Part shown: positions 1-64,000 of the stretch, piece by piece
Numbering within the stretch: position 1 is the stretch's first letter
Layout: every line of letters starts with the position of its first letter
Source of the DNA: a virus
IMG/VR virus record: IMGVR_UViG_3300037512_001384
Location: 6,442-70,441 of that record
Length of the DNA stretch: 64,000 nt
Direction: 5' to 3' (one strand)
Notes under the pieces: generated by a model
Database searches by the model: none
The model's input: only the letters and a program-made list of their open reading frames with translations
Told to the model about the DNA's origin: nothing
Program-made: the position numbers and the translations under genes

Positions 1-567
1 CAGGTCGCTCAGTTCCAGATTATGACCCGTGGCTTGATTCAGCTCGCCATACGTAGCGGTCAGTACCTCAGAATAACCAACGCCGTTGTACATGAGGGAG
101 AGCTTGTGAAGTATAACCCCTTCACTGATGACTACGAGTTTGACCCGACCAAACGCACAAGCGACAAGGTTATCGGTTATATGGCATACTTCCGTATGGT
201 TGACGGATATGAGAAGTATTTCTATATGACTGAGGCTGAAGTCCTGGCTCATGGCAAGAAATACTCCAAGTCTTTCAACTCCGGTCCTTGGAAGGACAAC
301 ACAGAGGCTATGTGTCTCAAGACCGTGATGAAGTTGCTCCTCTCCAAGTTCGGTATCCTGTCTATCGAGATGCAGCGTGCCATCAAGTATGACCAGGGTA
401 TCGCTAAGGGTGACTTCACTCAGATGGGTAGCGTCGAGGAGATTGACAATGCTGAAGTGGAATATGTCGATAACCCGGAAGAGAACAACAAGCCCGTTGA
501 AGAGAGCGCAGACAACAAGAAGGAAAGGATGCGCAAGGAAAAGAAGGAGAAACCGGAAATGCCGTAA
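1..567 (+). CDS. recT: RecT-family single-strand annealing protein (5' end cut by window edge)
   Basis: Open frame runs from nt 1. Shows RecT-like blocks (GLIQLAIRSGQ, VIGYMAYFRMVDGYEKYFYMTEAEV, SGPWKDNTEAMCLKT) and a K/E-rich tail. Confidence 0.75.
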   Translation, partial: QVAQFQIMTRGLIQLAIRSGQYLRITNAVVHEGELVKYNPFTDDYEFDPTKRTSDKVIGYMAYFRMVDGYEKYFYMTEAEVLAHGKKYSKSFNSGPWKDNTEAMCLKTVMKLLLSKFGILSIEMQRAIKYDQGIAKGDFTQMGSVEEIDNAEVEYVDNPEENNKPVEESADNKKERMRKEKKEKPEMP

Positions 568-570
568 CGC

Positions 571-2658
571 ATGAACAAATACAGCAGCTACACTCCCGAT
601 GAGATGGATAACCTCCTGTCAGGTTATCTCATCGATTCATGGTCATACAGTAAGGTCAACACCTTCGCCCGTAACGAGAAGCAGTTTGAGAAGAACTTCG
701 TCTATCTCGAACCGGACAAACGCAGTATAAGCTCCATTGCCGGTAACGCCTATCACGAGGCGTTGAGGGTTTTCTTCATGGGCTACAATGAAGGTGCGAA
801 GAAGCCGGATCTTGTGGAGTTGTCAACGGTGGCATATAACTACATAGATGATGTTGACGCTAACACATGGAAGCTCAGTGATACTTATCCTTCCGTTGAC
901 CAGGCAAGAGAGCAATGTATCAAGATTGTCACTCTTCTGATTCAGAACTTCTGCGGCGAGTATGGTATCTATACCGACCATATAGCTGAGGTTCTGTCCG
1001 TCGAGGTCAAGGAAGAGTCTCTGGTGGTCTGCAACGGTGTCGATATCCCATTACCTCTGCATTATATTGCAGACCTTGTGATACGCACAAAGGACGGAAA
1101 GGTTGTCATCATAGACCATAAGAGCAAAAGCGCCTATACCGGTGACGATGAGGTCTCTCTTGTGCATGGTCAGCAGGCTATCGCTTACGTACTCGGATAT
1201 GAGCAGCATGACGAGAAGGATGACCGCCATGTAGATGAGGTCTGGTTCATCGAGAATAAGTATTCCAAGAACAAGAACGGCAGCGAGCAGCTTCGTCTGC
1301 ACCGTTTCGTGATGGATGAGGACTCACGCAAATTGCATGAGTATTATCTCTATCAGCCTCTTCGTCGTATGATAGAAGCTGTGGCTGATCCTGACTACAT
1401 CTACACAATCAACGCATCTGACAACCTTGCTGACAAGGCAGAGCTTTACGAGTTCTCGGCACGCACTCTGATTGCAGAGGTTGATGACTTCCCCAATATC
1501 CCGGAAAGGAAGAAGCCTCTGATAGAGAAACGTCAGCGTAAAATCAAGGACTCCAGCATCGCGATGATTTCACCGCGAGTCATACGTTCATTCAGAAAGA
1601 ATGCAGCATCGTTTATTACTTTCGACTATTCGCATAGCAATATGACAAACAAAGAAAAAATCGAACATAAGTTCCGTACCTTCGGCAAACAGGTTCAGGT
1701 AAGCCATGAGATAGAAGGATTCTCATGTAACACCTATCTGTGTGAGGTGGCGGCAGGCATACCCATCGCTTCTCTTAAGACATACGCGAAGGATATCGCT
1801 TACGCTCTTGATGTTCCGTCAGTACGTGTCGCTCAGGACCTGGTGGTACATGAAGGACGTTCTTATCTTTCCATAGAAGTGAGTAAGAAGAGTTCCGAGA
1901 TACTGGCATGGGATGCCAAATATCTTGAGGGTCATCGCATACCTCTCGGACTTGACAACTTCAAAGAGCCGGTAATATGGGATTTGGAGAACCATTCCAC
2001 TCCGCACATGCTTGTCTGTGGTGCTACCGGTTCCGGAAAATCCGTTCTTATCCGCTCTACTATCGCCTATGCCCTTCTCGCCAAGATGCGCGTTATCATC
2101 ATGGATCCCAAATACGAGTTCTCTGCATTCTCAGACAGATGTGAGGTTCATTCGGATATCGCAGACATAGAGAAACGCATGAAGGAACTTGTTGAGGAGA
2201 TGCAAGCCCGCAAGGGTACTTTCGGCGGTCTCACACTGATAGTATTCGATGAGTTCGCTGATGCAGTTTCATCGGCTCGTTCCGGCAAGGAGCTTGACAT
2301 CAGAGAGGAAGTGACAGTCGGTGAGTATAAGGATGGCAGACCGAAGAAGGAGTGGATTGTCACAGGACGTGACAAGAGTCTGGAAGAGAACCTGCAGATG
2401 CTCCTGCAGAAAGGTCGTTCTCTTGGTTATCGCATCCTGTCTGCCACACAGAGAGCTTCAGCCAAGGTTATCACAGGTGACGCCAAGGTCAATTTCCCAT
2501 GTATCTGTTGTTTCAGAGTACCCAAGGCTCTTGACAGTAAGGTTGTGATTGATGAGGATGGCGCACAAGCCCTTGCCGGTAACGGTGACGGACTGTTCAA
2601 GTCGCCTGAGTACATGGATCGTCTCGTGCGATTCCAGGGATTCTTCTATAAAGGATAA
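571..2658 (+). CDS. RecB-family PD-(D/E)xK nuclease fused to FtsK/SpoIIIE-like ATPase domain
   Basis: N-terminal half has GNAYHEAL, a D...IIDHKSKS PD-(D/E)xK core and a QQAIAYVLGY QxxxY motif (Cas4/RecB-like). C-terminal half has Walker A CGATGSGKS, Walker B LIVFDEFAD and an FtsK-like SATQRAS...FPCICCFRV block. One continuous 695-aa ORF placed directly after recT. Confidence 0.75.
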   Translation: MNKYSSYTPDEMDNLLSGYLIDSWSYSKVNTFARNEKQFEKNFVYLEPDKRSISSIAGNAYHEALRVFFMGYNEGAKKPDLVELSTVAYNYIDDVDANTWKLSDTYPSVDQAREQCIKIVTLLIQNFCGEYGIYTDHIAEVLSVEVKEESLVVCNGVDIPLPLHYIADLVIRTKDGKVVIIDHKSKSAYTGDDEVSLVHGQQAIAYVLGYEQHDEKDDRHVDEVWFIENKYSKNKNGSEQLRLHRFVMDEDSRKLHEYYLYQPLRRMIEAVADPDYIYTINASDNLADKAELYEFSARTLIAEVDDFPNIPERKKPLIEKRQRKIKDSSIAMISPRVIRSFRKNAASFITFDYSHSNMTNKEKIEHKFRTFGKQVQVSHEIEGFSCNTYLCEVAAGIPIASLKTYAKDIAYALDVPSVRVAQDLVVHEGRSYLSIEVSKKSSEILAWDAKYLEGHRIPLGLDNFKEPVIWDLENHSTPHMLVCGATGSGKSVLIRSTIAYALLAKMRVIIMDPKYEFSAFSDRCEVHSDIADIEKRMKELVEEMQARKGTFGGLTLIVFDEFADAVSSARSGKELDIREEVTVGEYKDGRPKKEWIVTGRDKSLEENLQMLLQKGRSLGYRILSATQRASAKVITGDAKVNFPCICCFRVPKALDSKVVIDEDGAQALAGNGDGLFKSPEYMDRLVRFQGFFYKG

Positions 2659-2663
2659 TCAAT

Positions 2664-3068
2664 ATGCAAGCAACTGGTAAGATTATAGCAATACTTGAAC
2701 CGCGTTCTGGCATTGCAAAGGCATCGGGCAATCCTTGGTTTATCCAAGGGTTCGTGCTTCAGACCGAAGAGCAATATCCGAAAAAGATACCATTTGAGGT
2801 ATCCGGTGAGGATAGAGTCAAGAACTTCAATATCCAAAAGGGTGAGACGCTGACCATCAGCTTCGATATTGACGCGAAAGAATGGAATGGAAAATGGATT
2901 CCTTCTATTCGATGCTTCAATATATCTCGTGGTGACGGTCAGCAGCAAGCAGCTCCGGCTCAAACGCAGAATCAGCAACCCGCACAACATGCTGCACCTG
3001 CACCGCAGGCACCGCCACCTGATCCGTTAGAGACCCAGGGAGGTGCAGATGATGATGTCCCCTTCTGA
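2664..3068 (+). CDS. SSB-like OB-fold protein (DUF3127-like) with SSB-type acidic C-terminal tip DDDVPF
   Basis: 134-aa ORF. MQATGKIIAILEPRSG...NPW...FDIDAKEWNGKW pattern, a Q/P/A-rich linker, and a terminal DDDVPF resembling the bacterial SSB C-terminus (DDDIPF). Confidence 0.6.
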   Translation: MQATGKIIAILEPRSGIAKASGNPWFIQGFVLQTEEQYPKKIPFEVSGEDRVKNFNIQKGETLTISFDIDAKEWNGKWIPSIRCFNISRGDGQQQAAPAQTQNQQPAQHAAPAPQAPPPDPLETQGGADDDVPF

Positions 3069-3103
3069 TTAGGATATGTCATTCATAGCCCGGTTAGGCT
3101 TGG

Positions 3104-3418
3104 TTGTCTCTCCGGGCACTAAAAGTGTTTTACATGAACGCAATAGATTTCACTCAGAAATACTCCTATGAGTTCATCCTTAAGCCTCCTCAAACCCTCG
3201 ATTATGAGGAATACAATGTTGATTGGTTCCTCACCCCTCGCGGTGACATGATGTGCAGGCGCGGCGGTTATGAAATATCGTCAGACATTCTGAACCGCCA
3301 ACACTGGCTGTGGTTTCTTGCAGAAAAACGTTGGTTTGACGCCAACACATTTCTTCCCGCCTATTTTGAGGCTTGTCGCAGAGCTGGGATAGAGAAAATT
3401 GAGATGAGGATAAGGTAA
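3104..3418 (+). CDS. hypothetical protein
   Basis: 104-aa ORF in the plus-strand operon with no recognisable motifs. Confidence 0.4.
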   Translation: MSLRALKVFYMNAIDFTQKYSYEFILKPPQTLDYEEYNVDWFLTPRGDMMCRRGGYEISSDILNRQHWLWFLAEKRWFDANTFLPAYFEACRRAGIEKIEMRIR

Positions 3419-3424
3419 TTAACA

Positions 3425-4258
3425 ATGAAAGATTCATTTGTTTTTCATAAAGACTGGTACTTAGCCTTAAAAGGGTTAGACGTTCAAGACAAAGTTGAGG
3501 TCTATGAAGCTATAATGAGCAAAATATTTGATGGTGTAGATAAGAAACTTTCGCCTGTTGCACAGATGGCAATGAATTTTATTTCGCCACAAATTGAAAG
3601 GGATGTTGAACGTTATAATTCCATTTGTGAGCAACGCAAACTATTTGGTAGTAAGGGCGGTATAGCAAAAGCTACCAAAAGCTACCAAAAGGTAGCAAAA
3701 GGTAGCAAAAGCAAGCAAAAGGTGGCAAGTGTAGCTGATAATGATAATAATATATCATCTTCTACTAACGTAGAATCTGATAATGATATTATAGATATAG
3801 AAGTAAAAGATAAATCTTTTCCTTCTAAGAAAAAAAATAAATTATTTATACCGCCTACATTAAACGAAGTAGAGGCGTATGTAAAAGAAAAAGGCTATCA
3901 TTTCAGCGCCAAGGCATTCTTTGACTATTACGAAGCGGATGACTGGCATTACGGCAAAGGCAGTAATAGAACAAAGATATCGAACTGGAAGCGCTGTTGT
4001 GCCACATGGGAGGAGCGGCGTACTACAAGTAATAATATACCTCGTGAACCCGCATCGTTGTTTGATAACCATACTCCCGAACCGGAAGACGAACAGACTT
4101 TATTACAGAAAGCATACGAAGAACTGAACGACACCCAGGAGGCTGAGATATACGGAATGGTCCCCTATGAGTTTCACATGCTGAATGAGAACGGCAAGAA
4201 ATATTGGCGCGAAGTTTACAAGGAAAAGATGCTTGATTGGATCAAGAGCAACAGATGA
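3425..4258 (+). CDS. putative replication initiator (lambda O-like organisation; lysine-rich repeat linker)
   Basis: 277-aa ORF immediately upstream of the primase-helicase, stop overlapping its start (ATGA). Contains an in-gene 10-bp iteron array followed by an AT-rich stretch. C-terminal W-rich block (AFFDYYEADDWHYGKG...NWKRCCATWEER) resembles phage replication-protein C-terminal domains. Confidence 0.45.
   Translation: MKDSFVFHKDWYLALKGLDVQDKVEVYEAIMSKIFDGVDKKLSPVAQMAMNFISPQIERDVERYNSICEQRKLFGSKGGIAKATKSYQKVAKGSKSKQKVASVADNDNNISSSTNVESDNDIIDIEVKDKSFPSKKKNKLFIPPTLNEVEAYVKEKGYHFSAKAFFDYYEADDWHYGKGSNRTKISNWKRCCATWEERRTTSNNIPREPASLFDNHTPEPEDEQTLLQKAYEELNDTQEAEIYGMVPYEFHMLNENGKKYWREVYKEKMLDWIKSNR
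3661..3730. repeat. 10-bp iterons GCTACCAAAA x2 then inverted GGTAGCAAAA x2 (+2 degenerate copies) inside the initiator gene; candidate origin
   Basis: Read directly: aaagctaccaaaagctaccaaaaggtagcaaaaggtagcaaaagcaagcaaaaggtggcaag. GCTACC and GGTAGC are reverse complements. Followed by an ~80% AT stretch at 3735-3860. Confidence 0.6.
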
Positions 4259-6150
4259 GCGACAATATTCTTTATGTAGAGGATTTCAGACACGTCTTAG
4301 GCAGCAGGTCATCAGGTAACATAAAAACCTTCTGTCCTTTCTGCCATGAGAATCGTGGAAACAAGAGGGATAAATCCCTTTCGATAAACTGCGCGACCCT
4401 GGCATATAACTGCCATTATTGCGGTGCGAGCGGTTATCTGAAATCCCGGCATGAGGAAATGATGCGGAGAATAGACAGGGAAACAAGACAGATGTCCAAG
4501 ACTTATCGCAAACCCTCGGTCAAGCCCAACCTTCAACCTAAGCTCAATGCGGACATGGTTGAGTATTTCAAAGGGCGCGGCATCAGCGAGAAGACACTTC
4601 TTGAGGCGAAGGTCACAAAGGAGAATTTCTTTTTCCCGCAAGACAATTGCAAGCGCGGATGTATCGCTTTCAACTACTATGTTGATGACGAGCATATCAA
4701 CACCAAATATCGCACAAGGGACAAGCATTTCGCATTCATTGCCGGTGCCAAGGTAGTCCCCTATAACATAGACAGCATAAGAGAGAGCGCATTCAAGAAG
4801 GGTGAAAAGAAAATCTGCATCATCACTGAAGGTGAAGCGGATACTCTCACTTATATCGAATGCGGCTATAAGCATGTCATATCCATGCCGTCCGGTGCTA
4901 ACACCAATCTGGAATGGATGGATGACTTCACCGAATCCCACTTTGATAAACTTGAACTGATTTATGTATCGACAGACAGTGACAAGAAGGGTGTTGAAGC
5001 CAAGAATGAGATAGTACGAAGGTTTGGAGCTGAAGTATGTAAGATAGTTGAGTATCCGGAAGACTGCAAGGATATAAACGAGGTTCTTGTCAAATATGGA
5101 CCGGAGAAGGTAAAGGAATGCTTCGAGGGTGCTGCGGATATTAGAATCCAAGGTGTCGAGGAACTTGTTGACATAGAGTCAGACCTTGACAACCTGTTTA
5201 CTTCGGGACTTCAAAAGGGAGTAACCCTGGGATTGGAGGATATGGATAAACTTCTGTCCTTCAATACCGGAATGGTGACGGTCGTTACAGGAATCCCTTC
5301 GCACGGCAAAACCCAATGGTTGAATTTCGCTCTGATCAGACTCAATATCCTTCACTCATGGAAGGTGGCGTTCTTCTCTCCTGAGTTCTATCCTGTAGCG
5401 CTGCATATATCCCAAATCATAGAGACGCTTGGAGGTAAAAGGTTCTCATCCCAGAACTATACGCCTCAGACTTACGGCATCCTGAAGGAGTATGTCAACA
5501 AGAATTTCTTTTGGGTGGATCCTGATGACACGGATATAAGCTCAGTCTTGGACAGAGCCAAGTTCCTCATCCGCAAGAGAGGTATCAAGGCGTTTGTGAT
5601 TGACCCTTTCAATTCGCTGACAGACGAGAAGCGAACGATATACAAGCAGGATGAATATATTTCGGACTTCCTGCAGAAGATACGATGGTTCGCCAGGAAG
5701 TATGACGTTGCAATGTTCATCGTCATGCATCCCACCAAACAATACAAGCAGGATAACGGCTTATATCCGGTCTGTGACCTGTACTCATGTAAGGGTGCAT
5801 CTGAGATATACGACAAGGCTGATATCGGCATCACCGTATGGAGAAACGAGCAGGGTAATTACGGTGAGGTGCATGTGACCAAGATGAAGTTCCGTCACAT
5901 GGGACAGAAAGGACATGACACTTTCGTCTATAACTTCAATAACGCCCGGTTCGTTGAGATTCCCACTATGGACGCGAAGCGTGTGGCTCCCGACATGGAT
6001 AAAGTGAAGTGGGATAACAGCAATTATGTAATTGAGAATATCAAGACGCAGCAGAATCAGCAGGAATTGGATTTTGGAGCGGAGCAGCCGGAAACACCAC
6101 ATAATGAAAAACCCTTTGATGCGCCGATAGACGAAGATATCCCGTTCTGA
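4255..6150 (+). CDS. bifunctional DNA primase (Zn-finger + TOPRIM) / DnaB-like helicase
   Basis: CPFCHENRGNKRDKSLSINCATLAYNCHYCG zinc finger; TOPRIM ICIITEGEADTL; Walker A GIPSHGKTQW; Walker B AFVIDPFNSL. ATG at 4255 overlaps the upstream stop (an in-frame ATG at 4237 is the alternative start). C-terminus ends in an SSB-like DEDIPF. Confidence 0.85.
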   Translation: MSDNILYVEDFRHVLGSRSSGNIKTFCPFCHENRGNKRDKSLSINCATLAYNCHYCGASGYLKSRHEEMMRRIDRETRQMSKTYRKPSVKPNLQPKLNADMVEYFKGRGISEKTLLEAKVTKENFFFPQDNCKRGCIAFNYYVDDEHINTKYRTRDKHFAFIAGAKVVPYNIDSIRESAFKKGEKKICIITEGEADTLTYIECGYKHVISMPSGANTNLEWMDDFTESHFDKLELIYVSTDSDKKGVEAKNEIVRRFGAEVCKIVEYPEDCKDINEVLVKYGPEKVKECFEGAADIRIQGVEELVDIESDLDNLFTSGLQKGVTLGLEDMDKLLSFNTGMVTVVTGIPSHGKTQWLNFALIRLNILHSWKVAFFSPEFYPVALHISQIIETLGGKRFSSQNYTPQTYGILKEYVNKNFFWVDPDDTDISSVLDRAKFLIRKRGIKAFVIDPFNSLTDEKRTIYKQDEYISDFLQKIRWFARKYDVAMFIVMHPTKQYKQDNGLYPVCDLYSCKGASEIYDKADIGITVWRNEQGNYGEVHVTKMKFRHMGQKGHDTFVYNFNNARFVEIPTMDAKRVAPDMDKVKWDNSNYVIENIKTQQNQQELDFGAEQPETPHNEKPFDAPIDEDIPF

Positions 6151-6162
6151 TCAAGACATACT

Positions 6163-6175
6163 TTATAGGCATATT
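6163..6175. repeat. left inverted repeat of MTase inverton (TTATAGGCATATT)
   Basis: Perfect 13-bp reverse complement of 6692-6704; 18/20 match when extended. Confidence 0.8.
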
Positions 6176-6688
6176 ATATTTCTTAGAGCCATGCATTATG
6201 GTATCCTTGCGACCGTCATAACCGGTTGCTATCTCCTGTATGGCTTCATGGTCAAAGAAATACTTCTCCTGTTTTGACATCAGGAATATATATTCATGTG
6301 CCTTCGTACAGCGGTCTTTGATGCTTTCGGGCTGCGGATTCAGCTTATGCCAGATGATGTCATTTCTCAGACGGAATCCGATACGGTCTCTTAGTGCGAA
6401 AGCCGCCATCCAGGGAATACCGATAAGACTTTTTGCATTGTCATAGCTATCTCCGAGGTTCAGCCAGAGCGTTCCTTCCGGTTTAAGAACGCGAAACACT
6501 TCCGTGAATACTTCGGTGAGTCTGTCGATATACTCTTCTGGTGACTTCTCCAGACCTATCTGACCGTCAATACCGTAGTCTCGCAGATTGAAATATGGCG
6601 GTGAGGTGACACAGCAATCAACGCAGTTGTCAGGAAGGCTTTTCATTCCGGTGAGGCAGTCTTCATTGAAAACTTTGTTGATTTCCAT
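6163..6688 (-). CDS. N6/N4 DNA methyltransferase, 5' half (MEINK...DPPY...HEYIFLMSK), inverted relative to its 3' half
   Basis: Minus-strand ATG at 6686-6688. Carries MEINKVFNEDCLTGMKSLPDNCVDCCVTSPPY, IIWHKLNP and HEYIFLMSKQEKYFFD (PF01555-like N-terminal and middle regions). As it stands, the frame runs on antisense into the primase 3' end down to 6041. Confidence 0.75.
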
Positions 6689-6691
6689 TAC

Positions 6692-6704
6692 AATATGCCT
6701 ATAA
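6692..6704. repeat. right inverted repeat of MTase inverton (AATATGCCTATAA)
   Basis: Perfect 13-bp reverse complement of 6163-6175. In both orientations it encodes residues N-M-P-I in frame. Confidence 0.8.
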
Positions 6705-7108
6705 TGCCTTCGGGTAACAGGCAGACGATGGCTACGCACGGGCATCAGCGATGGAGGTTCAAGAACCTTCAGGATGATGGACAGCAACCCAATTCGATGC
6801 ATATCAGACGTGCTGCCGGATTGCCGGACCAGCAATATCCGGTCAGAAACAAAAGGGATGTATGGAGTGTAGCCACCAAACCTGAGAAGGCGGCTCATTT
6901 CGCTGTCTATCCCGAAGAGCTCATCAGACCTTGCATCCTTGCCGGATGTCCGAAAGGTGGCCTGGTGCTTGACCCGTTTATGGGAAGTGGCACGACAGCC
7001 AGGGTCGCCCGTAAGTACAATCGCAACTTCATAGGGTATGAACTGAACCCTGAATATATCAAGATTATCAATCAGAAGACGGTGGTGACACCGGACTTGT
7101 TCTCATAG
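6692..7108 (+). CDS. N6/N4 DNA methyltransferase, 3' half (HFAVYPEEL...DPFMGSGTT...), in frame with the right inverted repeat
   Basis: DVWSVATKPEKAAHFAVYPEELIRP and the motif-I VLDPFMGSGTTARVARKYNRNFIGYELNPEY match the C-terminal half of a beta-class MTase. The ORF is open from the IR; the first ATG is at 6695. Confidence 0.75.
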   Translation, partial: NMPIMPSGNRQTMATHGHQRWRFKNLQDDGQQPNSMHIRRAAGLPDQQYPVRNKRDVWSVATKPEKAAHFAVYPEELIRPCILAGCPKGGLVLDPFMGSGTTARVARKYNRNFIGYELNPEYIKIINQKTVVTPDLFS

Positions 7109-7138
7109 AAACCTATTGTTTAACTAAATATCTATAGT

Positions 7139-7648
7139 ATGGCAGGTTTAAGAAGTAGAAGTGGTTTTTGGATGGAAGCAACCATCGAGATCACAGAGAC
7201 AACCCCCAAAGGGTTGCCAAAGACAGTGAGAGAACGCTACACAGTTGAGGCAGCGTCATTCATTGACGGTGAGGAGAGAATCCGCAAGGAGCTCAACTAC
7301 TCCAACCGTCCTATCAAGACCGTGAGCGGTATGTTGCGCCCCAAGTACGGTGAGATTTGTTTCTCTGATGACGCAGCAGCTGAGAACTGGTACAAGGTTA
7401 AGGTTGATATGAAGGAGGAGGTAGAGGTAAGAACCCGTAAGGGTGGCACCCGCACCAAGACCAAGACCGTATCGCACTATTATCTTGTCCAGTCTGACTC
7501 CAACGAGAACGCTCGCAAGGCAATCGGTGACGAGATTTACAAGGGTTCAAACGCCGACTATGAGATAGCCGATGTCGTGAAGACCCGTATCCTGGATGTG
7601 CTGGAGAAGGATAAGCATCTGAAGAGTGCTGAGAAAAAGGAAAATTAA
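7139..7648 (+). CDS. hypothetical protein
   Basis: 169-aa ORF followed by a strong terminator. Confidence 0.5.
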   Translation: MAGLRSRSGFWMEATIEITETTPKGLPKTVRERYTVEAASFIDGEERIRKELNYSNRPIKTVSGMLRPKYGEICFSDDAAAENWYKVKVDMKEEVEVRTRKGGTRTKTKTVSHYYLVQSDSNENARKAIGDEIYKGSNADYEIADVVKTRILDVLEKDKHLKSAEKKEN

Positions 7649-7670
7649 CCGTACACCATTTTGTTGTTGG

Positions 7671-7712
7671 AAAGCCCTATGCCGTGCCATTGCGGTGTAG
7701 GGCTTTCTTTTT
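7671..7712 (+). terminator. rho-independent terminator
   Basis: AAAGCCCTA...TAGGGCTTT stem followed by CTTTTT. Confidence 0.7.
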
Positions 7713-7722
7713 GAGAGAAGGG

Positions 7723-8202
7723 ATGAATACGTATGTAATTACTTTATCACAGACTTTCCCTGTGACACATAAACGCGCCGGTGAGCCCACCGACTTCGAG
7801 CATAAGTTCACCGCCGCGACCCACAAGTGGCTTGACCATTGGTGGAAGCGTCATACCATTCGTGCCAATTACGAATTATGGCGTAAGCGCTTTGAAAAGA
7901 TAGATGCCGGTCAAGCCCAGCTGTCTATACGTCAGTGGTCAGGTAAGCCTTACGCTTCCAAACAGGTTCAACTGGCTGTGCTCACCAAAGCTGACGGCAT
8001 CGGAATACAGAAACTGCAGTTCGATGTTGACAGGGATGGTATGCATTCCTTGAACCTGATAGAGATTGACGGCAAATCCGTAAGCAAGGAGCTTCTGGCA
8101 TATAACGATGGGTTGAAAATTGAGGATTGGATGGAATGGTTCCGTCGGTATGACCTCTCCAAACCTCTGGCTGTAATTCATTTCACAAGCATCAGGTATT
8201 AA
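7723..8202 (+). CDS. hypothetical protein
   Basis: ORF MNTYVITLSQ... starting just after the terminator (track gives 7684; the first ATG after the hairpin is 7723). Confidence 0.45.
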   Translation: MNTYVITLSQTFPVTHKRAGEPTDFEHKFTAATHKWLDHWWKRHTIRANYELWRKRFEKIDAGQAQLSIRQWSGKPYASKQVQLAVLTKADGIGIQKLQFDVDRDGMHSLNLIEIDGKSVSKELLAYNDGLKIEDWMEWFRRYDLSKPLAVIHFTSIRY

Positions 8203-8222
8203 CGATTATATCTGTCTGGGTT

Positions 8223-8681
8223 ATGCACAAACACAACTATTTCGTATCGGTTTTTGTTCACGGTAGGCATGTCAACTCGTATTTCAGCGAGGATCTTGAT
8301 GACCTCGTAACCATAAAGGTTATGAATGGTCCGGACTGTGAGCTGTCGATATTCGACATTAGCCGGTTTGTGCTTCTTACAGCCGAGCAGGTGGAGATAG
8401 AGATAGTCAAATCCAGGAACAGATGGAAGAAATCCCTGGAGAAACATATCGAAGAACCTCCTGAAGAGCCGATTGAGGAGGAGGTGGAGGAGAAACCGAA
8501 GAAGAGCTATGTATGGAAACGACCTGTGTTGTGCGTTGAGACCGGACAGGTATTCAAGTCCATACGTGAATGCTCGGATAAGGTTGGTATCCCATATATG
8601 ACAATAACCAATTGTATCAAGAACAAGAACGCCACGAGAGGCGTTCATTTTATTCAACTTGAAGAAGACGAGACGGAGTGA
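8223..8681 (+). CDS. hypothetical protein with NUMOD-like C-terminal DNA-binding module
   Basis: C-terminus VWKRPVLCVETGQVFKSIRECSDKVGIPYMTITNCIKNKNATRGVHF resembles the NUMOD1-type DNA-binding tail of homing endonucleases; acidic middle region. Confidence 0.45.
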   Translation: MHKHNYFVSVFVHGRHVNSYFSEDLDDLVTIKVMNGPDCELSIFDISRFVLLTAEQVEIEIVKSRNRWKKSLEKHIEEPPEEPIEEEVEEKPKKSYVWKRPVLCVETGQVFKSIRECSDKVGIPYMTITNCIKNKNATRGVHFIQLEEDETE

Positions 8682-9118
8682 TGAGACAGAAAACGATAGT
8701 CTTTGCCGTCATAGCAATGACGTGTGCCGCATTCATAGTGCTGCTTGGCGAGGCATGGCCGTTGATCCCCTTCATCTTGGCCGTATGGTGCGCAGTCAGA
8801 TGCTTCAATATAGAGAACGACCATGAGCCCTTTGACCGGGTGATTGCCGCCATGAGTGAGGCGAGCGGATTGGATACAGACTCGCTTCTTAAGAACACCA
8901 ACAAAAGGGACATCGTGTCATGCCGTTATCTGCTGTTCCTCTTCCTGTATGACAAATGGGAGTGGACAACGGGGCAGATAGGTCGTGCGTTCGGACGCGA
9001 CCATTCGACCGTGACTTACGGCATCAAGAGAGCCCGCGACTTCCTGTCGTTGGCATCCTACAAGAAAGAACAAGACATCTATGCCAAATTCCTGGCACAG
9101 ATACACAATATGGAGTAA
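8678..9118 (+). CDS. membrane-anchored protein with DnaA C-terminal (domain IV)-like helix-turn-helix
   Basis: Two N-terminal hydrophobic segments. C-terminus RDIVSCRYLLFLFLYDKWEWTTGQIGRAFGRDHSTVTYGIKRARDF resembles the DnaA DNA-binding domain. Confidence 0.45.
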   Translation: MMRQKTIVFAVIAMTCAAFIVLLGEAWPLIPFILAVWCAVRCFNIENDHEPFDRVIAAMSEASGLDTDSLLKNTNKRDIVSCRYLLFLFLYDKWEWTTGQIGRAFGRDHSTVTYGIKRARDFLSLASYKKEQDIYAKFLAQIHNME

Positions 9119-9292
9119 GCTAACTGGCATTTCTTTTTTATTTGGTTTATCCGGTCCCGTATGCAGTGATGTATGCGCGGCGGGTCTGCAGACGATGTGG
9201 TGCGGAGGTTTCTGGATTCGTTAGTTACTTGGAAGTAAAGTCATCTGCAGCAAGCGGGGCGGTTTGACAGCCTCCCCGCTGACTATATGGTC

Positions 9293-9363
9293 GGTCGTAT
9301 GGCGTAATGGTAGCGCAACAGACTTTGGTTCTGTGTGTCCCGGTTCGATTCCAGGTACGACTA
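9293..9363 (+). tRNA. tRNA-Gln (anticodon TTG)
   Basis: Cloverleaf folded by hand: acceptor GGTCGTA/TACGACT (G-U closing), D-arm GCGT-AATGGTA-GCGC, anticodon arm ACAGA-CTTTGGT-TCTGT (U33, TTG, G37), T-arm CCCGG-TTCGATT-CCAGG (one C-A mismatch), discriminator A. Confidence 0.65.
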
Positions 9364-9498
9364 CAAATTATTTCAGGGGAAATAAAACCTGAATCGGGGA
9401 AATTTTATCGCCCCAAAATGTGAGAGAAAGGCAATATTGGGAAATCAAAGGAAAATTTCCCCTGTTTTTCAGGTCAAACGGAACAACAAGAAAACAAC

Positions 9499-9909
9499 AT
9501 GATAGATAACCCTTATGACAGCAGAGACCCGCGTTTCGAGCCTGATCCCATACCGGTAGGTTTTATGAAGACGGTCATAGTCACCTTAAGCAAGGAGGTT
9601 AAACTTGAAACCACCGCCTATGAGGACCACATTGATTGTGACGGTAAAGGTTACTGCACTGAGATTGTCGGCGAGACCGATTGGGAACAGGTGTTCAAGG
9701 ATGAGCACAGGACCATACCGCAGCTTCTTGAACTGCTTGAGAAAGAGTGTGAGCGTAAGAAACAGGCGTTGGAGAGATACTTCGGTGTCCTGGAGTGCCA
9801 GGGTGAGAAACCCACAAAGGAGCTGCTGGATAAGAAGAGATACTGGGAGAGTGTCATTGAGGACTGCCGTAACTGGAAGGTTGACGAGATAGACATTGAT
9901 GATATTTGA
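9499..9909 (+). CDS. hypothetical protein
   Basis: 136-aa ORF. Confidence 0.5.
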   Translation: MIDNPYDSRDPRFEPDPIPVGFMKTVIVTLSKEVKLETTAYEDHIDCDGKGYCTEIVGETDWEQVFKDEHRTIPQLLELLEKECERKKQALERYFGVLECQGEKPTKELLDKKRYWESVIEDCRNWKVDEIDIDDI

Positions 9910-9915
9910 TGACCT

Positions 9916-10176
9916 ATGGACGAGATTCAAAGAGAACAATTAAGAGCTGTTGAAATAGCCTTATGTTCCATTAACGGGTATGTAGCACGAGACAAAGACG
10001 GTTCACTCTGGTTTCATTACAAAGAACCCCATAAGGAGAATGACATTGAGGAAACATGGTGGGGAAGTAACGATAAAGCATTTGAGATATTTGACAGCGA
10101 CTTTCCTCAGTTCAAGGATTTGCGTTGGCCGCAAGAGCCGGTTAAGGTTCAATTAGCGATACAGTTGAGTCAATAG
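9916..10176 (+). CDS. hypothetical protein
   Basis: 86-aa ORF. Confidence 0.45.
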   Translation: MDEIQREQLRAVEIALCSINGYVARDKDGSLWFHYKEPHKENDIEETWWGSNDKAFEIFDSDFPQFKDLRWPQEPVKVQLAIQLSQ

Positions 10177-10178
10177 AT

Positions 10179-10403
10179 ATGGAACCAAAATACATAGATT
10201 TCGGGGTTGCACCTTATGCCCTGCCTGATGTCTGTGAGGCATTATACAACAACGGGATAACCAATGGATTCCTCACTGTCGAAGACGGCGATATTCATGT
10301 TAGATGGCAATATGACATCAACCGCAAATCCAAACATCACGCAAAAACAAACGTCGATGGCTGCAATGAACAATCAGAAAACAAAGGCAAGCAGGATTCC
10401 TGA
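10179..10403 (+). CDS. hypothetical protein
   Basis: 74-aa ORF. Confidence 0.35.
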   Translation: MEPKYIDFGVAPYALPDVCEALYNNGITNGFLTVEDGDIHVRWQYDINRKSKHHAKTNVDGCNEQSENKGKQDS

Positions 10404-10449
10404 GCTGAACGTAACCAATGAAGTTCCCCCCAAGACCGTCATCAAACAC

Positions 10450-10806
10450 ATGGCGCGTGAGAGGGGTAAACTTCTCGCCTATATCGATGAGCTTGAGGAA
10501 AAGCTCAAACGTAAGGACGAAGCCATTGCCGAGTTCAAGAAATGGCAAGCCAAGGTCGCAGATTACAAATGGCACTATTGGCTGAGCGAAGGCATCAAGC
10601 TCATGGAGGAACCGCCAGACAAGACCATGCTTAACGCGCTGAAGCATCTGTTGGGTTGTCACCGGATCTTCGACGAGTGGCAGAAAAAGGTGGTCAACGC
10701 ATGGGAGCAATACAAGAAAGCCAAGGAGAAGTTTAAGAACGCTCTGGAGGCTCAGAATAAAACTGAAAAGAAAGAAACATCACAAGATGGAAAAGATACC
10801 GTTTAA
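10450..10806 (+). CDS. hypothetical coiled-coil protein
   Basis: ORF MARERGKLLAYIDELEEKL...; start chosen downstream of the overlapping 10179-10403 ORF (track start 10264). Confidence 0.4.
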   Translation: MARERGKLLAYIDELEEKLKRKDEAIAEFKKWQAKVADYKWHYWLSEGIKLMEEPPDKTMLNALKHLLGCHRIFDEWQKKVVNAWEQYKKAKEKFKNALEAQNKTEKKETSQDGKDTV

Positions 10807-11374
10807 CCCCAAATTCAGACCGCAGATTGAGTCCGGCGAATACCGTGTCGAGACCCGTTGCGGCTATCCGGTGCAGATTGTCTGTTGGAATCTCCGAGAC
10901 ACCAAGCATGAGGATGATACTCATAAACGCACCATACTTGGTCTTATAGACTGTGGCGACGGAACATTCGGACATGAGGTATTCAACTCAGAAGGATTAT
11001 ACATGCCGATTGCACAATCCAATATGGATTTGTTTGTCGTGACGGAAAATGTGCAACTGACGAAGTTCGAGAGCCGCTTATGTGAGATTCTTGATTACGC
11101 AATGCGTCACCCTGAAGATTCTCCAAATGCGATAATCTCTGTTGTCAAGCAGAAACTTTCTCCTGAGCTGATGGATTTAGCCCGAAAGGAGATAAAGACA
11201 GACGGTCCGAAATGGAGGATGGCTAAAGCCGGTACACGATTCGATAGCGATGCTGTTATTGTCGGCATAGGTGACGATAAGGACCCAAGGCTTGTAAGAT
11301 GTGCCGTGAATGACTGTTGGTATATCTTGGTGAAGGACCTGGTAGAGAAACTTACAAGTGAATTATCATTATGA
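10787..11374 (+). CDS. hypothetical protein
   Basis: 195-aa ORF. Confidence 0.5.
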   Translation: MEKIPFNPKFRPQIESGEYRVETRCGYPVQIVCWNLRDTKHEDDTHKRTILGLIDCGDGTFGHEVFNSEGLYMPIAQSNMDLFVVTENVQLTKFESRLCEILDYAMRHPEDSPNAIISVVKQKLSPELMDLARKEIKTDGPKWRMAKAGTRFDSDAVIVGIGDDKDPRLVRCAVNDCWYILVKDLVEKLTSELSL

Positions 11375-11952
11375 AACCTAAAGTTAAATTCTTGGAAGTA
11401 GGACGATATGTCCGTTGGATGTCACCCGAAGGTTACATGATGGCGGGTAAGATACTGGATGCGCCGGGAACGAACCGACAGAACCAATCAGTCTATCCCA
11501 TAGAACTTCTCAACGGCACCAAAACTGCCGTCAACGCCGATAAGCTGGAGGTGATCCCCAACTCACGAAAGAATATGTCTGCATCCGGCAAGCTGGCGCT
11601 TAAGAAAGAAATAGAAAACATAAACAATATGAAGAAAGGAAACAACCCCAATCAGAACGGAGGTATAGACCAGACCGCGTTACTCAAGGCTCGTGAAGCA
11701 GAGATAAGCGACCTGAAAGATAATCTCTCTCGTGGCAAACAGGAGTATGCAGAACTGCAGGCGAAGTTCGACGAGCTATCCAAGATGCGTGAGGAAACGC
11801 CTGTTAAGATTGATGTCATCCGCTCAGTCACCGAAGAGTTAAAGCAGTTGGTAAACGACCTTCTGTCCGACGAACAAGGTGAGACTGTGGAAACGAAAGC
11901 TGTGGCTCGTGGTCTGCTTCCGACTATCTATAAACTTGTAACACTGTGCTGA
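11371..11952 (+). CDS. hypothetical protein (coiled-coil C-terminus)
   Basis: 193-aa ORF; ATGA overlap with the upstream gene. Confidence 0.5.
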   Translation: MKPKVKFLEVGRYVRWMSPEGYMMAGKILDAPGTNRQNQSVYPIELLNGTKTAVNADKLEVIPNSRKNMSASGKLALKKEIENINNMKKGNNPNQNGGIDQTALLKAREAEISDLKDNLSRGKQEYAELQAKFDELSKMREETPVKIDVIRSVTEELKQLVNDLLSDEQGETVETKAVARGLLPTIYKLVTLC

Positions 11953-11964
11953 CATTAAACAGCA

Positions 11965-12438
11965 TTGACTGCCATGTTTGACTTGGAGAAACTGAAAGAT
12001 AATAACTGCATCTTTTGGGTGTTCATGTGGCCGGAGATACGCAGGGTTGCTTATGAACACGGCTGGGCTGTTGCCTTGCACGGCTCAATAGTACATGACC
12101 TTGACCTTATGGCGATGCCCTGGGTTGAGGAGCATTCTTCTGCCGACGTCCTTGCAGAGAAACTGTCTGAGGTTATCGGTACGAAATATGATGCGCCGAA
12201 GCGTGTCGCCAAGGATGATGGCGGAAAACCCAATAACAGGGTTGTCTATACCATCATATCCGGTCAGACATGGATTGACCTCAATGTCATCAAGGAGGTT
12301 GAGCCGCATGAAATGACATGGCAGGACATCGAGAAGATAGTCAGCATTGCTGATGCACTTGTCCATGACAAGAAGTTTACCAACACCAAAGAAGGTTATT
12401 ATACTGAGATACTTGAACGATTCAAAAAAGAGAAATAA
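11965..12438 (+). CDS. hypothetical protein
   Basis: 157-aa ORF. Confidence 0.5.
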   Translation: MTAMFDLEKLKDNNCIFWVFMWPEIRRVAYEHGWAVALHGSIVHDLDLMAMPWVEEHSSADVLAEKLSEVIGTKYDAPKRVAKDDGGKPNNRVVYTIISGQTWIDLNVIKEVEPHEMTWQDIEKIVSIADALVHDKKFTNTKEGYYTEILERFKKEK

Positions 12439-12439
12439 C

Positions 12440-12895
12440 ATGTGTGATAATGTTATGTGCGGTGATAACCGCTTTCAGATCATAGCTGCCGCGAAGAAGG
12501 ATATGCTGGAGAAAACCAACATTGAAACCTCAGAGGACGAGATGAAGGTGTTGGACAACTTCCTATTCCGTTGTTGGCAGATGGGATGGCTTGAGAAGTA
12601 TAACAGCACCTCTCACGCTATCACGGAAGAAGTTCGTGATGCGGCGATAGACTTCTTCAAATATCAGCCTGAACCCAACCGTTCGCGGCTTATCGAACAG
12701 GCTATCCTTGGTGCCGAATGGAGGTACTTGAACAAAGATAAGCCCTATGAGGCTATGTACCGAGAGAAAGATATCAGATATCCGATACCCGAAGGTGGTC
12801 GCACCTACGCTGCGGCAATGGATTGCAGTGCCTTTGAGTATGGCGCAGGGCTTGCTTATGAGTTCATAAGACGTAAACACAAGGAGAAAGTATGA
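12440..12895 (+). CDS. hypothetical protein
   Basis: ORF MCDNVMCGDNRFQ... (first ATG after the upstream stop). Confidence 0.45.
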   Translation: MCDNVMCGDNRFQIIAAAKKDMLEKTNIETSEDEMKVLDNFLFRCWQMGWLEKYNSTSHAITEEVRDAAIDFFKYQPEPNRSRLIEQAILGAEWRYLNKDKPYEAMYREKDIRYPIPEGGRTYAAAMDCSAFEYGAGLAYEFIRRKHKEKV

Positions 12896-13029
12896 AAGTG
12901 TTGTTTATTATAATCATTGCCGTGGTGTTCCTCTTGCTTCTCAACAACATGGATGACCGGTTGCTGTACATAGAGAACTACCTGCGTCAGATCAAGGATT
13001 TGCTTCACGAAATCAAGAGCAAGTTATGA
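12892..13029 (+). CDS. small hydrophobic protein (45 aa)
   Basis: MKVLFIIIIAVVFLLLLNN...; ATGA overlap with the upstream gene; not in the ORF track (<60 aa). Confidence 0.3.
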   Translation: MKVLFIIIIAVVFLLLLNNMDDRLLYIENYLRQIKDLLHEIKSKL

Positions 13030-13204
13030 GAATCATTCAATCTACTATAATCATCGACGAGAAACTGCCGGACATCATGGTGCAGTTCAAAGCCGACAAT
13101 AATGTGACGGTCTGGGATGATTTGTCACGCGAGGAACAGATAGCCGCGCTTAACGCTATGGCTGGTACTTGTTCTCTGTTTTCAAAAAACATAAAGAAAC
13201 CATA

Positions 13205-13543
13205 ATGAAAATCAACTATAAGGAGATACCCCCAACCGTCCGAATCGGGGGGGCGAACATCGAGATTCGTCAGGTCGAGAGATGTTCGAGTAATAACCTC
13301 GGAGAATGCTGCATCGCAGGCAGCTACATCGAGATTGCCGAGAAATTCGACAAGTGTGACCAGCAGAGCCAAGATAGCAAGCGCAACACTTTCTATCACG
13401 AATTGACTCATGCTATTCTCGATACTATGGGTGAGACTACGCTGAGCAGGAACGAGAAGTTCGTATGCGGATTCTCCAGCTTCCTGTGCGAAGCTATGAC
13501 CCACGCACGCTTTCAGGTTATGGAAGAAGACAACCAAGAGTAA
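13205..13543 (+). CDS. small protein with HExxH motif (possible metallopeptidase-like)
   Basis: FYHELTHAIL motif; 112 aa. Confidence 0.4.
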   Translation: MKINYKEIPPTVRIGGANIEIRQVERCSSNNLGECCIAGSYIEIAEKFDKCDQQSQDSKRNTFYHELTHAILDTMGETTLSRNEKFVCGFSSFLCEAMTHARFQVMEEDNQE

Positions 13544-13554
13544 TCATCTGAACA

Positions 13555-14334
13555 ATGGGTACAAAAATAGAGTGGACCAACAAGGTATGGAATCCCGTAT
13601 CGGGCTGCACTAAGGTCAGTGAGGCTTGCCAGAACTGTTATGCTGAAGTGATGGCAAGACGTCTGAGCGGAATGCCTGGCAGCAAGGAGAAATACAAGGA
13701 TGGATTCAAGGTGACGATTCACCCGGAAAGCCTCTATGAGCCTTACAAGTGGAAGAAACCATGCATGGTCTTCGTTTGCTCTATGGGCGACCTGTTCCAT
13801 GATGATGTTCCTATCCAGTTCATTGACGAGGTGATGAACGTGATCAGCGAGAATCCGCAGCACACGTTCCAAATTCTCACCAAGCGGGCTGGAGCGATGT
13901 ATTCATATTTTCAACATGAGGATGTTCCGAAGAACGCATGGCTCGGTGTCACCTGCGAGAGTGCCAAACATTATGACAGGGTGAGTCTTCTCCGTGATAT
14001 TAACCGTGTGAGTCTTCTCACCGATTTCCATAGCAAGACTGTCAAGTTCCTGTCATGCGAGCCTCTGTTGGGTGACATGGCGGATATAAACCTTGACGGT
14101 ATTGATTGGGTGATTACAGGAGGCGAAAGCGGTTCGCGAGCCCGAAGGACACCGATTGAATGGTTTCGGAATCTTCGTGACAGGTGTGTCGAGACCGGCA
14201 CGCCTTTCTTTTTCAAGCAATGGGGTGCGTTCGGCCCGGATGGTATCAAACGCAGCAAATATCTGAACGGTTCTGTACTGGACGGTCAGCAGTGGAAACA
14301 GATGCCACTTATAAAGCAAGACGATAATGATTGA
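13555..14334 (+). CDS. phage Gp37/Gp68-family protein (DUF5131)
   Basis: IEWTNKVWNPVSGCTKVSEACQNCYAE, CSMGDLFHDDVP, QHTFQILTKR and FLSCEPLLGD blocks typical of this family; directly upstream of a C5-MTase. Confidence 0.65.
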   Translation: MGTKIEWTNKVWNPVSGCTKVSEACQNCYAEVMARRLSGMPGSKEKYKDGFKVTIHPESLYEPYKWKKPCMVFVCSMGDLFHDDVPIQFIDEVMNVISENPQHTFQILTKRAGAMYSYFQHEDVPKNAWLGVTCESAKHYDRVSLLRDINRVSLLTDFHSKTVKFLSCEPLLGDMADINLDGIDWVITGGESGSRARRTPIEWFRNLRDRCVETGTPFFFKQWGAFGPDGIKRSKYLNGSVLDGQQWKQMPLIKQDDND

Positions 14335-16063
14335 CGAATTAGACAAGCAACTGCAGTATATCAAGACTTGCCCTCACTATACGGTCTTTGCCATAGACCT
14401 TTTCTGTGGCGCGGGCGGTGAAACGACAGGTATTGAACTGGCTATGGTGGATGGTAAGAAATGCGCCAAGGTCATAGCCTGCGTCAACCATGATCCGAAC
14501 GCTATTGCATCTCATGCTGCGAATCACCAATCCGTTCTGCATTATATCGAAGATATACGTACCCTCAACTTAGGCGGATTGGAGCAGTTGACGGAAGCTG
14601 TCCGGACTTTTCATCCAGGTTCATATATCCTGTTGCACGCTTCACTTGAATGTACAAACTTCTCCAAGGCCAAGGGTGGTCAACCACGTGACGCAGACTC
14701 CCGAACTCTGGCTGAGCATCTATTCCGATACATTGAGGCTATCAGACCGGATTATATCCAGATAGAGAATGTGGAAGAGTTTATGTGCTGGGGAGAGCTC
14801 GACAAGAACGGCAAGCCTTTGAGTAAAGACCGGGGTAGCAGTTATGTTCGTTGGGTGAACAACGTCAAACATTATGGGTATGATTTTGACTACAGGTTGC
14901 TTAACGCAGCTGATTTTGGCGCATACACAAGCCGTAAGCGCTTTTTCGGTCTTTTCGCCCGTCATGGATTACCGCTTGTCTTCCCGCATCAGACCTATGC
15001 GAAGAACGGTGACGAAGGTGGGCTTTTCCATCAGTACCGGAAATGGAAACCTGTACGTGAGGTGTTAGACCTGCAGGATGAAGGGGAAAGCATCTTTGGT
15101 AGAAAGAAACCGTTATGTGAAGCTACATTGGAGCGCATCTATGCAGGATTGGTGAAGTTTGTGGCAGGAGGTAAGCAGAAATGTGACGCCTGGATCCTAA
15201 AGTACAACTCCATGAATAAAGATAGAAGCCATAATGCACCCTCTATCGACGAGCCCTGTCCTACTGTTGCTGTGCAAAACAGATTAGGTTTATGCAAGTG
15301 TAATTTCCTGAGTCTGTATTATGGTGGCGCAGAGCATAACCAATCTATTGAAGAGCCAGCGGGTACTGTGACAACCAAAGACCATCATGCTTTCCTTTCG
15401 GTTCATTATGGACACGGTTGTAATAGAGATATTGACAAGCCTTCACCTACTGTGACATGCCAGGACAGAATTGAGCTTATTTCAAGCCAGTTCTTTGCCA
15501 ATGAGTATAGTGGCGGAGGACAGCTTTCTGATATAGAGAAACCTTCACCCGCTATACTTACCAAACCGAAACAGCATTTAGTCACGGCTAAACGCTGGCT
15601 GGCGAATACCAACTTCAAGAATGTGGGTAGCAGCATAGATTCTCCAGCACCGGTAGTGACAGCCAACTATAAGTACCACTATCTGATGAATCCGCAGTTT
15701 GCATCTGCAGGAGGTTCCATAGACAAGCCCTGTTTCACATTGATAGCCCGGATGGACAAGATGCCTCCGTATCTGATAAGCACAGAGAGCGGAGAAGTCG
15801 GAATCGCTGTATATGATTCGGATTCATCAATGACGTGCAAGGTCAAAGAGTTCATGGCTGCATACGGTATAGTGGATATCAAGATGCGTATGCTGAATGT
15901 GGGTGAACTTAAACGTATCATGGGCTTCCCTGATGATTATGTGCTTATCGGCACTCAGGCAGAGCAGAAGAAATATATAGGCAATGCCGTGGAGGTAAAT
16001 ATGTCCCGTATGTTATGTGAAGCACTTGCTACTAAATTAAACCTCACAAGACAAGCAATATGA
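14327..16063 (+). CDS. DNA (cytosine-5) methyltransferase
   Basis: Motif I AIDLFCGAGG; ECTNFS (motif IV-like); QIENVEEF (ENV motif VI); long variable region; 578 aa. Confidence 0.8.
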   Translation: MIDELDKQLQYIKTCPHYTVFAIDLFCGAGGETTGIELAMVDGKKCAKVIACVNHDPNAIASHAANHQSVLHYIEDIRTLNLGGLEQLTEAVRTFHPGSYILLHASLECTNFSKAKGGQPRDADSRTLAEHLFRYIEAIRPDYIQIENVEEFMCWGELDKNGKPLSKDRGSSYVRWVNNVKHYGYDFDYRLLNAADFGAYTSRKRFFGLFARHGLPLVFPHQTYAKNGDEGGLFHQYRKWKPVREVLDLQDEGESIFGRKKPLCEATLERIYAGLVKFVAGGKQKCDAWILKYNSMNKDRSHNAPSIDEPCPTVAVQNRLGLCKCNFLSLYYGGAEHNQSIEEPAGTVTTKDHHAFLSVHYGHGCNRDIDKPSPTVTCQDRIELISSQFFANEYSGGGQLSDIEKPSPAILTKPKQHLVTAKRWLANTNFKNVGSSIDSPAPVVTANYKYHYLMNPQFASAGGSIDKPCFTLIARMDKMPPYLISTESGEVGIAVYDSDSSMTCKVKEFMAAYGIVDIKMRMLNVGELKRIMGFPDDYVLIGTQAEQKKYIGNAVEVNMSRMLCEALATKLNLTRQAI

Positions 16064-16392
16064 ATATTATTTGTATGACAGAGGAGTTCTGGGCGAACTC
16101 ACAATTCAGCGTAGCAAGATATTATGGACGTATAGGAATTGACGGGCATGATTTCTTGATTGTAAACAAGGAAGGTAAGGATGTGTTCCAGTGTTCCGCC
16201 GAAGCAGAAAAGGATGGTCGTGAACATGCCATTGAGCCGGGTGAACCTGCAGACCTTTGCCGTTCTGATTTCGTCAAGTATTACAAGGAACTCAAACGTG
16301 ACAGATTCCTTGAAGTGTTGCGCGAGAATCCCAATGCCAGCGATAAGGAGCTATTAGAAATATTCAAACAACTGACAGCAAAGAAGAAATGA
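16060..16392 (+). CDS. hypothetical protein
   Basis: 110-aa ORF. Confidence 0.5.
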   Translation: MNIICMTEEFWANSQFSVARYYGRIGIDGHDFLIVNKEGKDVFQCSAEAEKDGREHAIEPGEPADLCRSDFVKYYKELKRDRFLEVLRENPNASDKELLEIFKQLTAKKK

Positions 16393-16522
16393 AGTGCTAT
16401 TTCAACAACCGGACAGTGAATGATAGTGTTTGTTCTTCCTGTACGCTAAAGAATGAATGTGTTGCTTATAACACACGGCAGACAGAGCATGTCAGTTCCG
16501 GAACCCCAGTAAACGTTTATAT

Positions 16523-17125
16523 ATGAAACTTGCATCACATAATACCTTCAGCTATCTGCCGGTACGCAAATGGTGGATGAAGCCTTTCGCATGGATGGCA
16601 CGCTGCCAGAGAATAACCACATATCAGCAGTTTAGATGTGGCGCTCGCTTCTTTGACTTAAGGGTCAGATTTGACAAGAAGAGAGAGCGAATAATATGTC
16701 ATGGGCTTATTGAGTATATGGACAATGAAGATACTTTGTCCGTTGCTCTTTCGATTCTTGATCATAAGGGTAGCTGCGGGATGAGGGTGGTCCTCGAAAC
16801 GAACAAGAGTGATGAGTTTCAGGAAGGTTGTTTCCGCCAATACTGCAGACACCTTCAAAATGAGTTTCCTAACATCATCTTCTGTGGCGGTAACAATCGC
16901 ACTGATTGGGGTTGCAAGCATCCCATATACGATTTCGGCAATCCACTTCCGGATATTGAGCATAAGTATTCAAGTACAACGAGCCTCTTTCCGAACGGTC
17001 CCAAGTGGCTGAGGCGTATCGATGACCTCTGTCCTTGGTATTATGCCAAACATCACAACAAGGAGAATCTTGAGAAGGGGACGAGCCATGAGTTTCTGAT
17101 GATTGACTTTGTTGATATACAGTGA
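16523..17125 (+). CDS. hypothetical protein, PI-PLC X-domain-like phosphodiesterase signature
   Basis: SHNTFSY...RCGARFFDLRVRF...ICHG resembles the catalytic core of PLC-like phosphodiesterases. Confidence 0.4.
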   Translation: MKLASHNTFSYLPVRKWWMKPFAWMARCQRITTYQQFRCGARFFDLRVRFDKKRERIICHGLIEYMDNEDTLSVALSILDHKGSCGMRVVLETNKSDEFQEGCFRQYCRHLQNEFPNIIFCGGNNRTDWGCKHPIYDFGNPLPDIEHKYSSTTSLFPNGPKWLRRIDDLCPWYYAKHHNKENLEKGTSHEFLMIDFVDIQ

Positions 17126-17439
17126 TGAAGAAATTAGACGAGTTATGTATTGCCAACGCTGTGGTCGCTCATGGTACTATGGCGGGTCTTCCTGTATATG
17201 AGCCTCCATATTATTGGTGGATAACCGATATAGAAAGGCGCATGTGGGTGCGAGAAGAAATGCGCAGGTATGGCAATAAATTACTGCATTTGCAACTCAG
17301 TAAGTACAATAAGCGTTACACAAAAATAGCTAATGAGTTGTTTGTACACAGCAATATGGGTTTTGCCGATATTGGTAGAACCCTTGGCTATCAGGGTTCA
17401 CTCTGGATGGCAAACGAATTTAACAAACACACAATATGA
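17122..17439 (+). CDS. hypothetical protein
   Basis: 105-aa ORF. Confidence 0.45.
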   Translation: MMKKLDELCIANAVVAHGTMAGLPVYEPPYYWWITDIERRMWVREEMRRYGNKLLHLQLSKYNKRYTKIANELFVHSNMGFADIGRTLGYQGSLWMANEFNKHTI

Positions 17440-17675
17440 AACCAGTAGAGTTTGAGGGCGTAAATACGACATACGCAAAGAATCAACCAGAGTATCTTCC
17501 ATTACCGGCACAGAGGATTAACGACAATACAATCATCACATGCTGGGAGTTGACCGATGAAGAAATCAAAGTGCTTAAAAAGACCAAGAAGCTGTGGCTT
17601 GGTGTGATGACATTCAACAAACCCTTGCAGCCGCTTCTTCCATCAGTATCAAAACAAGACATTTTAGAAGCATGA
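17436..17675 (+). CDS. hypothetical protein
   Basis: 79-aa ORF. Confidence 0.45.
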   Translation: MKPVEFEGVNTTYAKNQPEYLPLPAQRINDNTIITCWELTDEEIKVLKKTKKLWLGVMTFNKPLQPLLPSVSKQDILEA

Positions 17676-18304
17676 ATAAGTTACAAAAATTCTTCAACTT
17701 TTTCAACCAGAAGGTACTTATATGTGACCTTGACGGCACACTGATAGAAACAAAGAGCGGTAAGACTTTTCCTGAGAATGAGGACGATTGGAAATTCAAG
17801 AAGAACATCAGGGAGGCCATCCAAGAGTATAATCCCAAGTACGTTTTCATCGTAACCAATCAAGGTGGTATCGAAAAGGGTTTCGTCGATGAAGGTAAAT
17901 TCGCAACTAAACTGAGGGTTATTAAGGATGAAATCCGGTCGTGGGGTGATTATATTGTCTATGCCACTTACTGCACCTCCAACGATAAGAACTGTAAGTA
18001 TCGCAAGCCCAACACCGGAATGATAGATTGGTTGCGTCACGATTATGTTGGCGGCAATGACTTCAACCCTCGTAATGCGCTCATGATCGGCGATGCAAGC
18101 GGTCTTATAGGTCAGTTCTCAGATACAGACTTACAGTGTGCTCGTAATGCCGGTATCAAATACATTGATGTTGCAGATTTCATTAGGGCTATGGTGCCTT
18201 GCAGCATGTGCGATTCATGCAGTCTGGGTAGGGACATACCCGTATCGCGTCCATGTGACTTTAGTAAGAGATTCAGGCTGAAGGCTAACCTTTTAAACAA
18301 GTGA
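17672..18304 (+). CDS. HAD-superfamily (subfamily IIIA-like) phosphatase, PNK 3'-phosphatase/GmhB-like
   Basis: Motif I ICDLDGTLI, CKYRKPNTGM (RKP motif) and IGDASG; start codon overlaps the upstream stop (ATGA). Confidence 0.6.
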   Translation: MNKLQKFFNFFNQKVLICDLDGTLIETKSGKTFPENEDDWKFKKNIREAIQEYNPKYVFIVTNQGGIEKGFVDEGKFATKLRVIKDEIRSWGDYIVYATYCTSNDKNCKYRKPNTGMIDWLRHDYVGGNDFNPRNALMIGDASGLIGQFSDTDLQCARNAGIKYIDVADFIRAMVPCSMCDSCSLGRDIPVSRPCDFSKRFRLKANLLNK

Positions 18305-18308
18305 AATA

Positions 18309-18620
18309 ATGAAAGCAAGAAACACTGTTACAGGCGAAGTATTTAGGGATTTTGGAATCTCTAAGGAATTTGGGACAGCATCAGGAATTGATGAGAATAA
18401 CAAATTGAGATTCTTTACGCCTGCAGATGGCGCTTTTGAGATAATTGATGAACCAGAGGGGAAAGATTGGGATGAGTTCAGATGTGATGCTGCGAGTCGA
18501 TTTATGGCGGCTGCTTATGGTAAATACGGAACGCTCTTGGAACCGCGTATAACTGCCAAACAAAGCATTCATTACGCCGACATTCTTATTGAAGAACTTA
18601 AAAAACAAAGTGATATATGA
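18309..18620 (+). CDS. hypothetical protein
   Basis: 103-aa ORF. Confidence 0.45.
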   Translation: MKARNTVTGEVFRDFGISKEFGTASGIDENNKLRFFTPADGAFEIIDEPEGKDWDEFRCDAASRFMAAAYGKYGTLLEPRITAKQSIHYADILIEELKKQSDI

Positions 18621-18799
18621 GAGACAACAACAAAAGTAGAGGCTTGGGTCTTTGCGGAGTGCTGACGGTAGTATTCGTCGTTCTTAAACTGACCCATAAC
18701 ATTGATTGGTCATGGTGGTGGGTGCTTGCTCCATTATGGGGTGGCATAGCTCTTATCATTGCCTTGTTACTAATCTTGTTAATCATTAAACTGTTATGA
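18617..18799 (+). CDS. small membrane protein (two predicted TM helices)
   Basis: GLCGVLTVVFVVL...WWWVLAPLWGGIALIIALLLILLII. Confidence 0.4.
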   Translation: MRDNNKSRGLGLCGVLTVVFVVLKLTHNIDWSWWWVLAPLWGGIALIIALLLILLIIKLL

Positions 18800-18996
18800 C
18801 TGTAAATTTCACAAACGAAAAGGAAGAGCATATTAAGAGCTGGCCCAATTGGACCGGAGTCGTTCCTCAAATCGGAGATACTGTAATCCTCAACTTTGGC
18901 GATTACAATGAAATCCCGGAGAAGCATACGGTTACAGGTCGAGTCATCGATGGAAAGAAGCCGGACAAGGTTACTCTTGTCATAAATTGGGATTGA
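18796..18996 (+). CDS. hypothetical protein
   Basis: 66-aa ORF. Confidence 0.4.
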   Translation: MTVNFTNEKEEHIKSWPNWTGVVPQIGDTVILNFGDYNEIPEKHTVTGRVIDGKKPDKVTLVINWD

Positions 18997-18997
18997 T

Positions 18998-19465
18998 ATG
19001 GATGCGGGTATTCATTTGGGTATGGATAAAGCCCATAAGGAGTTGGAGGATGAAGCCAAGCGCATGATAGCAAGTTCGATTCTTGACGATTCACCTAAAC
19101 CGGTCTTTGTCGCTGCAGACTTTGGACAAGGAAAAGATTTGAGTTCGCTCATGCTTATAGATAAAGGCACCGGTAAAGTTGTCAGTTATGACAAAACAGC
19201 TGTCATTTCCATAAATGAGAACATGAAGATGGAAGTGCGCAAGAACGATTTTTCATATACGCCTCCTTCCGCAGAATGGAATGCCAAACTCAATTTCACC
19301 CATAAGCAGGCACGCCAGTTCCGAAAACTCAGAAGGGAAGTTGGTTTACACAAGTCACGTATTCCACGCAAAAGAAAGAAGAAGTTTAAGGCTTTTATGC
19401 GTATGACGATGCTATGCTGGCCAGATAGCGTATTCAGCCAAGTTTGCGATTATTCTAATTATTAA
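18998..19465 (+). CDS. hypothetical protein
   Basis: 155-aa ORF followed by a terminator. Confidence 0.45.
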   Translation: MDAGIHLGMDKAHKELEDEAKRMIASSILDDSPKPVFVAADFGQGKDLSSLMLIDKGTGKVVSYDKTAVISINENMKMEVRKNDFSYTPPSAEWNAKLNFTHKQARQFRKLRREVGLHKSRIPRKRKKKFKAFMRMTMLCWPDSVFSQVCDYSNY

Positions 19466-19470
19466 CCGAC

Positions 19471-19497
19471 AGGCATTCCGACAAGGATGCCTTTTTT
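19471..19497 (+). terminator. rho-independent terminator
   Basis: AGGCAT...ATGCCT stem followed by TTTTTT. Confidence 0.6.
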
Positions 19498-19509
19498 ATT
19501 TCCATAACA

Positions 19510-19806
19510 ATGAAGACTATTTTCGTTTCAATCCCCTGCACCGATCACATGGCAGAGCTGCCAGCAAGGTGCAAAGCCGCGCATGAGAAGTATGATGCGC
19601 CCGGTGTTAAGGTATTCACGCCTAAAGATGTGGTTCCGGATTCAAGCACACCCTATGCCACATGTCTGGGTAAGACCATTGAGAAGGTTCTGGAAGTTGA
19701 TGAAGTTGTCTTCGCCAACGGCTGGGCTGATTCCAAAGGTTGTACTATGGAAATGCACGCCGCACAGACCTATAACAAGAAATGGATTGTAGATGTCAAG
19801 ATTTGA
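19510..19806 (+). CDS. hypothetical protein
   Basis: 98-aa ORF. Confidence 0.45.
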   Translation: MKTIFVSIPCTDHMAELPARCKAAHEKYDAPGVKVFTPKDVVPDSSTPYATCLGKTIEKVLEVDEVVFANGWADSKGCTMEMHAAQTYNKKWIVDVKI

Positions 19807-19827
19807 TAACGATTAAAACCAGGAGAT

Positions 19828-20028
19828 ATGACTGACGCATTATGCTTTATTGCGCTCGTGATAGCCGCTTTCGCTGTCATAATTGCTGGCGCTGTATTCA
19901 TCGCAGTAAGATGCCTCGCCGATGATATTAGGGAGCAGATTGAAGGTTTTGAAAAGCGTCTGGACAACTTCGCTGAGGCTCGGATGTTTGAAAGGAAAGA
20001 ACAACGATATCACCATGACGAAAAGTGA
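19828..20028 (+). CDS. small membrane protein
   Basis: ALCFIALVIAAFAVIIAGAVFIAV hydrophobic helix. Confidence 0.35.
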   Translation: MTDALCFIALVIAAFAVIIAGAVFIAVRCLADDIREQIEGFEKRLDNFAEARMFERKEQRYHHDEK

Positions 20029-20211
20029 ATTTCTCTCAGAGTACACAGCCTTACTGACAAGGTATTGTGTGAACAACAAGGATTATGAGAACATTCAGCA
20101 TAGGGATATTCTCAAAACAGACATTCCCATAAAAGCAAGGAGCAGCGTAAGAGTGCAGCTGTCCACTTACCTGACAGCAACAGATGAATAGATAACCTAA
20201 AAGAAATACTT

Positions 20212-20736
20212 ATGAAACGTGATGTGTGGAAAGACGTAAAAGGCTATAAGGGTCTTTATAAGATAAACCGTGAAGGTGTTGTCATCAACAAACGAGGCAA
20301 GGTGGTAGGGACAGAGTTGTCGCAACGAGGTTACGTGCGCGTCAGACTGTATAAGAACAACGTCAAGAAGAATCATAAGGTTCACCGCTTGGTAGCCCAG
20401 GCTTTCATCCCCAACCCCAGACGTCTGTCACAGATAGACCATATCAATGGTGATAAGACGGACAACAGAGTCCAGAACCTTCGATGGATGGACAACAGAG
20501 AGAACAACAACGCATTCAAGAGTGAACATCTGAACAAGCAGCCGGTGGTAATCATCGGCTGTTTTGGTGAAATACTGAGATACTTCTCTTCATTACGCGA
20601 AGCAGCATCTGCCATAGGTGTCAGCAGGCATGGTATTTCAGCCGCCTGCCGTGGATTACAGAAGACATCAGGCGGTTATTCATGGCGTTTCGTGACTGAA
20701 GCTGAATTTGCTTTGTTCAACAGGAAGGCTGTATGA
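20212..20736 (+). CDS. HNH homing endonuclease (HNH_3 + NUMOD-like tail)
   Basis: WKDVKGYKGLYKINREGVV, VHRLVAQAFIPNP and HINGDKTDNRVQNLRWM (HNH). C-terminus VVIIGCFGEILRYFSSLREAASAIGVSRHGISAACRGLQKTSGGYSW (NUMOD-like). Confidence 0.8.
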   Translation: MKRDVWKDVKGYKGLYKINREGVVINKRGKVVGTELSQRGYVRVRLYKNNVKKNHKVHRLVAQAFIPNPRRLSQIDHINGDKTDNRVQNLRWMDNRENNNAFKSEHLNKQPVVIIGCFGEILRYFSSLREAASAIGVSRHGISAACRGLQKTSGGYSWRFVTEAEFALFNRKAV

Positions 20737-20770
20737 CATATACGGCCCGGAGAAAAACAATATCATTCTA

Positions 20771-21745
20771 ATGTATCGAAAAAAGAAACCGGCAGGTTTT
20801 GATGAACGTCTTCAGTGGTCTATCAATTTGTTGAAGAAAGCAGAAAAACTCGCTTTGCAATATGATCCTGATGACGGATTCTATTTAGCCTTCTCAGCAG
20901 GCAAGGATTCCCAAGCATTATATCACATCGCCAAACTTGCAGGTGTCAAGTTTCAGGCTCACATGAACTTTACGAGTATTGACCCTCCAGAGGTTATTCG
21001 CTTCTGTCGCGAACATTATCCTGATGTCATAACTCATGCACCCGAGGACAGCATCTACAATATTGCCGTAAACGGGAAATATCTGCTGCCTTCACGTATC
21101 ATTAGATGGTGCTGTGCCATTCTTAAAGAGACTGGAGGTGCCGGTACGGTCTGTCTTACAGGTGTACGCAGACAGGAAAGCATCAGACGCTCCAAACGTA
21201 ACAGCGTTGAAGTTAGCAACAGCTCCTTCTCCGGGGACCTCGATGCCTTCGAGACGTGGAGAAAAGAGAAGATTGCCAAGAAGATTCAGCATCTCAACCA
21301 GGACCAATTCAGTGAACAAGACGAGGAACAAATCAGATGTATCGGCGGCAAGGATAAAATCATTGTCAATCCGATAATAGACTGGTCTGAGTCTGATGTC
21401 TGGTATTTTCTCAACGAAGTTGTGAAAGTGCCTCACTGCTCGCTATATGACAGAGGATATAAACGTATCGGATGTATCTGCTGTCCTATGGCAAATTATA
21501 AGCAGAAACTCATCGAATTGGCGGATTACCCCCATGTCAAGCGCAACTGGATAAATGCCATCAAGCGGATACGCGAGCAGGGTATCGCAAAGAATATCCT
21601 GACAGAGAACTATTTCGGCAATGGTACGGAAGACGAGATATGTGAGAACATCTTCCAATGGTGGATCAGCGGGAAATCCTATGACGAATGGTATGCTGAG
21701 ACATTCCTTCAGCAAAGGATTGATTTTGGAGAGGAACAACAATAG
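20771..21745 (+). CDS. PAPS-reductase-family PP-loop ATPase with C-terminal Cys cluster (IbrA/DUF3440-like)
   Basis: PP-loop AFSAGKDSQAL; C-terminal RIGCICCPMA; sits directly upstream of the flanked MTase. Confidence 0.65.
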   Translation: MYRKKKPAGFDERLQWSINLLKKAEKLALQYDPDDGFYLAFSAGKDSQALYHIAKLAGVKFQAHMNFTSIDPPEVIRFCREHYPDVITHAPEDSIYNIAVNGKYLLPSRIIRWCCAILKETGGAGTVCLTGVRRQESIRRSKRNSVEVSNSSFSGDLDAFETWRKEKIAKKIQHLNQDQFSEQDEEQIRCIGGKDKIIVNPIIDWSESDVWYFLNEVVKVPHCSLYDRGYKRIGCICCPMANYKQKLIELADYPHVKRNWINAIKRIREQGIAKNILTENYFGNGTEDEICENIFQWWISGKSYDEWYAETFLQQRIDFGEEQQ

Positions 21746-21771
21746 AATGATATTGTAACCGGCAGTAGCAA

Positions 21772-21789
21772 ACAATATGTGGGTATTGT
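21772..21789. repeat. left inverted repeat flanking MTase A (ACAATATGTGGGTATTGT)
   Basis: 17/18 match to the reverse complement of 22468-22485 (13-bp perfect core ATGTGGGTATTGT). Confidence 0.55.
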
Positions 21790-21798
21790 ATTTCCATT

Positions 21799-22455
21799 TC
21801 AGAATAATTCGAGTTGTGTGATTGTGGTGCCGTCTTGCAATTTGGTCTCTCCGAGGCATTCCTCCCTGAACCGCTCTTCCTGGAGGTCATAGTATTCTTT
21901 GCTTATCTCACAAGCGTAGAAGTCAAACCCCATCTTATAGGCAGCGATGCGGCTTGAACCACTTCCAAGATGGCTGTCGAATATCTTGTCACCCGGCTTT
22001 GCGAAGGTCTTTAGCAGATAGGCGTATAGTTCTATTGGTTTACAGGTGGGATGCCATACAACCTTGTCGATGTGACCGCCTCGGTTGGATATTGTGATCA
22101 GTTTGGCTGGTTTATCAAATGACGTCCAGGCAAACTCACATTGACTGAAGTTCTCCCATACCTGCTGCTTATCCCAGATGACAAAGCAACGGCAAGGAGG
22201 TAAGGGAAAGTAGTTACCTCCCCAGATAATCTGGTTCTTGCTGACGCGGAATAACTCCTTCCAATATTCTGTGGGGGGTGCAACATCCCAACTCATATCA
22301 TGGCGGTTGAGGGTGCGATTCTTAAGTTTCCCGCTCCCTTGAACAGAGGATTTCTTGAGCTGATACGGCGGGTCCACTATCGCAAGGTCAAAGAATGCGT
22401 CTGGAAGCGTCTTCATATAGGCTAAGCAGTCTGTATTGAACACTTCGCTAACCAT
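21799..22455 (-). CDS. N6-adenine/N4-cytosine DNA methyltransferase (beta class), MTase A
   Basis: DLAIVDPPYQ (motif IV), VWHPTCKP, FDSHLGSGSSRIAAYKMG (motif I); 218 aa; whole gene bracketed by inverted repeats. Confidence 0.8.
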   Translation of the reverse strand: MVSEVFNTDCLAYMKTLPDAFFDLAIVDPPYQLKKSSVQGSGKLKNRTLNRHDMSWDVAPPTEYWKELFRVSKNQIIWGGNYFPLPPCRCFVIWDKQQVWENFSQCEFAWTSFDKPAKLITISNRGGHIDKVVWHPTCKPIELYAYLLKTFAKPGDKIFDSHLGSGSSRIAAYKMGFDFYACEISKEYYDLQEERFREECLGETKLQDGTTITQLELF

Positions 22456-22467
22456 TGTCTTTGGGTA

Positions 22468-22485
22468 ACAATACCCACATAATGT
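22468..22485. repeat. right inverted repeat flanking MTase A (ACAATACCCACATAATGT)
   Basis: Lies in the 31-bp gap between the divergent start codons of MTase A and MTase B. Confidence 0.55.
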
Positions 22486-22486
22486 A

Positions 22487-23245
22487 ATGCTTCATGGGGA
22501 TTGCCTTGAACTTATGCGGGATATTCCGGATAAGAGTATCGACATGATTCTGAGTGATCCGCCTTATGGAACGCTAAACAAGAGCAACCCGGATGCGCAA
22601 TGGGATAAGGAAGTTGACCTTAAGGCATTATGGAGGCAATACAAGCGCATCATCAAGCCCAACGGTGTCATTCTTCTGTTCGGTCAAGGTGTCTTTGGAG
22701 CCAAGCTGATTATGAGTAACCCGAAATGGTTCAGATATGACTTCGTTTGGGATAAGGTCAGGAAATCCAATTTCCTTAACTGTAAGAAGATGCCGATGCG
22801 TCAGCATGAGCAGATATTCGTGTTCTACGGCAAGCCGCCTCTGTATAACCCTCAGATGGTCCGGTGCAAGGAGTCTCAGAAGAACCACAGCAGAGGCACG
22901 ACAGGACGAGAGCAGAAGACCTCCTGTTACGGCAAATACAACGTGACGGAAACCATAGATACCGATTACAAGTATCCCGGAACTATCGTTCGGTTTCCCA
23001 AAGGGCACAGTAAGGAAGACTGGAAGCACGGGACAACCAAACCGGTCAATCTCTTGCGTTATCTCATCAGGACATATTCCAAAGAGGGTGATGTCATCCT
23101 TGACAATTTTGCAGGATCCGGCAATACACTGATTGCCGCCATCAAAGAGAAGAGAGACTGGATAGGTATGGAGATATCGGATAAGTTCTATGCTTTGGCT
23201 CAGCAACGTATAAATGACGAACTAAGAGAACCAACTTTATTCTGA
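22487..23245 (+). CDS. N6-adenine/N4-cytosine DNA methyltransferase (beta class), MTase B
   Basis: DMILSDPPYG, WKHGTTKPV, ILDNFAGSGNTLIAAIKEKRDWIGMEI; 252 aa. Confidence 0.8.
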   Translation: MLHGDCLELMRDIPDKSIDMILSDPPYGTLNKSNPDAQWDKEVDLKALWRQYKRIIKPNGVILLFGQGVFGAKLIMSNPKWFRYDFVWDKVRKSNFLNCKKMPMRQHEQIFVFYGKPPLYNPQMVRCKESQKNHSRGTTGREQKTSCYGKYNVTETIDTDYKYPGTIVRFPKGHSKEDWKHGTTKPVNLLRYLIRTYSKEGDVILDNFAGSGNTLIAAIKEKRDWIGMEISDKFYALAQQRINDELREPTLF

Positions 23246-23246
23246 A

Positions 23247-23459
23247 ATGAGCAAACAACAACGAGGTGGCGTAATCCATTTTCGCGACCGTGACAGGGAT
23301 GCATGGCCGCAATCTGATTTCAGGGATGTATATGTCAAGCCTAATATCAAGCTGCCTGAAGCACCCAAGAATCACATGATTTTAACTTGTAACCCTTCCG
23401 GGCTAAATATTTTCCATAAGAATTTCATCAACGACAACAATGAAAGAGATTCCCGATGA
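23247..23459 (+). CDS. hypothetical protein
   Basis: 70-aa ORF. Confidence 0.35.
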   Translation: MSKQQRGGVIHFRDRDRDAWPQSDFRDVYVKPNIKLPEAPKNHMILTCNPSGLNIFHKNFINDNNERDSR

Positions 23460-23715
23460 GCTGTACAACCAATTAGACTACTTGGGGTTGATTCCCAACG
23501 AAGTCCGTTCAACCAATGTAGGCAAGAGTGATTACTCCAAGCATTTCATCCAGCCCTGGACAATATGGTTGGATGCCAATCTCAACCCGTGGGATGCGGA
23601 TATAGTCAAGCGCATATTGAGGACAAAAGAAGGTGATTCCCGTATGATGGACTATGAGAAAATCATCCATATATGCGAGGAGCGTATCAGACAGCTTAAG
23701 TTCACTGCGAAATGA
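23440..23715 (+). CDS. hypothetical phage protein (DUF3310-like)
   Basis: SDYSKHFIQPWTIWLDANLNPWDADIVKRILRTKEG pattern. Confidence 0.4.
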   Translation: MKEIPDELYNQLDYLGLIPNEVRSTNVGKSDYSKHFIQPWTIWLDANLNPWDADIVKRILRTKEGDSRMMDYEKIIHICEERIRQLKFTAK

Positions 23716-24377
23716 AAAAGGTTGTAATCAAAACCGTGATGGAATATGAAGGTATGGAGTGGACATCACGGGTTGTGGACTTTGGTATTAGCCTTATGGT
23801 GGCGGCGGCTATCAACGAAGTGATTTGCGCCTTTATCATGGTGAAGGAATCCGACCTGTTCCGTCGTTCCGTCAAGCATAATGCGACAAGGGCTGTCAAG
23901 GAGGCTGAAGCCAAGCAACGTGAGTTGAAGGAATCGGCCGGGGATGGAGAGCTGTTCGCGTCTTACTCCGATGCAGTCATAGACAAGGCGCGTAACGACA
24001 TAACATTGCTGCAGCTTGCCATCAAGCAGGCGCTTGACACGCATAAAGTCAAACATTCAGATATCCTTGCTCGCGCTGAATGTGCGAGGGTATTATTGGA
24101 TATGTCAGCGAAGCAGTTCGCCAATACCATCAGGACTGCCGAATGCAGGTATCTGAAAAACTTCTATGAGCACTTCAAGGAGTTTGACATGAAGCATCTG
24201 CATGATGCATGGAAGATGGTTTGTACGGAACTGTTCGTGGGTTATAACGTTGACCTCAACACACCGACGGTGAAGGGGCTGTTCGAGTCTATGCTTAACA
24301 AGTTCTCCAACGGAGAGTACATATATGGTTGTCTGGACCAGGCGTATGAGGAATATCCCGAGAAACGACCTAATTAA
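23712..24377 (+). CDS. hypothetical protein
   Basis: 221-aa ORF. Confidence 0.5.
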   Translation: MKKVVIKTVMEYEGMEWTSRVVDFGISLMVAAAINEVICAFIMVKESDLFRRSVKHNATRAVKEAEAKQRELKESAGDGELFASYSDAVIDKARNDITLLQLAIKQALDTHKVKHSDILARAECARVLLDMSAKQFANTIRTAECRYLKNFYEHFKEFDMKHLHDAWKMVCTELFVGYNVDLNTPTVKGLFESMLNKFSNGEYIYGCLDQAYEEYPEKRPN

Positions 24378-24391
24378 ACATCAAAATAACT

Positions 24392-25162
24392 ATGGGAAAA
24401 TTTATCATTTATTTCAAGGAGAACAGAAACGGGCATTGCGCTTATCGTTTCGTCAAGAGTTATCGTAAGGGTGGTTTCTTAAGGAAAGAGCGTATTGAAT
24501 ATACGCTGGACTTGGTTCAGGCTATGGACTTTCCGGATATGGAAGTCGTAGTCAAAGCCCACAAGCGTTTGTCTGCAGATTATCCCGATGCGGCTGTGAA
24601 CTATATGGATGTCGAGGAGTTCAGGGACAGATTCGCACTGCATCGGTTCTGGCTGATATGCAGGCATGACAATAACGGTCAACCAATCGAGTATTACAGC
24701 GGCACCGGTAAGGGACATTTCTCCTGGACGAACGACATCACTAATGCCCTGTTGGGTCTGGATGCGAAGACGCAGGAAGAAACTTTCAGGCGTATCCGTC
24801 TGACCGGTGACAGGATTACCCTCATCCCTGTCTATCTCGACCTGATCAACGACCTTCTGAACCCCAACTTCATCATCACCTGTACCAGCAAGACCGGTGA
24901 ACAGAAGACCAAGTTCTTCGCCCGCAGGGAGGGTAACAGACTGAGGTTGGTTGAGACATCCGATGCCGCCAAGAAATTCAACTACCGCGAAGGACTGGAG
25001 GCGTTCGAGACTCTGAAGATAAACAACAAGAACTTCTTATATGCCATGCTTCCTGCATTCAAGGAGAATGTGTCATATAAGAATCTGGAAGCCTATTGCA
25101 AGGCAAACAACCCGTCTCGCGCCCTGCAGATGGAGATTAAGCTGGACGCTCTGAATAAATGA
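24392..25162 (+). CDS. hypothetical protein
   Basis: 256-aa ORF. Confidence 0.5.
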   Translation: MGKFIIYFKENRNGHCAYRFVKSYRKGGFLRKERIEYTLDLVQAMDFPDMEVVVKAHKRLSADYPDAAVNYMDVEEFRDRFALHRFWLICRHDNNGQPIEYYSGTGKGHFSWTNDITNALLGLDAKTQEETFRRIRLTGDRITLIPVYLDLINDLLNPNFIITCTSKTGEQKTKFFARREGNRLRLVETSDAAKKFNYREGLEAFETLKINNKNFLYAMLPAFKENVSYKNLEAYCKANNPSRALQMEIKLDALNK

Positions 25163-25165
25163 CGT

Positions 25166-25426
25166 ATGGACCAGACAAAAGCGCAGAAACTCGTTGATGA
25201 CCTTATGGAACTCATCAACAAGGAGAAGCTGGAAGGTTCTGAACGTCTCGCGGTCGTTTCGATGTTCTTCTCCACGGAGATAGCATGTGCGTTCTTGTCC
25301 GGCGTGATAGATGACACGCTGCCTACAGACCAGGTTCTGGACGGTGCGTTTGAAATCATACGTAAGGAGGTGAAGGATGCCATCTCACATGGCGGAGTGG
25401 CAGTGGATATTAAGGGAGATTGTTGA
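25166..25426 (+). CDS. hypothetical protein
   Basis: 86-aa ORF. Confidence 0.45.
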   Translation: MDQTKAQKLVDDLMELINKEKLEGSERLAVVSMFFSTEIACAFLSGVIDDTLPTDQVLDGAFEIIRKEVKDAISHGGVAVDIKGDC

Positions 25427-25442
25427 CGTGAAACATAAGACT

Positions 25443-25667
25443 ATGACTGAGCAGGAGGGACAGGAGATCCTGGACCGTATATCCGAGTTGTTCAACGAAC
25501 ATGAACTCACACTCGGTGACGCCTTTCGGGTACTGTCCTCCATGTTCATCAGTCTCACGAATGACGTTCAGAAGAGATATCCGAAAGAGAATGTCATTGG
25601 CGAAGCGGTCAAGTATCTGAATATCATCCGATATAACGTACTACCTCCTAAAGACAGACCGAACTGA
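25443..25667 (+). CDS. hypothetical protein
   Basis: ORF MTEQEGQEILDRISELF...; start chosen after the upstream stop (track 25377). Confidence 0.35.
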   Translation: MTEQEGQEILDRISELFNEHELTLGDAFRVLSSMFISLTNDVQKRYPKENVIGEAVKYLNIIRYNVLPPKDRPN

Positions 25668-25668
25668 T

Positions 25669-26619
25669 ATGGCACGATTGAAGAAAGCAGAGAGGGAACG
25701 TAGGGAGAAAGAGAGGATACACCGCGAGACTGACTGTATCAGACGTAAGGTCGTGGGTGATTTCTTTATCAGCTTCTCACGTCATATACGTCCTTGGCTC
25801 CTTGGTATGGCGGAACGGTATATCGAGAGAGGTATATACCCGATGCTGGCGCAGTCTATCCTGCCTTCCTATTACGAGGACAAGAATGACAAGGAGATAG
25901 CTGCTTTCGCGTCCCTGTTGCTGGACCCCGAATCAGAGTTTGACAGGATCCAGGCGTTCCGCGAGATGATGGGGGAGCATCCGTTTCTTTGGTTTGGTAA
26001 AAGGGATTATGTCATACTCTCTACCGGTGCCAATCAGAACAAACTGATAGGCGGCGTCCCGGGATGGAAGATAGCCAGGCTGATGGAGAAGCTATGGCAG
26101 CGAGGACGTATGGACGCTCAGGAAGGTGACGGTACATACTATGTCCTTACACCTATCATGGTGACACTGAATGTGAAGTACCTCAACTGGCTTCCGGAGG
26201 ATGCCGTACTTGATATGATAGGTGACTGCATTCCCAAGAAAGAGAGTCTTTATCGAATAAGGCTCGCATTGCTCGTTCTTTTGACGCCTGACGGCATCGG
26301 TCAGGATGTGTGGTCAGTTGAACCGGAACGTCTGAGATGTCCACTCTCAACCAAAATAACACCGTTCCTTGAAACGTGGTTTCCCGACTATACGAGATAC
26401 GGTACAAGGGAAGAGGCTATTGAGCTGTTCGACATGCCTCATCATTATGATTTCTTCTATGCTTATCTGGCTTACATGGAGATAGGCAAAAGAAAACCCC
26501 GCGAGTGCAGCAGGCTCGCCACTACATACCGACGATGGTATGACCGTGGCGATGATAAATACAGACCTGCTGTCTGGCGGGAAATAATGGACAGGGTGGA
26601 ACAACAAGACCTTGCTTAG
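25669..26619 (+). CDS. hypothetical protein
   Basis: 316-aa ORF, last gene of the plus-strand block, followed by a bidirectional terminator. Confidence 0.5.
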   Translation: MARLKKAERERREKERIHRETDCIRRKVVGDFFISFSRHIRPWLLGMAERYIERGIYPMLAQSILPSYYEDKNDKEIAAFASLLLDPESEFDRIQAFREMMGEHPFLWFGKRDYVILSTGANQNKLIGGVPGWKIARLMEKLWQRGRMDAQEGDGTYYVLTPIMVTLNVKYLNWLPEDAVLDMIGDCIPKKESLYRIRLALLVLLTPDGIGQDVWSVEPERLRCPLSTKITPFLETWFPDYTRYGTREEAIELFDMPHHYDFFYAYLAYMEIGKRKPRECSRLATTYRRWYDRGDDKYRPAVWREIMDRVEQQDLA

Positions 26620-26627
26620 TCTTATCG

Positions 26628-26667
26628 TGTGGGGAGTAGCTGTCATGCTGCTCCCCACTTTTTTTTG
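26628..26667. terminator. rho-independent terminator between convergent genes
   Basis: GTGGGGAG...CTCCCCAC stem followed by TTTTTTTT. Confidence 0.7.
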
Positions 26668-27510
26668 TTATGTGCCGGTGAAGAACCCCATACCGCTCAA
26701 GTCGAGATTATCGGCATCCACGCAGATGTAACGTGATGTCATGTTCTCGTTCTTGTTGTGGTTCATCAGGGCGCAGATGACGGCACGCGGCACACCGCGC
26801 AGAGTCAGGTTGGTGGCGAAGGATCTCCGGGCCGTATGACTCCCGACATACTCGTACTTGGGTCGCGTCTGCGTCTTACCGTGATAGAATATCTTGGTTT
26901 CCTGACTGATACCGCATCGGCGACAGATACGTTTGATGACATCGTTATAAACGGCTCTGTTATGTTCGCCGGTGGGCTTGTACTGCAGGTAACGCATGAG
27001 GTTGCGATGTATCGGTATGGAGCTCTCCACCTTCGTCTTCTGACTCACATAACACAGTCTGCCGTCAATGATGTTATGCTCGGTGAATGACTTGACATCG
27101 GACGTCCTGGCACCGCAGTAGCACTCGATGAGGAAAGCCGCCTTGATGTCCCGTTCCGTGTCATTATGGGGAACATATCGTTCGATACGCTCTATCTCCT
27201 CTTCCGTGAGATAGACGTTCTGTGACGGCACTCTCTTAGCCTTCAATTCCTTCCCGGGATTCTTACAGGGGAATAAATTCTCATCCAGATAAGCGGAAAG
27301 GAAAGCCTTCAATACGGCGAGATAGGTACATGCCGTATTACCGGCTACGTTGTCACAGATATTATCCCTCATCTCGGACAGGTTAAGCGTCGTGAGGTCG
27401 CTCCACTGCACCTCCTGAACGCCTATCGCATCACGCATATACCGAAGGATATGCGCATAGCTGGGTTGTCTTCTGACAAACTCCTGCTCAAAACTTAAAA
27501 TTCCGTTCAT
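26668..27510 (-). CDS. small tyrosine site-specific recombinase (Xer/invertase-sized, 280 aa)
   Basis: C-terminal catalytic region HTARRSFATNL...RGVPRAVICALMNHNKNENMTSRYI (R...HxxR...Y). No large N-terminal arm-binding domain. Confidence 0.8.
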   Translation of the reverse strand: MNGILSFEQEFVRRQPSYAHILRYMRDAIGVQEVQWSDLTTLNLSEMRDNICDNVAGNTACTYLAVLKAFLSAYLDENLFPCKNPGKELKAKRVPSQNVYLTEEEIERIERYVPHNDTERDIKAAFLIECYCGARTSDVKSFTEHNIIDGRLCYVSQKTKVESSIPIHRNLMRYLQYKPTGEHNRAVYNDVIKRICRRCGISQETKIFYHGKTQTRPKYEYVGSHTARRSFATNLTLRGVPRAVICALMNHNKNENMTSRYICVDADNLDLSGMGFFTGT

Positions 27511-27696
27511 ATCATTTGGTTTTTATTGATTACGACGAGTGAAGCCGGACAATATCCCATCGTCCGGCTCCTGATTAACCTAAATACTTATGTGGTAAAA
27601 ACGTACACACGAAAGTATGTGTAAACATGTTGACCACACTGCTACGACTATGGTAATCTTGCTGCCGGAGGACGTTTTACCGTCATCCGGCATTGT

Positions 27697-29073
27697 TTAC
27701 AGGCGCAGTGTACCCGCTCTTGCCGCCTCACAGCGTCTCAGCACCTCCTTACGGTCACGTATGAGTATCCTGGCTCTCATATCCATACCTTCGCCCGTGG
27801 GCTTATCCAGGACACCTATCGCAACCATCGTGAGGAAGTCCTCGATTGCCATACGGCGTGTAAGAAGGAAGGGGAACATACCGAAGTTACGTGGCGTCAA
27901 CTCTGTCCTGCCTTGTGACTCCTGCAGGAAGAGGCATTCGGGTTGTCCCTTGATAGTAACGGTGACACATGGCGCATCCTCCTGTCCCGGGATGTCAAGC
28001 ACGGAACCGGTAAATGTACCTCTGCAGACAAGGTTGAGCAGTATAGCATCCTCGATGTACTCCGTATCTGCATATCCGCATTGTACGCGCACGTCATCAA
28101 TGCCGTCTGAGTAGAGCATATCACCCTTACCCATCAGGTCCTCGGCACCGGTATGGTCGAGGATGACACGCGAATCAATACCCGATGCGACGCGGAACGC
28201 GATACGTACCGGGAAGTTCGCCTTGATGTTTCCTGTCACGATGGTCGCCGACGGACGTTGCGTGGCTATGATCATGTGGATACCGACGGCACGGGCTTTC
28301 TGTGCGATACGGCATATCATACGCTCCATATCCTTCCCGGCTGTCATAATAAGGTCGGCATACTCGTCTATGACCACGATGCAGTAACGCATGTAGTCTT
28401 CACCGTTGAGCTTGTCATTATACTCTTTGATGTTACGTACTCCTTTCTGCGAGAGAAGGGTGTAACGGTACTCCATGAGGTTAATGACACGCTGCAGGAT
28501 AGCGACAGCATCCTCTGTGGTCGTGGCTATGTCATCGGCGAGATACTTGTGCCAGAGAGGAGCGTAGATGTTGAGCTCAACCTGTTTGGGGTCGATGAGC
28601 ACCAACTGCATCTCTTCCGGTGTGCGCTTGCTCATCAGTGAGAGCAGCAGCATGTTCAGGCATACCGACTTACCTTGACCGGTCGCACCGGCAATAAGCA
28701 GGTGCGGCATCTGTGTGAGGTCACGGATGAAGAGTTCTCCCTGTACCGTCTTGCCTATGGCGCATGGAAGTGCCATCCTGCAGGACTCGTAATCGACATG
28801 ATGCAGAACGCTGTCCATGTGTACTATCTGACGTTGGAAGTTGGGAACCTCAATGCCAATCGTACCGCCTGCGAGCGGTCCCATGATGCGTACCGACTCC
28901 GTACCGACCGCCAAGGCAAACTCATCAGCGAGTCTGCGTACACGTGTCATATTCACACCCATATCCGGTCTGAACTCATACAGGGTGACGCTGGGTCCTT
29001 TCGTGACTCTCCAGCTCAGCGGTTCAATCTTATGAACCCTGAGCACCTGTTCTAACTTGTAAGTGTAATCCAT
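27697..29073 (-). CDS. FtsK/SpoIIIE-family DNA translocase (motor + gamma-like domain)
   Basis: Walker A IAGATGQGKS; Walker B IVVIDEYADL; IATQRPSATIVTGNIKANFPVRIAFRV; C-terminal winged-helix-like EDFLTMVAIGVLDKP. Start MDYTYK is preceded by the conserved array upstream element. Confidence 0.8.
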   Translation of the reverse strand: MDYTYKLEQVLRVHKIEPLSWRVTKGPSVTLYEFRPDMGVNMTRVRRLADEFALAVGTESVRIMGPLAGGTIGIEVPNFQRQIVHMDSVLHHVDYESCRMALPCAIGKTVQGELFIRDLTQMPHLLIAGATGQGKSVCLNMLLLSLMSKRTPEEMQLVLIDPKQVELNIYAPLWHKYLADDIATTTEDAVAILQRVINLMEYRYTLLSQKGVRNIKEYNDKLNGEDYMRYCIVVIDEYADLIMTAGKDMERMICRIAQKARAVGIHMIIATQRPSATIVTGNIKANFPVRIAFRVASGIDSRVILDHTGAEDLMGKGDMLYSDGIDDVRVQCGYADTEYIEDAILLNLVCRGTFTGSVLDIPGQEDAPCVTVTIKGQPECLFLQESQGRTELTPRNFGMFPFLLTRRMAIEDFLTMVAIGVLDKPTGEGMDMRARILIRDRKEVLRRCEAARAGTLRL

Positions 29074-29320
29074 AATGATTGTTTGAGTTATTATTGGCGG
29101 AGCAGCTGATGTCACTCAATCAGCTCCAGGACGTGGGATTTGTCCTTTGGAAAAGTGATGCGCACCCATGTCAATGAGTACGCATCTGTTTAACTCTTTA
29201 AATACTACAACTATGCGCCTCACGGCGTTCGTATGTAATAATTAGCACAAAGATAAGGATTCGCCCTTATCCTTGTATGGCGATGTTAATCCTTAACATA
29301 GTTAATGTACGGATTTAACA

Positions 29321-29593
29321 TTAGTAGTGTTGCTGAACGAGGTTGTCGATAGAATCAAGCACCTCATCCACGTCACGTATCACTCCCATCTTACCGAGAT
29401 CTTCCACGATACATTTAAGTCTGACGTAGTTCTTAACCCCCACACGTGTGGCTCCTACGCCGTTTTTTACGAATGACGGGCGTATGGAATGGAAGTGCTT
29501 ACGGAAGAACTGTTCAAGCGACATGAAGCCCACTGTCTTGCTCTTCTGTTCCCTGTTGCTGAAATACTCAGCGGCTAATTTCCTCAGTCTCAT
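29321..29593 (-). CDS. hypothetical protein (array gene)
   Basis: 90-aa ORF with an upstream element variant. Confidence 0.45.
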   Translation of the reverse strand: MRLRKLAAEYFSNREQKSKTVGFMSLEQFFRKHFHSIRPSFVKNGVGATRVGVKNYVRLKCIVEDLGKMGVIRDVDEVLDSIDNLVQQHY

Positions 29594-29844
29594 AGTTACT
29601 TCTCAATTAGTTAAGTTACTACCCTGTTAATTACTGACCGCCTGCACCGTATGAGCCTTGAAGTGGAATAATGCATCTGCAGGTGTCATAGGAATCGGGG
29701 TTGAAAGTATTTCCTCCTTACCCCGGCGGTACACCCTCCATTGGGTGTACTTCTTCTGGGTTGTTTTCTCTTCTTTCATTGCGAATCATTTTAGTTAGAC
29801 ATAATGGCGATTATAGCTGCGTTTCCACAGCTATAACCTTCTTG

Positions 29845-30435
29845 TTACTCGGCGATGTAATCATTCCAGAGAGCTTGTGCCATGATCTCCGCTGCAATCT
29901 CGTCCTCGGGAAGTTGGTTGAACATATCCAATGTGTTGCCATGAAGATCCTCGTCCCCGGCTTCCAAAACATCTCTAATCTCAGAGATGACATCGAGCAT
30001 ATCATCTTTGAGCTGTTGAAAATCCTCAATAGGATTACCGTCGCTGTCATAACAATGGTCGTTCGGATCATTAAGGTTAAGTAGGATGTCGCCCGTTAAG
30101 TTGATAAAGTGATATTCATGATACCCGGGTACGAACGAATACTCTGTCTTGGCGTACTGTTCGCGCAGTGATTTGAGAATGAATATCAGCTCTTCTACCG
30201 GATGCTGAATAACGTATTCGCCTTCTTCTTGGTAGTCTTCAAAGAGCAGGATGATACCGTTATCGATTGGATTTAGGTCCACACCCTGCAGCAATACCTC
30301 GCCGTCATGGTCGTCAATCATGATAGGTGTCTCGAACGTCCACGCAAATCCCATTTTCTTCATCTCCTTGCGGATGTCAGCGATTACCTGCTCTTTGAGC
30401 TCCTTTACTTTTTCGTTGTAGTTTTTTGTTTCCAT
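29845..30435 (-). CDS. hypothetical acidic protein (array gene)
   Basis: 196-aa ORF with the conserved upstream element. Confidence 0.5.
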   Translation of the reverse strand: METKNYNEKVKELKEQVIADIRKEMKKMGFAWTFETPIMIDDHDGEVLLQGVDLNPIDNGIILLFEDYQEEGEYVIQHPVEELIFILKSLREQYAKTEYSFVPGYHEYHFINLTGDILLNLNDPNDHCYDSDGNPIEDFQQLKDDMLDVISEIRDVLEAGDEDLHGNTLDMFNQLPEDEIAAEIMAQALWNDYIAE

Positions 30436-30497
30436 AATTGATGTTTTTTAGGTTAAACGTGGTTCCCTGCAAGCATTTCCGTACTTGCAGGAATAAA

Positions 30498-30977
30498 TCA
30501 CCAATGATTCGCAGTACGTATGTGTTTCATTGTGAATGTAGCGGTCTCTAATGAGCCCTTGAACTTGATGCGGGTAAAGAATGTCACACCCAATTCTCCT
30601 GTGTTGGACAGTTCAGTCTCGACCTTTGTGATTTTGGATGTGTGATTCTTTCCGTCATCAGGGCAATACCATTTGACGGTATCGTTGATGCTGTAGGGAA
30701 TGACAATCAATCCGTTCGGTTTCTCACCCAGATCCACGAAGAAATCAGTCCATCGGTCGTGGCAATTTGCGTTCTTTTCAGGAAGGTATGGCCAGGCGTG
30801 ACTTGCATTCATCTTGTCATTGGTTATAAACCCACAGTCATATTTGCCGGGAGTATAGTTCTCCTTCTGTGAGTAGGCGGGCTCAAAATCACATAGGTAA
30901 ATCCGTCCTTTGCGATAGTAACCCTTGATGTCCTGTTTGCACAAAAACATGTGCCCTTTAATAATCCTCGGTTCCAT
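30498..30977 (-). CDS. hypothetical protein (array gene)
   Basis: 159-aa ORF with the conserved upstream element. Confidence 0.5.
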   Translation of the reverse strand: MEPRIIKGHMFLCKQDIKGYYRKGRIYLCDFEPAYSQKENYTPGKYDCGFITNDKMNASHAWPYLPEKNANCHDRWTDFFVDLGEKPNGLIVIPYSINDTVKWYCPDDGKNHTSKITKVETELSNTGELGVTFFTRIKFKGSLETATFTMKHIRTANHW

Positions 30978-31203
30978 TGTAGTATGATTTAAGAGTTAAA
31001 CAATTGTTGCCGTCACAAAAACTTTCATATCTTTGTGACGTGGAAACTAAAACGGATGTTCAGTCCGTATGTCGGGACTTACCTAAACCCAAGACTTATA
31101 GTCAGGGTGAAGTGCCACACTCTCAGGGAAATTGTAATGCGCATAATTACAATATTTAAAGAGTTAGTTTCCGTCCTCAGCTTAGGGCGCATGAGGGGCC
31201 TAA

Positions 31204-31238
31204 ATGGATGTCTCGCTGGCATCCATTCTTTTTTTATG
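31204..31238 (+). terminator. hairpin + T-run (plus-strand-oriented terminator-like structure inside the minus-strand array)
   Basis: ATGGATG...CATCCAT stem followed by TCTTTTTTT. Confidence 0.35.
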
Positions 31239-31665
31239 ACCTGATTACACGGGCGTAGGAGTGAGTCGGATAGAATATTTCCTCTGCATTCCATGCGCTC
31301 GCCAAATCGTGCAAGTCCTCGAAGCAATCCACGTAATCCGAACCGGCATCGTACATCTCCAATATCTCCTTGTCGGATATTTCATTAAACTCTTTCTCGT
31401 CAAGGATGTCAGCATTGCTATCCAAGATATAGATGCGCTCACGAGATAATGGTTCCTTCATCAGACAACAGAGTAATGCGTCATTGAGCAGATTGGGGAG
31501 TTCTTCCTCGAAATAACCATCCGCGTAATTATCGATTACCTTTCCCTTGAGATTGCAGATGTCAAGGCGGTACGTGTTGTCTTCAGCTTTGACGCTTAGC
31601 TTATAACCGCGTTCTTTTAATTGTTCGTTGGCGAACTTCAGCAGTTTCTTGTTTTCTTTTTCCAT
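31234..31665 (-). CDS. hypothetical protein (array gene)
   Basis: 143-aa ORF with the conserved upstream element. Confidence 0.5.
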   Translation of the reverse strand: MEKENKKLLKFANEQLKERGYKLSVKAEDNTYRLDICNLKGKVIDNYADGYFEEELPNLLNDALLCCLMKEPLSRERIYILDSNADILDEKEFNEISDKEILEMYDAGSDYVDCFEDLHDLASAWNAEEIFYPTHSYARVIRS

Positions 31666-31730
31666 AATAGTGTAGTGTTAGAGTTAAACAATAGCTGATG
31701 CTGTCAGTGTCATCCGGCAGCATCGTAGAT

Positions 31731-32030
31731 TCATATCCAGCTCACGAAGTCAATCTCCGTCTCTTCAGTGATGTTGATAGGCTCTTCGGTGACAATCGTA
31801 CCGCAGAAGTTGACCATGATACCGGCACCTTCCTTCTGAACTGTTACGGGTGTACTCCAGTCCCCGTCATCATTGTGTCTGGTGTGATACATGTGTTTGC
31901 CTTCGGGGATTGAGTTCGGATCAAGGCGCATTCCGTCAAAGAACTGCACTTCCCGGTTCTTATCTTCTCCTACTACATGAATCTCCAGCTTGTCGCAGTA
32001 ATCGAGATGTTCGTTGTAATTGTAAAGCAT
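31731..32030 (-). CDS. hypothetical protein (array gene)
   Basis: 99-aa ORF with the conserved upstream element. Confidence 0.5.
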   Translation of the reverse strand: MLYNYNEHLDYCDKLEIHVVGEDKNREVQFFDGMRLDPNSIPEGKHMYHTRHNDDGDWSTPVTVQKEGAGIMVNFCGTIVTEEPINITEETEIDFVSWI

Positions 32031-32094
32031 AATAATATAATTTTGAGTTAAACATATTTGCTTTGGTGTCGAATATCACTCCGACACCAAACAA

Positions 32095-32706
32095 TCAGAA
32101 CGGAAGAGGAATGTCCTCGATGATTTCATTCATAACCTCTTTCTCGAACTTCTCCAACTCCTCGATGTAGTCATAGTTGCCTTCGTCTTCATCCTTGCCG
32201 CCCAACCTCTTCTCAAATTCAACAGCTTTCTTGATGAAGTAAGCGGCTTTATCTCTGGAATCCAACCAAGGGTAACTTCCGCTTTTCTCAATCTTGGCGA
32301 TGTCTTCAGCGAGGTCTGCTACCAGATGTACGGCATTCTCCATCTCCTTGTAGGTGTATGTACGCACTTCGTCTTCTCCCTTGACCTCTATCTCAGGCAG
32401 ATAATCCATGATAAAATCAATGTGCGAATAGTGTACATCACCGAGTCCAATCTCAATGTCTGACACAGAACCGTCATGCAGATTGACTGACATACGGATG
32501 TTACCTTTGGACTCCACCCATATTTTCATCACATCTACGTCGCCTACATACTCGCAATCGTCAATGCTGGCTGTTATGATGGGGTATTCTATACCGGAAT
32601 CCTTCCATGTAAAACTGCCTCCCAGCTTTTCCAGGCACTTGCGCAATTCCCTTTGTTCCTTTACGGCTATTTCAGCATACGCTTTGTAAAATGATTCATG
32701 TTTCAT
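32095..32706 (-). CDS. hypothetical protein (array gene)
   Basis: 203-aa ORF with the conserved upstream element. Confidence 0.5.
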   Translation of the reverse strand: MKHESFYKAYAEIAVKEQRELRKCLEKLGGSFTWKDSGIEYPIITASIDDCEYVGDVDVMKIWVESKGNIRMSVNLHDGSVSDIEIGLGDVHYSHIDFIMDYLPEIEVKGEDEVRTYTYKEMENAVHLVADLAEDIAKIEKSGSYPWLDSRDKAAYFIKKAVEFEKRLGGKDEDEGNYDYIEELEKFEKEVMNEIIEDIPLPF

Positions 32707-32749
32707 AATTGTAGTTTTAAGAGTTAGTTACATGGTGGAGAGATGCATT

Positions 32750-33250
32750 TTACTGCATCATCTCCTTCGGTATCAGACAGGTTGGGTTATCATTGATGTA
32801 TCTTATGATTCGCTCTATTGTAACCCAGCCGAGGCTTGCCACTCGGTCATGCCAATCATCTGCATCATCCGGATTATCCGTGTATATTATGCCCGGATTG
32901 ACGTAGTGGTAGCACATAAGATGCTCAGAGCCGTCATTTTCTTTCCGTATGTAGATACAACGGATAGAACGGTGGGTAAATTCATCTTCGAGAAGGTCAT
33001 AAACGTTATCGTCAATGTCACTCATGGAGATTTCAGGATTGACGAGACTCTTCATCTTGATAACTTCACATCCGGCTCTCTCATTGAAGGACAATACGTG
33101 AGTTGCCTCTGCTCCGTCCAAATCCAATCCGAACTCCTTGATGTCACCGGGCGTGGGCTTATGTCCTTTCTCGCGAACATACTCCATGAGTTGTTTAACC
33201 ACCTCATCCGCAGCTCTGTTCATTGATGTCATTAAGTCACTTGCTTTCAT
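32750..33250 (-). CDS. hypothetical protein (array gene)
   Basis: Start MKASDLMTS placed at the conserved upstream element (track extends to 33337). Confidence 0.45.
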   Translation of the reverse strand: MKASDLMTSMNRAADEVVKQLMEYVREKGHKPTPGDIKEFGLDLDGAEATHVLSFNERAGCEVIKMKSLVNPEISMSDIDDNVYDLLEDEFTHRSIRCIYIRKENDGSEHLMCYHYVNPGIIYTDNPDDADDWHDRVASLGWVTIERIIRYINDNPTCLIPKEMMQ

Positions 33251-33308
33251 AATCGTATTTATTTGAGTTAAGTTGTATCCTTGCGCCCGGTTAAGAGCGC
33301 ATGGATAG

Positions 33309-33854
33309 TCAGATCTCGTAGAAGGGAATCTGGTCATCGGCTGTCATCCTTCCTGTAAGCAGTTGGAAGAAGACCGTCTCATAACGTCTATGCTCAGGAC
33401 CTTCGGAATTTCTCATACAATCGAAGTATTTCTCCATTGCGGCTCGTCTGGTCATTACCTCTGTGTCGTTGTAGCAGATGACAGTTACCTGCTCTTCGAG
33501 TTTACTTTCAGCTAAACCGCTGAGAGCAGATGCTTTTGGTTCACTGAGTTCCTTGTCAAGCGTAGCCCATACGTCTATGAGAGATTCACCGAGATAGTTT
33601 AGAAGGCTGTCGCCAATCACCCATTCGGTCTCCTTGCCGGATACTTCCGTAGATACCTCGAATCGTAGTTCTCCGTCAGAATCAGCCATAACGGAATGAC
33701 ACAATTCCTTGGCGCATACCTCACCTTCAAGGAAGAAGATTTGTACGGGCTTCTTGAACTTATGGCAAACTCCCATACCCAGGCGGTTGAGCATATCACT
33801 AATCATCTGGCGTTTGGCGGCCTCAATCATCGTTTCATAAACTTGTCTTTGCAT
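33309..33854 (-). CDS. hypothetical protein (array gene)
   Basis: 181-aa ORF with the conserved upstream element. Confidence 0.5.
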   Translation of the reverse strand: MQRQVYETMIEAAKRQMISDMLNRLGMGVCHKFKKPVQIFFLEGEVCAKELCHSVMADSDGELRFEVSTEVSGKETEWVIGDSLLNYLGESLIDVWATLDKELSEPKASALSGLAESKLEEQVTVICYNDTEVMTRRAAMEKYFDCMRNSEGPEHRRYETVFFQLLTGRMTADDQIPFYEI

Positions 33855-33919
33855 AATTGTAGAGTATTTGAGTTAAACAATTGGTATGTGGCAAGGAAGC
33901 TGCTCGTTGCCACACTGAC

Positions 33920-34126
33920 TTACTTGACCTCATAGTAATCGTCGGGATAACGGCTCATATAGTTGCGAATATCCTCCTCTGTCCAATCATCGGTCATACA
34001 TCCTTTACCCTGAACGTTGGTCCTATATTTGGCTATTACCTTGCCTTTCTCATATACCCTGATGGTGTAAGTCCTGTCATGGTGGTTAGCCTTGATTCTG
34101 TAATTTCTGTCTTTTCTGTTGTACAT
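33920..34126 (-). CDS. hypothetical protein (array gene)
   Basis: Start MYNRKDRNYRI placed at the upstream element. Confidence 0.4.
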   Translation of the reverse strand: MYNRKDRNYRIKANHHDRTYTIRVYEKGKVIAKYRTNVQGKGCMTDDWTEEDIRNYMSRYPDDYYEVK

Positions 34127-34187
34127 AGTTTCGGTTTTAGTTGAACATAGTGACCATTCTATTGTTTCCAATAAAATGGTCCGGGTG

Positions 34188-34544
34188 CTAACTTACATAG
34201 TTACCGCAAGGGGTATCTGTTGTAACGTTGGCAAAACTAAGACGATAATCGGCTGGCTTGCCGTCAAAATACGTGTTGATAGTCTCAAGGATTTCTTCCT
34301 CAGAATGGTCATCCTGATATTGGCTGAAATCGCAGTAGCTGTCATCTACATAGTCTTTGTTCTCTGACATGTGGCGTACAAAATCCTCCAATTTCTCGAT
34401 GAAGAAATCGCACTCCATATTGGCCCAGTAATCCTCATTGTGGTAGATGTAACCGAAGATATGGATAAACTTTACTCCATGCTCTTCATAAATCTGGAAG
34501 AAGTCCAATTCTTCCGGTTTGGTTAATTTCTCGAATTTCTGCAT
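34188..34544 (-). CDS. hypothetical protein (array gene)
   Basis: Start MQKFEKL placed at the upstream element. Confidence 0.45.
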   Translation of the reverse strand: MQKFEKLTKPEELDFFQIYEEHGVKFIHIFGYIYHNEDYWANMECDFFIEKLEDFVRHMSENKDYVDDSYCDFSQYQDDHSEEEILETINTYFDGKPADYRLSFANVTTDTPCGNYVS

Positions 34545-34603
34545 AGCTGTACGTTTTGAGTTAATGGCATCTCCTGTCGGTGTCGCCCGGCAGAAGATGA
34601 TAG

Positions 34604-34834
34604 TCACTTGATCCAATAGAAGGATGCACGTTTGCCTACGATAGCCACCGCGTCAGTTACAAGCCCTCTCGCGTTGCTGATGTCATAGACTTGTCCGAGA
34701 CGCGATTCATACCTCTCGCTCTTGTTGGCTATGAATGTCTCCCAGTACATCTTGTCGATGACCAGCAATCCAAGGTCCATCAGATCTTTTGCGCTACCCG
34801 CAAGATGCAGGTCTTTCTTTGTCAGTTTCTCCAT
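34604..34834 (-). CDS. hypothetical protein (array gene)
   Basis: 76-aa ORF with the upstream element. Confidence 0.4.
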   Translation of the reverse strand: MEKLTKKDLHLAGSAKDLMDLGLLVIDKMYWETFIANKSERYESRLGQVYDISNARGLVTDAVAIVGKRASFYWIK

Positions 34835-34885
34835 AATCTTTTGTTTTGAGTTGGTGGACAGGCGAATGTTATTCCGCCTTATCCT

Positions 34886-35083
34886 TCAGGCGACAATCTC
34901 CAGCTCGTGAGGGAACGCCTCTAAGTCTGAATACTCGTCGGAGCACTGCACAAAATCGCCCTTGAGATTGTCAATGGTGAAGATGCGCGACAAGTCACGG
35001 TTCTCAATGTCAGGATCGTAGAATCTTACCTTAGCGCCAACAGACAATTCCTTTCCGTTGATGTCATACATTTTCTCTTCCAT
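34886..35083 (-). CDS. hypothetical protein (array gene)
   Basis: 65-aa ORF with the upstream element. Confidence 0.4.
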   Translation of the reverse strand: MEEKMYDINGKELSVGAKVRFYDPDIENRDLSRIFTIDNLKGDFVQCSDEYSDLEAFPHELEIVA

Positions 35084-35265
35084 AATTTAGAGTTTAAGAG
35101 TTAGTAGCTCCGTAACCGTCCGTCAAGACCGCTACGGAAATAGTTACGGGCGATAGAAGAAGCGGTGGTCCATTGATACCATGATAACTGAACCGTTGCT
35201 CTGCTCGTGCTCAAAAAAATCCTGATGCAGATATTCTTTGTTAATCTGCTTGCCTCGGAGTTCCG

Positions 35266-36039
35266 TCATGCCGCAATTTTTGAGAAGTGAATCTCTTCCA
35301 GCCTGTACGGTGTGCCGAAGTTGCCCCATGAGCTTGTCTTTACCTCGTACATGATGTGATACATGCCGTTCTTGCTCCGTTCATACTTGTAGCCTATTAT
35401 CGTTCCCTCTGTACGTTCATCAGCGTGACGGTAAAGTTTGACGTAGCATTTCTTGCCAATCTCAAAGCCGGATGCAGGGCGCAAATCTTCAGCGACCAGG
35501 CTCCCGTCCCAAGCTCCAAGATCAACCTTTTCCCATCCCTCACGGAACGCTTTCGGCATACGCTCGATGGTGTCGAACTTGATGTCTTCGGTGGAGGTGA
35601 TGAGCTTGTCCTTGCGGAGCTGCACGAGAAGATTGTTATATACATACTGCTGAATCTCTGTCGGAGCTTTGCAAGCCTCCTTATAGACGGCATAATACTG
35701 AGATGCTATCTGTCTGTTCTCGGAGAGATACTTCAGGTTCTGTCCGAAAGTCAGACCACCCAGATAATCATCGTTGACACGTGACGGATGCGAGTAGTTG
35801 CAGCCCCAATTCTGATAGTGGGATTCCCTGCGGTTCTCCGCATCCCATCTCTTCTTGAGTTCAGGGCGAAAGTCATGCCTCTCGCCATACTTGTCCACGT
35901 CATACTTGGGATAGGTGTATTCAAAATCGCCTACTTTCACTCTGACGCATTCGGTCTCGTGATTCCAATCGTCCTTGACGGTGATGTCCTCGCTCGTTCC
36001 TTTGTCGAGATAATCGAGGATGTTTTCTTTCTTTGCCAT
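35266..36039 (-). CDS. hypothetical protein (array gene)
   Basis: Start MAKKENILDY placed at the upstream element; 258 aa. Confidence 0.5.
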   Translation of the reverse strand: MAKKENILDYLDKGTSEDITVKDDWNHETECVRVKVGDFEYTYPKYDVDKYGERHDFRPELKKRWDAENRRESHYQNWGCNYSHPSRVNDDYLGGLTFGQNLKYLSENRQIASQYYAVYKEACKAPTEIQQYVYNNLLVQLRKDKLITSTEDIKFDTIERMPKAFREGWEKVDLGAWDGSLVAEDLRPASGFEIGKKCYVKLYRHADERTEGTIIGYKYERSKNGMYHIMYEVKTSSWGNFGTPYRLEEIHFSKIAA

Positions 36040-36103
36040 AGTTGTAGTCTTAAGTTGGTTAAACAATATGGCTCCAAGGGAAGATTCTACTCTTCCCTCA
36101 GAT

Positions 36104-36349
36104 TCAGAGCGCCCAGAAGATTTCCTCTTCGTCATCAAAATCCTCCGGGGCCCAATCGGAATCGTATCCCTTTTCGTCTGCAAAATCCGATATAAGTTCG
36201 ATAATAGCATCAATGATTTTACTTCCGTCATGGGTCATACGTAGAGGGCAGCGTTTGTGATCAACATCCACTAAAGCACGCCCTTCTTCCTCTTCTGTCC
36301 ACGTCTTATTGTCGCGGATGTACTGCAACAATTCATCTTTCAGCTCCAT
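36104..36349 (-). CDS. hypothetical acidic protein (array gene)
   Basis: 81-aa ORF. Confidence 0.4.
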   Translation of the reverse strand: MELKDELLQYIRDNKTWTEEEEGRALVDVDHKRCPLRMTHDGSKIIDAIIELISDFADEKGYDSDWAPEDFDDEEEIFWAL

Positions 36350-36361
36350 ATCCGTAAAAGT

Positions 36362-36538
36362 TTAGATGATTCCATTCTCGCGAAATTCGCGTGTCAGTCC
36401 GAATCGTCTGGCCAGCTTTGCGAAGAAGTTGCCGAAATAAGCCAACTCCGAATAGGAGTAGTTGTGGTTTGCAAAATCATACTGCCAGTCGATAGCTTTC
36501 TCTCTGGCGGCAGCTTTTCTTTTCTGATAATCTGTCAT
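36362..36538 (-). CDS. hypothetical small protein (array gene)
   Basis: Start MTDYQKRKAAAREK placed at the upstream element. Confidence 0.3.
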   Translation of the reverse strand: MTDYQKRKAAAREKAIDWQYDFANHNYSYSELAYFGNFFAKLARRFGLTREFRENGII

Positions 36539-36597
36539 AGTCGTGTAGTTTTGGTTAATGGCGCACCATACCGATGTCATCCGATATGATGCATGAC

Positions 36598-36729
36598 TCA
36601 CCGCGTGGGCTGCTTGTGACGTTTCATATCTTCCGCGTGCCAGCATATCTGACATACACCGCCATAGCGGATATACTGCAAATCGGATATCTCCTTTCCG
36701 CAGTTCAGGCATTTGCAAGGTTTACTCAT
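36598..36729 (-). CDS. small zinc-ribbon protein (43 aa)
   Basis: MSKPCKCLNCGKEISDLQYIRYGGVCQICWH with two CxxC pairs; not in the ORF track. Confidence 0.3.
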   Translation of the reverse strand: MSKPCKCLNCGKEISDLQYIRYGGVCQICWHAEDMKRHKQPTR

Positions 36730-37073
36730 GGCTGTGGCTTGCAGTAGATACACTTCACTTCATAATGCTGGCGTGTGAAGAGTTTGAGCAGTGCGTCCGA
36801 ACCCTTGTATGCCATATTCAGCTTAATCTCGTTGATTGTATCTTTCCCGAAGAAATCACTCCCCGAACGCAGGATATTGTTCACGTGATCCTTGTCGGCA
36901 AGGAAGGAATAGAGAGTGCATCGCCACGAACCATCCTCGTTCTGTACTCTATGTACAAAAGCGGCCAGCGCGTTACACTCGTAGATTCCGATAGTGAAAT
37001 CCACATACTTGTCACCCTGTTTCTGCGTGAGCTTGACCTCACCCATCTGATGATTGTACTTTACTTCTAACAT
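36726..37073 (-). CDS. hypothetical protein (array gene)
   Basis: Start MLEVKYNHQMG placed at the upstream element. Confidence 0.45.
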   Translation of the reverse strand: MLEVKYNHQMGEVKLTQKQGDKYVDFTIGIYECNALAAFVHRVQNEDGSWRCTLYSFLADKDHVNNILRSGSDFFGKDTINEIKLNMAYKGSDALLKLFTRQHYEVKCIYCKPQP

Positions 37074-37139
37074 AGTCGTAATATTTTGGTTAAACAATTT
37101 GCGCCCAGAGCGGATGTCATTCCGCTCCAGACTGAAAGG

Positions 37140-37925
37140 TTAATCGCGCTTTACGGCAATAACATCTTCGCAACCCATATCACTCACGCGGAGTCTGATT
37201 CTGAGCAATTTGTATGCTCTGCTGGGAAGGAGGTCATACTCCTCTTCGTTTACGTCCTCCTGATAGGCTACAAGATTATATCTACCGTTTGCGTTGGCGT
37301 TGAAAGCCAGCATGTCGCAGTTATCGGCATCATAGGCGAAACCGATACCCTTCTCTTGTGCGTTCTTCCAAGCATCCTCTACCGCTTTCAGCGCCTCCTT
37401 CTGCTCGTCTGTCAGCATGACCTTACGGACAACTCCTTCATGGACTTTCTCGTTGCCCTCTTCATCGACATACTTGAATGAAGACATTCCGGCACAAATT
37501 TCCTTGTCGATGTAGTAGTCATCGGGGAGGGAATCAGCCTTGAAGTCCCATACATCAGAGGCATTGATATGTCCTTCTATCGTCTGGAAGTCAAACTCAT
37601 GCTCAACTGGCTGGCCGTTCTCTGATGTGAAGTAACGCCATTCGTTATTGAGATTGAGCTGATAAGGCGACAGGGTGTCGGGAGATGCAGGTATATTCTC
37701 GGTGTACGCTTTCATGTTGGGATAGAGCTGGGTATAGTGAATCTTCATGTTTTCACTATCCTTGTCTGTCCTGACGATGAGATGAATGTCATTGTGGATA
37801 GGGTTGCCGTTCTCGTCCTCTTTCTTTGTGAGAATCTGACCGACAACTTGCACCTTACGCAGAGCGCCACCTGTGAATACGAATCCTTCTTTCAGATACA
37901 CACAATAAATGTTTGAATGTGTCAT
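37140..37925 (-). CDS. hypothetical protein (array gene)
   Basis: 261-aa ORF with the upstream element. Confidence 0.5.
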   Translation of the reverse strand: MTHSNIYCVYLKEGFVFTGGALRKVQVVGQILTKKEDENGNPIHNDIHLIVRTDKDSENMKIHYTQLYPNMKAYTENIPASPDTLSPYQLNLNNEWRYFTSENGQPVEHEFDFQTIEGHINASDVWDFKADSLPDDYYIDKEICAGMSSFKYVDEEGNEKVHEGVVRKVMLTDEQKEALKAVEDAWKNAQEKGIGFAYDADNCDMLAFNANANGRYNLVAYQEDVNEEEYDLLPSRAYKLLRIRLRVSDMGCEDVIAVKRD

Positions 37926-38012
37926 AGTTGTAATTTTTTAGAGTTAAACATAATGGTTGCTCCCGCCTGAGTTTTCATACCCAGGCAGGATGATTTGAGT
38001 TTGAACGAATGT

Positions 38013-38246
38013 TCAATAATCCACCTTAATCCCGCATCTCCTGACAACATCCTCTTGCGAACGATGAACCCAGCAGGGATATTTATCACCCTCAGTCCAC
38101 ATTATCAATTCGCCATCGTGCATAGTTCGTTTGTAATCAATATAATGAGCCCTTATAGCTTCTATATGTAACCCATTTTTTTGCAATACCTCAAGAACCT
38201 CATGCACAGAGTTCCTTCGCGTCTCGATGTAATATAGATTATTCAT
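38013..38246 (-). CDS. hypothetical protein (array gene)
   Basis: 77-aa ORF. Confidence 0.4.
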   Translation of the reverse strand: MNNLYYIETRRNSVHEVLEVLQKNGLHIEAIRAHYIDYKRTMHDGELIMWTEGDKYPCWVHRSQEDVVRRCGIKVDY

Positions 38247-38297
38247 AATTATAAGTTTTGGTTTGCGGATTCGGGGATGTCGTTCCCCGGAATCCTG

Positions 38298-38759
38298 TCA
38301 TGCCGCCATCTTCTCCCATTCCTCAATCTGCTCGTATGTCAGCCATTCGGGTTTGAGGTCTTCGGGTATCTTGTTCCAATACTCCTTGACGGCGGCAATA
38401 GTGTCGCGGATGCTACCGCCTATAAAATGCTCATTATGATAGCGGCAGTCCCATTTGTCGTTATCCTCGTTGCCTGACTTGCCGAAATATGCGGCTGCGT
38501 CATCGCTGAGGCGGCTCAGCATCATGTACTCGAACTGAAATCCTTTCATCCTCCGTTCTTTGTCCGTCAGAGGATTGGTGATTTCAAAGTTCTCGATACA
38601 AACATCCGGCTCTCCGTCTTGTTCCGTAGGAGGACACAGGCGGTAAAGTGCATTTGGATTGTCGTTGTTGCAGTCCACGTAATACCTGCCATATTCGTCC
38701 TTATACAGAGTTCCTTCCATTCGGTGCTCTCCGATTCTCGTCACTTTGATTTTTTCCAT
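38298..38759 (-). CDS. hypothetical protein (array gene)
   Basis: 153-aa ORF. Confidence 0.45.
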   Translation of the reverse strand: MEKIKVTRIGEHRMEGTLYKDEYGRYYVDCNNDNPNALYRLCPPTEQDGEPDVCIENFEITNPLTDKERRMKGFQFEYMMLSRLSDDAAAYFGKSGNEDNDKWDCRYHNEHFIGGSIRDTIAAVKEYWNKIPEDLKPEWLTYEQIEEWEKMAA

Positions 38760-38944
38760 ATCAGATACAGTTTTCTTAATAATCCATAGACTTGCATTCT
38801 CATTAGATTTTCAAGGCGGTAACGCTCCATGTAGTTAAAGGCGTATGACTTAGCCGTCATGTAGCCGCATCGTCTGTAACGTCTGCCTATACATCTGAGG
38901 AATGCTTTGAACATCACGGGTGAACACGTTGTTTTTTCTTCCAT
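38741..38944 (-). CDS. hypothetical protein (array gene)
   Basis: 67-aa ORF with the upstream element. Confidence 0.35.
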   Translation of the reverse strand: MEEKTTCSPVMFKAFLRCIGRRYRRCGYMTAKSYAFNYMERYRLENLMRMQVYGLLRKLYLIWKKSK

Positions 38945-39004
38945 AGTCTGTAATTTATAGTTAAACAGTTCCGCATGGAGATTTTGCTCTCCACGCAGAT
39001 AATG

Positions 39005-39997
39005 TCACGCATCGGCCCAGTAAGTCCAAGTGTGGATCTTGCTCACCCCGTAGCGGTTGAGGTAGGCGTCGAGACGTTTGCGGAACTTCTCCAGCCCGAA
39101 CTTCAGACCGTCAAGGATGAGGGCGCGTTCCTCCTTGCTCGCCTCATGGCCTTCGTTGTTGTACCACGACCTGCCGATAAGGAAATCGAGCTTGTTCTTG
39201 TAACCTGTCTCAGCGATACGCAGTGTCTCACCCTTCTCGATGCTCTCAATGGAGCGAGTGAAGGCGCTTTCGTTCTGCTGGATGAAATACTGACGGAGTT
39301 TACTCTCGTCTTTCATCAGCTCGCAATAGAACTTATAGTCCGGTCCTTCGTCATGGAAGCAGAAGCGGTTGTCTATTGACGGCTTGGTTATCAAGTAGAA
39401 ATGTCCGTCAATCTTCACCGCTCCGACACATCCCTTGCTGTAGTAGTCGCGGTCTGACTTGTCATCTTTGCACTCGGTGTCAAGAAACTCGCTGAGCCAC
39501 GTGATGAACTTCTCGTCCTTCTTGGCAGTCTTCTCGACCTTGGCGGTAATATGTGATGCTCCGCCTCCGATGAACGCCTCCACAGCCTCGCGCTTGTCGT
39601 TATTGAACAGCCAGCCCGCTCCGCAGGAGAGGAACTTGTTGAACTTCCAAGCCCCGAGTTTCTTCAGCTGCTCGCGGTAAGTGAACGTGTCACCCACAAC
39701 CGCGAAGCATTTCTCTGAATATTCTACGATTCTCAGGTCAGGCCCGTCGGTTTTCAGAGCCGCCTTGATGTCGTTGAAATCCTCCTCACCCAGCCAATCC
39801 GAACAGGAGAGGCCGTCAGGGAAATCCTCGGTGTCCTGAATCATAAACTCCGGATCGCTCTCGTTCTTGTGCAGTTCTTTGCACTTCGAGATAAACGCAT
39901 TGTAGTTCTCACAATCCGCGAGAGAAACCCATCCGCCCGCGATGCTGCCGTTGTTGTACTTACCCCAAGTACCGACATAAACTTTTGGATTACACAT
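39005..39997 (-). CDS. ardA: ArdA-like anti-restriction protein (N-terminal ArdA domain + C-terminal extension)
   Basis: N-terminus KVYVGTWGKYNNGSIAGGWVSLADCENYNAFISKCKELHKNESDPEFMIQDTEDF matches the ArdA family start (VYVg..a.YN.G.L.G.W..L...e...); 330 aa with the upstream element. Confidence 0.6.
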   Translation of the reverse strand: MCNPKVYVGTWGKYNNGSIAGGWVSLADCENYNAFISKCKELHKNESDPEFMIQDTEDFPDGLSCSDWLGEEDFNDIKAALKTDGPDLRIVEYSEKCFAVVGDTFTYREQLKKLGAWKFNKFLSCGAGWLFNNDKREAVEAFIGGGASHITAKVEKTAKKDEKFITWLSEFLDTECKDDKSDRDYYSKGCVGAVKIDGHFYLITKPSIDNRFCFHDEGPDYKFYCELMKDESKLRQYFIQQNESAFTRSIESIEKGETLRIAETGYKNKLDFLIGRSWYNNEGHEASKEERALILDGLKFGLEKFRKRLDAYLNRYGVSKIHTWTYWADA

Positions 39998-40058
39998 AGT
40001 TGTAGAATTTAAGGTTAAACATAGTGGCGGTTACGGGAGATTCCGCTCTCCCATAACC

Positions 40059-40319
40059 TTAACATTCGCCAAGCGGCTTAAGTCCGACATACTGATATTC
40101 TGCGTCGCCTGTTCCGTTTTTCTTGAAAGTCTGATAGAGTGCGCAATTGCGATTCCAATCGTGAGAATACGCCTCGCCCGGCTGGAAGATTCCTCTTTCC
40201 CAAGTTGCAGGCGGTAACGCACCGCACAGTTCCCAGAACACTTCGTTTGATATGAACTGACCGACTTTGACGTTCAGAGTCTTATCTTTCTCCCATTGCT
40301 CCATTGTGTAGATATCCAT
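40059..40319 (-). CDS. hypothetical protein (array gene)
   Basis: Start MDIYTMEQWEK placed at the upstream element. Confidence 0.4.
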   Translation of the reverse strand: MDIYTMEQWEKDKTLNVKVGQFISNEVFWELCGALPPATWERGIFQPGEAYSHDWNRNCALYQTFKKNGTGDAEYQYVGLKPLGEC

Positions 40320-40469
40320 AATCGTAGAATTAAGAGTTAAACAATAGCACCCCAGAGAATATTTCCTATTCCCTGAGATTTGACGTGTAAGGAAATTTCT
40401 CATACCCTCGTGAGAAAATCTACCGCTGAGAGGGAGAAAATCGTTTGTAGGGCAAAAATTGCGGGAAAT

Positions 40470-40917
40470 TCACGCTGATTCCTCCATATCCAACTCTCCG
40501 AGACAATAGAGGGCGAAGTTCTCAGCCGTATCCTTCGCCTCATCCCATCCGATAGCCTCACCGAATCCGTCCGCGTATTGGCTGACCTCCTTCGCCTCCA
40601 CTCCGAGAGTGTTCTTGTAGTCACTGACGTAGCACGAGCCGAGGCAAATCTGACCGCGCAGTTTCTTCAGTTCATTGTAGCACAGGTCATCCACGTGTCG
40701 CCACGGCTGCAAATCGGTCGGATCACAGAGGAATGTCTGTCCGTCCGAATCCACGACATAGACGTTCACTAATTTCGGGGTTTGGTCAATCTCCTTCTTG
40801 GTGGGCTGGTTCTCATTGCACAGGTCAAGAATCTCGTCAATAGTGACAACCTCCTTGAACCAAGTATGGAAAACCTTCTTCCCTGACTTTACGAATCTTG
40901 AGTATTTCATAATCATA
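40470..40917 (-). CDS. hypothetical protein (array gene)
   Basis: Start MIMKYSRFVK placed at the upstream element. Confidence 0.45.
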
Positions 40918-40971
40918 GAATTTGAGTTAAACTTGGTTTCCGGAACCGCTCTCGCACGATTCCGGAATGAT

Positions 40972-41361
40972 TCATACATACTGCTCGATGCTCTCAGCGA
41001 TAGAGCCCAGCGTCTCATAGCACAGGTAATCTCCGTCACCGAAGGCGAACCAATCGGGATCCCACGTGGAATCGTTGGCGTCAAACACCTCGCCCGGCTC
41101 GTTGAGGTTTATCTTGTCGGTGTTAGGGAGAATCTGCAGGGTGTCGTTCTTGACGCGCACCGCGATGACCTCATAGGGGAACATAATGTCCAAGCTGCCG
41201 TCAGAGCAGAACCTGTACGTCCAGATGTTGTCCGTTGCTCCGTCTTCCTTCACGTGGGTGTCTATGTATCCTTTCTCGCCCTGATGCAGACGGATGAAAT
41301 TCTTCACAACTTCCTCCAGCGCCTTGGTGCCGTGGAACATCAAATCCTTAAGTATTTCCAT
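40972..41361 (-). CDS. hypothetical protein (array gene)
   Basis: 129-aa ORF with the upstream element. Confidence 0.45.
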   Translation of the reverse strand: MEILKDLMFHGTKALEEVVKNFIRLHQGEKGYIDTHVKEDGATDNIWTYRFCSDGSLDIMFPYEVIAVRVKNDTLQILPNTDKINLNEPGEVFDANDSTWDPDWFAFGDGDYLCYETLGSIAESIEQYV

Positions 41362-41464
41362 ATCGTTTCAATTTTAGGTTAAACATAGTAGGCGCAGCCG
41401 GATTCCATCCCGCTGCACCCGAAAAACACTTAAATACACAACTAAGATTGTTGTTATCCTTTCG

Positions 41465-41785
41465 TCACGCAGGGACGGCCGGTTCGTACTCCAGCTCGCA
41501 GCTGCCGATTCCCTCGTCATAGAGTTTCAGCTCGGGAGCGCAGCACGAGATGACATCCGTTCCCTCATAGAAGAAACACGTCTTCTTGGACATCCCCACG
41601 ATGATTTTCTCACGCGCCCACTCAAGGTTGCGCTTGTTGAGGAAATCACGTTTGTATCGCTGGCAGATATAGAGAGTAAGCGCATAATAGGCGGAATATT
41701 TGCCCTCATACGTGGCCAGCTCCTCTATCTCGCCATTCTCGTGAATGACATTGATGACATTCAGGTTCTTGTTGGTCCTTCTCAT
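41465..41785 (-). CDS. hypothetical protein (array gene)
   Basis: 106-aa ORF. Confidence 0.4.
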   Translation of the reverse strand: MRRTNKNLNVINVIHENGEIEELATYEGKYSAYYALTLYICQRYKRDFLNKRNLEWAREKIIVGMSKKTCFFYEGTDVISCCAPELKLYDEGIGSCELEYEPAVPA

Positions 41786-41849
41786 AATCGTAGCATTAAA
41801 GAGTTATTCGCTCCGACAGGAGTTATCTCTCCTCCTGCCGGAAATAGTG

Positions 41850-42149
41850 TCAGTTGCCGATGACGAATCCGTAGCGTTTCCACATCTCCATACCGGTTTC
41901 CTTGTATTCGGCGTCCTTGTCCCAATTCTCGGGAATCCACACGTCAATGCCGAAGTCGCTGTCCTCTATGTATTCCCTCGGAATACCCAGGTCCTGACAT
42001 AGCATCTGCACGTCAGATAATGTCGGTACGTTACAGCCTCCGTAGATGCATACTTCTCCTTCTGTTTCCCAATCCTCGGTTGAATAGCCGAAATCGTGGT
42101 TCTGGGCTATATGCTCGATACCCCAGCATAATACTTCAATTTTCTTCAT
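41850..42149 (-). CDS. hypothetical protein (array gene)
   Basis: 99-aa ORF with the upstream element. Confidence 0.4.
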   Translation of the reverse strand: MKKIEVLCWGIEHIAQNHDFGYSTEDWETEGEVCIYGGCNVPTLSDVQMLCQDLGIPREYIEDSDFGIDVWIPENWDKDAEYKETGMEMWKRYGFVIGN

Positions 42150-42211
42150 AGTTGTATAGTTTAAGAGTTGGTTGGCGCGTCAGGGAATTTCCGTATTCCC
42201 TGACACAAAAG

Positions 42212-42874
42212 TCACGCTGCGTCCGGCTCGCATATACCACGGAACAGCGTTCCGTCCTCGCAGTAGATCTCGTCCTCGTCAATCAGCAGCTCCTCGCGGA
42301 CGTACTCGTCACTTCCTCCGGATTCCATATCATCCCGCCTTTCCTTGAAGAAACTGTCCAGGCAGTCATCCACCAAATCATACAGGGATTTGTTGTAGTC
42401 GGGTTTCCTGAACCATTCATAGACAGGATGCAGGATGAAGTTGTCACCGCAGAATCCGGTGAGCGGACAGTCGTAGTCCACGAGCAGGATCTTGGAGTTC
42501 TTGCTCTTGCCGTACACCCACTTGCCGTCCTCTCCGAGATGTCCTTTCGCGGAGATATATTTCCCTTTGAATACGTACTTGTGGATGTCACGCATAAAAC
42601 GCGCCAGATATTTTCCTGTCACGTCCTCCGCGTCTCTCTCATAGACGTCATTCTTGAAACGGAACCGGTAATCGTAGGAACAGGAATCCACCTCCCAGTG
42701 TCTCACGTCAATACCGAACAGCTCGCAGAACTCTTTCAGCGAGTCGCGGTATTCCGATTCCCAGGCGTCTATGTGTAACCGCTGTATGTCGTCACGCTCG
42801 CGGTCAATGACTTTCTTCTGAGCCTCTTCGCTCAGCTCCTCAAACTTGTAGAGCTTACATTTCACTTCTCTCAT
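42212..42874 (-). CDS. hypothetical protein (array gene)
   Basis: 220-aa ORF with the upstream element. Confidence 0.5.
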   Translation of the reverse strand: MREVKCKLYKFEELSEEAQKKVIDRERDDIQRLHIDAWESEYRDSLKEFCELFGIDVRHWEVDSCSYDYRFRFKNDVYERDAEDVTGKYLARFMRDIHKYVFKGKYISAKGHLGEDGKWVYGKSKNSKILLVDYDCPLTGFCGDNFILHPVYEWFRKPDYNKSLYDLVDDCLDSFFKERRDDMESGGSDEYVREELLIDEDEIYCEDGTLFRGICEPDAA

Positions 42875-42914
42875 TGTCGTAGTATTTAAGTATGGTTTAT
42901 CGTACTCCGGTAGT

Positions 42915-43230
42915 CCGTCAGGACAGCCGGAATCATTTTCACGCAGCGGAGTATGATTTATCGTACTTTCCGAACTGTCCGTACATCGTCAGGTTCTTTC
43001 CCGTACTCTTGGCGGTCAGCTCATAACTCCTGTTGCGGATTCTCCTGTAGATTCTCGTCTTCATAATCGTAGTATTTTAGAGTTGGTGATAATCGTACTG
43101 CGTAGGGTTTCCGTACTCTCCGTCAGTTTTCGTACTGCGGATAATTATCGTACTATCCGCAGTTATGGCCGCGAATCGCTTTGTCTGTCATCCGCGTGAC
43201 GTATCCTCAGCCGTTGGTTTACGTACTGAT
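42915..43230. repeat. cluster of 8 direct CGTACT-core repeats (TTATCGTACTnnCCG-like)
   Basis: Copies read at ~42921, 42981, 43022, 43113, 43142, 43150, 43161 and 43222. Confidence 0.5.
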
Positions 43231-43239
43231 TCCGCGTTC

Positions 43240-43380
43240 TCAGGACAGACCTTCAAGCAATCCGCAAAGGAGTATGAACAGGACACAGCCGGACATCGTG
43301 ACGATGATCCCGCCTATCGTGTAGTCCTCATCGAGCCAGTGCACTTTCTTGCACAGCAAATCCAAAATCTTCTCTTTCAT
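43240..43380 (-). CDS. small membrane protein (46 aa; array gene)
   Basis: MKEKILDLL...GIIVTMSGCVLFILLCGLL with the upstream element. Confidence 0.3.
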   Translation of the reverse strand: MKEKILDLLCKKVHWLDEDYTIGGIIVTMSGCVLFILLCGLLEGLS

Positions 43381-43411
43381 AATCGTAGTATCTATAGAGT
43401 TGTAGTTTCCG

Positions 43412-43768
43412 TCACGCATTTCCCATACGTGACAGAATGACCACGCGGTCCTGTTCCGGCAGTGTCGGGAGGATCGCGAAGAACAGCTTCTTGGCGGATG
43501 TGAAATCCACTCCGTTCTCCGCCAGAAATTCCTTTGACCATCGGTACTGCGCCATATCTTTCTTAAGGGCGCAGAAGTCAAACATAAAATCAAAGACTTT
43601 CATCGATACCTTGCGGGCCTCCGGTGTCTGCATCCATTCGGCCGATTTCAGGTATTCGGGAAAGTCACGTCCGTAAACCTTGAGGTTGCGGACGTCACGA
43701 GGGAGCTGCATCATATAATCCCAGGCACGCTGGCGCTCATACTCCCGTCTTTCCTTGTCTGCGTTCAT
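43412..43768 (-). CDS. hypothetical protein (array gene)
   Basis: 118-aa ORF. Confidence 0.45.
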   Translation of the reverse strand: MNADKERREYERQRAWDYMMQLPRDVRNLKVYGRDFPEYLKSAEWMQTPEARKVSMKVFDFMFDFCALKKDMAQYRWSKEFLAENGVDFTSAKKLFFAILPTLPEQDRVVILSRMGNA

Positions 43769-44473
43769 AGTTCAAGAGAATCTTCTGCGCACAGACATTC
43801 GATCATCTCCTCCGCTCCCAGTCTTTCAAGCAGCTTGGAGGATAACCTGATAAATTCTTTCATAGTTGCGCGTATTTAAGGTTAAACAATATTCGTAAGC
43901 GGACCGGCAATCTTTCAGCCGTTCCGCCCTGTCCTGTGTCTTTCATCTCTCAGGCGTTTTCCAATAGATTCTAAGTTTAACCATAACTCTGAATCCCACA
44001 GCTCCGGCCTACCGGAGATTCCAGCGGAATTATTCTCAGGCGGAAAAGGGAAATAAATTCCGGTCCGCGAGGAAAGCCCAGGGATTCGCGTAACGATACG
44101 CAAATCCGCATAATCCGCTGATTAGGGATGATGTTCAACGCTGCCGTATAATCCGCGCTCCGATTACTCACTGTTTCGGCTTTCATCTTTCACTACTTGC
44201 CTATATCACTTTCAAACGGAGTGCGCCCTGATCCTGCACGCAGCGCAAAAGCACCGGTACAGGACCGCACGGGAACAGCGCCCGCTATCCGCCAGCTCTT
44301 TGCAGAACAGCCGGAAATATTCGCGTCCAATATGTCAATGTACGTTTTATTAACTTGCACCCTTCACGGAATCCAACCGCGCCCAGATAAGCAGCTCACC
44401 TGGGTTGCAAAAAGGGTATGATCCAAGCGCCCACCTGATAGGCAAATCCTTTCAGATAGGCACAAAAAAGATA

Positions 44474-44500
44474 GGCGGCGGAAAGTATCCGCCACCTATC
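44474..44500 (-). terminator. candidate terminator for the first array gene
   Basis: GGCGG...CCGCC hairpin followed, on the minus strand, by a U-run (tatcttttttgtg). Confidence 0.35.
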
Positions 44501-44515
44501 AAACAGGGTTAAAAT

Positions 44516-45100
44516 TTAATCAACTTTGCAAACTCTTGTAAAACCAAATTTTGCCAACAGTTCAGGAGTTAAAAGACTTGCGTCTATTCCAAGACTTGCG
44601 GCCAGACTTGCGGACGCTCTTTGCAATTGCTTTTCATTTGCCTGCTTGCGTGCAGTCCGTGCAACTTCATCCCTGAATATATCGTAACTATTAAAACAAG
44701 TACGGAGGCCAGCGGCCGAAATTGTAGTTTTACGGTATGGAGTTAAACCGCTTTCCGTATTTCCTATTGTGTTTGTATCCGCTTCACTTTGAAAAGTGAT
44801 TGTAAAGTTGTTTGTTGCTTTCCTCACTTTTGCAAACACCCTCAAAAACAGATATTTTTCTGTTGCCATAAAAGGAGCGGAACGGAAAGAATCCGCAAAA
44901 CAAGCGGATAATTTATTAAGGTTTTCGGCCTCAATACTTGCGTTTTCGTTGTCAATACTTGCAAGTAGTTTGCTAATTGTGGTTTTACTTGCGTTTGCTT
45001 TTCTCAATTCCTTAACTGAAATACTTGTTACCAGTGTTTCAAGTTCAACGGTTGAAATACCTGAATAAAGGTAATCAACAAGATTTTTGTTTACTTGCAT
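44516..45100 (-). CDS. hypothetical protein (first gene of the minus-strand array, next to the origin-like region)
   Basis: 194-aa ORF with the upstream element. Confidence 0.5.
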   Translation of the reverse strand: MQVNKNLVDYLYSGISTVELETLVTSISVKELRKANASKTTISKLLASIDNENASIEAENLNKLSACFADSFRSAPFMATEKYLFLRVFAKVRKATNNFTITFQSEADTNTIGNTESGLTPYRKTTISAAGLRTCFNSYDIFRDEVARTARKQANEKQLQRASASLAASLGIDASLLTPELLAKFGFTRVCKVD

Positions 45101-45180
45101 AGTTGTAATATTTAAGAGTTAATAAAATAGTGTCAAAGTGCGCATATCGGAAACACCTTTCCGACACTATAAAATTACAA

Positions 45181-45370
45181 AAATAATCCGATATAATGCC
45201 AATATTTGTATATTTAACTTATGTTTAATTGATTGATATATAGTAAGTTATAAAGAAAGATTATACAATATTGTAGTATATATACAGGTTATTATTGTAT
45301 ATATACATAGATAGTTAATTATATAATAACTTAAATATATAGATATTTAACGGAAAAATACTTACAAATT
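45181..45370. other. ~80% AT stretch with TATATA-type repeats (candidate DNA-unwinding element of an origin)
   Basis: Base composition read directly; ORF-free. Confidence 0.45.
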
Positions 45371-45609
45371 GATCCCAGAGTTTCGGCAATAGGTGCAAAC
45401 CGATGAACACACAACCAACACGGCAATAAAGCGGAAAAGTTGCAAGGAGCGACAAACCCCACAACGGACCGACAACGCGACCGCGAGCGGATACAATACA
45501 ATTATAATGTATTTGTTTTGCAGGAAAAACCGCGCGAATACCCCACCCAGAGAAGGCTACCCCCGACCCCCTAAATACGTTTGTATTGCGTGGGGGTCAG
45601 CCCCCGCCG

Positions 45610-45850
45610 AGATTTTCAATTTTTCATTTTTCGTTTTTACTTTTCGTATGCGGAACATGTTTCTGTGTATCTCAATCGGTGTTTCTGGTCTATATATATC
45701 AGTCCTGATGCCGTGTATCCTTGTCTGCGCGTTGATTATGGTCTGATACATGGGTATCTATGGAAAAAGGGTCAAAAAAGCCTGAAAAAGCCCCAAAATA
45801 CCCTGAAAATAGGGGTCAAAAAGAGGTGCTTTTCCTCAAAAAAGGCTGTT
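45610..45850. other. phased T-tracts then A-tracts at ~10-bp spacing (intrinsically bent DNA)
   Basis: gattttcaatttttcatttttcgtttttacttttcg ... ggtcaaaaaagcctgaaaaagccccaaaataccctgaaaataggggtcaaaaag. Confidence 0.45.
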
Positions 45851-45854
45851 TTTG

Positions 45855-45975
45855 GCGTATGAATGTACCAAAAATGGAATTTGATGTACCAAAATAGAGA
45901 TTACCAAAAAAAAACGTAAGTTATTGAAATATAGGGTAGATATTTGTCATGCAATGAACCAAATGAACCAAATGT
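45855..45975. repeat. iteron-like repeats (TGTACCAAA x3, TGAACCAAA x2, ATTACCAAA) upstream of the SF3 helicase gene
   Basis: Read directly; irregular spacing and only 9 bp long, so not CRISPR. Confidence 0.55.
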
Positions 45976-46013
45976 ACCAAATTTCGATACCCAGGTATTG
46001 GTTTGTTTAGTTA

Positions 46014-47483
46014 TTGTTTTTATATATGGGTAAAGGTACACAAAACAACAATTTCACGCTTATTGAAGACCTTAGTAAGCTGATTTACAACTCGCTGAAC
46101 AAAGCTCCGTTGAAGGAGTCCTATAAGCTGTATTCATCGGGTGACAGGGTATATGTCTATCAGGAGGTCATCCTTGATGCCTGCAGCAAGTGTTTCCGGT
46201 CTTACATGGGTGATGTATATTACTTCGACGGCAGGATATGGTGTCCTCTGGCTGATATTGTGCTTGAGACTGCGTTGAGCAAGGCGTTGGTGCAGGGAGG
46301 AGCGCGTAAGTCGGATATCGTGAATGCCAGGAGCAAGATTCTGTATTCGGCACGTGGCGGTGCGTCGATGTCACCGTTGGAGTTGCGTGCGTCGGTCATC
46401 GGATTCCGTAACGGCGTATGGGATTTCACTGACATAGACAACCCGGTCTATCACTCTTTTGCCGAGCGTATGCCTGTGGTGCGGATACTCCCTTACGACT
46501 ATGACCCTGATGCGGGCTGTCCGAAGTGGCAGGCGTTCCTGCAGTCCATCTTGCCGAAGGGTGAGATAATGAAGCTCCAGAAGTACCTCGGTCTCGGCTG
46601 TGCTGACCGTAAGAGCATGACGCATAAGATTGAAGAGACGCTGTGGCTCATCGGGTCGGGTGCCAACGGCAAGTCCACCATCTTCGACGTGGTACGCGGG
46701 GTGTACGGTGCGGATAACATCAGCTATGTGGGTCTCGATACGCTGCTTAGCGGCTCGTCGGACGTGCGTGCGCGGTTCATCGGGAGCATCGTGGGTAAGA
46801 TCTTCAACTACTGCTCGGAGATACAGGCGGATGACATATCACGTTACGCCGATACCTTCAAGTCCCTCTGTTCGGGTGAGCCGCAGACCGTGAGAAGGTT
46901 GGGTCAGAACCCCGAGACCACCTTCGACATACCGTTCCTTGTGTTCAACATGAACCAGAAGCCCACGAACCGGCGTATGGACCAGGCTCTCGTGCGCCGT
47001 CTGCTCTTCATACCTTTCAAGACCACCGTCTCTGCCGCCGACATGAACCGTGAGCTCTCGTCGGAGCTGCTGAAGGAGCTGCCGGGTATCCGCAACTGGA
47101 TGATAGAGGGCTATAAGATGCTCATACGTGACGGCTATCAGTTCAACACCACCAAAGCCGCCGATGATGAGATGACCGACTACATGCTGGAGAACGGTCA
47201 GACGGTGCAGGTGTTCCTACAGAAGAAGGGCTACTCATGTAACAGGCGCACGGGACACTGGGAGGACCGTATCCAGTGGGTTCCTGCGTCCGCTCTCTAT
47301 GAGGACTATGTGTCGTTCTGCGAGAAGTGGCTGCAGGATCCTGTCAAGCAGCGTGCTTTCGGCAGTGAGATGGCACGTCTCGGATGGCATGAGACGGGAG
47401 GGAACCGCAAACGTACCGGCACGGGTTACGCCTACGGCATCTTCTGCGAGAAGGATATCGATTACGCAAAAAATAACATCTGA
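46014..47483 (+). CDS. P4/D5-family SF3 helicase (phage/plasmid primase C-terminal domain + D5_N-like)
   Basis: NGVWDFTDIDN...CPKWQAFLQSIL...LWLIGSGANGKST (Walker A)...FNMNQKPT...RRLLFIPF. Confidence 0.75.
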   Translation: MFLYMGKGTQNNNFTLIEDLSKLIYNSLNKAPLKESYKLYSSGDRVYVYQEVILDACSKCFRSYMGDVYYFDGRIWCPLADIVLETALSKALVQGGARKSDIVNARSKILYSARGGASMSPLELRASVIGFRNGVWDFTDIDNPVYHSFAERMPVVRILPYDYDPDAGCPKWQAFLQSILPKGEIMKLQKYLGLGCADRKSMTHKIEETLWLIGSGANGKSTIFDVVRGVYGADNISYVGLDTLLSGSSDVRARFIGSIVGKIFNYCSEIQADDISRYADTFKSLCSGEPQTVRRLGQNPETTFDIPFLVFNMNQKPTNRRMDQALVRRLLFIPFKTTVSAADMNRELSSELLKELPGIRNWMIEGYKMLIRDGYQFNTTKAADDEMTDYMLENGQTVQVFLQKKGYSCNRRTGHWEDRIQWVPASALYEDYVSFCEKWLQDPVKQRAFGSEMARLGWHETGGNRKRTGTGYAYGIFCEKDIDYAKNNI

Positions 47484-47486
47484 GCT

Positions 47487-47768
47487 ATGGTGACGGGAAG
47501 AGACAGACAGCCGCTCTCGGAGGAGCAGGAGCGTGAGATAAGGAAGGAGCTGGAGATGATGGACGCCGACGAGCGTGCCATGCTCGCGGGTTACGGACTC
47601 CCGCAGATAAGACGTATCCGTGACATCTGCCATTCGGACATGCAGCCGGATGCGATGAGCGCGATACTGCGTATGGAGGGTTTCGTCAACATAGCCGATG
47701 ACATAGACCGCCGCCTGGAGGAATACAGGCAATACAGGGAGAAGCATAAAAACGACACTATTGTTTAA
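47487..47768 (+). CDS. hypothetical protein
   Basis: 93-aa ORF. Confidence 0.45.
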   Translation: MVTGRDRQPLSEEQEREIRKELEMMDADERAMLAGYGLPQIRRIRDICHSDMQPDAMSAILRMEGFVNIADDIDRRLEEYRQYREKHKNDTIV

Positions 47769-47783
47769 CCAATACTATTATCT

Positions 47784-48608
47784 ATGAAGAAGTTTCTTTT
47801 GTTTCTGGCAGTAGCTTTATTGACAAGCATTGCGATGACCTCCTGTCACGGTGTCCGTCCGGATGCCGACGAGGAGGCGGTGCTCATTCACAAGCCGTGG
47901 TTCTTCGGTCATGGCGGCGTGGCAGATAACCCTGTCGAGACCGGACTGCGCTGGTGCTGGTGGAGCACGTCGAGTGAGACGTTCAAGATCGTGCCGCAGA
48001 AGCAGCAGGTGGATATGGAGGACTTGGTATCCAACGACAACACACCGCTGGACTTCCATACGGTCATCATCACGCAGATCGTCAAGGGCAAGTCACCCGT
48101 CCTGCTGGTCAACTACGGCACGGACTGGTTCAACACCAACCTCTACAACTACTACTGTAACCGTGTGCGTGACTACATATCACAACACAGCCCCTTCGAC
48201 CTGATGTCCAATCGTGAGGTGTTAAATGAGATTGACACCAAGGTGCTCAGGGAGATGCGCGAGTACGTAGCCGAGCTGTCAGCCGAGAAGGAGTTCCCCG
48301 TGGAGATAAAACAGGTGGTCATCGGACGTGCCATTCCCAACGCGGAGCAGCTGGAGGAGATGAACCGCACCGCCAAGGCTGTTCAGGCGAAGCAGACACA
48401 GGAACGTGAGGTGGAGGTGCAGCTGGCACGTGAGAAAGCCGAGCGTCAGCGTGCCATCGCGGATAAAGCCTATCAGAATGAGATGGGACTGTCGGCACAG
48501 CAGTTCATACAGCTCAAGGCATGGGATATCATCGCGCAGAAGCAGGGTGCCAACATAGACGTCCTCTTCGATGCGGACGGAGCAAGCAAGATGTGGAACA
48601 TTAAATAA
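47784..48608 (+). CDS. SPFH/band-7-like lipoprotein
   Basis: Lipoprotein signal MKKFLLFLAVALLTSIAMTSC. C-terminal coiled AEQLEEMNRTAKAVQAKQTQEREVEVQLAREKAERQRAIADKAYQ typical of SPFH (HflK/C-like) proteins. Confidence 0.55.
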   Translation: MKKFLLFLAVALLTSIAMTSCHGVRPDADEEAVLIHKPWFFGHGGVADNPVETGLRWCWWSTSSETFKIVPQKQQVDMEDLVSNDNTPLDFHTVIITQIVKGKSPVLLVNYGTDWFNTNLYNYYCNRVRDYISQHSPFDLMSNREVLNEIDTKVLREMREYVAELSAEKEFPVEIKQVVIGRAIPNAEQLEEMNRTAKAVQAKQTQEREVEVQLAREKAERQRAIADKAYQNEMGLSAQQFIQLKAWDIIAQKQGANIDVLFDADGASKMWNIK

Positions 48609-48616
48609 CTATCACT

Positions 48617-49348
48617 ATGGGTACAATCAGAGTAGGACAGAAAGACCCCAAGAAATTCGCAAACGAGGGTATCACACTGGTACGTCCCACCAAGGTGGAG
48701 GCAGGGACCTCCATGACAGAGGACGAGAAGAAGCGTTTCATCGACGCCGTGATGCAGATGCCGAAGGAGAAGCGTGTCGGTATGCTGCGTGAGAAGGGTC
48801 TCACGAAAGAGGCTGACGAGTATGAGCAGTTTCTCGCGGAGGATCACCTGCGTGAGATGCGCGAAGCCAACCGCAAGAAACGTCTTGAGGATATACGTAC
48901 ATTACCGGAGGATGAGCAGCTGCCGCTCCTGATAGCCGAGGGTTATGAGGATGAGGCGGAGGAGCTGTCCGCCAAACTCGCCGAGGAGAAAGCCGCCGAG
49001 AAAGCCGCGAAAGCGGCAGCAGAGGCTAAGGGCTCAGGCGAGGGTAAGGAAGATACTGATGCCGGCACCGGTGAAGGTGAGCAAGCCCCCGAACAGAACG
49101 GTGAGGGTGAGCAGGCATCAGGTGAAGCCAAGGAGGGTGAGGAAACCCAGGAGGAGGCACCTGCTGACGCTGCACCTGCTGAGAGCGAGGCTGCACCAGA
49201 GCCAGAGCCGGAACCCGAGCCCGAACCTGCACCTGCACCGGCGGAGGAGAAAGCCGCTGTGAATGAGAGTAAGAGCAAGAAGAACGTCGCCAAGGCACCA
49301 TCCAAGGCCAAGGCTCCGTCAAAAGCAAATAACCCTTCAAAGAAGTGA
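48617..49348 (+). CDS. acidic low-complexity protein (E/A/K/P-rich; EPEPEP repeats)
   Basis: 243-aa ORF; the out-of-frame ORFs 48943-49311 (-) and 48945-49262 (+) are repeat artefacts. Confidence 0.45.
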   Translation: MGTIRVGQKDPKKFANEGITLVRPTKVEAGTSMTEDEKKRFIDAVMQMPKEKRVGMLREKGLTKEADEYEQFLAEDHLREMREANRKKRLEDIRTLPEDEQLPLLIAEGYEDEAEELSAKLAEEKAAEKAAKAAAEAKGSGEGKEDTDAGTGEGEQAPEQNGEGEQASGEAKEGEETQEEAPADAAPAESEAAPEPEPEPEPEPAPAPAEEKAAVNESKSKKNVAKAPSKAKAPSKANNPSKK

Positions 49349-49351
49349 GTT

Positions 49352-49825
49352 ATGGATGAAGAGAAAAGACAAAAGATAGAGTCGTTCGTCAGTGGTCTGA
49401 CGGAGGCTGAGGCACGGGAGCAGCTGAAACTGGCTTACGAGCAGATGGAGTTATGCAATGAACTCCTGCACGGTCATAAGGCAGAACCTGTAGAGATGAA
49501 GGACAACGGTCTGTCATCTGACCTGGAGTTGTTCTACAGCTGTAAGAAGATACGTATCGAGCTCAACGGCTATACCGGCGAGAAATTCGGCGAGGGACAG
49601 AACTATCCCGTCTTCGAGGTCGGCGAGGAGGTCTTCTACATGCGTGACAACAGGATTCGCATGTCTGCGGTCAAGGAGGTGGACGCCAGTGACATAGAGA
49701 ACGTCATGTACACCCTGGAAACAGGTGAGGTCATGGCGGAGGATGACCTCTATGACGGCATCGACGAGCTGACGGAAAGCCTCGTGTTTAATCTCTATGA
49801 GGATCTGAGACAGGAGGGTGACTGA
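49352..49825 (+). CDS. hypothetical protein
   Basis: 157-aa ORF. Confidence 0.45.
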   Translation: MDEEKRQKIESFVSGLTEAEAREQLKLAYEQMELCNELLHGHKAEPVEMKDNGLSSDLELFYSCKKIRIELNGYTGEKFGEGQNYPVFEVGEEVFYMRDNRIRMSAVKEVDASDIENVMYTLETGEVMAEDDLYDGIDELTESLVFNLYEDLRQEGD

Positions 49826-51404
49826 TATGCATGTAGGCAAGAGAAGAGGTTACAGGGCACCGCTGCGGGTTTCGACCGGCGGCGGTATCGCCCTTTGTGT
49901 CATCGGACGTATGGAGAACCGCTATGCTGTGGAGTTCGTGGAGCATTACCTCTCTCTGGGATTCGACAAGATATACGTCTGTGACAACAACAGGGACGGC
50001 GAGGAGCGGTTCGAGGATGTGTTGCAGCCTTATATCGACGAGCACCGTGTGACGATAGTGGATTACCGTAACCGCAGTGCGGCGCAGTGTCCCGCCTATG
50101 CAGAGGTCTATGAGCAGCACCGTAACGAATACCGGTGGATGGCGTTCTTCGACTTCGACGAGTTCCTGGAGCTGGAGGTCTGTGATGACATACATGAGCT
50201 CATGGATAACTACTCGGGGTTCGACTGTGTGTTTTTCAACTGGAAGAACTACGGTGACAACGGTCAGGTGCGTGATGACGGTCGTGACCTGCAGGAGCGT
50301 TTCACCGAGCCCTTACCCGATAACCTGTGCGTGCAGTATGATGACATACCCGAGAACTGGCATGTCAAGAGCATCGTCCGTGGCGGCATCAGGGATCTGG
50401 CGTTCCATTCCAACCCTCATATACCGTCCAAGTTCATGCGTTGCTGTAACACGTCGGCTCAGGAATGTGAGCAGAAACCCTTCCAAAAACCCGACTTCTC
50501 GGTGGCTTACCTAAAGCATTACATCACCAAGACCGTTGAGGAATGGGCTTCCGTCAAATGCAGGCGTGGCGGTGGCACGCACCGTAACCTTGAGCAGTTC
50601 CGCTCCCTTTATACCGGGCGATTCTTCAAGTATAACGAGTGGACACAGGAGAAGGAGGACATCTTCCGCCGTATAAGCGGTATGCCGCCGTTCAAGGCAG
50701 CTAAGAACCGTAACGTCGTTATCGTCAACTACAACACGCAGAAGCTCACGGATGCGACGATAATGTCTCTCAACAGGCATACTCCGGGATGTAAGGTGTA
50801 TGTGTTCGACAACAGCAACAAAGAGCCGTTCGTCAACACCTTCGGTAACGTCGAGGTGATTGACAACACCAAGTGTCAGCATATAGACTTCGAGAAGATG
50901 CTGCAGGAGTATCCGGACCGTGTGGTTGAGACGTGGGTCGGCAGTAACTACGGTTCTGCGAAGCACTGCAGGACGGTGGACATTTGTCTTGACCTCTTCC
51001 CCGAGGGATTTCTTCTCATGGACAGTGACGTCCTGGTGAAGAAGGACATAACGCCGTTCTTCGACGCCTCATGTGTCTGGACGGGTCTGGTGGGTAATCA
51101 TACGAGCCGCTGGGGTATCACCGTGCCGCGTGTGCTGCCTTACATCTGCTACCTCAACGTGCCGATGATACGTAAGAACGGCATACGTTACTTCAACGGT
51201 GACAAGATGTACGCCCTCACCGACCGTGAACCGAATAAAGCCTATGATACCGGTGCCTGGTTCTATGAGGACTGCAACAACCACGGTCTGCCGGTCCACG
51301 ACCTGCAGATCAACGACTATATCCTGCACTTCGACCACGGGAGCTGGCTTGACAAGAGCCCCGACGAGTGGCTGGATGAACATTCTGATTTATGGAAAGA
51401 CTAA
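49818..51404 (+). CDS. two-domain glycosyltransferase (GT-A fold: GT92/DUF23-like N-domain + GT2-like C-domain)
   Basis: ENRYAVEFVEHYLSLGFDKIYVCDNN...WMAFFDFDEFLEL (GT92-like DxD); second domain VVIVNYNTQKLTDATIMSLNRHTPGCKVYVFDNSN...MDSDV. Confidence 0.55.
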   Translation: MTDMHVGKRRGYRAPLRVSTGGGIALCVIGRMENRYAVEFVEHYLSLGFDKIYVCDNNRDGEERFEDVLQPYIDEHRVTIVDYRNRSAAQCPAYAEVYEQHRNEYRWMAFFDFDEFLELEVCDDIHELMDNYSGFDCVFFNWKNYGDNGQVRDDGRDLQERFTEPLPDNLCVQYDDIPENWHVKSIVRGGIRDLAFHSNPHIPSKFMRCCNTSAQECEQKPFQKPDFSVAYLKHYITKTVEEWASVKCRRGGGTHRNLEQFRSLYTGRFFKYNEWTQEKEDIFRRISGMPPFKAAKNRNVVIVNYNTQKLTDATIMSLNRHTPGCKVYVFDNSNKEPFVNTFGNVEVIDNTKCQHIDFEKMLQEYPDRVVETWVGSNYGSAKHCRTVDICLDLFPEGFLLMDSDVLVKKDITPFFDASCVWTGLVGNHTSRWGITVPRVLPYICYLNVPMIRKNGIRYFNGDKMYALTDREPNKAYDTGAWFYEDCNNHGLPVHDLQINDYILHFDHGSWLDKSPDEWLDEHSDLWKD

Positions 51405-51416
51405 TAACAATGTGAT

Positions 51417-52034
51417 ATGGAGAAAGAAGAGTTGACAATTAAGATACCGTTCGGCAAGGCCGCACGTATCGGTAACTTCAAGATATGGCGTTCACGTGTG
51501 GAGCAGCAGTTCATGCCTCAGCTCTCCGACGAGCAGAAGGAGATGATAAAGGAAGGCAAGGCGCGACCCAAGAAGCTGAAAGGGGACATCGAGGCTATCA
51601 ATATCAGTAACCTTGACGGCACATGGATGGTACGCATACCGCAGACCTATGAGATGTTCGGCATGATCACCTGCTGCTATCAGTGGAGTCAGAGCCACAA
51701 CCCCGAGGACCGTGAGCGTGGTGTGAGTTTTCTCTCCACCGCTTTGTCGAACATGATATTCTGCTCGACGATTTGCAACGGATTCTACCACCAGGCTCTT
51801 AAGATGATAGCCACCGCCTACGCCCATCCGTCACTGCTGTCCGACAAGAAGCAGCGTAAGGATTTCGATAAGGAAGCCAAAGACCTCATCAAACGGTTCC
51901 TTGACTGGCGTGTGGAGTATGAGCGTCATCTCAAGGAGAAGGAGCTCAGCGATAAGGAACTGGAGCGTGACGCCAAGGCCGATGCCATGCGTGAGGAGCT
52001 GGCAAAAGCCGAGGAGGGTGAGAAAAGCGAGTGA
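51417..52034 (+). CDS. hypothetical protein
   Basis: 205-aa ORF. Confidence 0.45.
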   Translation: MEKEELTIKIPFGKAARIGNFKIWRSRVEQQFMPQLSDEQKEMIKEGKARPKKLKGDIEAINISNLDGTWMVRIPQTYEMFGMITCCYQWSQSHNPEDRERGVSFLSTALSNMIFCSTICNGFYHQALKMIATAYAHPSLLSDKKQRKDFDKEAKDLIKRFLDWRVEYERHLKEKELSDKELERDAKADAMREELAKAEEGEKSE

Positions 52035-52624
52035 TAGCTATGGAACTCTCGAAGACCAAGCAGAACGAAGCGAATAAATTGGGTGTGCCATTGCAGTATC
52101 TCATCATGGCGGATCTGATGGCTCTGGGTTATACCGAGGATGACGCGCATACCCTCGCCTATCCGGAGAACGCCTTGCTGTCCGAACAGAAGAAGAAGAC
52201 GGTCATCACCGGTATCATCGAGACCGCCAAGTTCCGCAAGCTGCTTGACACCCGCCGCGCACGTATCAAGGACGGTACGGCCGCTCCCATACTGCTTGAC
52301 GAGGTGGAGCTGGCAGACACAGAGGAGGTGCTGAAGGAGGTGCTGCGCTCAGCCAAGCAGCAGCCGGTCGGCTCCAAGGAACGCGCAGACCTGTTCGCAC
52401 GCTATCACGAGATAAAGACCAAGAACGAGCAGGGGTCGGAGGACGAGACCGATTACATCAACTTCGTCCTTCCCCTCAAATGCAACCAGTGTCCGCTCCT
52501 GTCGGCTTATAACGACTTCTTGAAACAGGAGGGTAAGAAAGAGCTCAGACCGGATGAGATGATGCATGTGATGCGTAACGCACATGTCGTTGTCGATGCG
52601 GCACGTAAGGCACATACGCTGTAA
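52031..52624 (+). CDS. hypothetical protein
   Basis: 197-aa ORF. Confidence 0.45.
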   Translation: MIAMELSKTKQNEANKLGVPLQYLIMADLMALGYTEDDAHTLAYPENALLSEQKKKTVITGIIETAKFRKLLDTRRARIKDGTAAPILLDEVELADTEEVLKEVLRSAKQQPVGSKERADLFARYHEIKTKNEQGSEDETDYINFVLPLKCNQCPLLSAYNDFLKQEGKKELRPDEMMHVMRNAHVVVDAARKAHTL

Positions 52625-52644
52625 CCGACGGCTCATAAGAAGGC

Positions 52645-52686
52645 GAAAGGCGATCTCTTCACAGAGACCGCCTTTCTGATTTTTAA
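52645..52686. terminator. bidirectional rho-independent terminator between convergent operons
   Basis: GAAAGGCG...CGCCTTTC stem followed by TGATTTTTAATTT. Confidence 0.65.
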
Positions 52687-52702
52687 TTTCATTACTATGA
52701 TG

Positions 52703-53587
52703 CTATTGCGGATTATCTATTGTATTCTCATCGAGAAGGAAGATTGGGATTGCGTAACAGCAGCAGTTGGCATGATACATGGGGAATCCCTCCTTGTCCT
52801 TGATGTCATGGAAGCCCACCATCGAGTCACATTTCGCACACGGATAGGTCGAGCCGCGCAGCACGTAATAGCCCACTGCACCGTCTTTCTCGTAATCCAT
52901 GCCGAGAGACTTCATCCATGCCATCTGCAGCGTTGTCTTCGCCATGTTGGTGACGTTGGTCGAGCCGTTGTTGGATATGCCGACCGCGCCGTGCTGCACG
53001 CCGAGGCTCTGTATATACTGAGCGGCGAAGTCACGGTTATGCTTGAACGCCGCCAGCACCTCCGGCATGACATATATGGCATGTTTGTACATCTTGAGTC
53101 TGATGACCGCCTGTGCCATCGTGACCTTCACGGCCCGGAGCGCGGCGATAGCGGCTTCAAAGTCCTTCATCGTCTTATACAGGTAGCCGTCGAGGGTGTC
53201 ACGCAGGTTCTTGTTACCACGTCCGAGTACAGCCATCCATGCGAGCAGCCGTGCTATACGGTCCTTGTCATCGGTCACACGTGTCGAATACTCGTTGATG
53301 AGATTCAGTATCCTCTCTTCGACATCATCCATGACCTCCGATATCTCACTCATCATGTCCTCGTTGTACTGGTAGCTGATGGTGAAGGTCTCGGGGTCCA
53401 CGTCATAACGGTAACAGATGGTGACGATACGTTCAGCCATGTCATCGAGGATATCGTCAACACGTGACGCGAGGGCACGCGCCATCTCGTTACGACGGAG
53501 TATGAAATCCTTGGCAGAACGGATGTCATCCTCCTTCGGTAAACGGTAGCGTGTGCCGTCAATCTTTATCCTGATGGTGCTGGCCAT
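52703..53587 (-). CDS. phage head morphogenesis protein (Mu gpF / SPP1 gp7 family)
   Basis: C-terminal signature AVGYYVLRGSTYPCAKCDSMVGFHDIKDKEGFPMYHANCCCYAIP (Y.W...C..C...G......P.HpnC.C); placed after the portal. Confidence 0.7.
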   Translation of the reverse strand: MASTIRIKIDGTRYRLPKEDDIRSAKDFILRRNEMARALASRVDDILDDMAERIVTICYRYDVDPETFTISYQYNEDMMSEISEVMDDVEERILNLINEYSTRVTDDKDRIARLLAWMAVLGRGNKNLRDTLDGYLYKTMKDFEAAIAALRAVKVTMAQAVIRLKMYKHAIYVMPEVLAAFKHNRDFAAQYIQSLGVQHGAVGISNNGSTNVTNMAKTTLQMAWMKSLGMDYEKDGAVGYYVLRGSTYPCAKCDSMVGFHDIKDKEGFPMYHANCCCYAIPIFLLDENTIDNPQ

Positions 53588-53590
53588 GAA

Positions 53591-55348
53591 TTAGTGTGTT
53601 GCGTTCCACCGGTTCCAGTTGTTCTCGTTCGGACGATTACCCCACTTGTCGGTATTCAGACGGTTGGGTCTTCCCTGTCCGCGACCTGTGGCTACCGAGC
53701 CTTTGGTCTTCTTTGAGACCTTACCTTTCTCCTCCTGTCCCTGCTCAATCCTGTTCTCAGCTTTGGCGACCTCAATTTGCTGGTTGGTCTCAATCTCACT
53801 GAGCTCACGCTGCATGTCTATGTTAGCGTCGTTCTGAATCTCCAGACGTTGCTCTTCAAGGAGCAGCTGGTTCATCATAGCCTCATGCTCCTCGTTGCAG
53901 ATACGCTCCCATTCGTTCGGTGTAGCATACGGGCTCTTCTCGGATGCCGTCTGTCGTGACAGGAACTTACCTACCACGGATGTGTTGAGGTTATTGGTCA
54001 GCTCGGTGTTGTTGACATGGATGTAAGGCTCAAGGTAATGACGTATGTTGGTTTTCATAAACGACAGCCTCATCTCAGCCTCGATGCCGTAACCCCATGT
54101 GAATATCTGAACCATGTCATCCACCACGCCGTCATACTCCTGTGCGTCATTCATAGCCTTCTCATAGGCGTCGGAGTACATGATCTTCAATGCCACACCC
54201 GGAGTGTCACCGGACTTGAGCTCAGGAGTCTTGACGGCGAAGGACTGCTTGTATATGGCATCCTCCACCTTATCCAGCTCGGCTTTGTAGGCGTTGGAGG
54301 CATCCTGGCGGTTGAGGAATCCAATCTCACCGTCTTCAGGAAGCAGCATTATCTTCGATGCGTATGACATATCCTTGGTGGTGATCTCCTCCGAACCCTC
54401 GCCCTTGACATACATGATAGGCAGACCGAAGTCATGGTTGCTGTGGGCGAGGTTGGAGAAGGCTACCTCATAGTTCTCGATGGACTCCTCTGAGAATGTC
54501 CAGCACGGACCGTTGTCATCACGCTTGTAAGCGACCGGGATACCGTTGAAACCATGCGGTTCTATGTACTCCAGCTTATAGCCGTCGGTGGAGAATATCT
54601 TCAGTATGAGTTGCTTCGCCTTATCGAAGATATTGGAAGGGTCGCCGTCAGCCACGAACCGGTAGTAGTAGGTGTTGTCCCATACGTCGATGTAACGCTT
54701 GGTGACGCTGCCGTCTTCCGAGTAGTTGCAGTAGGTACGTGCCAGGGTGTTGATTTTGCCGGTACGCATGTCATAATGCGGAAACAGACGGTCGCCGTTG
54801 AGGAAGCTCAGCACCTTCCATCCGAACTTACCGTTATCCATGAAGCCCACGAACGCGCCGTCACCGGTCGCCTTGACGGACTTGGCCAGCTGATACCATG
54901 CCACCTCCATGTTCTTGTTCGCCCATCCGTTACGGAAGGCGTTGAAGACGTTACGGCTCTCTTCGGTCACGGTGGTATCCGACAGCTCGAACTGCACGTC
55001 ATTACCGCACAGGTGTGTGAGGTGCTTGACGAGTATGATCTGCTGGTATGCGAAGGCGTAACGTGGTATCTCCTGGATATACCAGCGTCCGTCCTCCTCG
55101 TTCTGCTGCCATACGTCAGGGTAGAGCTCCCTGTCGTTGATGATGTGTCCTGCAGGATCCAGCTCACGCAAGAAATCCTCCTGTGTGATAATCTTACGTC
55201 TGAGGATGTCATGTGTCAGCGGAATCTCCGACGCTTCGTTCCAAACATACCCGTGGTCATAATGACCGTCGGGAAGGATACGAGTGAAAGGCTTCTTTGT
55301 CAGAAGGTCTCTCAGTTGTTTCTTGGTCTCGATGATGTTGTCTGCCAT
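53591..55348 (-). CDS. portal protein (by size and synteny)
   Basis: 585-aa ORF between the large terminase and the MuF-like gene; basic C-terminal tail. Confidence 0.55.
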   Translation of the reverse strand: MADNIIETKKQLRDLLTKKPFTRILPDGHYDHGYVWNEASEIPLTHDILRRKIITQEDFLRELDPAGHIINDRELYPDVWQQNEEDGRWYIQEIPRYAFAYQQIILVKHLTHLCGNDVQFELSDTTVTEESRNVFNAFRNGWANKNMEVAWYQLAKSVKATGDGAFVGFMDNGKFGWKVLSFLNGDRLFPHYDMRTGKINTLARTYCNYSEDGSVTKRYIDVWDNTYYYRFVADGDPSNIFDKAKQLILKIFSTDGYKLEYIEPHGFNGIPVAYKRDDNGPCWTFSEESIENYEVAFSNLAHSNHDFGLPIMYVKGEGSEEITTKDMSYASKIMLLPEDGEIGFLNRQDASNAYKAELDKVEDAIYKQSFAVKTPELKSGDTPGVALKIMYSDAYEKAMNDAQEYDGVVDDMVQIFTWGYGIEAEMRLSFMKTNIRHYLEPYIHVNNTELTNNLNTSVVGKFLSRQTASEKSPYATPNEWERICNEEHEAMMNQLLLEEQRLEIQNDANIDMQRELSEIETNQQIEVAKAENRIEQGQEEKGKVSKKTKGSVATGRGQGRPNRLNTDKWGNRPNENNWNRWNATH

Positions 55349-55359
55349 ATCTGTTGATG

Positions 55360-58152
55360 TTAATTATAGTGTGGTGACAGCTTACGCACTGTCCTTACCC
55401 GGTTTCCTTTCTGGAGCCAGTTGGGTACGGTAGCCTGCGTATGCTTGATGTCGAAAATCTCACGCATAAACAGAGCCTCGAAGAAGTCCGGTGAGTGACC
55501 TACGACGGCTTTGTTCTTCATCTGTTCCTTGTGAATAAGACACCATCCCTTATCGGCTTTTGACATATCCTGCTTGACGCATTTACGTTCAAGCTGCAGG
55601 ATGGCATATAATGTCTTGATCTCCTTTCCTATCTTGTATTTGCGCTGCAGCAGTGTCGGCTCGATGCTCCATCCGGACTGCTGTGTGCGCTCCGCGAACT
55701 TGTAAGCGCACTGTGACTTCTTGTTGTCATAGAGATGCTTGTCCTTGACGGACACAGCCTCCTGGTTGTTGAACGGTACGGCACGCGGGAACGCACCTTT
55801 GAGCACCTGTCCCATTCCGTTGAGGTCATAGGCGAAGTTCTCCTCCAGCACACCCCACTCACGCAGTTTCTCTTTCAGCATGGATGCGGTGGTGAAGGGG
55901 TCACGACGGCATACGAAGACATCGGCGACATGCCATCCTATCCACAGCCATGTGACGCAGTTGTCACCGCCGTCACCTGCTACGTCACAGGTGGCGCGAC
56001 GTATCTTGTCACCTACCATCTGTGAGTTCTTGAAGCAGGAATCGAGATGGAACGGCTGTATCATGTCATCACCCATCTTGATGATGTCCCAGTTACCGTC
56101 GAACTCACGGGCCCTGATTTCAGGAGGTTGGTTGAGCAGTGATGCTATATAACCCGGGTCGTTCTTGAGCAGCGCCTTGTTGTCCTTGAGGTTAGCCTTG
56201 ACGAAAGTGACCGATTTGACGAAGAAGGAGGTCTTGGTGTAGCCGTACTGCTCCCACTCGGGGTCCCATGCGTCATCAATCATCTCCTTACACTGCTCAT
56301 ATACCTCTTCGGGTGTGTCACCCCAGATGATGTTATCCACGCTATCATCCGGCATGTAGCAGTAACGCAGCACGCCGTCACGCTCCGGTATGGCGAACCC
56401 TTTGCGTTCCGGGTGTTTCTTACCGTCGAGATAGACGGTATCCTCCTTGCCTATCCACCAGTCCACGAACTTACGCAGCCATGACAGAGGGTCGGGGTTG
56501 CAGGTGCCGAGGATACGAGAATGGACACCGACGGTGTTACGGTTACAGGTCATCAGGAACTTGAACATCTCGAACGGCATCTGCGGCAGCTCGTCGATAC
56601 CGATATACGCGAACTGCTGTCCACGGAACTTTCTGTCGAAGTCCGCCATCGGCATGTCGTAAATGGTCAGTCCCAGCTTGGCTCCGGAACGGAAGTTCCA
56701 GGTCATATCATCCTTGGACTTGTTGTATCGTCCGAGTCCGGAGAACCAACGCTGGCTTTCGTTGATGATATTATCGAAGTCATCCTTGTTCCTTCTGAAG
56801 ATGTAACCATTAAAGTGCTTGTTCTTGATGTCATACATCGGTTCCATGAGCATTGTCACGGTATTGTGGTTGATGGTGTATGCATCGGTCAGATACAGGT
56901 GGTCACGTCCGGTGACGGTGATGCAACGGCACTGCTGCTTGGTATGATCCTTCGTTATGTACTGGATTTTCTTGGACAGCATGTTGGTGCATTGCGGGTT
57001 GGTCGGACATTCGGCGTTGACCCTGACAGTCCGGTCCGCTCCGCTGCCTTTCCTGAACAGTTCCTTGTCGTTCGGCGCCTTCATGGTGACGCGCCACCAT
57101 CCGAGGTAATTGGGTTCATCCTCTACCTGATGCACACGCGCCCATATACCCAGCGAGCGTGCGAGTTCAGCTATATCATCTATGAAATCCTTGTTCGGGA
57201 GTGTGATTATCGGACAGTTATGTCTTGTACGTCCGGAGCGTGCCATGATGCCAAGCAGGTATGACCATCTCACGGACACCGCTGCAGTCTTATACTCATG
57301 CGGTATGCGACAGGGCTCTTCCTGTCTGCAGCATGTTATCCTGCGTCTGTTTTCGTCGCTGATGCCGCGAATATAGAAGAAGCCGTCTTCTGCGTTGAGG
57401 TTGACCTTATAACCCCAAGCGCGGTATCTGACACGCATGAACTTGTCATCATCGAGGCGGATTCCCTTCTTGCCGAACTCCCATGTCCCCTTGCTGCTAA
57501 GAACGCCGAGCAGATACGGATGTATAGGCATATCGATGGCGGTCTTCTGCTCGTTCATCTCCACCTTGCCACAGAGCGGTATCTCCACATACTGTGTCTT
57601 ACCCCTACGCAGTGACATAGGGAACGGACGGTCTATGACGTAGTTGTCGAATATCTCACGTGCGGTCATCTCATGGTATATGTCACCTGCACCCACGCGA
57701 GCCCAGAACCGGTGGTTGTTCATGCATTTGAGTGTCGTGCCGTCATCGAAGTGTAGCGTGTATATCGTCTGCTCACCCTGCTCGAATATCTCACTGACCT
57801 TCTGAACGCCGTTGTAGGGCGTACATATAAGGTCGCCCACCTCCAGGTCGCCCATCCTGCGGAATCCCGAGGGTGTGGCTACCATAGTGCTGTAGGGGTT
57901 GGCTTTGCCGCCGCCCCTGTTGCCGCCGAACACCGTGATGTCCGCGACATTACCGAGTCCGAACTCCTGAGCGCCATCCTGGACGATGAAATATTTGTTT
58001 TTCTTGTCCGTTTCGGCTATCGTCCGAATATGCGGTAAAAAATCGTGACTAAAGATGTTCTTTCCATCCTTAGTACGTAACGCTGTCAAGCATGTTGAAT
58101 CCTGCATATTTCTTATACATTTTTGACAAAGATATTTCAGAACAAGTGTCAC
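55360..58152 (-). CDS. terL: terminase large subunit carrying an intein in the Walker A P-loop
   Basis: Extein P-loop FGGNRGGGK|...|T rebuilt across the insert; Walker B AYIGIDE; C-terminal nuclease-like region. The 930-aa ORF minus a 347-aa insert leaves a ~583-aa terminase. Confidence 0.8.
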   Translation of the reverse strand: MTLVLKYLCQKCIRNMQDSTCLTALRTKDGKNIFSHDFLPHIRTIAETDKKNKYFIVQDGAQEFGLGNVADITVFGGNRGGGKANPYSTMVATPSGFRRMGDLEVGDLICTPYNGVQKVSEIFEQGEQTIYTLHFDDGTTLKCMNNHRFWARVGAGDIYHEMTAREIFDNYVIDRPFPMSLRRGKTQYVEIPLCGKVEMNEQKTAIDMPIHPYLLGVLSSKGTWEFGKKGIRLDDDKFMRVRYRAWGYKVNLNAEDGFFYIRGISDENRRRITCCRQEEPCRIPHEYKTAAVSVRWSYLLGIMARSGRTRHNCPIITLPNKDFIDDIAELARSLGIWARVHQVEDEPNYLGWWRVTMKAPNDKELFRKGSGADRTVRVNAECPTNPQCTNMLSKKIQYITKDHTKQQCRCITVTGRDHLYLTDAYTINHNTVTMLMEPMYDIKNKHFNGYIFRRNKDDFDNIINESQRWFSGLGRYNKSKDDMTWNFRSGAKLGLTIYDMPMADFDRKFRGQQFAYIGIDELPQMPFEMFKFLMTCNRNTVGVHSRILGTCNPDPLSWLRKFVDWWIGKEDTVYLDGKKHPERKGFAIPERDGVLRYCYMPDDSVDNIIWGDTPEEVYEQCKEMIDDAWDPEWEQYGYTKTSFFVKSVTFVKANLKDNKALLKNDPGYIASLLNQPPEIRAREFDGNWDIIKMGDDMIQPFHLDSCFKNSQMVGDKIRRATCDVAGDGGDNCVTWLWIGWHVADVFVCRRDPFTTASMLKEKLREWGVLEENFAYDLNGMGQVLKGAFPRAVPFNNQEAVSVKDKHLYDNKKSQCAYKFAERTQQSGWSIEPTLLQRKYKIGKEIKTLYAILQLERKCVKQDMSKADKGWCLIHKEQMKNKAVVGHSPDFFEALFMREIFDIKHTQATVPNWLQKGNRVRTVRKLSPHYN
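56863..57903 (-). mobile_element. intein (Ala-1, class-3-like) with LAGLIDADG homing endonuclease domain inside terL
   Basis: Block A ANPYSTMVATPSGFRRMGDLEVGDLI; block B LKCMNNHRF; LAGLIDADG-like YLLGVLSSKG and SYLLGIMARSG; block F/G RCITVTGRDHLYLTDAYTINHN followed by +1 Thr, which completes GKT. Confidence 0.7.
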
Positions 58153-58261
58153 ATACGGTGTATTTCATTGGTAAAATGAAAGATTACCAAAATAAAAGCG
58201 CTTAGGAAAACACCAATCACTATAATTTGGCGAAAAATCTTTACAAATTATAGCAATTGGT

Positions 58262-59125
58262 ATGGAAAAAACAGCACTAATTCAGGAATTTAGGACCAGG
58301 CTTGGAGAAGACAACGCCAAGGTCATCAGTGACAAAACTTTCGACGGTATCGCCGATACAGTATTACCTCTCTTCGCGGATGACTCGAAAATCACCGAAG
58401 AGACGTGGAAGCTCCCTATCGCCATGCTGACTCAGTATGCAGGGCAGAAGCGTCACGATGAAGCCGAGTTCGCCAAGAAGTATCAAACCGAGTACGCCAC
58501 ACAGCATGAGCAAGATGTTGCCAAGCGTATCAAGGACGCAGCTGGCAAGGCTGTCGAGGAGTACAAGAAAGCTCACCCGGATAAGCCCGGTGGAGAAGGT
58601 GGCGACGGCGGTAACGGCGGCGAAGGTGGAAAGGACGATCTCAAAACAATGGTAAGTAACGCCGTAGCCGAGGCTATGAAGGGACTGACCGGTGACGAGA
58701 GCGAACTTTCAAAGGCACTGAAATCAATAAACGCATTTACGGCTTCACAGGCTGCACGGGAAAAAACCGACAACAAGAACCGCGTGAAGACCGAGCTCAT
58801 CAGCTACCTCACCGGTCTGGAGAAGGAAGCCCGCAAGGGTGGAGATATCCCGGCCGAGATTCAAGCTCTCATCGAAGATGCCGCTACTTACCTCGATTAC
58901 GGAGAAGACCCGAAGACTGACGCTCTCAAGCCCAGCATCAAGGCTTTCTACGAGAAGGAGTACAAGCGTCGCTACCCCAACGGAGGACAACCCTTCGGCG
59001 GTTCAAGCACCGGCGGTGGCGGCGGAGAGACGAACACCTTCGTCAAGGAGAAGATCGAGCAGCTGAAGAAGGAGGCCAAGGAAAGCGCGGACTACGCCAC
59101 CGAACAGGAGAAGACCTTCTGCTAA
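58262..59125 (+). CDS. scaffolding-like protein (acidic, Gly-rich, coiled-coil)
   Basis: 287-aa ORF upstream of the capsid candidates. Confidence 0.45.
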   Translation: MEKTALIQEFRTRLGEDNAKVISDKTFDGIADTVLPLFADDSKITEETWKLPIAMLTQYAGQKRHDEAEFAKKYQTEYATQHEQDVAKRIKDAAGKAVEEYKKAHPDKPGGEGGDGGNGGEGGKDDLKTMVSNAVAEAMKGLTGDESELSKALKSINAFTASQAAREKTDNKNRVKTELISYLTGLEKEARKGGDIPAEIQALIEDAATYLDYGEDPKTDALKPSIKAFYEKEYKRRYPNGGQPFGGSSTGGGGGETNTFVKEKIEQLKKEAKESADYATEQEKTFC

Positions 59126-59171
59126 TCCAGGGGGCAAACAAAAGGTTTGTTAAACAAAAACTCACAGAAAA

Positions 59172-59834
59172 ATGAGAACAGGAACTATCAACAACTATGT
59201 GAAGTTCAGCAAGAGCTTCGGTGGTGTCCGCAAGTGCTACGAGGGCAAGCCCGAGATCGTAGTAGGCGGTTTCTCCTGCGACAAGTCATTGATGCCGCTT
59301 GACGGCGCTGCAATGGCTGCTGGAACCCCCGTGCTCTATGACGAGCAGCTCCGCACCCTCGTTCCTCTCTACACCTTCCGTGTCCTGGATGTTGACACCG
59401 AAGAGAACACCATCAAGGTGGAGAAGTTCGAGACCGGTAGTATCGCCAAGGTCGGCATGAACCTCATCGTCGTGGGTGATGACCTGACCGCCGCCGCTGC
59501 AGCCGTCCTGACCATCACCGATATCGACAAGTCAGCATCAGACTATGACATCCTGACCGTTACCGGTCTCACCGGTGGCAGCTCAGCCAATGTCCAGGTC
59601 GGTGACATCCTCGCAGAAGCCATGTCTGCAGTGGTGAAGAAAGTTAAGGTCATACCTAACGGTCTCACCTATTGCGACAACGTGCTTGACAACGATGCCT
59701 ACGCCATTGACGTAGATCCCATCTATTTCAGCGTGCGCCCCGTCCTTGAGCGTCGTATGCCTCCTCTGACCGCCAGTCTGAAGAAGGCCCTCATCGAGAA
59801 CGGTTGCTACTTCAATTTCTCAAACCGCAAGTAA
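59172..59834 (+). CDS. hypothetical structural protein
   Basis: 220-aa ORF. Confidence 0.4.
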   Translation: MRTGTINNYVKFSKSFGGVRKCYEGKPEIVVGGFSCDKSLMPLDGAAMAAGTPVLYDEQLRTLVPLYTFRVLDVDTEENTIKVEKFETGSIAKVGMNLIVVGDDLTAAAAAVLTITDIDKSASDYDILTVTGLTGGSSANVQVGDILAEAMSAVVKKVKVIPNGLTYCDNVLDNDAYAIDVDPIYFSVRPVLERRMPPLTASLKKALIENGCYFNFSNRK

Positions 59835-59851
59835 ACAAAGGAGATTAGATT

Positions 59852-61015
59852 ATGAGAGACCAAAATCTTTATGGAATCAACGGTCTGCATCAGTATGTGG
59901 ACGCTGAGAGCTTCGGTCTGATCCTCGATAACGTCAACGCAAAGTACAACAATGCGATTTGGCGTCAGTTTGCTTCGTGGGGACAGCCGTCAAACGAGAG
60001 AGAGTGGAAGCAGGGTCTGAAGAAGACTCCTATCCTGGTACGTGCCAGCGTGCTCGGTACTCATTCCGAGAAGCCGCAGCGCTCAACCCAGGGTTGGGAA
60101 CTCTACGGAGGCACACTGCCCAAGGTAGGTCACGGATTCAGCATCGACCAGGATGACCTGATTGAGCTCCGTCGTTACAGCAAGGTCAATGACATCACCT
60201 TCGGTGAGGCCATTACCGACAGCTTCATACAGAACTCCAGCAACATGCTCGGAGGTGTACACAACGAACTCTCCTACATGACCCTCCAGGCCATGTCAAC
60301 AGGTGAGATTCACGATGTCGCCGTTGACGGCTACAAGTACGACTTCAAGTTCCAGATCCCCGAGGAGAACTTCGTAGCTCCCGACTCTGGCAAGGAGTGG
60401 TATGTATGGGATACCACCAGTGGCACTCCCAAGCTCGTCGCCAACGAGAACGCCGATGTCATCGAGGACATCTTGACCTTCCAGGATTACTACACCAACG
60501 TCCGCAACCTTGGTGTTGACCACTGGAAGCTGTCGAAGAACCTGCTCGACAAGATCGTGCTCCATCCGAGTGTCGTGAAGGCTTACATCGCCAGCAAGAA
60601 CTACTTCTCACCGACCAACGTGAAGGTGGTTCGCACCGATGTGCTGGCATGGATGCACAATGACATGAAGATATGGCCGTTCCAGGTCATCGACTTCAAG
60701 TCACGTCACGAGGAGGACGGCAAGCCCGTTGCCGATGCTCCCGCCTTCGATGAGCACAACATGGTAGCTGCCTCACGCGCTTACCGTCTCTTTGAGATGA
60801 AGTGCATGAACAGCGTCTATGTTGACCGCGTGAAGCTGGGTGGTCTGAGCGCTTCGGACCGCTATTCATTCGTTGAGGGACGTATCGCCGTGCTCAATAC
60901 ATGGCAGGAGCGTCCTATCAAGAACATCGTGGACTGCGAGCTCTTCGCCGGTCCTGTGTTCAACAACGTGAATGACTACGGCATCGCTACCGTATGGTAC
61001 GACTACGCCGGGTAA
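59852..61015 (+). CDS. major capsid protein candidate
   Basis: 387-aa ORF after the scaffold-like gene; assigned by size and position only. Confidence 0.45.
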   Translation: MRDQNLYGINGLHQYVDAESFGLILDNVNAKYNNAIWRQFASWGQPSNEREWKQGLKKTPILVRASVLGTHSEKPQRSTQGWELYGGTLPKVGHGFSIDQDDLIELRRYSKVNDITFGEAITDSFIQNSSNMLGGVHNELSYMTLQAMSTGEIHDVAVDGYKYDFKFQIPEENFVAPDSGKEWYVWDTTSGTPKLVANENADVIEDILTFQDYYTNVRNLGVDHWKLSKNLLDKIVLHPSVVKAYIASKNYFSPTNVKVVRTDVLAWMHNDMKIWPFQVIDFKSRHEEDGKPVADAPAFDEHNMVAASRAYRLFEMKCMNSVYVDRVKLGGLSASDRYSFVEGRIAVLNTWQERPIKNIVDCELFAGPVFNNVNDYGIATVWYDYAG

Positions 61016-61037
61016 TACTTTGACAATGTGATTTGAC

Positions 61038-61451
61038 ATGTCCGAACCCGAGGTACATATCTACACAGCTGAGGAGTATATCCAGAGCCTGTCACCCAAT
61101 GCCAACGTCAGTGAGAGCACCATGTCCGGTGTTCTCGCTGATGCGGGCATTAAGGCTGACACCGCCTTCGAGACCCTTACTGAGAAACAGAAGGACCTGG
61201 CTCAAGCCTATCTTTTCATTCGTTTCGCAAGCAATCCCATTCAGTCACAGAGAGTGTCTGACAAGGATGGTGACTGGGAACATTCGGAAGGTAGCGAGCA
61301 GTGGTCACGTTCGCAGATGCAGCAGTTCCTGTTGCTGGCACGTGACCTTTTGAAGAAGTGGGGTATCACTGATCAGCGTGTCGAGTCTCTTGCTCCCAAG
61401 TGGGGCATGAAAGGTAACGGTTTCCACAAGATACGCAGACCTATACGGTAA
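61038..61451 (+). CDS. hypothetical structural protein
   Basis: 137-aa ORF. Confidence 0.4.
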   Translation: MSEPEVHIYTAEEYIQSLSPNANVSESTMSGVLADAGIKADTAFETLTEKQKDLAQAYLFIRFASNPIQSQRVSDKDGDWEHSEGSEQWSRSQMQQFLLLARDLLKKWGITDQRVESLAPKWGMKGNGFHKIRRPIR

Positions 61452-61455
61452 AGCT

Positions 61456-61926
61456 ATGAGAGTCAACAATCCGCGATTTCCCCATACCTGCCGCATCACG
61501 CGCAACACTGACGAAGGTCCCATGTCAGACGAGTCGGTAGTCAGCAATCCCATGCTTGACGAAGACCCTATGGCAGACAGCGAACCGACGTCCGGCACTG
61601 GCGGTGACGAGACGCAGGATCCCGCGCAGGAAGAACCCACGCAGGAGGGCGAAGAGGTCAAGGAGGGAGATTCGGTCATCTATGAGGGCAAATGCCGCGC
61701 CTACGACAAGCATACGACGTCAGACAAGGGAGAGGTTATCACGTCATACCGTGCTCTCGCCTTGCCTCTCACACGGGACGACTGGCAGAAGCTGGGTGTG
61801 GTGCCGAGAGCAGGTGACATCATCGTTGTTGACCGTGGCGGTTATACCGAATATGGTTTTGTGCTGGATGCCAACCCAGCGAATTTCGGAGGGACACATC
61901 TGATTTGGAAATATGGCAGGAACTAA
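61456..61926 (+). CDS. hypothetical structural protein (acidic N-terminus)
   Basis: 156-aa ORF. Confidence 0.4.
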   Translation: MRVNNPRFPHTCRITRNTDEGPMSDESVVSNPMLDEDPMADSEPTSGTGGDETQDPAQEEPTQEGEEVKEGDSVIYEGKCRAYDKHTTSDKGEVITSYRALALPLTRDDWQKLGVVPRAGDIIVVDRGGYTEYGFVLDANPANFGGTHLIWKYGRN

Positions 61927-62458
61927 CGACAGTATCATAGACAAGGCTTGTAAGGATTACAAGAAGGCGATTTTCAACGAGGTTGAGAAGCGCTGTAAGT
62001 CTTTCTGCGATGACCTCTGTCTCAGGGCTATCGAGTTCCGTAAGTCCGCACCGGGTAAGCATGACTTCACCGGTAACTTGCTGACATCTATCGTGGTCTG
62101 TCTGTATCGCAACGGCAGACCGGTATATGCTTGTTACGCGGGTGACAGTCTCTCTTATCCCATCCAGGTCAAGATGACCGCTCCCAAGAAATATCACTTC
62201 AAGGTTGACTATGAGGGTGCTGAGAGTCATTACACACCTTCAGTGAAGACCGATGAGGGTTGGGGACCGGATGATGCGGTCAAGTTCTTCCAGTCGTACA
62301 GACCGGAGGGCAAGAACCTGTTCGACATCGTTGTGGCATACCCTGTTGAGTATGCTTCATGGGTGGAGAAGCAACGCAGCACCACCGGTATCCTGCAGAC
62401 CTATGCCTACGCCGAGCGCGTGGGTACTACCTTCCTCGGATTACCACGAGCCGCTTAA
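61913..62458 (+). CDS. hypothetical structural protein
   Basis: 181-aa ORF. Confidence 0.4.
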   Translation: MAGTNDSIIDKACKDYKKAIFNEVEKRCKSFCDDLCLRAIEFRKSAPGKHDFTGNLLTSIVVCLYRNGRPVYACYAGDSLSYPIQVKMTAPKKYHFKVDYEGAESHYTPSVKTDEGWGPDDAVKFFQSYRPEGKNLFDIVVAYPVEYASWVEKQRSTTGILQTYAYAERVGTTFLGLPRAA

Positions 62459-62470
62459 CACATTACGACT

Positions 62471-62887
62471 ATGGCAAGCAAACCGCTGATATACCGCATC
62501 TATGAGGATATGAGTGCAGCCCTTCTGACCGTCACGTCGAAGGTGTACTTAGGACGTCCCAAGACCACCGACTCCAATCTCTCGGAGTTCCTGGTCTTTG
62601 AGATTCCGACGGAGCTGCTGGGTATGATTGCCGGAAACGCCGATGTGCGGTCGGACTGTTACCCTCTCATCTCTGTCTATGTGAATGCCAAGAGCAACGG
62701 CACTCTCAACATAGGGGCACAGAGTAACCTCATTCAGAAGGTTCTCGACCTGTTTCCCATCAACGGGAAGCATATCGTAGCCAAGAAGCCGAGGATACTC
62801 ATGCGCGGCAATGATGACACGGGTTATCAGGTCACACAGATAACGTTCAAGCTGAGAACCAAGTTCAATGCGAGAACTATAGAGTAA
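62471..62887 (+). CDS. hypothetical structural protein
   Basis: 138-aa ORF. Confidence 0.4.
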   Translation: MASKPLIYRIYEDMSAALLTVTSKVYLGRPKTTDSNLSEFLVFEIPTELLGMIAGNADVRSDCYPLISVYVNAKSNGTLNIGAQSNLIQKVLDLFPINGKHIVAKKPRILMRGNDDTGYQVTQITFKLRTKFNARTIE

Positions 62888-62909
62888 TCAATCCAAAAAC
62901 TATACGACA

Positions 62910-63527
62910 ATGAAAAAGAAGATTCAACTGCAAGACGAGGTATTTGAGGGCATATCCTCAGTATTCGCCGTGAAGGGTGGTTTCGATTTCACCATCCCCA
63001 CTTCTGGTTCAGGTGCAGGTAAGGCTTCCGCAAGCATCAACAGCAACGACAGCAACCTGTTCGAGTTCCCCGTCTCTGACGAGTCAGGTTTCAACTTCGA
63101 CACCGGTGCTCCTACTGTTGACAACTTCAAGATCAAGGGTCTTGGAGCAGCTTGGGTGAGCACATTCACTCCTGGTGATGGCTCCATCACACTGGAGATC
63201 CCCTGCAATGAGACCAACATCATGGAGGCTTGCTTCGGCAGCGCTCCTGTTGAAGCCACCATCGAGCTCAAGAGCGGTATCCTGGGTAACAGCGCTGTCA
63301 GCTTCAAGGGCGCAGCCTTTGCAGCTCCTCAGAAGGCTGTTTACTTCGGTATGCTCATCTTGAACGACGCCGAGGACAAGCTGCTCTTCATCAAGAAGGC
63401 GAAGTTCATGGCTCAGGCCATCTTCGACGGCAGCAACAAGCCTCTGTGCGTGGTGCTGACCGGCAATCTCAGCGCAGCTGCCGATCCCACCTCATTCGGT
63501 GTGCTGACCAAGGTGGTTGCAGCCTAA
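62910..63527 (+). CDS. hypothetical structural protein (possible tail component)
   Basis: 205-aa ORF. Confidence 0.4.
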   Translation: MKKKIQLQDEVFEGISSVFAVKGGFDFTIPTSGSGAGKASASINSNDSNLFEFPVSDESGFNFDTGAPTVDNFKIKGLGAAWVSTFTPGDGSITLEIPCNETNIMEACFGSAPVEATIELKSGILGNSAVSFKGAAFAAPQKAVYFGMLILNDAEDKLLFIKKAKFMAQAIFDGSNKPLCVVLTGNLSAAADPTSFGVLTKVVAA

Positions 63528-63606
63528 GTGCTGTCGGGACCGATTCCTTAAAGGGTAGTGGCGGCGTACAACCACCGCTGCCCTTTAAAATTTCAAACGA
63601 GACGAT

Positions 63607-64000
63607 ATGCAACAGATAGATTACGTAGTACCGATGGTGTTCACTGATGACCCTGTATGGCAGGCGCAGTGTGCAGAAGCTATGGGACGTCCGGTGGAGT
63701 CACTGAATGAGTCACCGCGTTGGCGTAGCTGGGGTACGGAGGAGCTGCTGGTGAAGGCAATCCTCAAGTTCATGCCGTGGATACGTCGTATCCATATCCT
63801 GCTGTCCGGTGAGAGCCAGGTGCAGCCGTGGATGAAGGATTACGAGAAGGTCAACGTGGTGTTCCATAAGGATGTTATTCCCGAGGAGTACCGTCCGTGC
63901 TTCGTGTCACGCACAGTGGAGATGTTCCTTGGTTCCATCCCGGGACTGGCTGCGCAGTTTATATACGGCAATGATGACATGTATCCGTTGTCACCCTTGG
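63607..64000 (+). CDS. Stealth-CR1-like protein (3' end beyond window)
   Basis: IDYVVPMVFTDDPVWQAQ resembles Stealth conserved region 1 (DVVYTWVNGSDP); the ORF is open to the window end. Confidence 0.35.
   Translation, partial: MQQIDYVVPMVFTDDPVWQAQCAEAMGRPVESLNESPRWRSWGTEELLVKAILKFMPWIRRIHILLSGESQVQPWMKDYEKVNVVFHKDVIPEEYRPCFVSRTVEMFLGSIPGLAAQFIYGNDDMYPLSPL

What the first reader, a model, noticed from the sequence alone, without database searches (positions are those of the whole stretch)
29073..45130. About 35 small minus-strand genes, each preceded by a conserved ~28-bp element, forming a likely anti-defence island
Essentially every gene from 29.1 to 45.1 kb on the minus strand starts right after the same element. 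On the coding strand it reads roughly TTGTTTAACTCT(T/A)AAATACTAC(G/A)ATT-ATG; on the plus strand it appears as cat-aat-cgt-agt-att-taa-gag-tta-aac. I counted about 30 copies with minor variation, and the FtsK-like gene has one too. The encoded proteins are short, unrelated to one another, and often acidic. One of them (39005-39997) has a clear ArdA anti-restriction N-terminus, and the block sits next to an origin-like region. This matches early anti-defence or host-takeover regions, where a repeated promoter/5'UTR cassette also favours gene shuffling by recombination. The element does not match the Bacteroides sigma-A -7/-33 consensus, so it may need a phage-specific transcription factor or act at the RNA level.
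Basis: partly seen in the sequence, partly recalled or inferred. Interest (0 to 1): 0.8.

Follow-up and report, generated by a model that had tools for sequence, protein, structure and literature searches.

The report
Hairpin-plus-start-signal gene cassettes in phage
A temperate Bacteroidales phage keeps about 35 unrelated small accessory genes in a fast-changing array where each gene is preceded by the same ~60-base module (an RNA hairpin, a short conserved box and an optimised ribosome start signal), and this apparently undescribed design recurs in well over a hundred related gut and rumen phage contigs.

Summary
About 30 minus-strand gene starts between 27.7 and 45.2 kb carry a conserved upstream element, and it is almost confined to this array.

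Each ~60-nt spacer has four parts:
- the stop codon, then 0-7 nt;
- a sense-strand hairpin, mostly 12 bp with a 6-nt loop, whose stem sequence differs in every copy;
- a lineage-specific box (ATTGTTTAAC here, AGTACGAWAA in relatives);
- a G-free leader with A at -13 to -11, -6 and -3, which matches the published Shine-Dalgarno-less start context of Bacteroidota.

Canonical host promoters cluster at the head of the array, not at the modules. Relatives with 86% identical flanking primase share 2 of 35 array genes. Exchange junctions fall inside the modules.

Best reading: standardised expression cassettes on a long early transcript. They resemble the PeSL cassettes of T4-type phages, but in an SD-less form without an evident promoter in each module. 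The anti-defence label is plausible but thinly supported (an ArdA N-domain and two LPD domains). What recognises the AGUACGA box is unknown.

The parts
27697..45185 (-). Whole array: about 36 minus-strand genes from the head promoter box to the FtsK-like gene
   Evidence: ORF tiling and module positions
45178..45185 (-). Perfect host sigma-A -7 box TATTTTTG, about 85 nt upstream of the first array ATG. It places the first hairpin and element inside a 5'UTR
   Evidence: consensus TAHHTTTG from PMC6847099
45969..45976 (-). Second perfect -7 box (TACATTTG) in the head control region
45101..45167 (-). Module 1 (hairpin 45144-45167, then ...TTATTAACTCTTAAATATTACAACT) before gene 44516-45100 (194 aa, basic)
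44470..44500 (-). Only canonical hairpin-plus-T-run terminator on the array strand, directly after the first gene
43864..44515 (-). About 650 nt leader with no convincing ORF between the first gene and the array proper
43864..43929 (-). Module 2 (hairpin 43897-43929, loop TGAAAGATT) before the 32-aa ORF 43765-43863. The loop is conserved in relatives while the stems differ
43381..43437 (-). Module (hairpin 43407-43437, 13 bp) before 43240-43380
43065..43239 (-). Complex spacer with tandem hairpin-AGTACGA units (the box also sits in a loop), then the element, before 42939-43064
42875..42933 (-). Module (hairpin 42904-42933, then AGTACGATAAACC...TTAAATACTACGACA) before 42212-42874
42150..42207 (-). 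Module (hairpin 42176-42207, loop ACGGAA) before 41850-42149
41786..41843 (-). Module (hairpin 41811-41843) before 41465-41785 (cassette g09, shared with L010)
41362..41420 (-). Module (hairpin 41390-41420) before 40972-41361
40911..40967 (-). Module (hairpin 40938-40967) before 40470-40910
40320..40379 (-). Module (hairpin 40349-40379) before 40059-40319
39998..40058 (-). Module (hairpin 40029-40058, loop GCGGAA) before the ArdA-N-domain gene
39005..39997 (-). 330-aa protein with only the ArdA N-terminal domain (residues 6-65)
   Evidence: Pfam 4e-9; PHROG anti-restriction 6e-8; no match to solved ArdA
38945..38999 (-). Module (hairpin 38970-38999, loop GCAAAA) before 38741-38944
38298..38759 (-). 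LPD11-domain gene. It has no module of its own and overlaps the upstream gene by 19 nt
38247..38295 (-). Module (hairpin 38267-38295) before 38013-38246
37926..37990 (-). Module (hairpin 37961-37990, loop ATGAAA) before 37140-37925
37074..37132 (-). Module (hairpin 37103-37132, loop ATGACA) before 36726-37073
36539..36593 (-). Module (hairpin 36562-36593) before 36362-36538
36040..36102 (-). Module (hairpin 36073-36102, loop GTAGAA) before 35266-36039
35084..35139 (-). Module (hairpin 35108-35139) before 34886-35083
34835..34879 (-). Module with a short 7-bp hairpin (34860-34879, loop ATAACA) before 34604-34834
34545..34599 (-). Module (hairpin 34568-34599, loop GCGACA) before 34188-34544
33855..33915 (-). 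Module (hairpin 33886-33915) before 33309-33854
33251..33307 (-). Module (hairpin 33276-33307) before 32750-33250
32707..32749 (-). Element with only a weak hairpin before 32095-32706
32031..32091 (-). Module (hairpin 32062-32091, loop GTGATA) before the LPD28-domain gene 31731-32030
31666..31724 (-). Module (hairpin 31697-31724, loop ATGACA) before 31234-31665
31144..31173 (-). Extra element copy before a 22-codon ORF (31075-31143)
30978..31040 (-). Module (hairpin 31011-31040; exact core TGTTTAACTCTTAAAT) before 30498-30977
30436..30493 (-). Module (hairpin 30464-30493, loop CGGAAA) before 29845-30435
29780..29838 (-). Module (hairpin 29809-29838, loop GAAA) before 29627-29779
29594..29626 (-). 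Degenerate element before 29321-29593
29074..29125 (-). Module (hairpin 29104-29125, loop TGAGTGAC, then AATAATAACTCAAACAATCATT) before the FtsK-like gene 27697-29073
29248..29255 (-). Perfect -7 box (TATCTTTG) upstream of the FtsK-like gene, overlapping a 14-bp hairpin (29246-29277) that closes the small-gene array
29157..29245 (+). Complete module in inverted orientation (hairpin 29157-29186, GAGTACGC box, TGTTTAACTCTTTAAATACTACAACT, ATG 29213), followed by only a 10-codon ORF
22..2658 (+). RecT-family annealing protein (22-567, cut by the window edge) and a PD-(D/E)XK nuclease/FtsK fusion (571-2658). This is a phage recombination system that could use the short module homologies (inference)

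Best explanation
The array is the hyperplastic accessory-gene region of a ~107-kb temperate Bacteroidales phage. It is built from ORF cassettes joined by a standard ~60-nt module.

Shown:
(i) Each module starts 0-7 nt after the upstream stop codon with a hairpin selected on the sense strand. It is mostly 11-13 bp with a 6-nt purine-rich loop, and the stem sequence is different in every copy.
(ii) A short lineage-specific box follows (ATTGTTTAAC in this phage, AGTACGAWAA in relatives).
(iii) The last ~17 nt are a nearly G-free leader with A at -13 to -11, -6 and -3. This is the published optimal Shine-Dalgarno-less initiation context of Bacteroidota.
(iv) Gene content turns over by whole cassettes, with junctions inside the modules.

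Inferred:
- Host RNA polymerase starts at canonical promoters clustered at the head of the array and makes long polycistronic early transcripts.
- The hairpins act on that RNA as intercistronic insulators (3'-end protection, attenuation or processing).
- The standard leader lets ribosomes start independently on every cistron, whatever its neighbours.
- The shared module sequence supplies the short homology that the phage's RecT-type system uses to swap cassettes between phages.

The cargo is probably early host-takeover and anti-defence functions.
For: Element enrichment and confinement to the array.

Hairpins:
- 25 of 31 starts have a hairpin of at least 9 bp.
- With G.T and A.C scored equally, stems hold 33 G.T against 4 A.C (p=1e-6), and arms are 11-13 bp in 22 of 26.
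- In 14 copies aligned in register, 94% of cells pair, against 48% in shuffles and 39-47% when the partner is slid. All 12 pairs change on both sides, and 0 of 500 shuffles reach the observed value.

Start context:
- Array genes have A at 0.77-0.87 at -13 to -11, 0.77 at -6 and 0.87 at -3, with 4% G in -20 to -1.
- Non-array genes show the same A peak more weakly.
- This matches A-3, A-6, A-12 and A-13 in PMC6847099.

Transcription:
- A perfect -7 box lies 85 nt upstream of the first ATG, so the first hairpin and element are in a 5'UTR.
- No perfect -7 box lies on the array strand between 29.3 and 44.5 kb.
- In relatives the -7 boxes cluster in the first 1-2.6 kb of the array (12 of 13, 9 of 12, 6 of 6; about 0.5 expected).
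- Module hairpins lack T-runs, although a canonical terminator exists after the first gene.
- No RNA polymerase or sigma factor was detected.

Cassette exchange:
- L010 has 86% identical primase but shares 2 of 35 array genes.
- Homology of a shared cassette runs from ATG to stop only (A1).
- Arrays are mosaics of cassette-sized pieces at 65-98% identity.
- A ~97% identical cassette begins about 5 nt before the ATG and ends in the base of the next hairpin (A3).
- RecT and a PD-(D/E)XK nuclease are present.

Generality:
- The same architecture appears in 7 + 12 related loci and in at least 120 further viral stretches.
- There, 107 of 122 matches have an abutting hairpin, and AGTACGA occurs 769 times against 33 by strand.
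Against: - No transcript data exist. A weak or factor-dependent promoter in each module cannot be excluded. Copies reading TATGTTTA match 5 of 6 invariant -7 positions.
- A canonical terminator sits between the head promoter and the rest of the array (44470-44500). Read-through, antitermination or an unrecognised promoter in the 650-nt leader is therefore required.
- Predicted accessibility of the start region is not significantly higher than in non-array genes (0.66 vs 0.59, p=0.14).
- The role of the conserved box and of the semi-conserved loops is unexplained by simple insulation.
- About 24 kb of the genome was not seen.
- The copies used for the covariation count were chosen for having clear hairpins.
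Confidence: 0.5

Rival explanations
1. True PeSL-type cassettes. Every module carries its own promoter, recognised by host RNA polymerase with a phage-encoded factor or as a non-canonical sigma-A site. The hairpin is the terminator or attenuator of the preceding unit, so each gene is transcribed separately.
For: - The architecture parallels PeSLs: stop, stem-loop, promoter, RBS, ATG.
- Some copies read TATGTTTA, matching 5 of 6 invariant -7 positions, and TATTGT/GATAAT keep the T-A...T skeleton of a -10 hexamer.
- The first gene, which has a canonical promoter and terminator, could encode an activator.
- The complete inverted module at 29157-29245 looks like an autonomous unit.
Against: - No -33 element.
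- The G at -5 of the -7 box is always missing, and a G at -9 is disfavoured (PMC6847099).
- The TGTTT box is absent from L021-type modules, so it is not a family feature.
- Canonical boxes cluster at array heads instead.
- No sigma factor or RNA polymerase was found.
- A transcription start would leave only about 11-14 nt of leader.
- Spacing to the ATG is tight, as for a translation signal.
Confidence: 0.27
2. The hairpin and its AGUACGA(U/A)AA flank are a recognition site for a dedicated RNA-binding or RNA-cleaving factor, of host or phage origin. It would process the polycistronic RNA into monocistronic units or co-regulate all cassettes. Analogues are T7 RNase III sites, T4 RegB/RegA, lambda N-boxB and Cas6-type insulators.
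For: - Uniform stem geometry with variable sequence, semi-conserved loops that differ by lineage, and a conserved stem base ACTT...AAGT.
- The heptamer is 12-fold enriched and strand-specific across many phages.
- It also occurs in loops and in tandem hairpin-box units away from start codons, that is, displayed as single-stranded RNA.
- The orthologous head hairpin keeps its loop TGAAAGAC while its stems covary.
Against: - No candidate protein was identified.
- 12-bp stems are short for RNase III.
- Conserved flanks could be kept uniform simply by recombination between modules.
- No similar motif was found for the one mapped Bacteroides RNA-binding protein.
Confidence: 0.2
3. The modules are sites for site-specific or hairpin-directed DNA recombination (integron attC-like or REP/RAYT-like). 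A recombinase would capture and move cassettes.
For: - Same-orientation array of unrelated promoter-poor ORFs separated by structured repeats with a conserved stem base.
- A 280-aa tyrosine recombinase lies next to the array end.
- Single cassettes are exchanged.
Against: - The recombinase scores 38 bits against a 220-bit cut-off for the Xer/integron-integrase model. It is not divergently placed at the array head, and no attI-like site is evident.
- Stems fold on the coding strand (G.T 33 vs A.C 4), the opposite of attC bottom-strand folding, and show no extrahelical bases.
- No HUH/Y1 transposase was found.
- The upstream junction of the exchanged cassette lies in the start-signal leader, not at one fixed site.
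- The recombinase has a better candidate job, the invertible methyltransferase segment.
Confidence: 0.05
4. The hairpins are class-I-type pause hairpins. They would stall host RNA polymerase at each gene start to couple transcription with ribosome loading.
For: Hairpin-stabilised, NusA-enhanced pausing is documented for B. fragilis RNA polymerase (PMC11685472). The hairpin sits 20-35 nt before each ATG.
Against: The region 10-12 nt downstream of the stems is G-free and lacks the consensus pause signal (G at -10, Y at -1, G at +1). Stems of 12 bp are much longer than known pause hairpins.
Confidence: 0.07

Closest known systems
PeSL (promoter-early stem-loop) cassettes of T4-type phages (Arbiol 2010, PMC2839356; Comeau 2014, PMC4122927)
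   Same: A repeated ~50-100 nt composite intergenic motif in front of small ORFans in hyperplastic regions. It contains a stem-loop (with G-T pairs) and ends in the ribosome-binding region and ATG. Recombination between copies shuffles ORFs.
   Different: PeSLs contain a strong consensus host sigma-70 promoter and a Shine-Dalgarno site. Here no host-type promoter is present in the modules and the start signal is SD-less. The hairpin geometry is uniform, and a conserved AGTACGA/TGTTTAAC box has no PeSL counterpart. The host phylum and phage type (temperate siphovirus-like) also differ.
Phage T7 early region (own knowledge)
   Same: Tandem host promoters at the head, a long polycistronic early RNA carrying an anti-restriction gene, a structured RNA element between cistrons, and each cistron with its own start signal.
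   Different: T7 sites are ~20-bp RNase III substrates with internal loops and number only five. Processing is not shown here. T7 is virulent and its early region is not a cassette array.
Bacteroidota SD-less translation initiation region (Baez 2019, PMC6847099)
   Same: A-rich at -14 to -11, A at -3 and -6, low G, and no SD.
   Different: The array version is nearly invariant in sequence (…CTTAAAT.CTACAAYT-ATG), not just in composition, and it is coupled to a hairpin and a box.
Integron gene cassettes and attC sites
   Same: Same-orientation arrays of unrelated, mostly promoterless ORFs separated by structured repeats that are conserved in structure more than in sequence.
   Different: No IntI-type integrase or attI. 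The hairpin folds on the coding strand, there are no extrahelical bases, and junctions are not at a fixed point.
REP/BIME intercistronic palindromes of enterobacteria (own knowledge)
   Same: Short palindromes between cistrons that stabilise upstream mRNA, flanked by a conserved short motif.
   Different: REPs are chromosomal, mobilised by RAYT transposases, and not coupled to a standard start signal or to cassette turnover.

Membership tests
PeSL cassettes | Repeated composite motif in intergenic spacers of a hyperplastic ORFan region | tested here: met
   31 modules. The array shares 2 of 35 genes with a relative whose primase is 86% identical.
PeSL cassettes | Contains a consensus host primary-sigma promoter | tested here: not met
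   No TAHHTTTG box and no -33 TTTG in the modules. Perfect boxes occur only at the array head and before the FtsK-like gene.
PeSL cassettes | Stable stem-loop within the motif | tested here: met
   (94% of cells paired, all 12 pairs covary).
PeSL cassettes | Recombination between motifs swaps ORFs | tested here: met
   Homology limits fall in the modules (A1, A3). Arrays are mosaics.
PeSL cassettes | Measured promoter and terminator activity; mini-circles | not testable with these tools
   Needs reporter assays and inverse PCR.
Bacteroidota SD-less TIR | A enriched at -14 to -11, A at -3 and -6, and no SD | tested here: met
   Frequencies; criteria from PMC6847099.
Bacteroidota sigma-A promoter | -7 box TAHHTTTG 4-5 nt before the TSS, with a -33 TTTG | tested here: not met
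   The best module variants, TATGTTTA and TATTGTTT, lack G at -5 and carry a G at a non-G position.
Intrinsic terminator | GC-rich hairpin followed directly by a U-tract | tested here: not met
   Only 44470-44500 qualifies on the array strand among the gene spacers. Module stems are followed by GC.../AGTACGA.
ArdA anti-restriction protein | Full-length three-domain ArdA fold or sequence | tested here: not met
   Pfam matches positions 1-60 of 155 only. No hit to solved ArdA at E<=1.
ArdA anti-restriction protein | Strongly acidic DNA-mimic surface | tested here: inconclusive
   Whole-protein pI is 5.4. No structure was modelled.
ArdA anti-restriction protein | Inhibits type I restriction | not testable with these tools
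   Needs an assay.
Integron | IntI-type integrase with attI and Pc at the array head | tested here: not met
   The 280-aa recombinase scores 38 bits against a 220-bit cut-off and lies beyond the far end in the same orientation.
Integron | attC: bottom-strand hairpin with R/L boxes and extrahelical bases | tested here: not met
   Sense-strand folding (G.T 33 vs A.C 4) and near-perfect stems.
Any Rfam RNA family | Score above the gathering threshold | tested here: not met
   Only tRNA-Gln in the window.

The most novel reading that the evidence does not exclude
The hairpin plus single-stranded AGUACGA(U/A)AA box is the target of an as yet unknown RNA-processing or RNA-binding factor in Bacteroidales or their phages. 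That factor would cut or insulate every cistron of the early transcript. It would be a natural counterpart of the synthetic Csy4/RiboJ insulators, making shuffled cassettes express independently of context, and it would be shared by hundreds of gut and rumen phages.
Probability: 0.2. Interest if true: 0.85.

Novelty: new variant of a known kind. Interest (0 to 1): 0.62.

Why it matters
Gene expression signals in Bacteroidota and their phages are poorly understood, because these organisms use neither Shine-Dalgarno sites nor sigma-70-type promoters.

A compact natural module that repeats about 30 times per genome, and in well over a hundred phage contigs, would be useful in four ways:
- It marks the fast-evolving accessory and likely anti-defence genes of abundant gut and rumen phages, so they can be found by motif alone.
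- It offers ready-made standard expression parts for Bacteroides engineering.
- It extends the PeSL idea, where regulatory cassettes double as recombination linkers, to an unrelated phage-host system with a different expression logic.
- It exposes a conserved RNA hairpin and heptamer whose reader is unknown.

Tried and rejected
1. I replaced it with a profile.
2. The window profile finds nothing in the ArdA-anchored relatives. Reading their gene starts showed the same architecture with diverged sequence.
3. The FtsK anchor found no relatives.
4. Exact-protein look-ups returned only the same phage, so they showed no cassette variation.
5. I first took the FtsK-like start as GTG 29115 and concluded it lacked a sense copy. 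The called start at 29073 corrected this.
6. A host sigma-A promoter reading of TTGTTTAAC was rejected on consensus grounds and because the box is lineage-specific.
7. ECF-type and T7/T3-like promoter resemblances were considered from memory. They would place the start inside the ORF or would need an RNA polymerase that was not found.
8. A loop-box pseudoknot was checked by hand. It works for ATGACA loops only and not in relatives.
9. The 'insulated, more accessible start region' idea was not significant.
10. The integron-like reading was rejected.
11. Rfam found nothing.
12. The RbpB motif gave no match.
13. LoVEphage, the nearest cultured group, has only three module-like starts.
14. Literature searches found no prior description, but the library is limited to open-access texts.

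Full report
WHAT THE WINDOW IS

The window is part of a phage. It encodes an SPP1-type portal (53591-55348), a large terminase interrupted by an intein/homing-endonuclease segment (55360-58152), a primase-helicase, a D5-like primase (46014-47483), two FtsK-like proteins, several DNA methyltransferases, RecT and a tyrosine recombinase.

Exact-protein look-ups place it on a 107,074-nt contig. That contig also carries a 378-aa integrase, HTH regulators, RusA, a lysin and tail genes, so the phage is temperate.

Three lines point to a Bacteroidales host:
- The portal is 41% identical to the Bacteroides/Phocaeicola LoVEphage group.
- The start-codon context has no Shine-Dalgarno site.
- One relative is binned in a Bacteroidales MAG.

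There is no near-identical DNA in the deposited phage collection.

CHECKING THE OBSERVATION

The literal motif has no match at up to 3 mismatches, but the element is real.
- A profile from 18 clear copies gives 24 hits at E<=1 on the minus strand of 29.0-45.2 kb. The only other hit in the window is an inverted copy at 29181-29215.
- The core 16-mer gives 8 hits against 0.65 expected.
- Thirty-one starts carry a recognisable version, including the FtsK-like gene at its called start 29073.
- The 35 small proteins are unrelated to each other. 20 of 35 have pI <= 5.5.
- Only three have family matches: an ArdA N-terminal domain (39005-39997), LPD11 (38298-38759) and LPD28 (31731-32030).

ANATOMY OF THE MODULE

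Typical spacers are 58-66 nt. In minus-strand order they contain the following parts.

(a) The upstream stop codon, followed within 0-7 nt (15 of 16 regular spacers; derived from the coordinates) by the hairpin.

(b) A hairpin. 25 of 31 starts have at least 9 bp, arms are 11-13 bp in 22 of 26, and the modal loop is 6 nt with the pattern R-Y-G-A-M-A.
- Stem sequences differ in every copy.
- In 14 copies aligned in register, 94% of cells pair, against 48% in shuffles and 39-47% when the partner is slid. All 12 pairs change on both sides, and 0 of 500 shuffles reach the observed value. Those copies were chosen for having clear hairpins.
- With G.T and A.C scored alike, there are 33 G.T against 4 A.C (p=1e-6). 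Sense-strand folds are more stable than antisense ones (-17.7 vs -14.3 kcal/mol).
- So the structure is selected on the coding strand, that is, in RNA (or, less likely, in sense-strand single-stranded DNA).

(c) After 5-10 nt comes a box, (T)ATTGTTTAAC in this phage.

(d) Then CTTAAA, about 10 nt, and ATG.

THE 3' HALF IS A TRANSLATION START SIGNAL

- Array genes have A at 0.77-0.87 at -13 to -11, 0.77 at -6 and 0.87 at -3, T at -1, and only 4% G in -20 to -1.
- Non-array genes of the same phage show the same A peak at -14 to -12, more weakly.
- In Flavobacterium johnsoniae, A-rich -14 to -11 is the phylum's signature. A at -3, -6, -12 and -13 were shown by ribosome profiling and reporters to promote SD-less initiation (PMC6847099).
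- The element is therefore an extreme, sequence-fixed version of the normal Bacteroidota start region.
- Two complete copies outside the array (7139+, 47784+) lack the hairpin, and one lies within an operon. So the two halves of the module are separable.

PROMOTERS AND TERMINATORS

- The sigma-A -7 box is TAHHTTTG, 4-5 nt before the TSS.
- On the array strand, perfect boxes lie at 45976 and 45185. The latter is 85 nt before the first ATG, so the first hairpin and element sit in a 5'UTR. Another lies at 29255, before the FtsK-like gene. None lies between 29.3 and 44.5 kb.
- In nine relatives such boxes are concentrated in the first 1-2.6 kb of the array strand (for example 12 of 13, 9 of 12 and 6 of 6, against about 0.5 expected) and are rare further in.
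- The only hairpin-plus-T-run terminator among the spacers follows the first gene (44470-44500). Module hairpins are followed by GC... or AGTACGA, not by T-runs.
- No RNA polymerase or sigma factor was found in about 85 of 107 kb.
- Together this favours a promoter cluster feeding long early transcripts. It also leaves open how transcription passes the terminator and the ~650-nt leader (43864-44515).

RELATIVES

- Seven loci found through the ArdA-like protein (34-53% identity) and twelve found through the primase (43-86%) all have same-strand arrays of small ORFs with a hairpin, a box and an A-rich leader ending in ATT-ATG. The box and loop consensus differ by lineage.
- In most of them the stem begins ACTT and ends AAGT and is followed by ACGAWAA. 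The heptamer AGTACGA is very strand-biased (20:1, 19:1, 17:3, 12:0; 7:2 in the window).
- L021-type modules have no TGTTT box, so that box is not a family feature.
- In that 1.0 Mb, 107 of 122 matches have an abutting hairpin. AGTACGA occurs 769 times against 33 by strand (62 expected per strand), and 102 loci have three or more copies.
- The box-to-ATG distance peaks at 27-35 nt. But 242 of 552 distinct copies are not next to a start, and some lie in hairpin loops or in tandem hairpin-box units, as in the window at 43065-43239.
- LoVEphage has only three module-like starts.

CASSETTE TURNOVER

- L010-L012 have 86% identical primase, but within 10 kb of array they share only 2 of the window's 35 array genes.
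- For the shared gene g09, homology runs from the ATG to the stop and the neighbours are unrelated (A1).
- All-against-all comparison shows mosaics of cassette-sized pieces at 65-98% identity and shifted positions.
- L017 and L021 share one ~97% identical LPD11 cassette. It starts about 5 nt before the ATG and ends in the 5' base of the next hairpin. That next hairpin has the same loop but compensatory different arms (A3).
- The phage encodes RecT and a PD-(D/E)XK nuclease, which could use such short homologies. This last step is an inference.

INTERPRETATION AND COMPARISON

The best-supported model is a set of standardised expression cassettes on polycistronic early RNA: a sense-strand RNA hairpin as intercistronic insulator, a fixed SD-less start region, and module sequences doubling as recombination linkers.

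The closest described system is the PeSL of T4-type phages (PMC2839356, PMC4122927). The defining host-type promoter was tested and is not met, so this works like a PeSL in evolution but probably not in transcription. The T7 early region is the closest functional analogy.

The integron-like reading fails on integrase, strand and junction criteria. A pause-hairpin role (PMC11685472) lacks the pause consensus. A promoter in each module remains a serious rival at about 0.27.

The anti-defence label is plausible, given the ArdA N-domain, LPD domains of early-conflict proteins (PMC5512222), acidity and turnover, but it is unproven. The ArdA-like protein is not a canonical ArdA.

UNEXPLAINED

- What reads the AGUACGA box and the semi-conserved loops.
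- How transcription enters the array past the first-gene terminator.
- Why stems are so uniform in length.

Open-access literature searches found no description of these modules, but that library is incomplete.

Noticed in passing
window 6041-7108 (inverted repeat 6163-6178 / 6689-6704): An N6/N4 DNA methyltransferase gene is split head-to-head. The N-terminal half is on the minus strand and the C-terminal half on the plus strand. A 16-nt inverted repeat (94% complementary) brackets the segment, and inverting 6163-6704 in silico restores one intact 309-aa ORF. This looks like an inversion-switched (phase-variable) phage methyltransferase, caught in the OFF state.
   Followed up: yes
window 26668-27510 (-); L025 4414-5550: A small 280-aa Xer-like tyrosine recombinase lies just beyond the array and the FtsK-like gene. 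It is far below curated family cut-offs and is a candidate invertase for the methyltransferase switch. A separate 378-aa integrase lies just outside the window.
   Followed up: partly
window 43897-43929; L015 ~6239, L017 ~7645, L020 ~2387, L021 ~7942: The first hairpin of the array has a conserved 8-9-nt loop (TGAAAGAC / TGAAAGATT) in five phages, with entirely different covarying stems. It may be a regulatory RNA hairpin (nut/boxB-like?) at the entry to the array.
   Followed up: partly
window 43864-44515: About 650 nt without a convincing ORF lie between the first array gene (which has its own canonical -7 box and terminator) and the rest of the array. There is no nucleotide similarity to relatives.
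   Followed up: partly
window 29157-29245 (+): A complete module in the opposite orientation (hairpin, GAGTACGC, TGTTTAACTCTTTAAATACTACAACT, ATG) is followed by only a 10-codon ORF and a bidirectional-looking hairpin. It may be the remnant of an inverted or deleted cassette, or an antisense unit.
   Followed up: partly
window 43065-43239: Tandem hairpin-AGTACGA units, with the box also displayed in a hairpin loop. The same arrangement occurs in L002 and L031.
   Followed up: partly
window 7109-7138 and 47754-47783 (+): Full copies of the element (CTATTGTTTAAC...) lie in front of 7139-7648 (DUF4494) and 47784-48608 (Band_7), outside the array and without a hairpin. The second overlaps the end of the upstream gene.
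   Followed up: partly
window 45862-45981 and 45200-45350: Five AATGWACCAAA iteron-like repeats lie next to the D5-like primase start, and AT-rich palindromes lie nearer the array. This fits an origin or control region.
   Followed up: partly
window 55360-58152 (-): The large terminase carries Hint and homing-endonuclease segments, so it contains an intein.
   Followed up: no
window 571-2658 (+) and 27697-29073 (-): There are two FtsK/SpoIIIE-like ATPases in one phage. The first is fused to an N-terminal PD-(D/E)XK nuclease and sits directly after RecT.
   Followed up: no
window 20212-20736, 20708-21745, 13555-14334, 9293-9364: An HNH/NUMOD homing endonuclease, a PAPS-reductase-like gene, a DUF5131 gene and a tRNA-Gln lie among the plus-strand replication and modification genes. 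At least four DNA methyltransferase genes are present.
   Followed up: no
L028 (LoVEphage MW660583) 10858-12671: The published LoVEphage genome has three adjacent starts with the same design (hairpin + TTTCACCCTTTAAATTTTGCGTT-ATG). Cultured relatives could serve for experiments.
   Followed up: partly

Follow-up and report, generated by a model that had tools for sequence, protein, structure and literature searches.

A conserved, repeat-rich element upstream of an SF3 helicase gene is a candidate replication origin in a family of Bacteroidota phages

The large T antigen of SV40 and the E1 protein of papillomaviruses are SF3 helicases that melt the origin and load themselves, and the core of their origins is a palindromic binding site next to an A/T tract, auxiliary sites being close by. 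P4 has an iteron-type origin whose type I iterons are bound by the alpha protein, and its ori is not known to lie immediately upstream of alpha. The origins of Streptococcus thermophilus phages are non-coding and repeat-rich and adjoin a gene for a P4-like primase/helicase (D5/P4 family). Iteron plasmids carry repeats at the promoter of their own initiator besides those of the origin, and Rep is autoregulated. SaPI Rep proteins are initiator and SF3 helicase in one: with a C-terminal winged helix they bind the iterons of an origin that adjoins rep; the iteron sequence is particular to each element, and the origin contains an AT-rich melting region (PMC9371898). P4 alpha has the identical order of SF3 domain and winged helix (PMC2777425).

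The DNA analysed here, referred to as the window, is a stretch of 64 kb from a Prevotella-type phage. Between a minus-strand ORF (44516-45100) and an SF3 helicase gene (ATG at 46026, stop at 47483) lies a region without a conserved ORF, 45101-46025, which is a predicted divergent promoter region. An earlier note on this DNA had seen no credible ORF in it, and this proved correct: none of the seven small ORFs inside 45101-46025 had a protein-level match in relatives, and the sole small-ORF matches (45901-46041, minus strand) tracked DNA repeats with a broken frame. Five of the 11 Tandem Repeats Finder arrays of the window fell within 45262-45982. Conservation was limited to the right 60% of the region (45486-46025). 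Support was found for the view of a genuine cis-element, non-coding and rich in repeats, that is linked to the SF3 helicase. The cumulative GC skew, which the earlier note had proposed as a check, reached its minimum at the region, but the curve merely tracks gene orientation, in the window as in the related phage PV4-TP1, and is uninformative for an origin.

Table 1. Features of the region and of the adjoining helicase gene (window coordinates)
Feature	Position	Strand	Remarks
Hairpin, 7-bp and 6-bp stems	45127..45170	-	DNA dG -7.7 kcal/mol, z -3.3
AT-rich stretch (83.7% AT, 190 bp) with 16- and 21-bp tandem repeats	45171..45360		composition; TRF arrays 45262-45350
Candidate Bacteroidota-type -7 promoter box TATTTTTG	45178..45185	-	pattern scan; faces ORF 44516-45100
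Conserved core element, ~170 bp	45486..45657	+	nhmmer E 2.4e-24; single copy in window
Degenerate palindrome copy, 9/12 pairs	45490..45513		family form GTTACATTATA-NN-TATAATGTAAC
GC-rich stem-loop GACCCCC (45565-71)...GGGGGTC (45592-98)	45565..45598		dG -11.1 kcal/mol, z -2.5
TCAGCC (family TGACC box), then CGCCGAGATTTT, then five T-tracts	45599..45645	+	candidate DNA-unwinding element
Seven phased A-tracts, 21-bp repeat x 2.8	45763..45845	+	candidate intrinsic bend, predicted
Dispersed iteron pair AATGTACCAAA and GATGTACCAAA with 21-bp spacing	45862..45893	+	5′ of promoter box
Sixth 'iteron' of the earlier note, GATTACCAAA	45899..45908	+	aligns with distinct conserved motif GATTTCCAGTGAT in relatives
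GATATTTG, 7/8 match to Bacteroidota -7 box TAnnTTTG	45939..45946	+	TATCTTTG in relatives
Tandem triple iteron AATGAACCA x 3.3, 9-bp period	45953..45981	+	predicted transcription start; candidate autoregulation operator
SF3 helicase, 485 aa	46026..47483	+	N-terminal domain, D5_N collar, SF3 ATPase, C-terminal winged helix
C-terminal winged helix, residues ~416-485	47271..47480	+	candidate iteron-binding domain

In the left part of the region, the strong hairpin that the earlier note had placed at 45129-45170 was recovered almost exactly, and its 190-bp stretch of ~80% AT corresponded to the most AT-rich 190-bp segment of the 64 kb, where AT averages 51.9% (sd 5.6). The note had counted both among the parts of an origin. 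However, the hairpin was not alignable in relatives, the AT-rich sequence aligned with no relative, and 45101-45485 as a whole was not conserved in any of them. The 194-aa product of the leftward ORF had no homolog in any related locus and no family match in Pfam or PHROG, and on these grounds it was rejected as a possible iteron-binding protein. The leftward mRNA of this ORF probably carries the hairpin in its 5′ UTR, and the TATTTTTG box may be used as the promoter of the ORF. Judged by its sequence, 45101-45485 looks like a lineage-specific junction made up of the promoter of the leftward gene, a 5′-UTR hairpin and an AT-rich spacer.

The conserved part begins with the core, which consists of a TATAAT palindrome, a C5 run, a TGACC-like box and CGCCGAGATTTTT (also given as CGCCGAGA) with T-tracts. 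The core was present in 78 of the 88 related helicase loci with enough upstream DNA, on the helicase strand every time and 196-1693 nt upstream of the helicase (median 427 in the 78 loci). When the core model was run on 120 unrelated viral loci (964 kb) as a control, three matched, two of which were contigs of the family itself. A scan of the collection with the 14-mer TCGCCGAGATTTTT was too unspecific, giving mostly chance matches, and later served as a negative control. The linkage of core and helicase persisted down to 31% helicase identity in PV4-TP1, a cultured Phocaeicola phage related to LoVEphage, and the helicase was the only gene that always adjoined the core and iterons across relatives. 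In the record of PV4-TP1, which names antibiotic induction as the source, core, iterons, gp97 and helicase occupy 62,560-65,233. Conservation of the module extends over a large family of phages of gut and rumen Bacteroidota; to this family belongs LoVEphage, which was reported to be highly prevalent in the human gut in a paper that makes no mention of origins, helicase or termini (PMC8525569).

Within the core, the arms of the palindrome co-varied symmetrically among 46 sequences, and their mismatches showed no strand bias (24 G-T and 38 A-C), indicating that the palindrome is a double-stranded DNA site, not an RNA hairpin. The GC-rich stem-loop described in the earlier note was confirmed in the window. 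It contains the C5 run (45567-45571), of which CCCC was invariant across the 46 sequences; the pairing partner was not conserved, as some relatives have GGGG-N4-CCCCC and others CCCCC-N3-CCCCC. The highest information content of the core was found in the segment of CGCCGAGATTTT, the TGACC box and the T-tracts, and CGCCGAGATTTT was retained even where helicase identity dropped to 43%. The T-tracts start at 45613, 45620, 45627, 45634 and 45641 in a block of 45 bp with 71% AT, and the DNA may unwind at this segment.

The core is followed by the A-tracts, which start at 45764, 45774, 45785, 45795, 45806, 45818 and 45838. The claim that T-tracts and A-tracts are both phased with the helix stood for the A-tracts, with a mean spacing of ~10.6 bp, but not for the T-tracts, whose 7-nt period is not helical. 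The phased A-tracts were also present in the closest relative and partially in other relatives.

Of six iterons proposed ahead of the helicase gene, six same-strand WACCAAA copies were indeed found (45866-45981, plus strand), but the sixth aligned with a different motif. The 10-mer ATGWACCAAA had five exact copies in the window, all within 45863-45981, a count that no shuffled sequence equalled. The positions and spacing of the dispersed iterons were kept in relatives. A (T/G)AnnTTTG box was present upstream of the helicase in 41 of the 45 non-redundant loci, and in most of these 45 loci tandem iterons followed the -7 box after 4-8 nt. The repeat unit itself differed: L011 has three copies of ATGTAGTAA at the place of the tandem triple iteron, and other lineages have their own unit. 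The lineage-specific 9-bp iterons include ATGWACCAA, ATGTAGTAA, TGTAGGTT, ATGTATAGT, GTGAAGCAA and others. Dispersed and tandem copies share one unit within each genome and change in concert between lineages, which is a signature of a putative DNA-binding protein that co-evolves with them. Mixed iterons were seen in the near-identical trio L165/L167/L168. All iterons in the window are direct, and inverted copies occurred only in some relatives, for example PV4-TP1. Because the core was kept across lineages with differing iterons, its reader would have to be distinct from the surface that recognises the iterons.

Several other readings of these sequences were tried and rejected. A leader peptide or uORF starting at the ATGs of the triple repeat (MNQMNQMYQ...) was rejected because L011 reads ATG-TAG and because the repeat motif is also present 5′ of the promoter box and occupies both strands in PV4-TP1. 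The palindrome and T5 were rejected as an intrinsic terminator, since the window family has no gene on the plus strand that runs in from the left, and in PV4-TP1 the palindrome is not followed by a T-run. As for attP, the core is intact between phage genes in the prophages L148 and L149 (Bacteroides contigs of 224-423 kb), and the integrase lies 18 kb from the core. T7-type primase sites (TGGTC/TTGTC) were discarded because the G/T-rich spacer that holds them was not conserved in a wider alignment.

The assignment of the downstream gene to the SF3/D5-type helicases was confirmed by Pfam (D5_N and DUF5906) and by the primase/helicase families of PHROG. The AF2 model (pLDDT 90) matched ASFV PrimPol, MPXV E5/VACV D5 and SaPI5 PriRep5 (7OLA) in Foldseek with E of ~1e-13, and the alignment with PriRep5 extended over ~450-490 columns. 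In fold, the C-terminal winged helix matched the P4 origin-binding domain. Pfam found no primase domain in the 485-aa protein, and the neighbouring genes are not primases either according to Pfam and PHROG. In a comparison aimed at the residues behind iteron specificity, the helicase differences specific to L011 clustered at residues 100-108 and 435-437, and the winged-helix region varied with iteron class, both being confounded with phylogeny. The protein probably acts as an initiator that loads itself, in the manner of P4 alpha or SaPI Rep.

A second replication module, which the earlier note had located at 3.4-6.1 kb, was borne out. It comprises a DUF6291 protein with an in-gene repeat (10 bp x 6.6) and a Toprim-DnaB fusion, 40 kb from the SF3 helicase, and another plausible origin of the window lies inside the DUF6291 gene at 3663-3728. 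Relatives of the module were found in Flavobacterium, Riemerella and Cellulophaga phages, no close relatives of the DnaB-primase were found in viral contigs, and the module looks separately acquired. PV4-TP1 has no homolog of this DnaB-primase and no other annotated replicative helicase, so that the SF3 module is its sole annotated replicon candidate. The phage-plasmid lifestyle suggested for a genome with two replication systems is weak, as a tyrosine integrase is encoded and relatives reside inside bacterial contigs of 190-423 kb and 2.07 Mb.

The comparative data, together with the P4-like winged-helix domain of the helicase, make an origin the best single reading, and we consider it reasonably probable that the region is an iteron-type origin combined with the autoregulated promoter of an initiator helicase that loads itself. 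To this extent the origin claim of the earlier note survives, but the left hairpin, the AT stretch and the classic P4 layout do not belong to it. In such an origin, the adjoining SF3 helicase would use 45486-46025 as its cis-acting region for replication initiation and control. The winged helix at the helicase C-terminus would bind the lineage-specific 9-bp iterons, namely the two dispersed copies and the tandem triple, and a bend at the phased A-tracts would carry this bound protein to the family-wide core. Melting would follow at the homopolymeric T-tract block (45613-45645), where hexamers would load. Because the tandem iterons directly follow the -7 promoter box, their occupancy may also repress the helicase operon. 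Binding, melting, autoregulation and origin activity are all proposed here from sequence features. In the SaPI layout, iterons stand on both sides of the AT-rich unwinding region, some of them in opposite orientation; it speaks against an origin that the iterons here all lie to one side, ~210 bp past the T-tracts. Further points against it are the small size (45 bp) and 71% AT of the T-tract block, the other plausible origin at 3663-3728 and the retention of the core across lineages whose iterons differ.

It is possible, if unlikely, that the region serves transcriptional control only, with the core as an upstream regulatory site and replication starting elsewhere, for example at 3663-3728. 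The iterons would then be operators for the helicase itself or for another phage protein and would control the rightward helicase/structural operon. The short distance between -7 box and tandem iterons, the divergent promoters and the position of the second, lambda-O-like origin candidate next to the DnaB-primase are consistent with this, and pure transcriptional autoregulation explains the tandem iterons at the promoter equally well. However, PV4-TP1 has kept core, iterons and helicase without the second module, and the core and dispersed iterons lie 100-400 bp 5′ of the promoter box. In addition, the one neighbour kept throughout is a helicase of initiator type that carries a P4-OBD-like domain, and no classical repressor, and a 45-bp T-tract array and a 24-bp palindrome would be unusual parts of a Bacteroidota promoter.

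A smaller chance is given to a joint reading, in which the core would be an unrecognised family-wide origin core of Bacteroidota siphophages, the LoVEphage group among them, read by a conserved factor, the iterons no more than a 'licence' of each lineage, and the phage a carrier of two regulated replicons. The conserved factor could come from the host, or the helicase itself could provide it through a surface that does not vary. With two replicons, the SF3 and DnaB-primase origins might act at different stages, one for instance in early theta replication or maintenance and the other in late replication.

That terminase recognises the core as a packaging site (pac or cos) seems to us very unlikely. 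Bent DNA and repeats recall pac/cosB regions, and an unannotated 188-aa gene of PV4-TP1, gp96, ends right at the core; the C-terminal part of gp96 has a weak homolog in the window at 52031-52624, beside the portal/terminase cluster, and could be a small terminase. However, gp96 and its homolog matched no terminase family in Pfam or PHROGs, and in the window family the gp96-like gene is 6 kb off; its position and strand vary between lineages, whereas the core stays with the helicase. The large terminase gene (55360-58152) is 10 kb away, and lineage-specific iterons adjoin the helicase gene and promoter box in every lineage examined.

Finally, we give next to no credence to a small non-coding RNA or RNA element (primer RNA, terminator or leader) encoded by the core: the TATAAT-containing palindrome with a T-run ~100 nt on, and the GC hairpin ahead of the T-tracts in the window copy, would suit it, but Rfam 15 yielded only a chance lncRNA match (E 0.69), RNAalifold gave 0 consensus pairs for the 46 sequences, several lineages have a C-run in place of the G-run that pairs with the C5 run, the palindrome mismatches have no G-U bias on either strand, no Bacteroidota-type promoter precedes the core, the leader-peptide reading fails in L011, and the hairpin, separated from the T-run by ~15 nt, is not a canonical terminator.

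If the region is the origin, a large group of temperate phages of Prevotella, Bacteroides and Phocaeicola, LoVEphage included, would have their first defined origin and initiator, and core, iterons and helicase would form a compact replicon of ~2 kb for vectors or for engineering of these phages. The iteron classes would provide natural specificity variants for DNA reading by the winged helix of an SF3 helicase. Because PV4-TP1 is cultured and inducible, the prediction is directly testable. With its second, separately acquired primase-helicase module, the window phage would also be a case for the coexistence of two initiation systems.

Among the known systems, the SaPI replicons share with this locus an SF3 helicase, a C-terminal winged helix, an origin-like region that adjoins the gene and has a candidate AT-rich melting block, and iteron units that vary by lineage. 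Whereas the SaPI origin is found downstream of the gene, the element here is found upstream; its 9-bp iterons are for the most part direct and do not enclose the AT block. The ~170-bp core with palindrome, C5 run, TGACC box and T-tracts has no SaPI counterpart, the helicase has no adjoining primase gene, and sequence identity is ~14%. The 'classic P4-type layout' named in the earlier note does not apply, given an element upstream of the gene, no primase domain and iterons that do not flank the AT block: unlike P4 alpha, the 485-aa helicase has no DnaG-type primase domain, and the 64 kb contain no second (crr-like) iteron cluster. Many S. thermophilus phages were among the tblastn matches to the helicase, although their hosts belong to another phylum, the elements have no sequence similarity and their proteins carry a primase domain. 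Compared with iteron plasmids, the initiator candidate is a helicase and not a RepA-type winged-helix dimer, and the promoter repeats are direct tandem copies instead of inverted half-sites. The likeness to SV40 and papillomavirus origins is architectural only, with no sequence relation; T antigen and E1 have an N-terminal OBD, whereas the winged helix here is C-terminal, and the OBD folds differ. Not yet described for these phages, the arrangement itself is of a known kind and most likely represents an origin with a self-regulating promoter.

We consider it fairly probable, inferring every functional step, that the conserved stretch from 45486 to 46025 is the origin and autoregulated promoter of an SF3 initiator-helicase. 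An nhmmer model of its ~170-bp core, built from twelve sequences after the upstream regions of seven relatives had been aligned, matched the window at a single position and was found in 78 of the 88 helicase loci whose upstream DNA spans 1200 nt or more; in every case it shares the strand of the helicase and lies 196-1693 nt upstream (median 427 nt). When 964 kb of unrelated viral DNA was searched, three loci matched, two of them family members. The consensus derived from 47 non-redundant copies comprises a palindrome (GTTACATTATA-NN-TATAATGTAAC), a ~35-nt spacer, (GGGG-N4)-CCCCC, a ~27-nt spacer and TGACCTCTCGTCGAGATTTTT-ATTTTT-TTTT. The window copy, whose palindrome is degenerate, retains the C5 run and an exact CGCCGAGATTTT, with TCAGCC replacing TGACC. 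In PV4-TP1, a cultured Phocaeicola phage related to LoVEphage, the same parts were recognized by eye in the same order upstream of the helicase (TATTATAGGTATAATATAA ... GGGAGGGCACCCCCCCC ... GGTCAAGATTTTTATTTTTTTTT), and numerous ATGTATAGT repeats come after them. No earlier description of this family-specific core was found in the sources searched. The kind of system is already known; PV4-TP1 makes a direct experimental test of the origin reading possible. Left of the core, some relatives carry a second repeat family in G/T-rich DNA (300-640 in locus L004, 2150-2560 in locus L005), in which plus-strand (C)TGGTCGT units are joined by three to five CCAGAAC units in the opposite orientation.

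The evidence is in favour of the core being a double-stranded DNA element. Rfam gave no match for it, and RNAalifold predicted zero consensus pairs in 46 sequences. Several lineages have a C-run in place of the G-run that could pair with the invariant C5. The two arms of the palindrome show symmetric covariation, and their mismatches showed no G-T bias on either strand (24 versus 38, with 50 others).

The iteron unit is 9 bp long, distinct per lineage and usually starts with (A/G)TG(T/A)A: ATGWACCAA in the window and the related helicase loci L001, L004, L005, L135, L165 and L169; ATGAACNAA in L012, L163 and L202; ATGTAGTAA in L011; TGTAGGTT in L008 and L009; TGTAGGAT in L010 and L204; GTGAAGCAA / ATGACGTAA in L176 and L208; and ATGTATAGT in the LoVEphage group. 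Within each genome, dispersed upstream and tandem proximal iterons share one unit. Exact ATGWACCAAA occurs five times in the 64 kb, always inside 45863-45981. A (T/G)AnnTTTG box, the pattern of the Bacteroidota -7 promoter element, was present upstream of the helicase in 41 of 45 non-redundant loci. Because the tandem iterons start within 4-8 nt after this box in most loci, the proximal copies occupy an operator position, where transcription is predicted to start. The dispersed copies are found upstream of the promoter, a placement that speaks against the iterons acting as RNA or as a uORF. Most lineage-specific units start with ATG, so that the 9-nt period creates in-frame AUGs (45953-45981 and equivalents in related loci), and several read start-stop (ATG-TAG, ATG-TAA). 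This pattern is probably a by-product of the putative binding motif; its regularity is odd.

A purely transcriptional role of the region would account for the proximal iterons but leaves unexplained the conserved core, the dispersed iterons and what kind of gene the sole invariant neighbour is. A pac or cos site is suggested solely by gp96 of PV4-TP1, whose gene abuts the core; however, gp96 has no terminase signature, and its homolog in the window family lies 6 kb from the core. In many members of the phage family, proteins like gp96 (~190 aa, unannotated, with a conserved C-terminal motif ...HYYLPLQCYRC...) are encoded close to the helicase or to structural genes, and in the LoVEphage group the end of the gene immediately precedes the core. 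They may be small terminases, but they had no family match. An attP site was ruled out because the core is intact within integrated prophages. Cumulative GC skew tracks gene orientation in the window and PV4-TP1 and therefore cannot discriminate between these readings.

Features of the window, with positions in window coordinates
Feature	Position	Strand	Detail
Second FtsK-like protein	571-2658	+	695 aa; PD-(D/E)XK nuclease domain fused at N-terminus
DUF6291 ORF	3425-4258		contains tandem array
Tandem array	3663-3728		10 bp x 6.6, TAGCAAAAGG-like; AT-rich stretch follows
Toprim-DnaB primase-helicase	4237-6150		directly downstream of DUF6291 gene
tRNA-Gln gene	9293-9364	+	anticodon TTG; amid early-region genes
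Short tyrosine recombinase	26668-27510	-	280 aa; PHROG integrase
Soluble FtsK/SpoIIIE-family protein	27697-29115	-	FtsK_alpha and FtsK_SpoIIIE domains
194-aa ORF	44516-45100	-	
Tandem repeat	44921-44962	-	21 bp x 2, within 194-aa ORF
Hairpin	45127-45170		dG -7.7 kcal/mol, z -3.3
AT-rich stretch	45171-45360		83.7% AT
TAnnTTTG box	45178-45185	-	left part
Core	45486-45657		
Degenerate palindrome	45490-45513		
GC-rich stem-loop	45565-45598		dG -11.1 kcal/mol, z -2.5
T-tracts	45613-45645		five, 7-nt period
Repeat-like motifs	45684-45745		TCTGGTC and ATGGTCTGA; cf. second repeat family of L004/L005
Inverted repeat	45746-45758 / 45986-45998		13 nt, ATACATGGGTATC / GATACCCAGGTAT; 12/13 complementary
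A-tracts	45764-45838		seven, ~10.6 bp spacing
WACCAAA iterons	45866-45981		six, on one strand
SF3 helicase gene	46026-47483	+	
gp96-family protein	52031-52624	+	PV4-TP1 locus (L133): 2335-2898
Large terminase	55360-58152	-	930 aa

The intergenic region (45101-46025) is flanked by the minus-strand 194-aa ORF and the helicase gene. An earlier note had described it as free of credible ORFs, and the small ORFs within it indeed show no protein-level conservation. The strong hairpin, GC-rich stem-loop, 190-bp AT-rich stretch (the extreme of the whole window) and six iterons that it listed were all recovered. Its helical spacing held for the A-tracts but was wrong for the T-tracts because of their 7-nt period. 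Five of the window's 11 tandem-repeat arrays lie in 45262-45982. The inverted repeat that brackets the A-tract and iteron block was not evident by eye in the closest relative and could be due to chance.

The left part of the region (45101-45485) had no alignable counterpart in the upstream regions of the seven relatives, the adjoining 194-aa ORF had no homolog in any related locus, and precisely in the intergenic region G+C rises stepwise, from ~0.45 over 1-45 kb to ~0.53 over 46-64 kb, indicating that the left part is a lineage-specific module junction; ~45000-46000 resembles a recombination or module junction. Relatives do not share the genes left of the step. The 194-aa ORF had no Pfam or PHROGs match, and the minus-strand TAnnTTTG box would place the hairpin in its 5' UTR.

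The window contains a second replication module at 3425-6150, consisting of a DUF6291 protein and a Toprim-DnaB fusion, both with relatives in Flavobacterium, Cellulophaga and Riemerella phages. The array within the DUF6291 gene is a candidate lambda-O-style in-gene origin. PV4-TP1 shares the terminase (49%), portal (41%), short integrase and SF3 helicase with the window, has no homolog of the DUF6291 or Toprim-DnaB protein, and has no other replicative helicase annotated; its annotation yields no candidate replicon besides the SF3 module. Because PV4-TP1 keeps the SF3 module without the DnaB-primase module, the former belongs to the family backbone and the latter is an addition in the window phage, which makes the note's suggestions of a second replicon and a chimeric genome reasonable.

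The window comes from a large tailed phage. A protein on a 107,074-nt metagenome contig is 100% identical to the window's helicase, and related viral contigs measure 103-110 kb. The window also encodes a portal, large terminase, major head protein, methyltransferases, two FtsK-like proteins, ArdA and a tyrosine integrase. Helicase relatives in Prevotella and Bacteroides genomes and, at 31-32% identity, in cultured LoVEphage-group phages of Bacteroides/Phocaeicola indicate a Bacteroidales host and a temperate lifestyle by integration. Given the integrase and the relatives integrated in bacterial genomes, the proposed phage-plasmid lifestyle was unsupported. The 280-aa recombinase gene adjoins the soluble FtsK/SpoIIIE-family gene; its PV4-TP1 counterpart, gp84 (38% identity), lies beside a gene annotated as a ParA-like ATPase. 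The pair resembles an Xer/FtsK-style pair and could serve dimer resolution instead of integration. Alignment of the PV4-TP1 terminase is confined to residues 431-909 and 23-84 of the window terminase, whose extra N-terminal ~350 aa match Hom_end (homing endonuclease/intein) and a DnaC-like P-loop; this suggests an intein or large insertion in the ATPase domain.

The protein encoded downstream of the proposed origin and promoter, an SF3 helicase as the note had stated, carries the Pfam domains D5_N and DUF5906 and no primase domain. Its confident AF2 model (pLDDT 90) matches, over nearly the whole length, the helicase portions of ASFV PrimPol, MPXV E5/vaccinia D5 and SaPI5 PriRep5. In SaPI Reps, which are SF3 initiator-helicases, a C-terminal winged helix recognizes iterons in the origin adjoining rep (PMC9371898); SF3 and winged-helix domains follow each other in the same order in P4 alpha (PMC2777425). 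These matches and the shared domain order indicate that the window protein has an origin-binding initiator-helicase architecture that lacks the primase.
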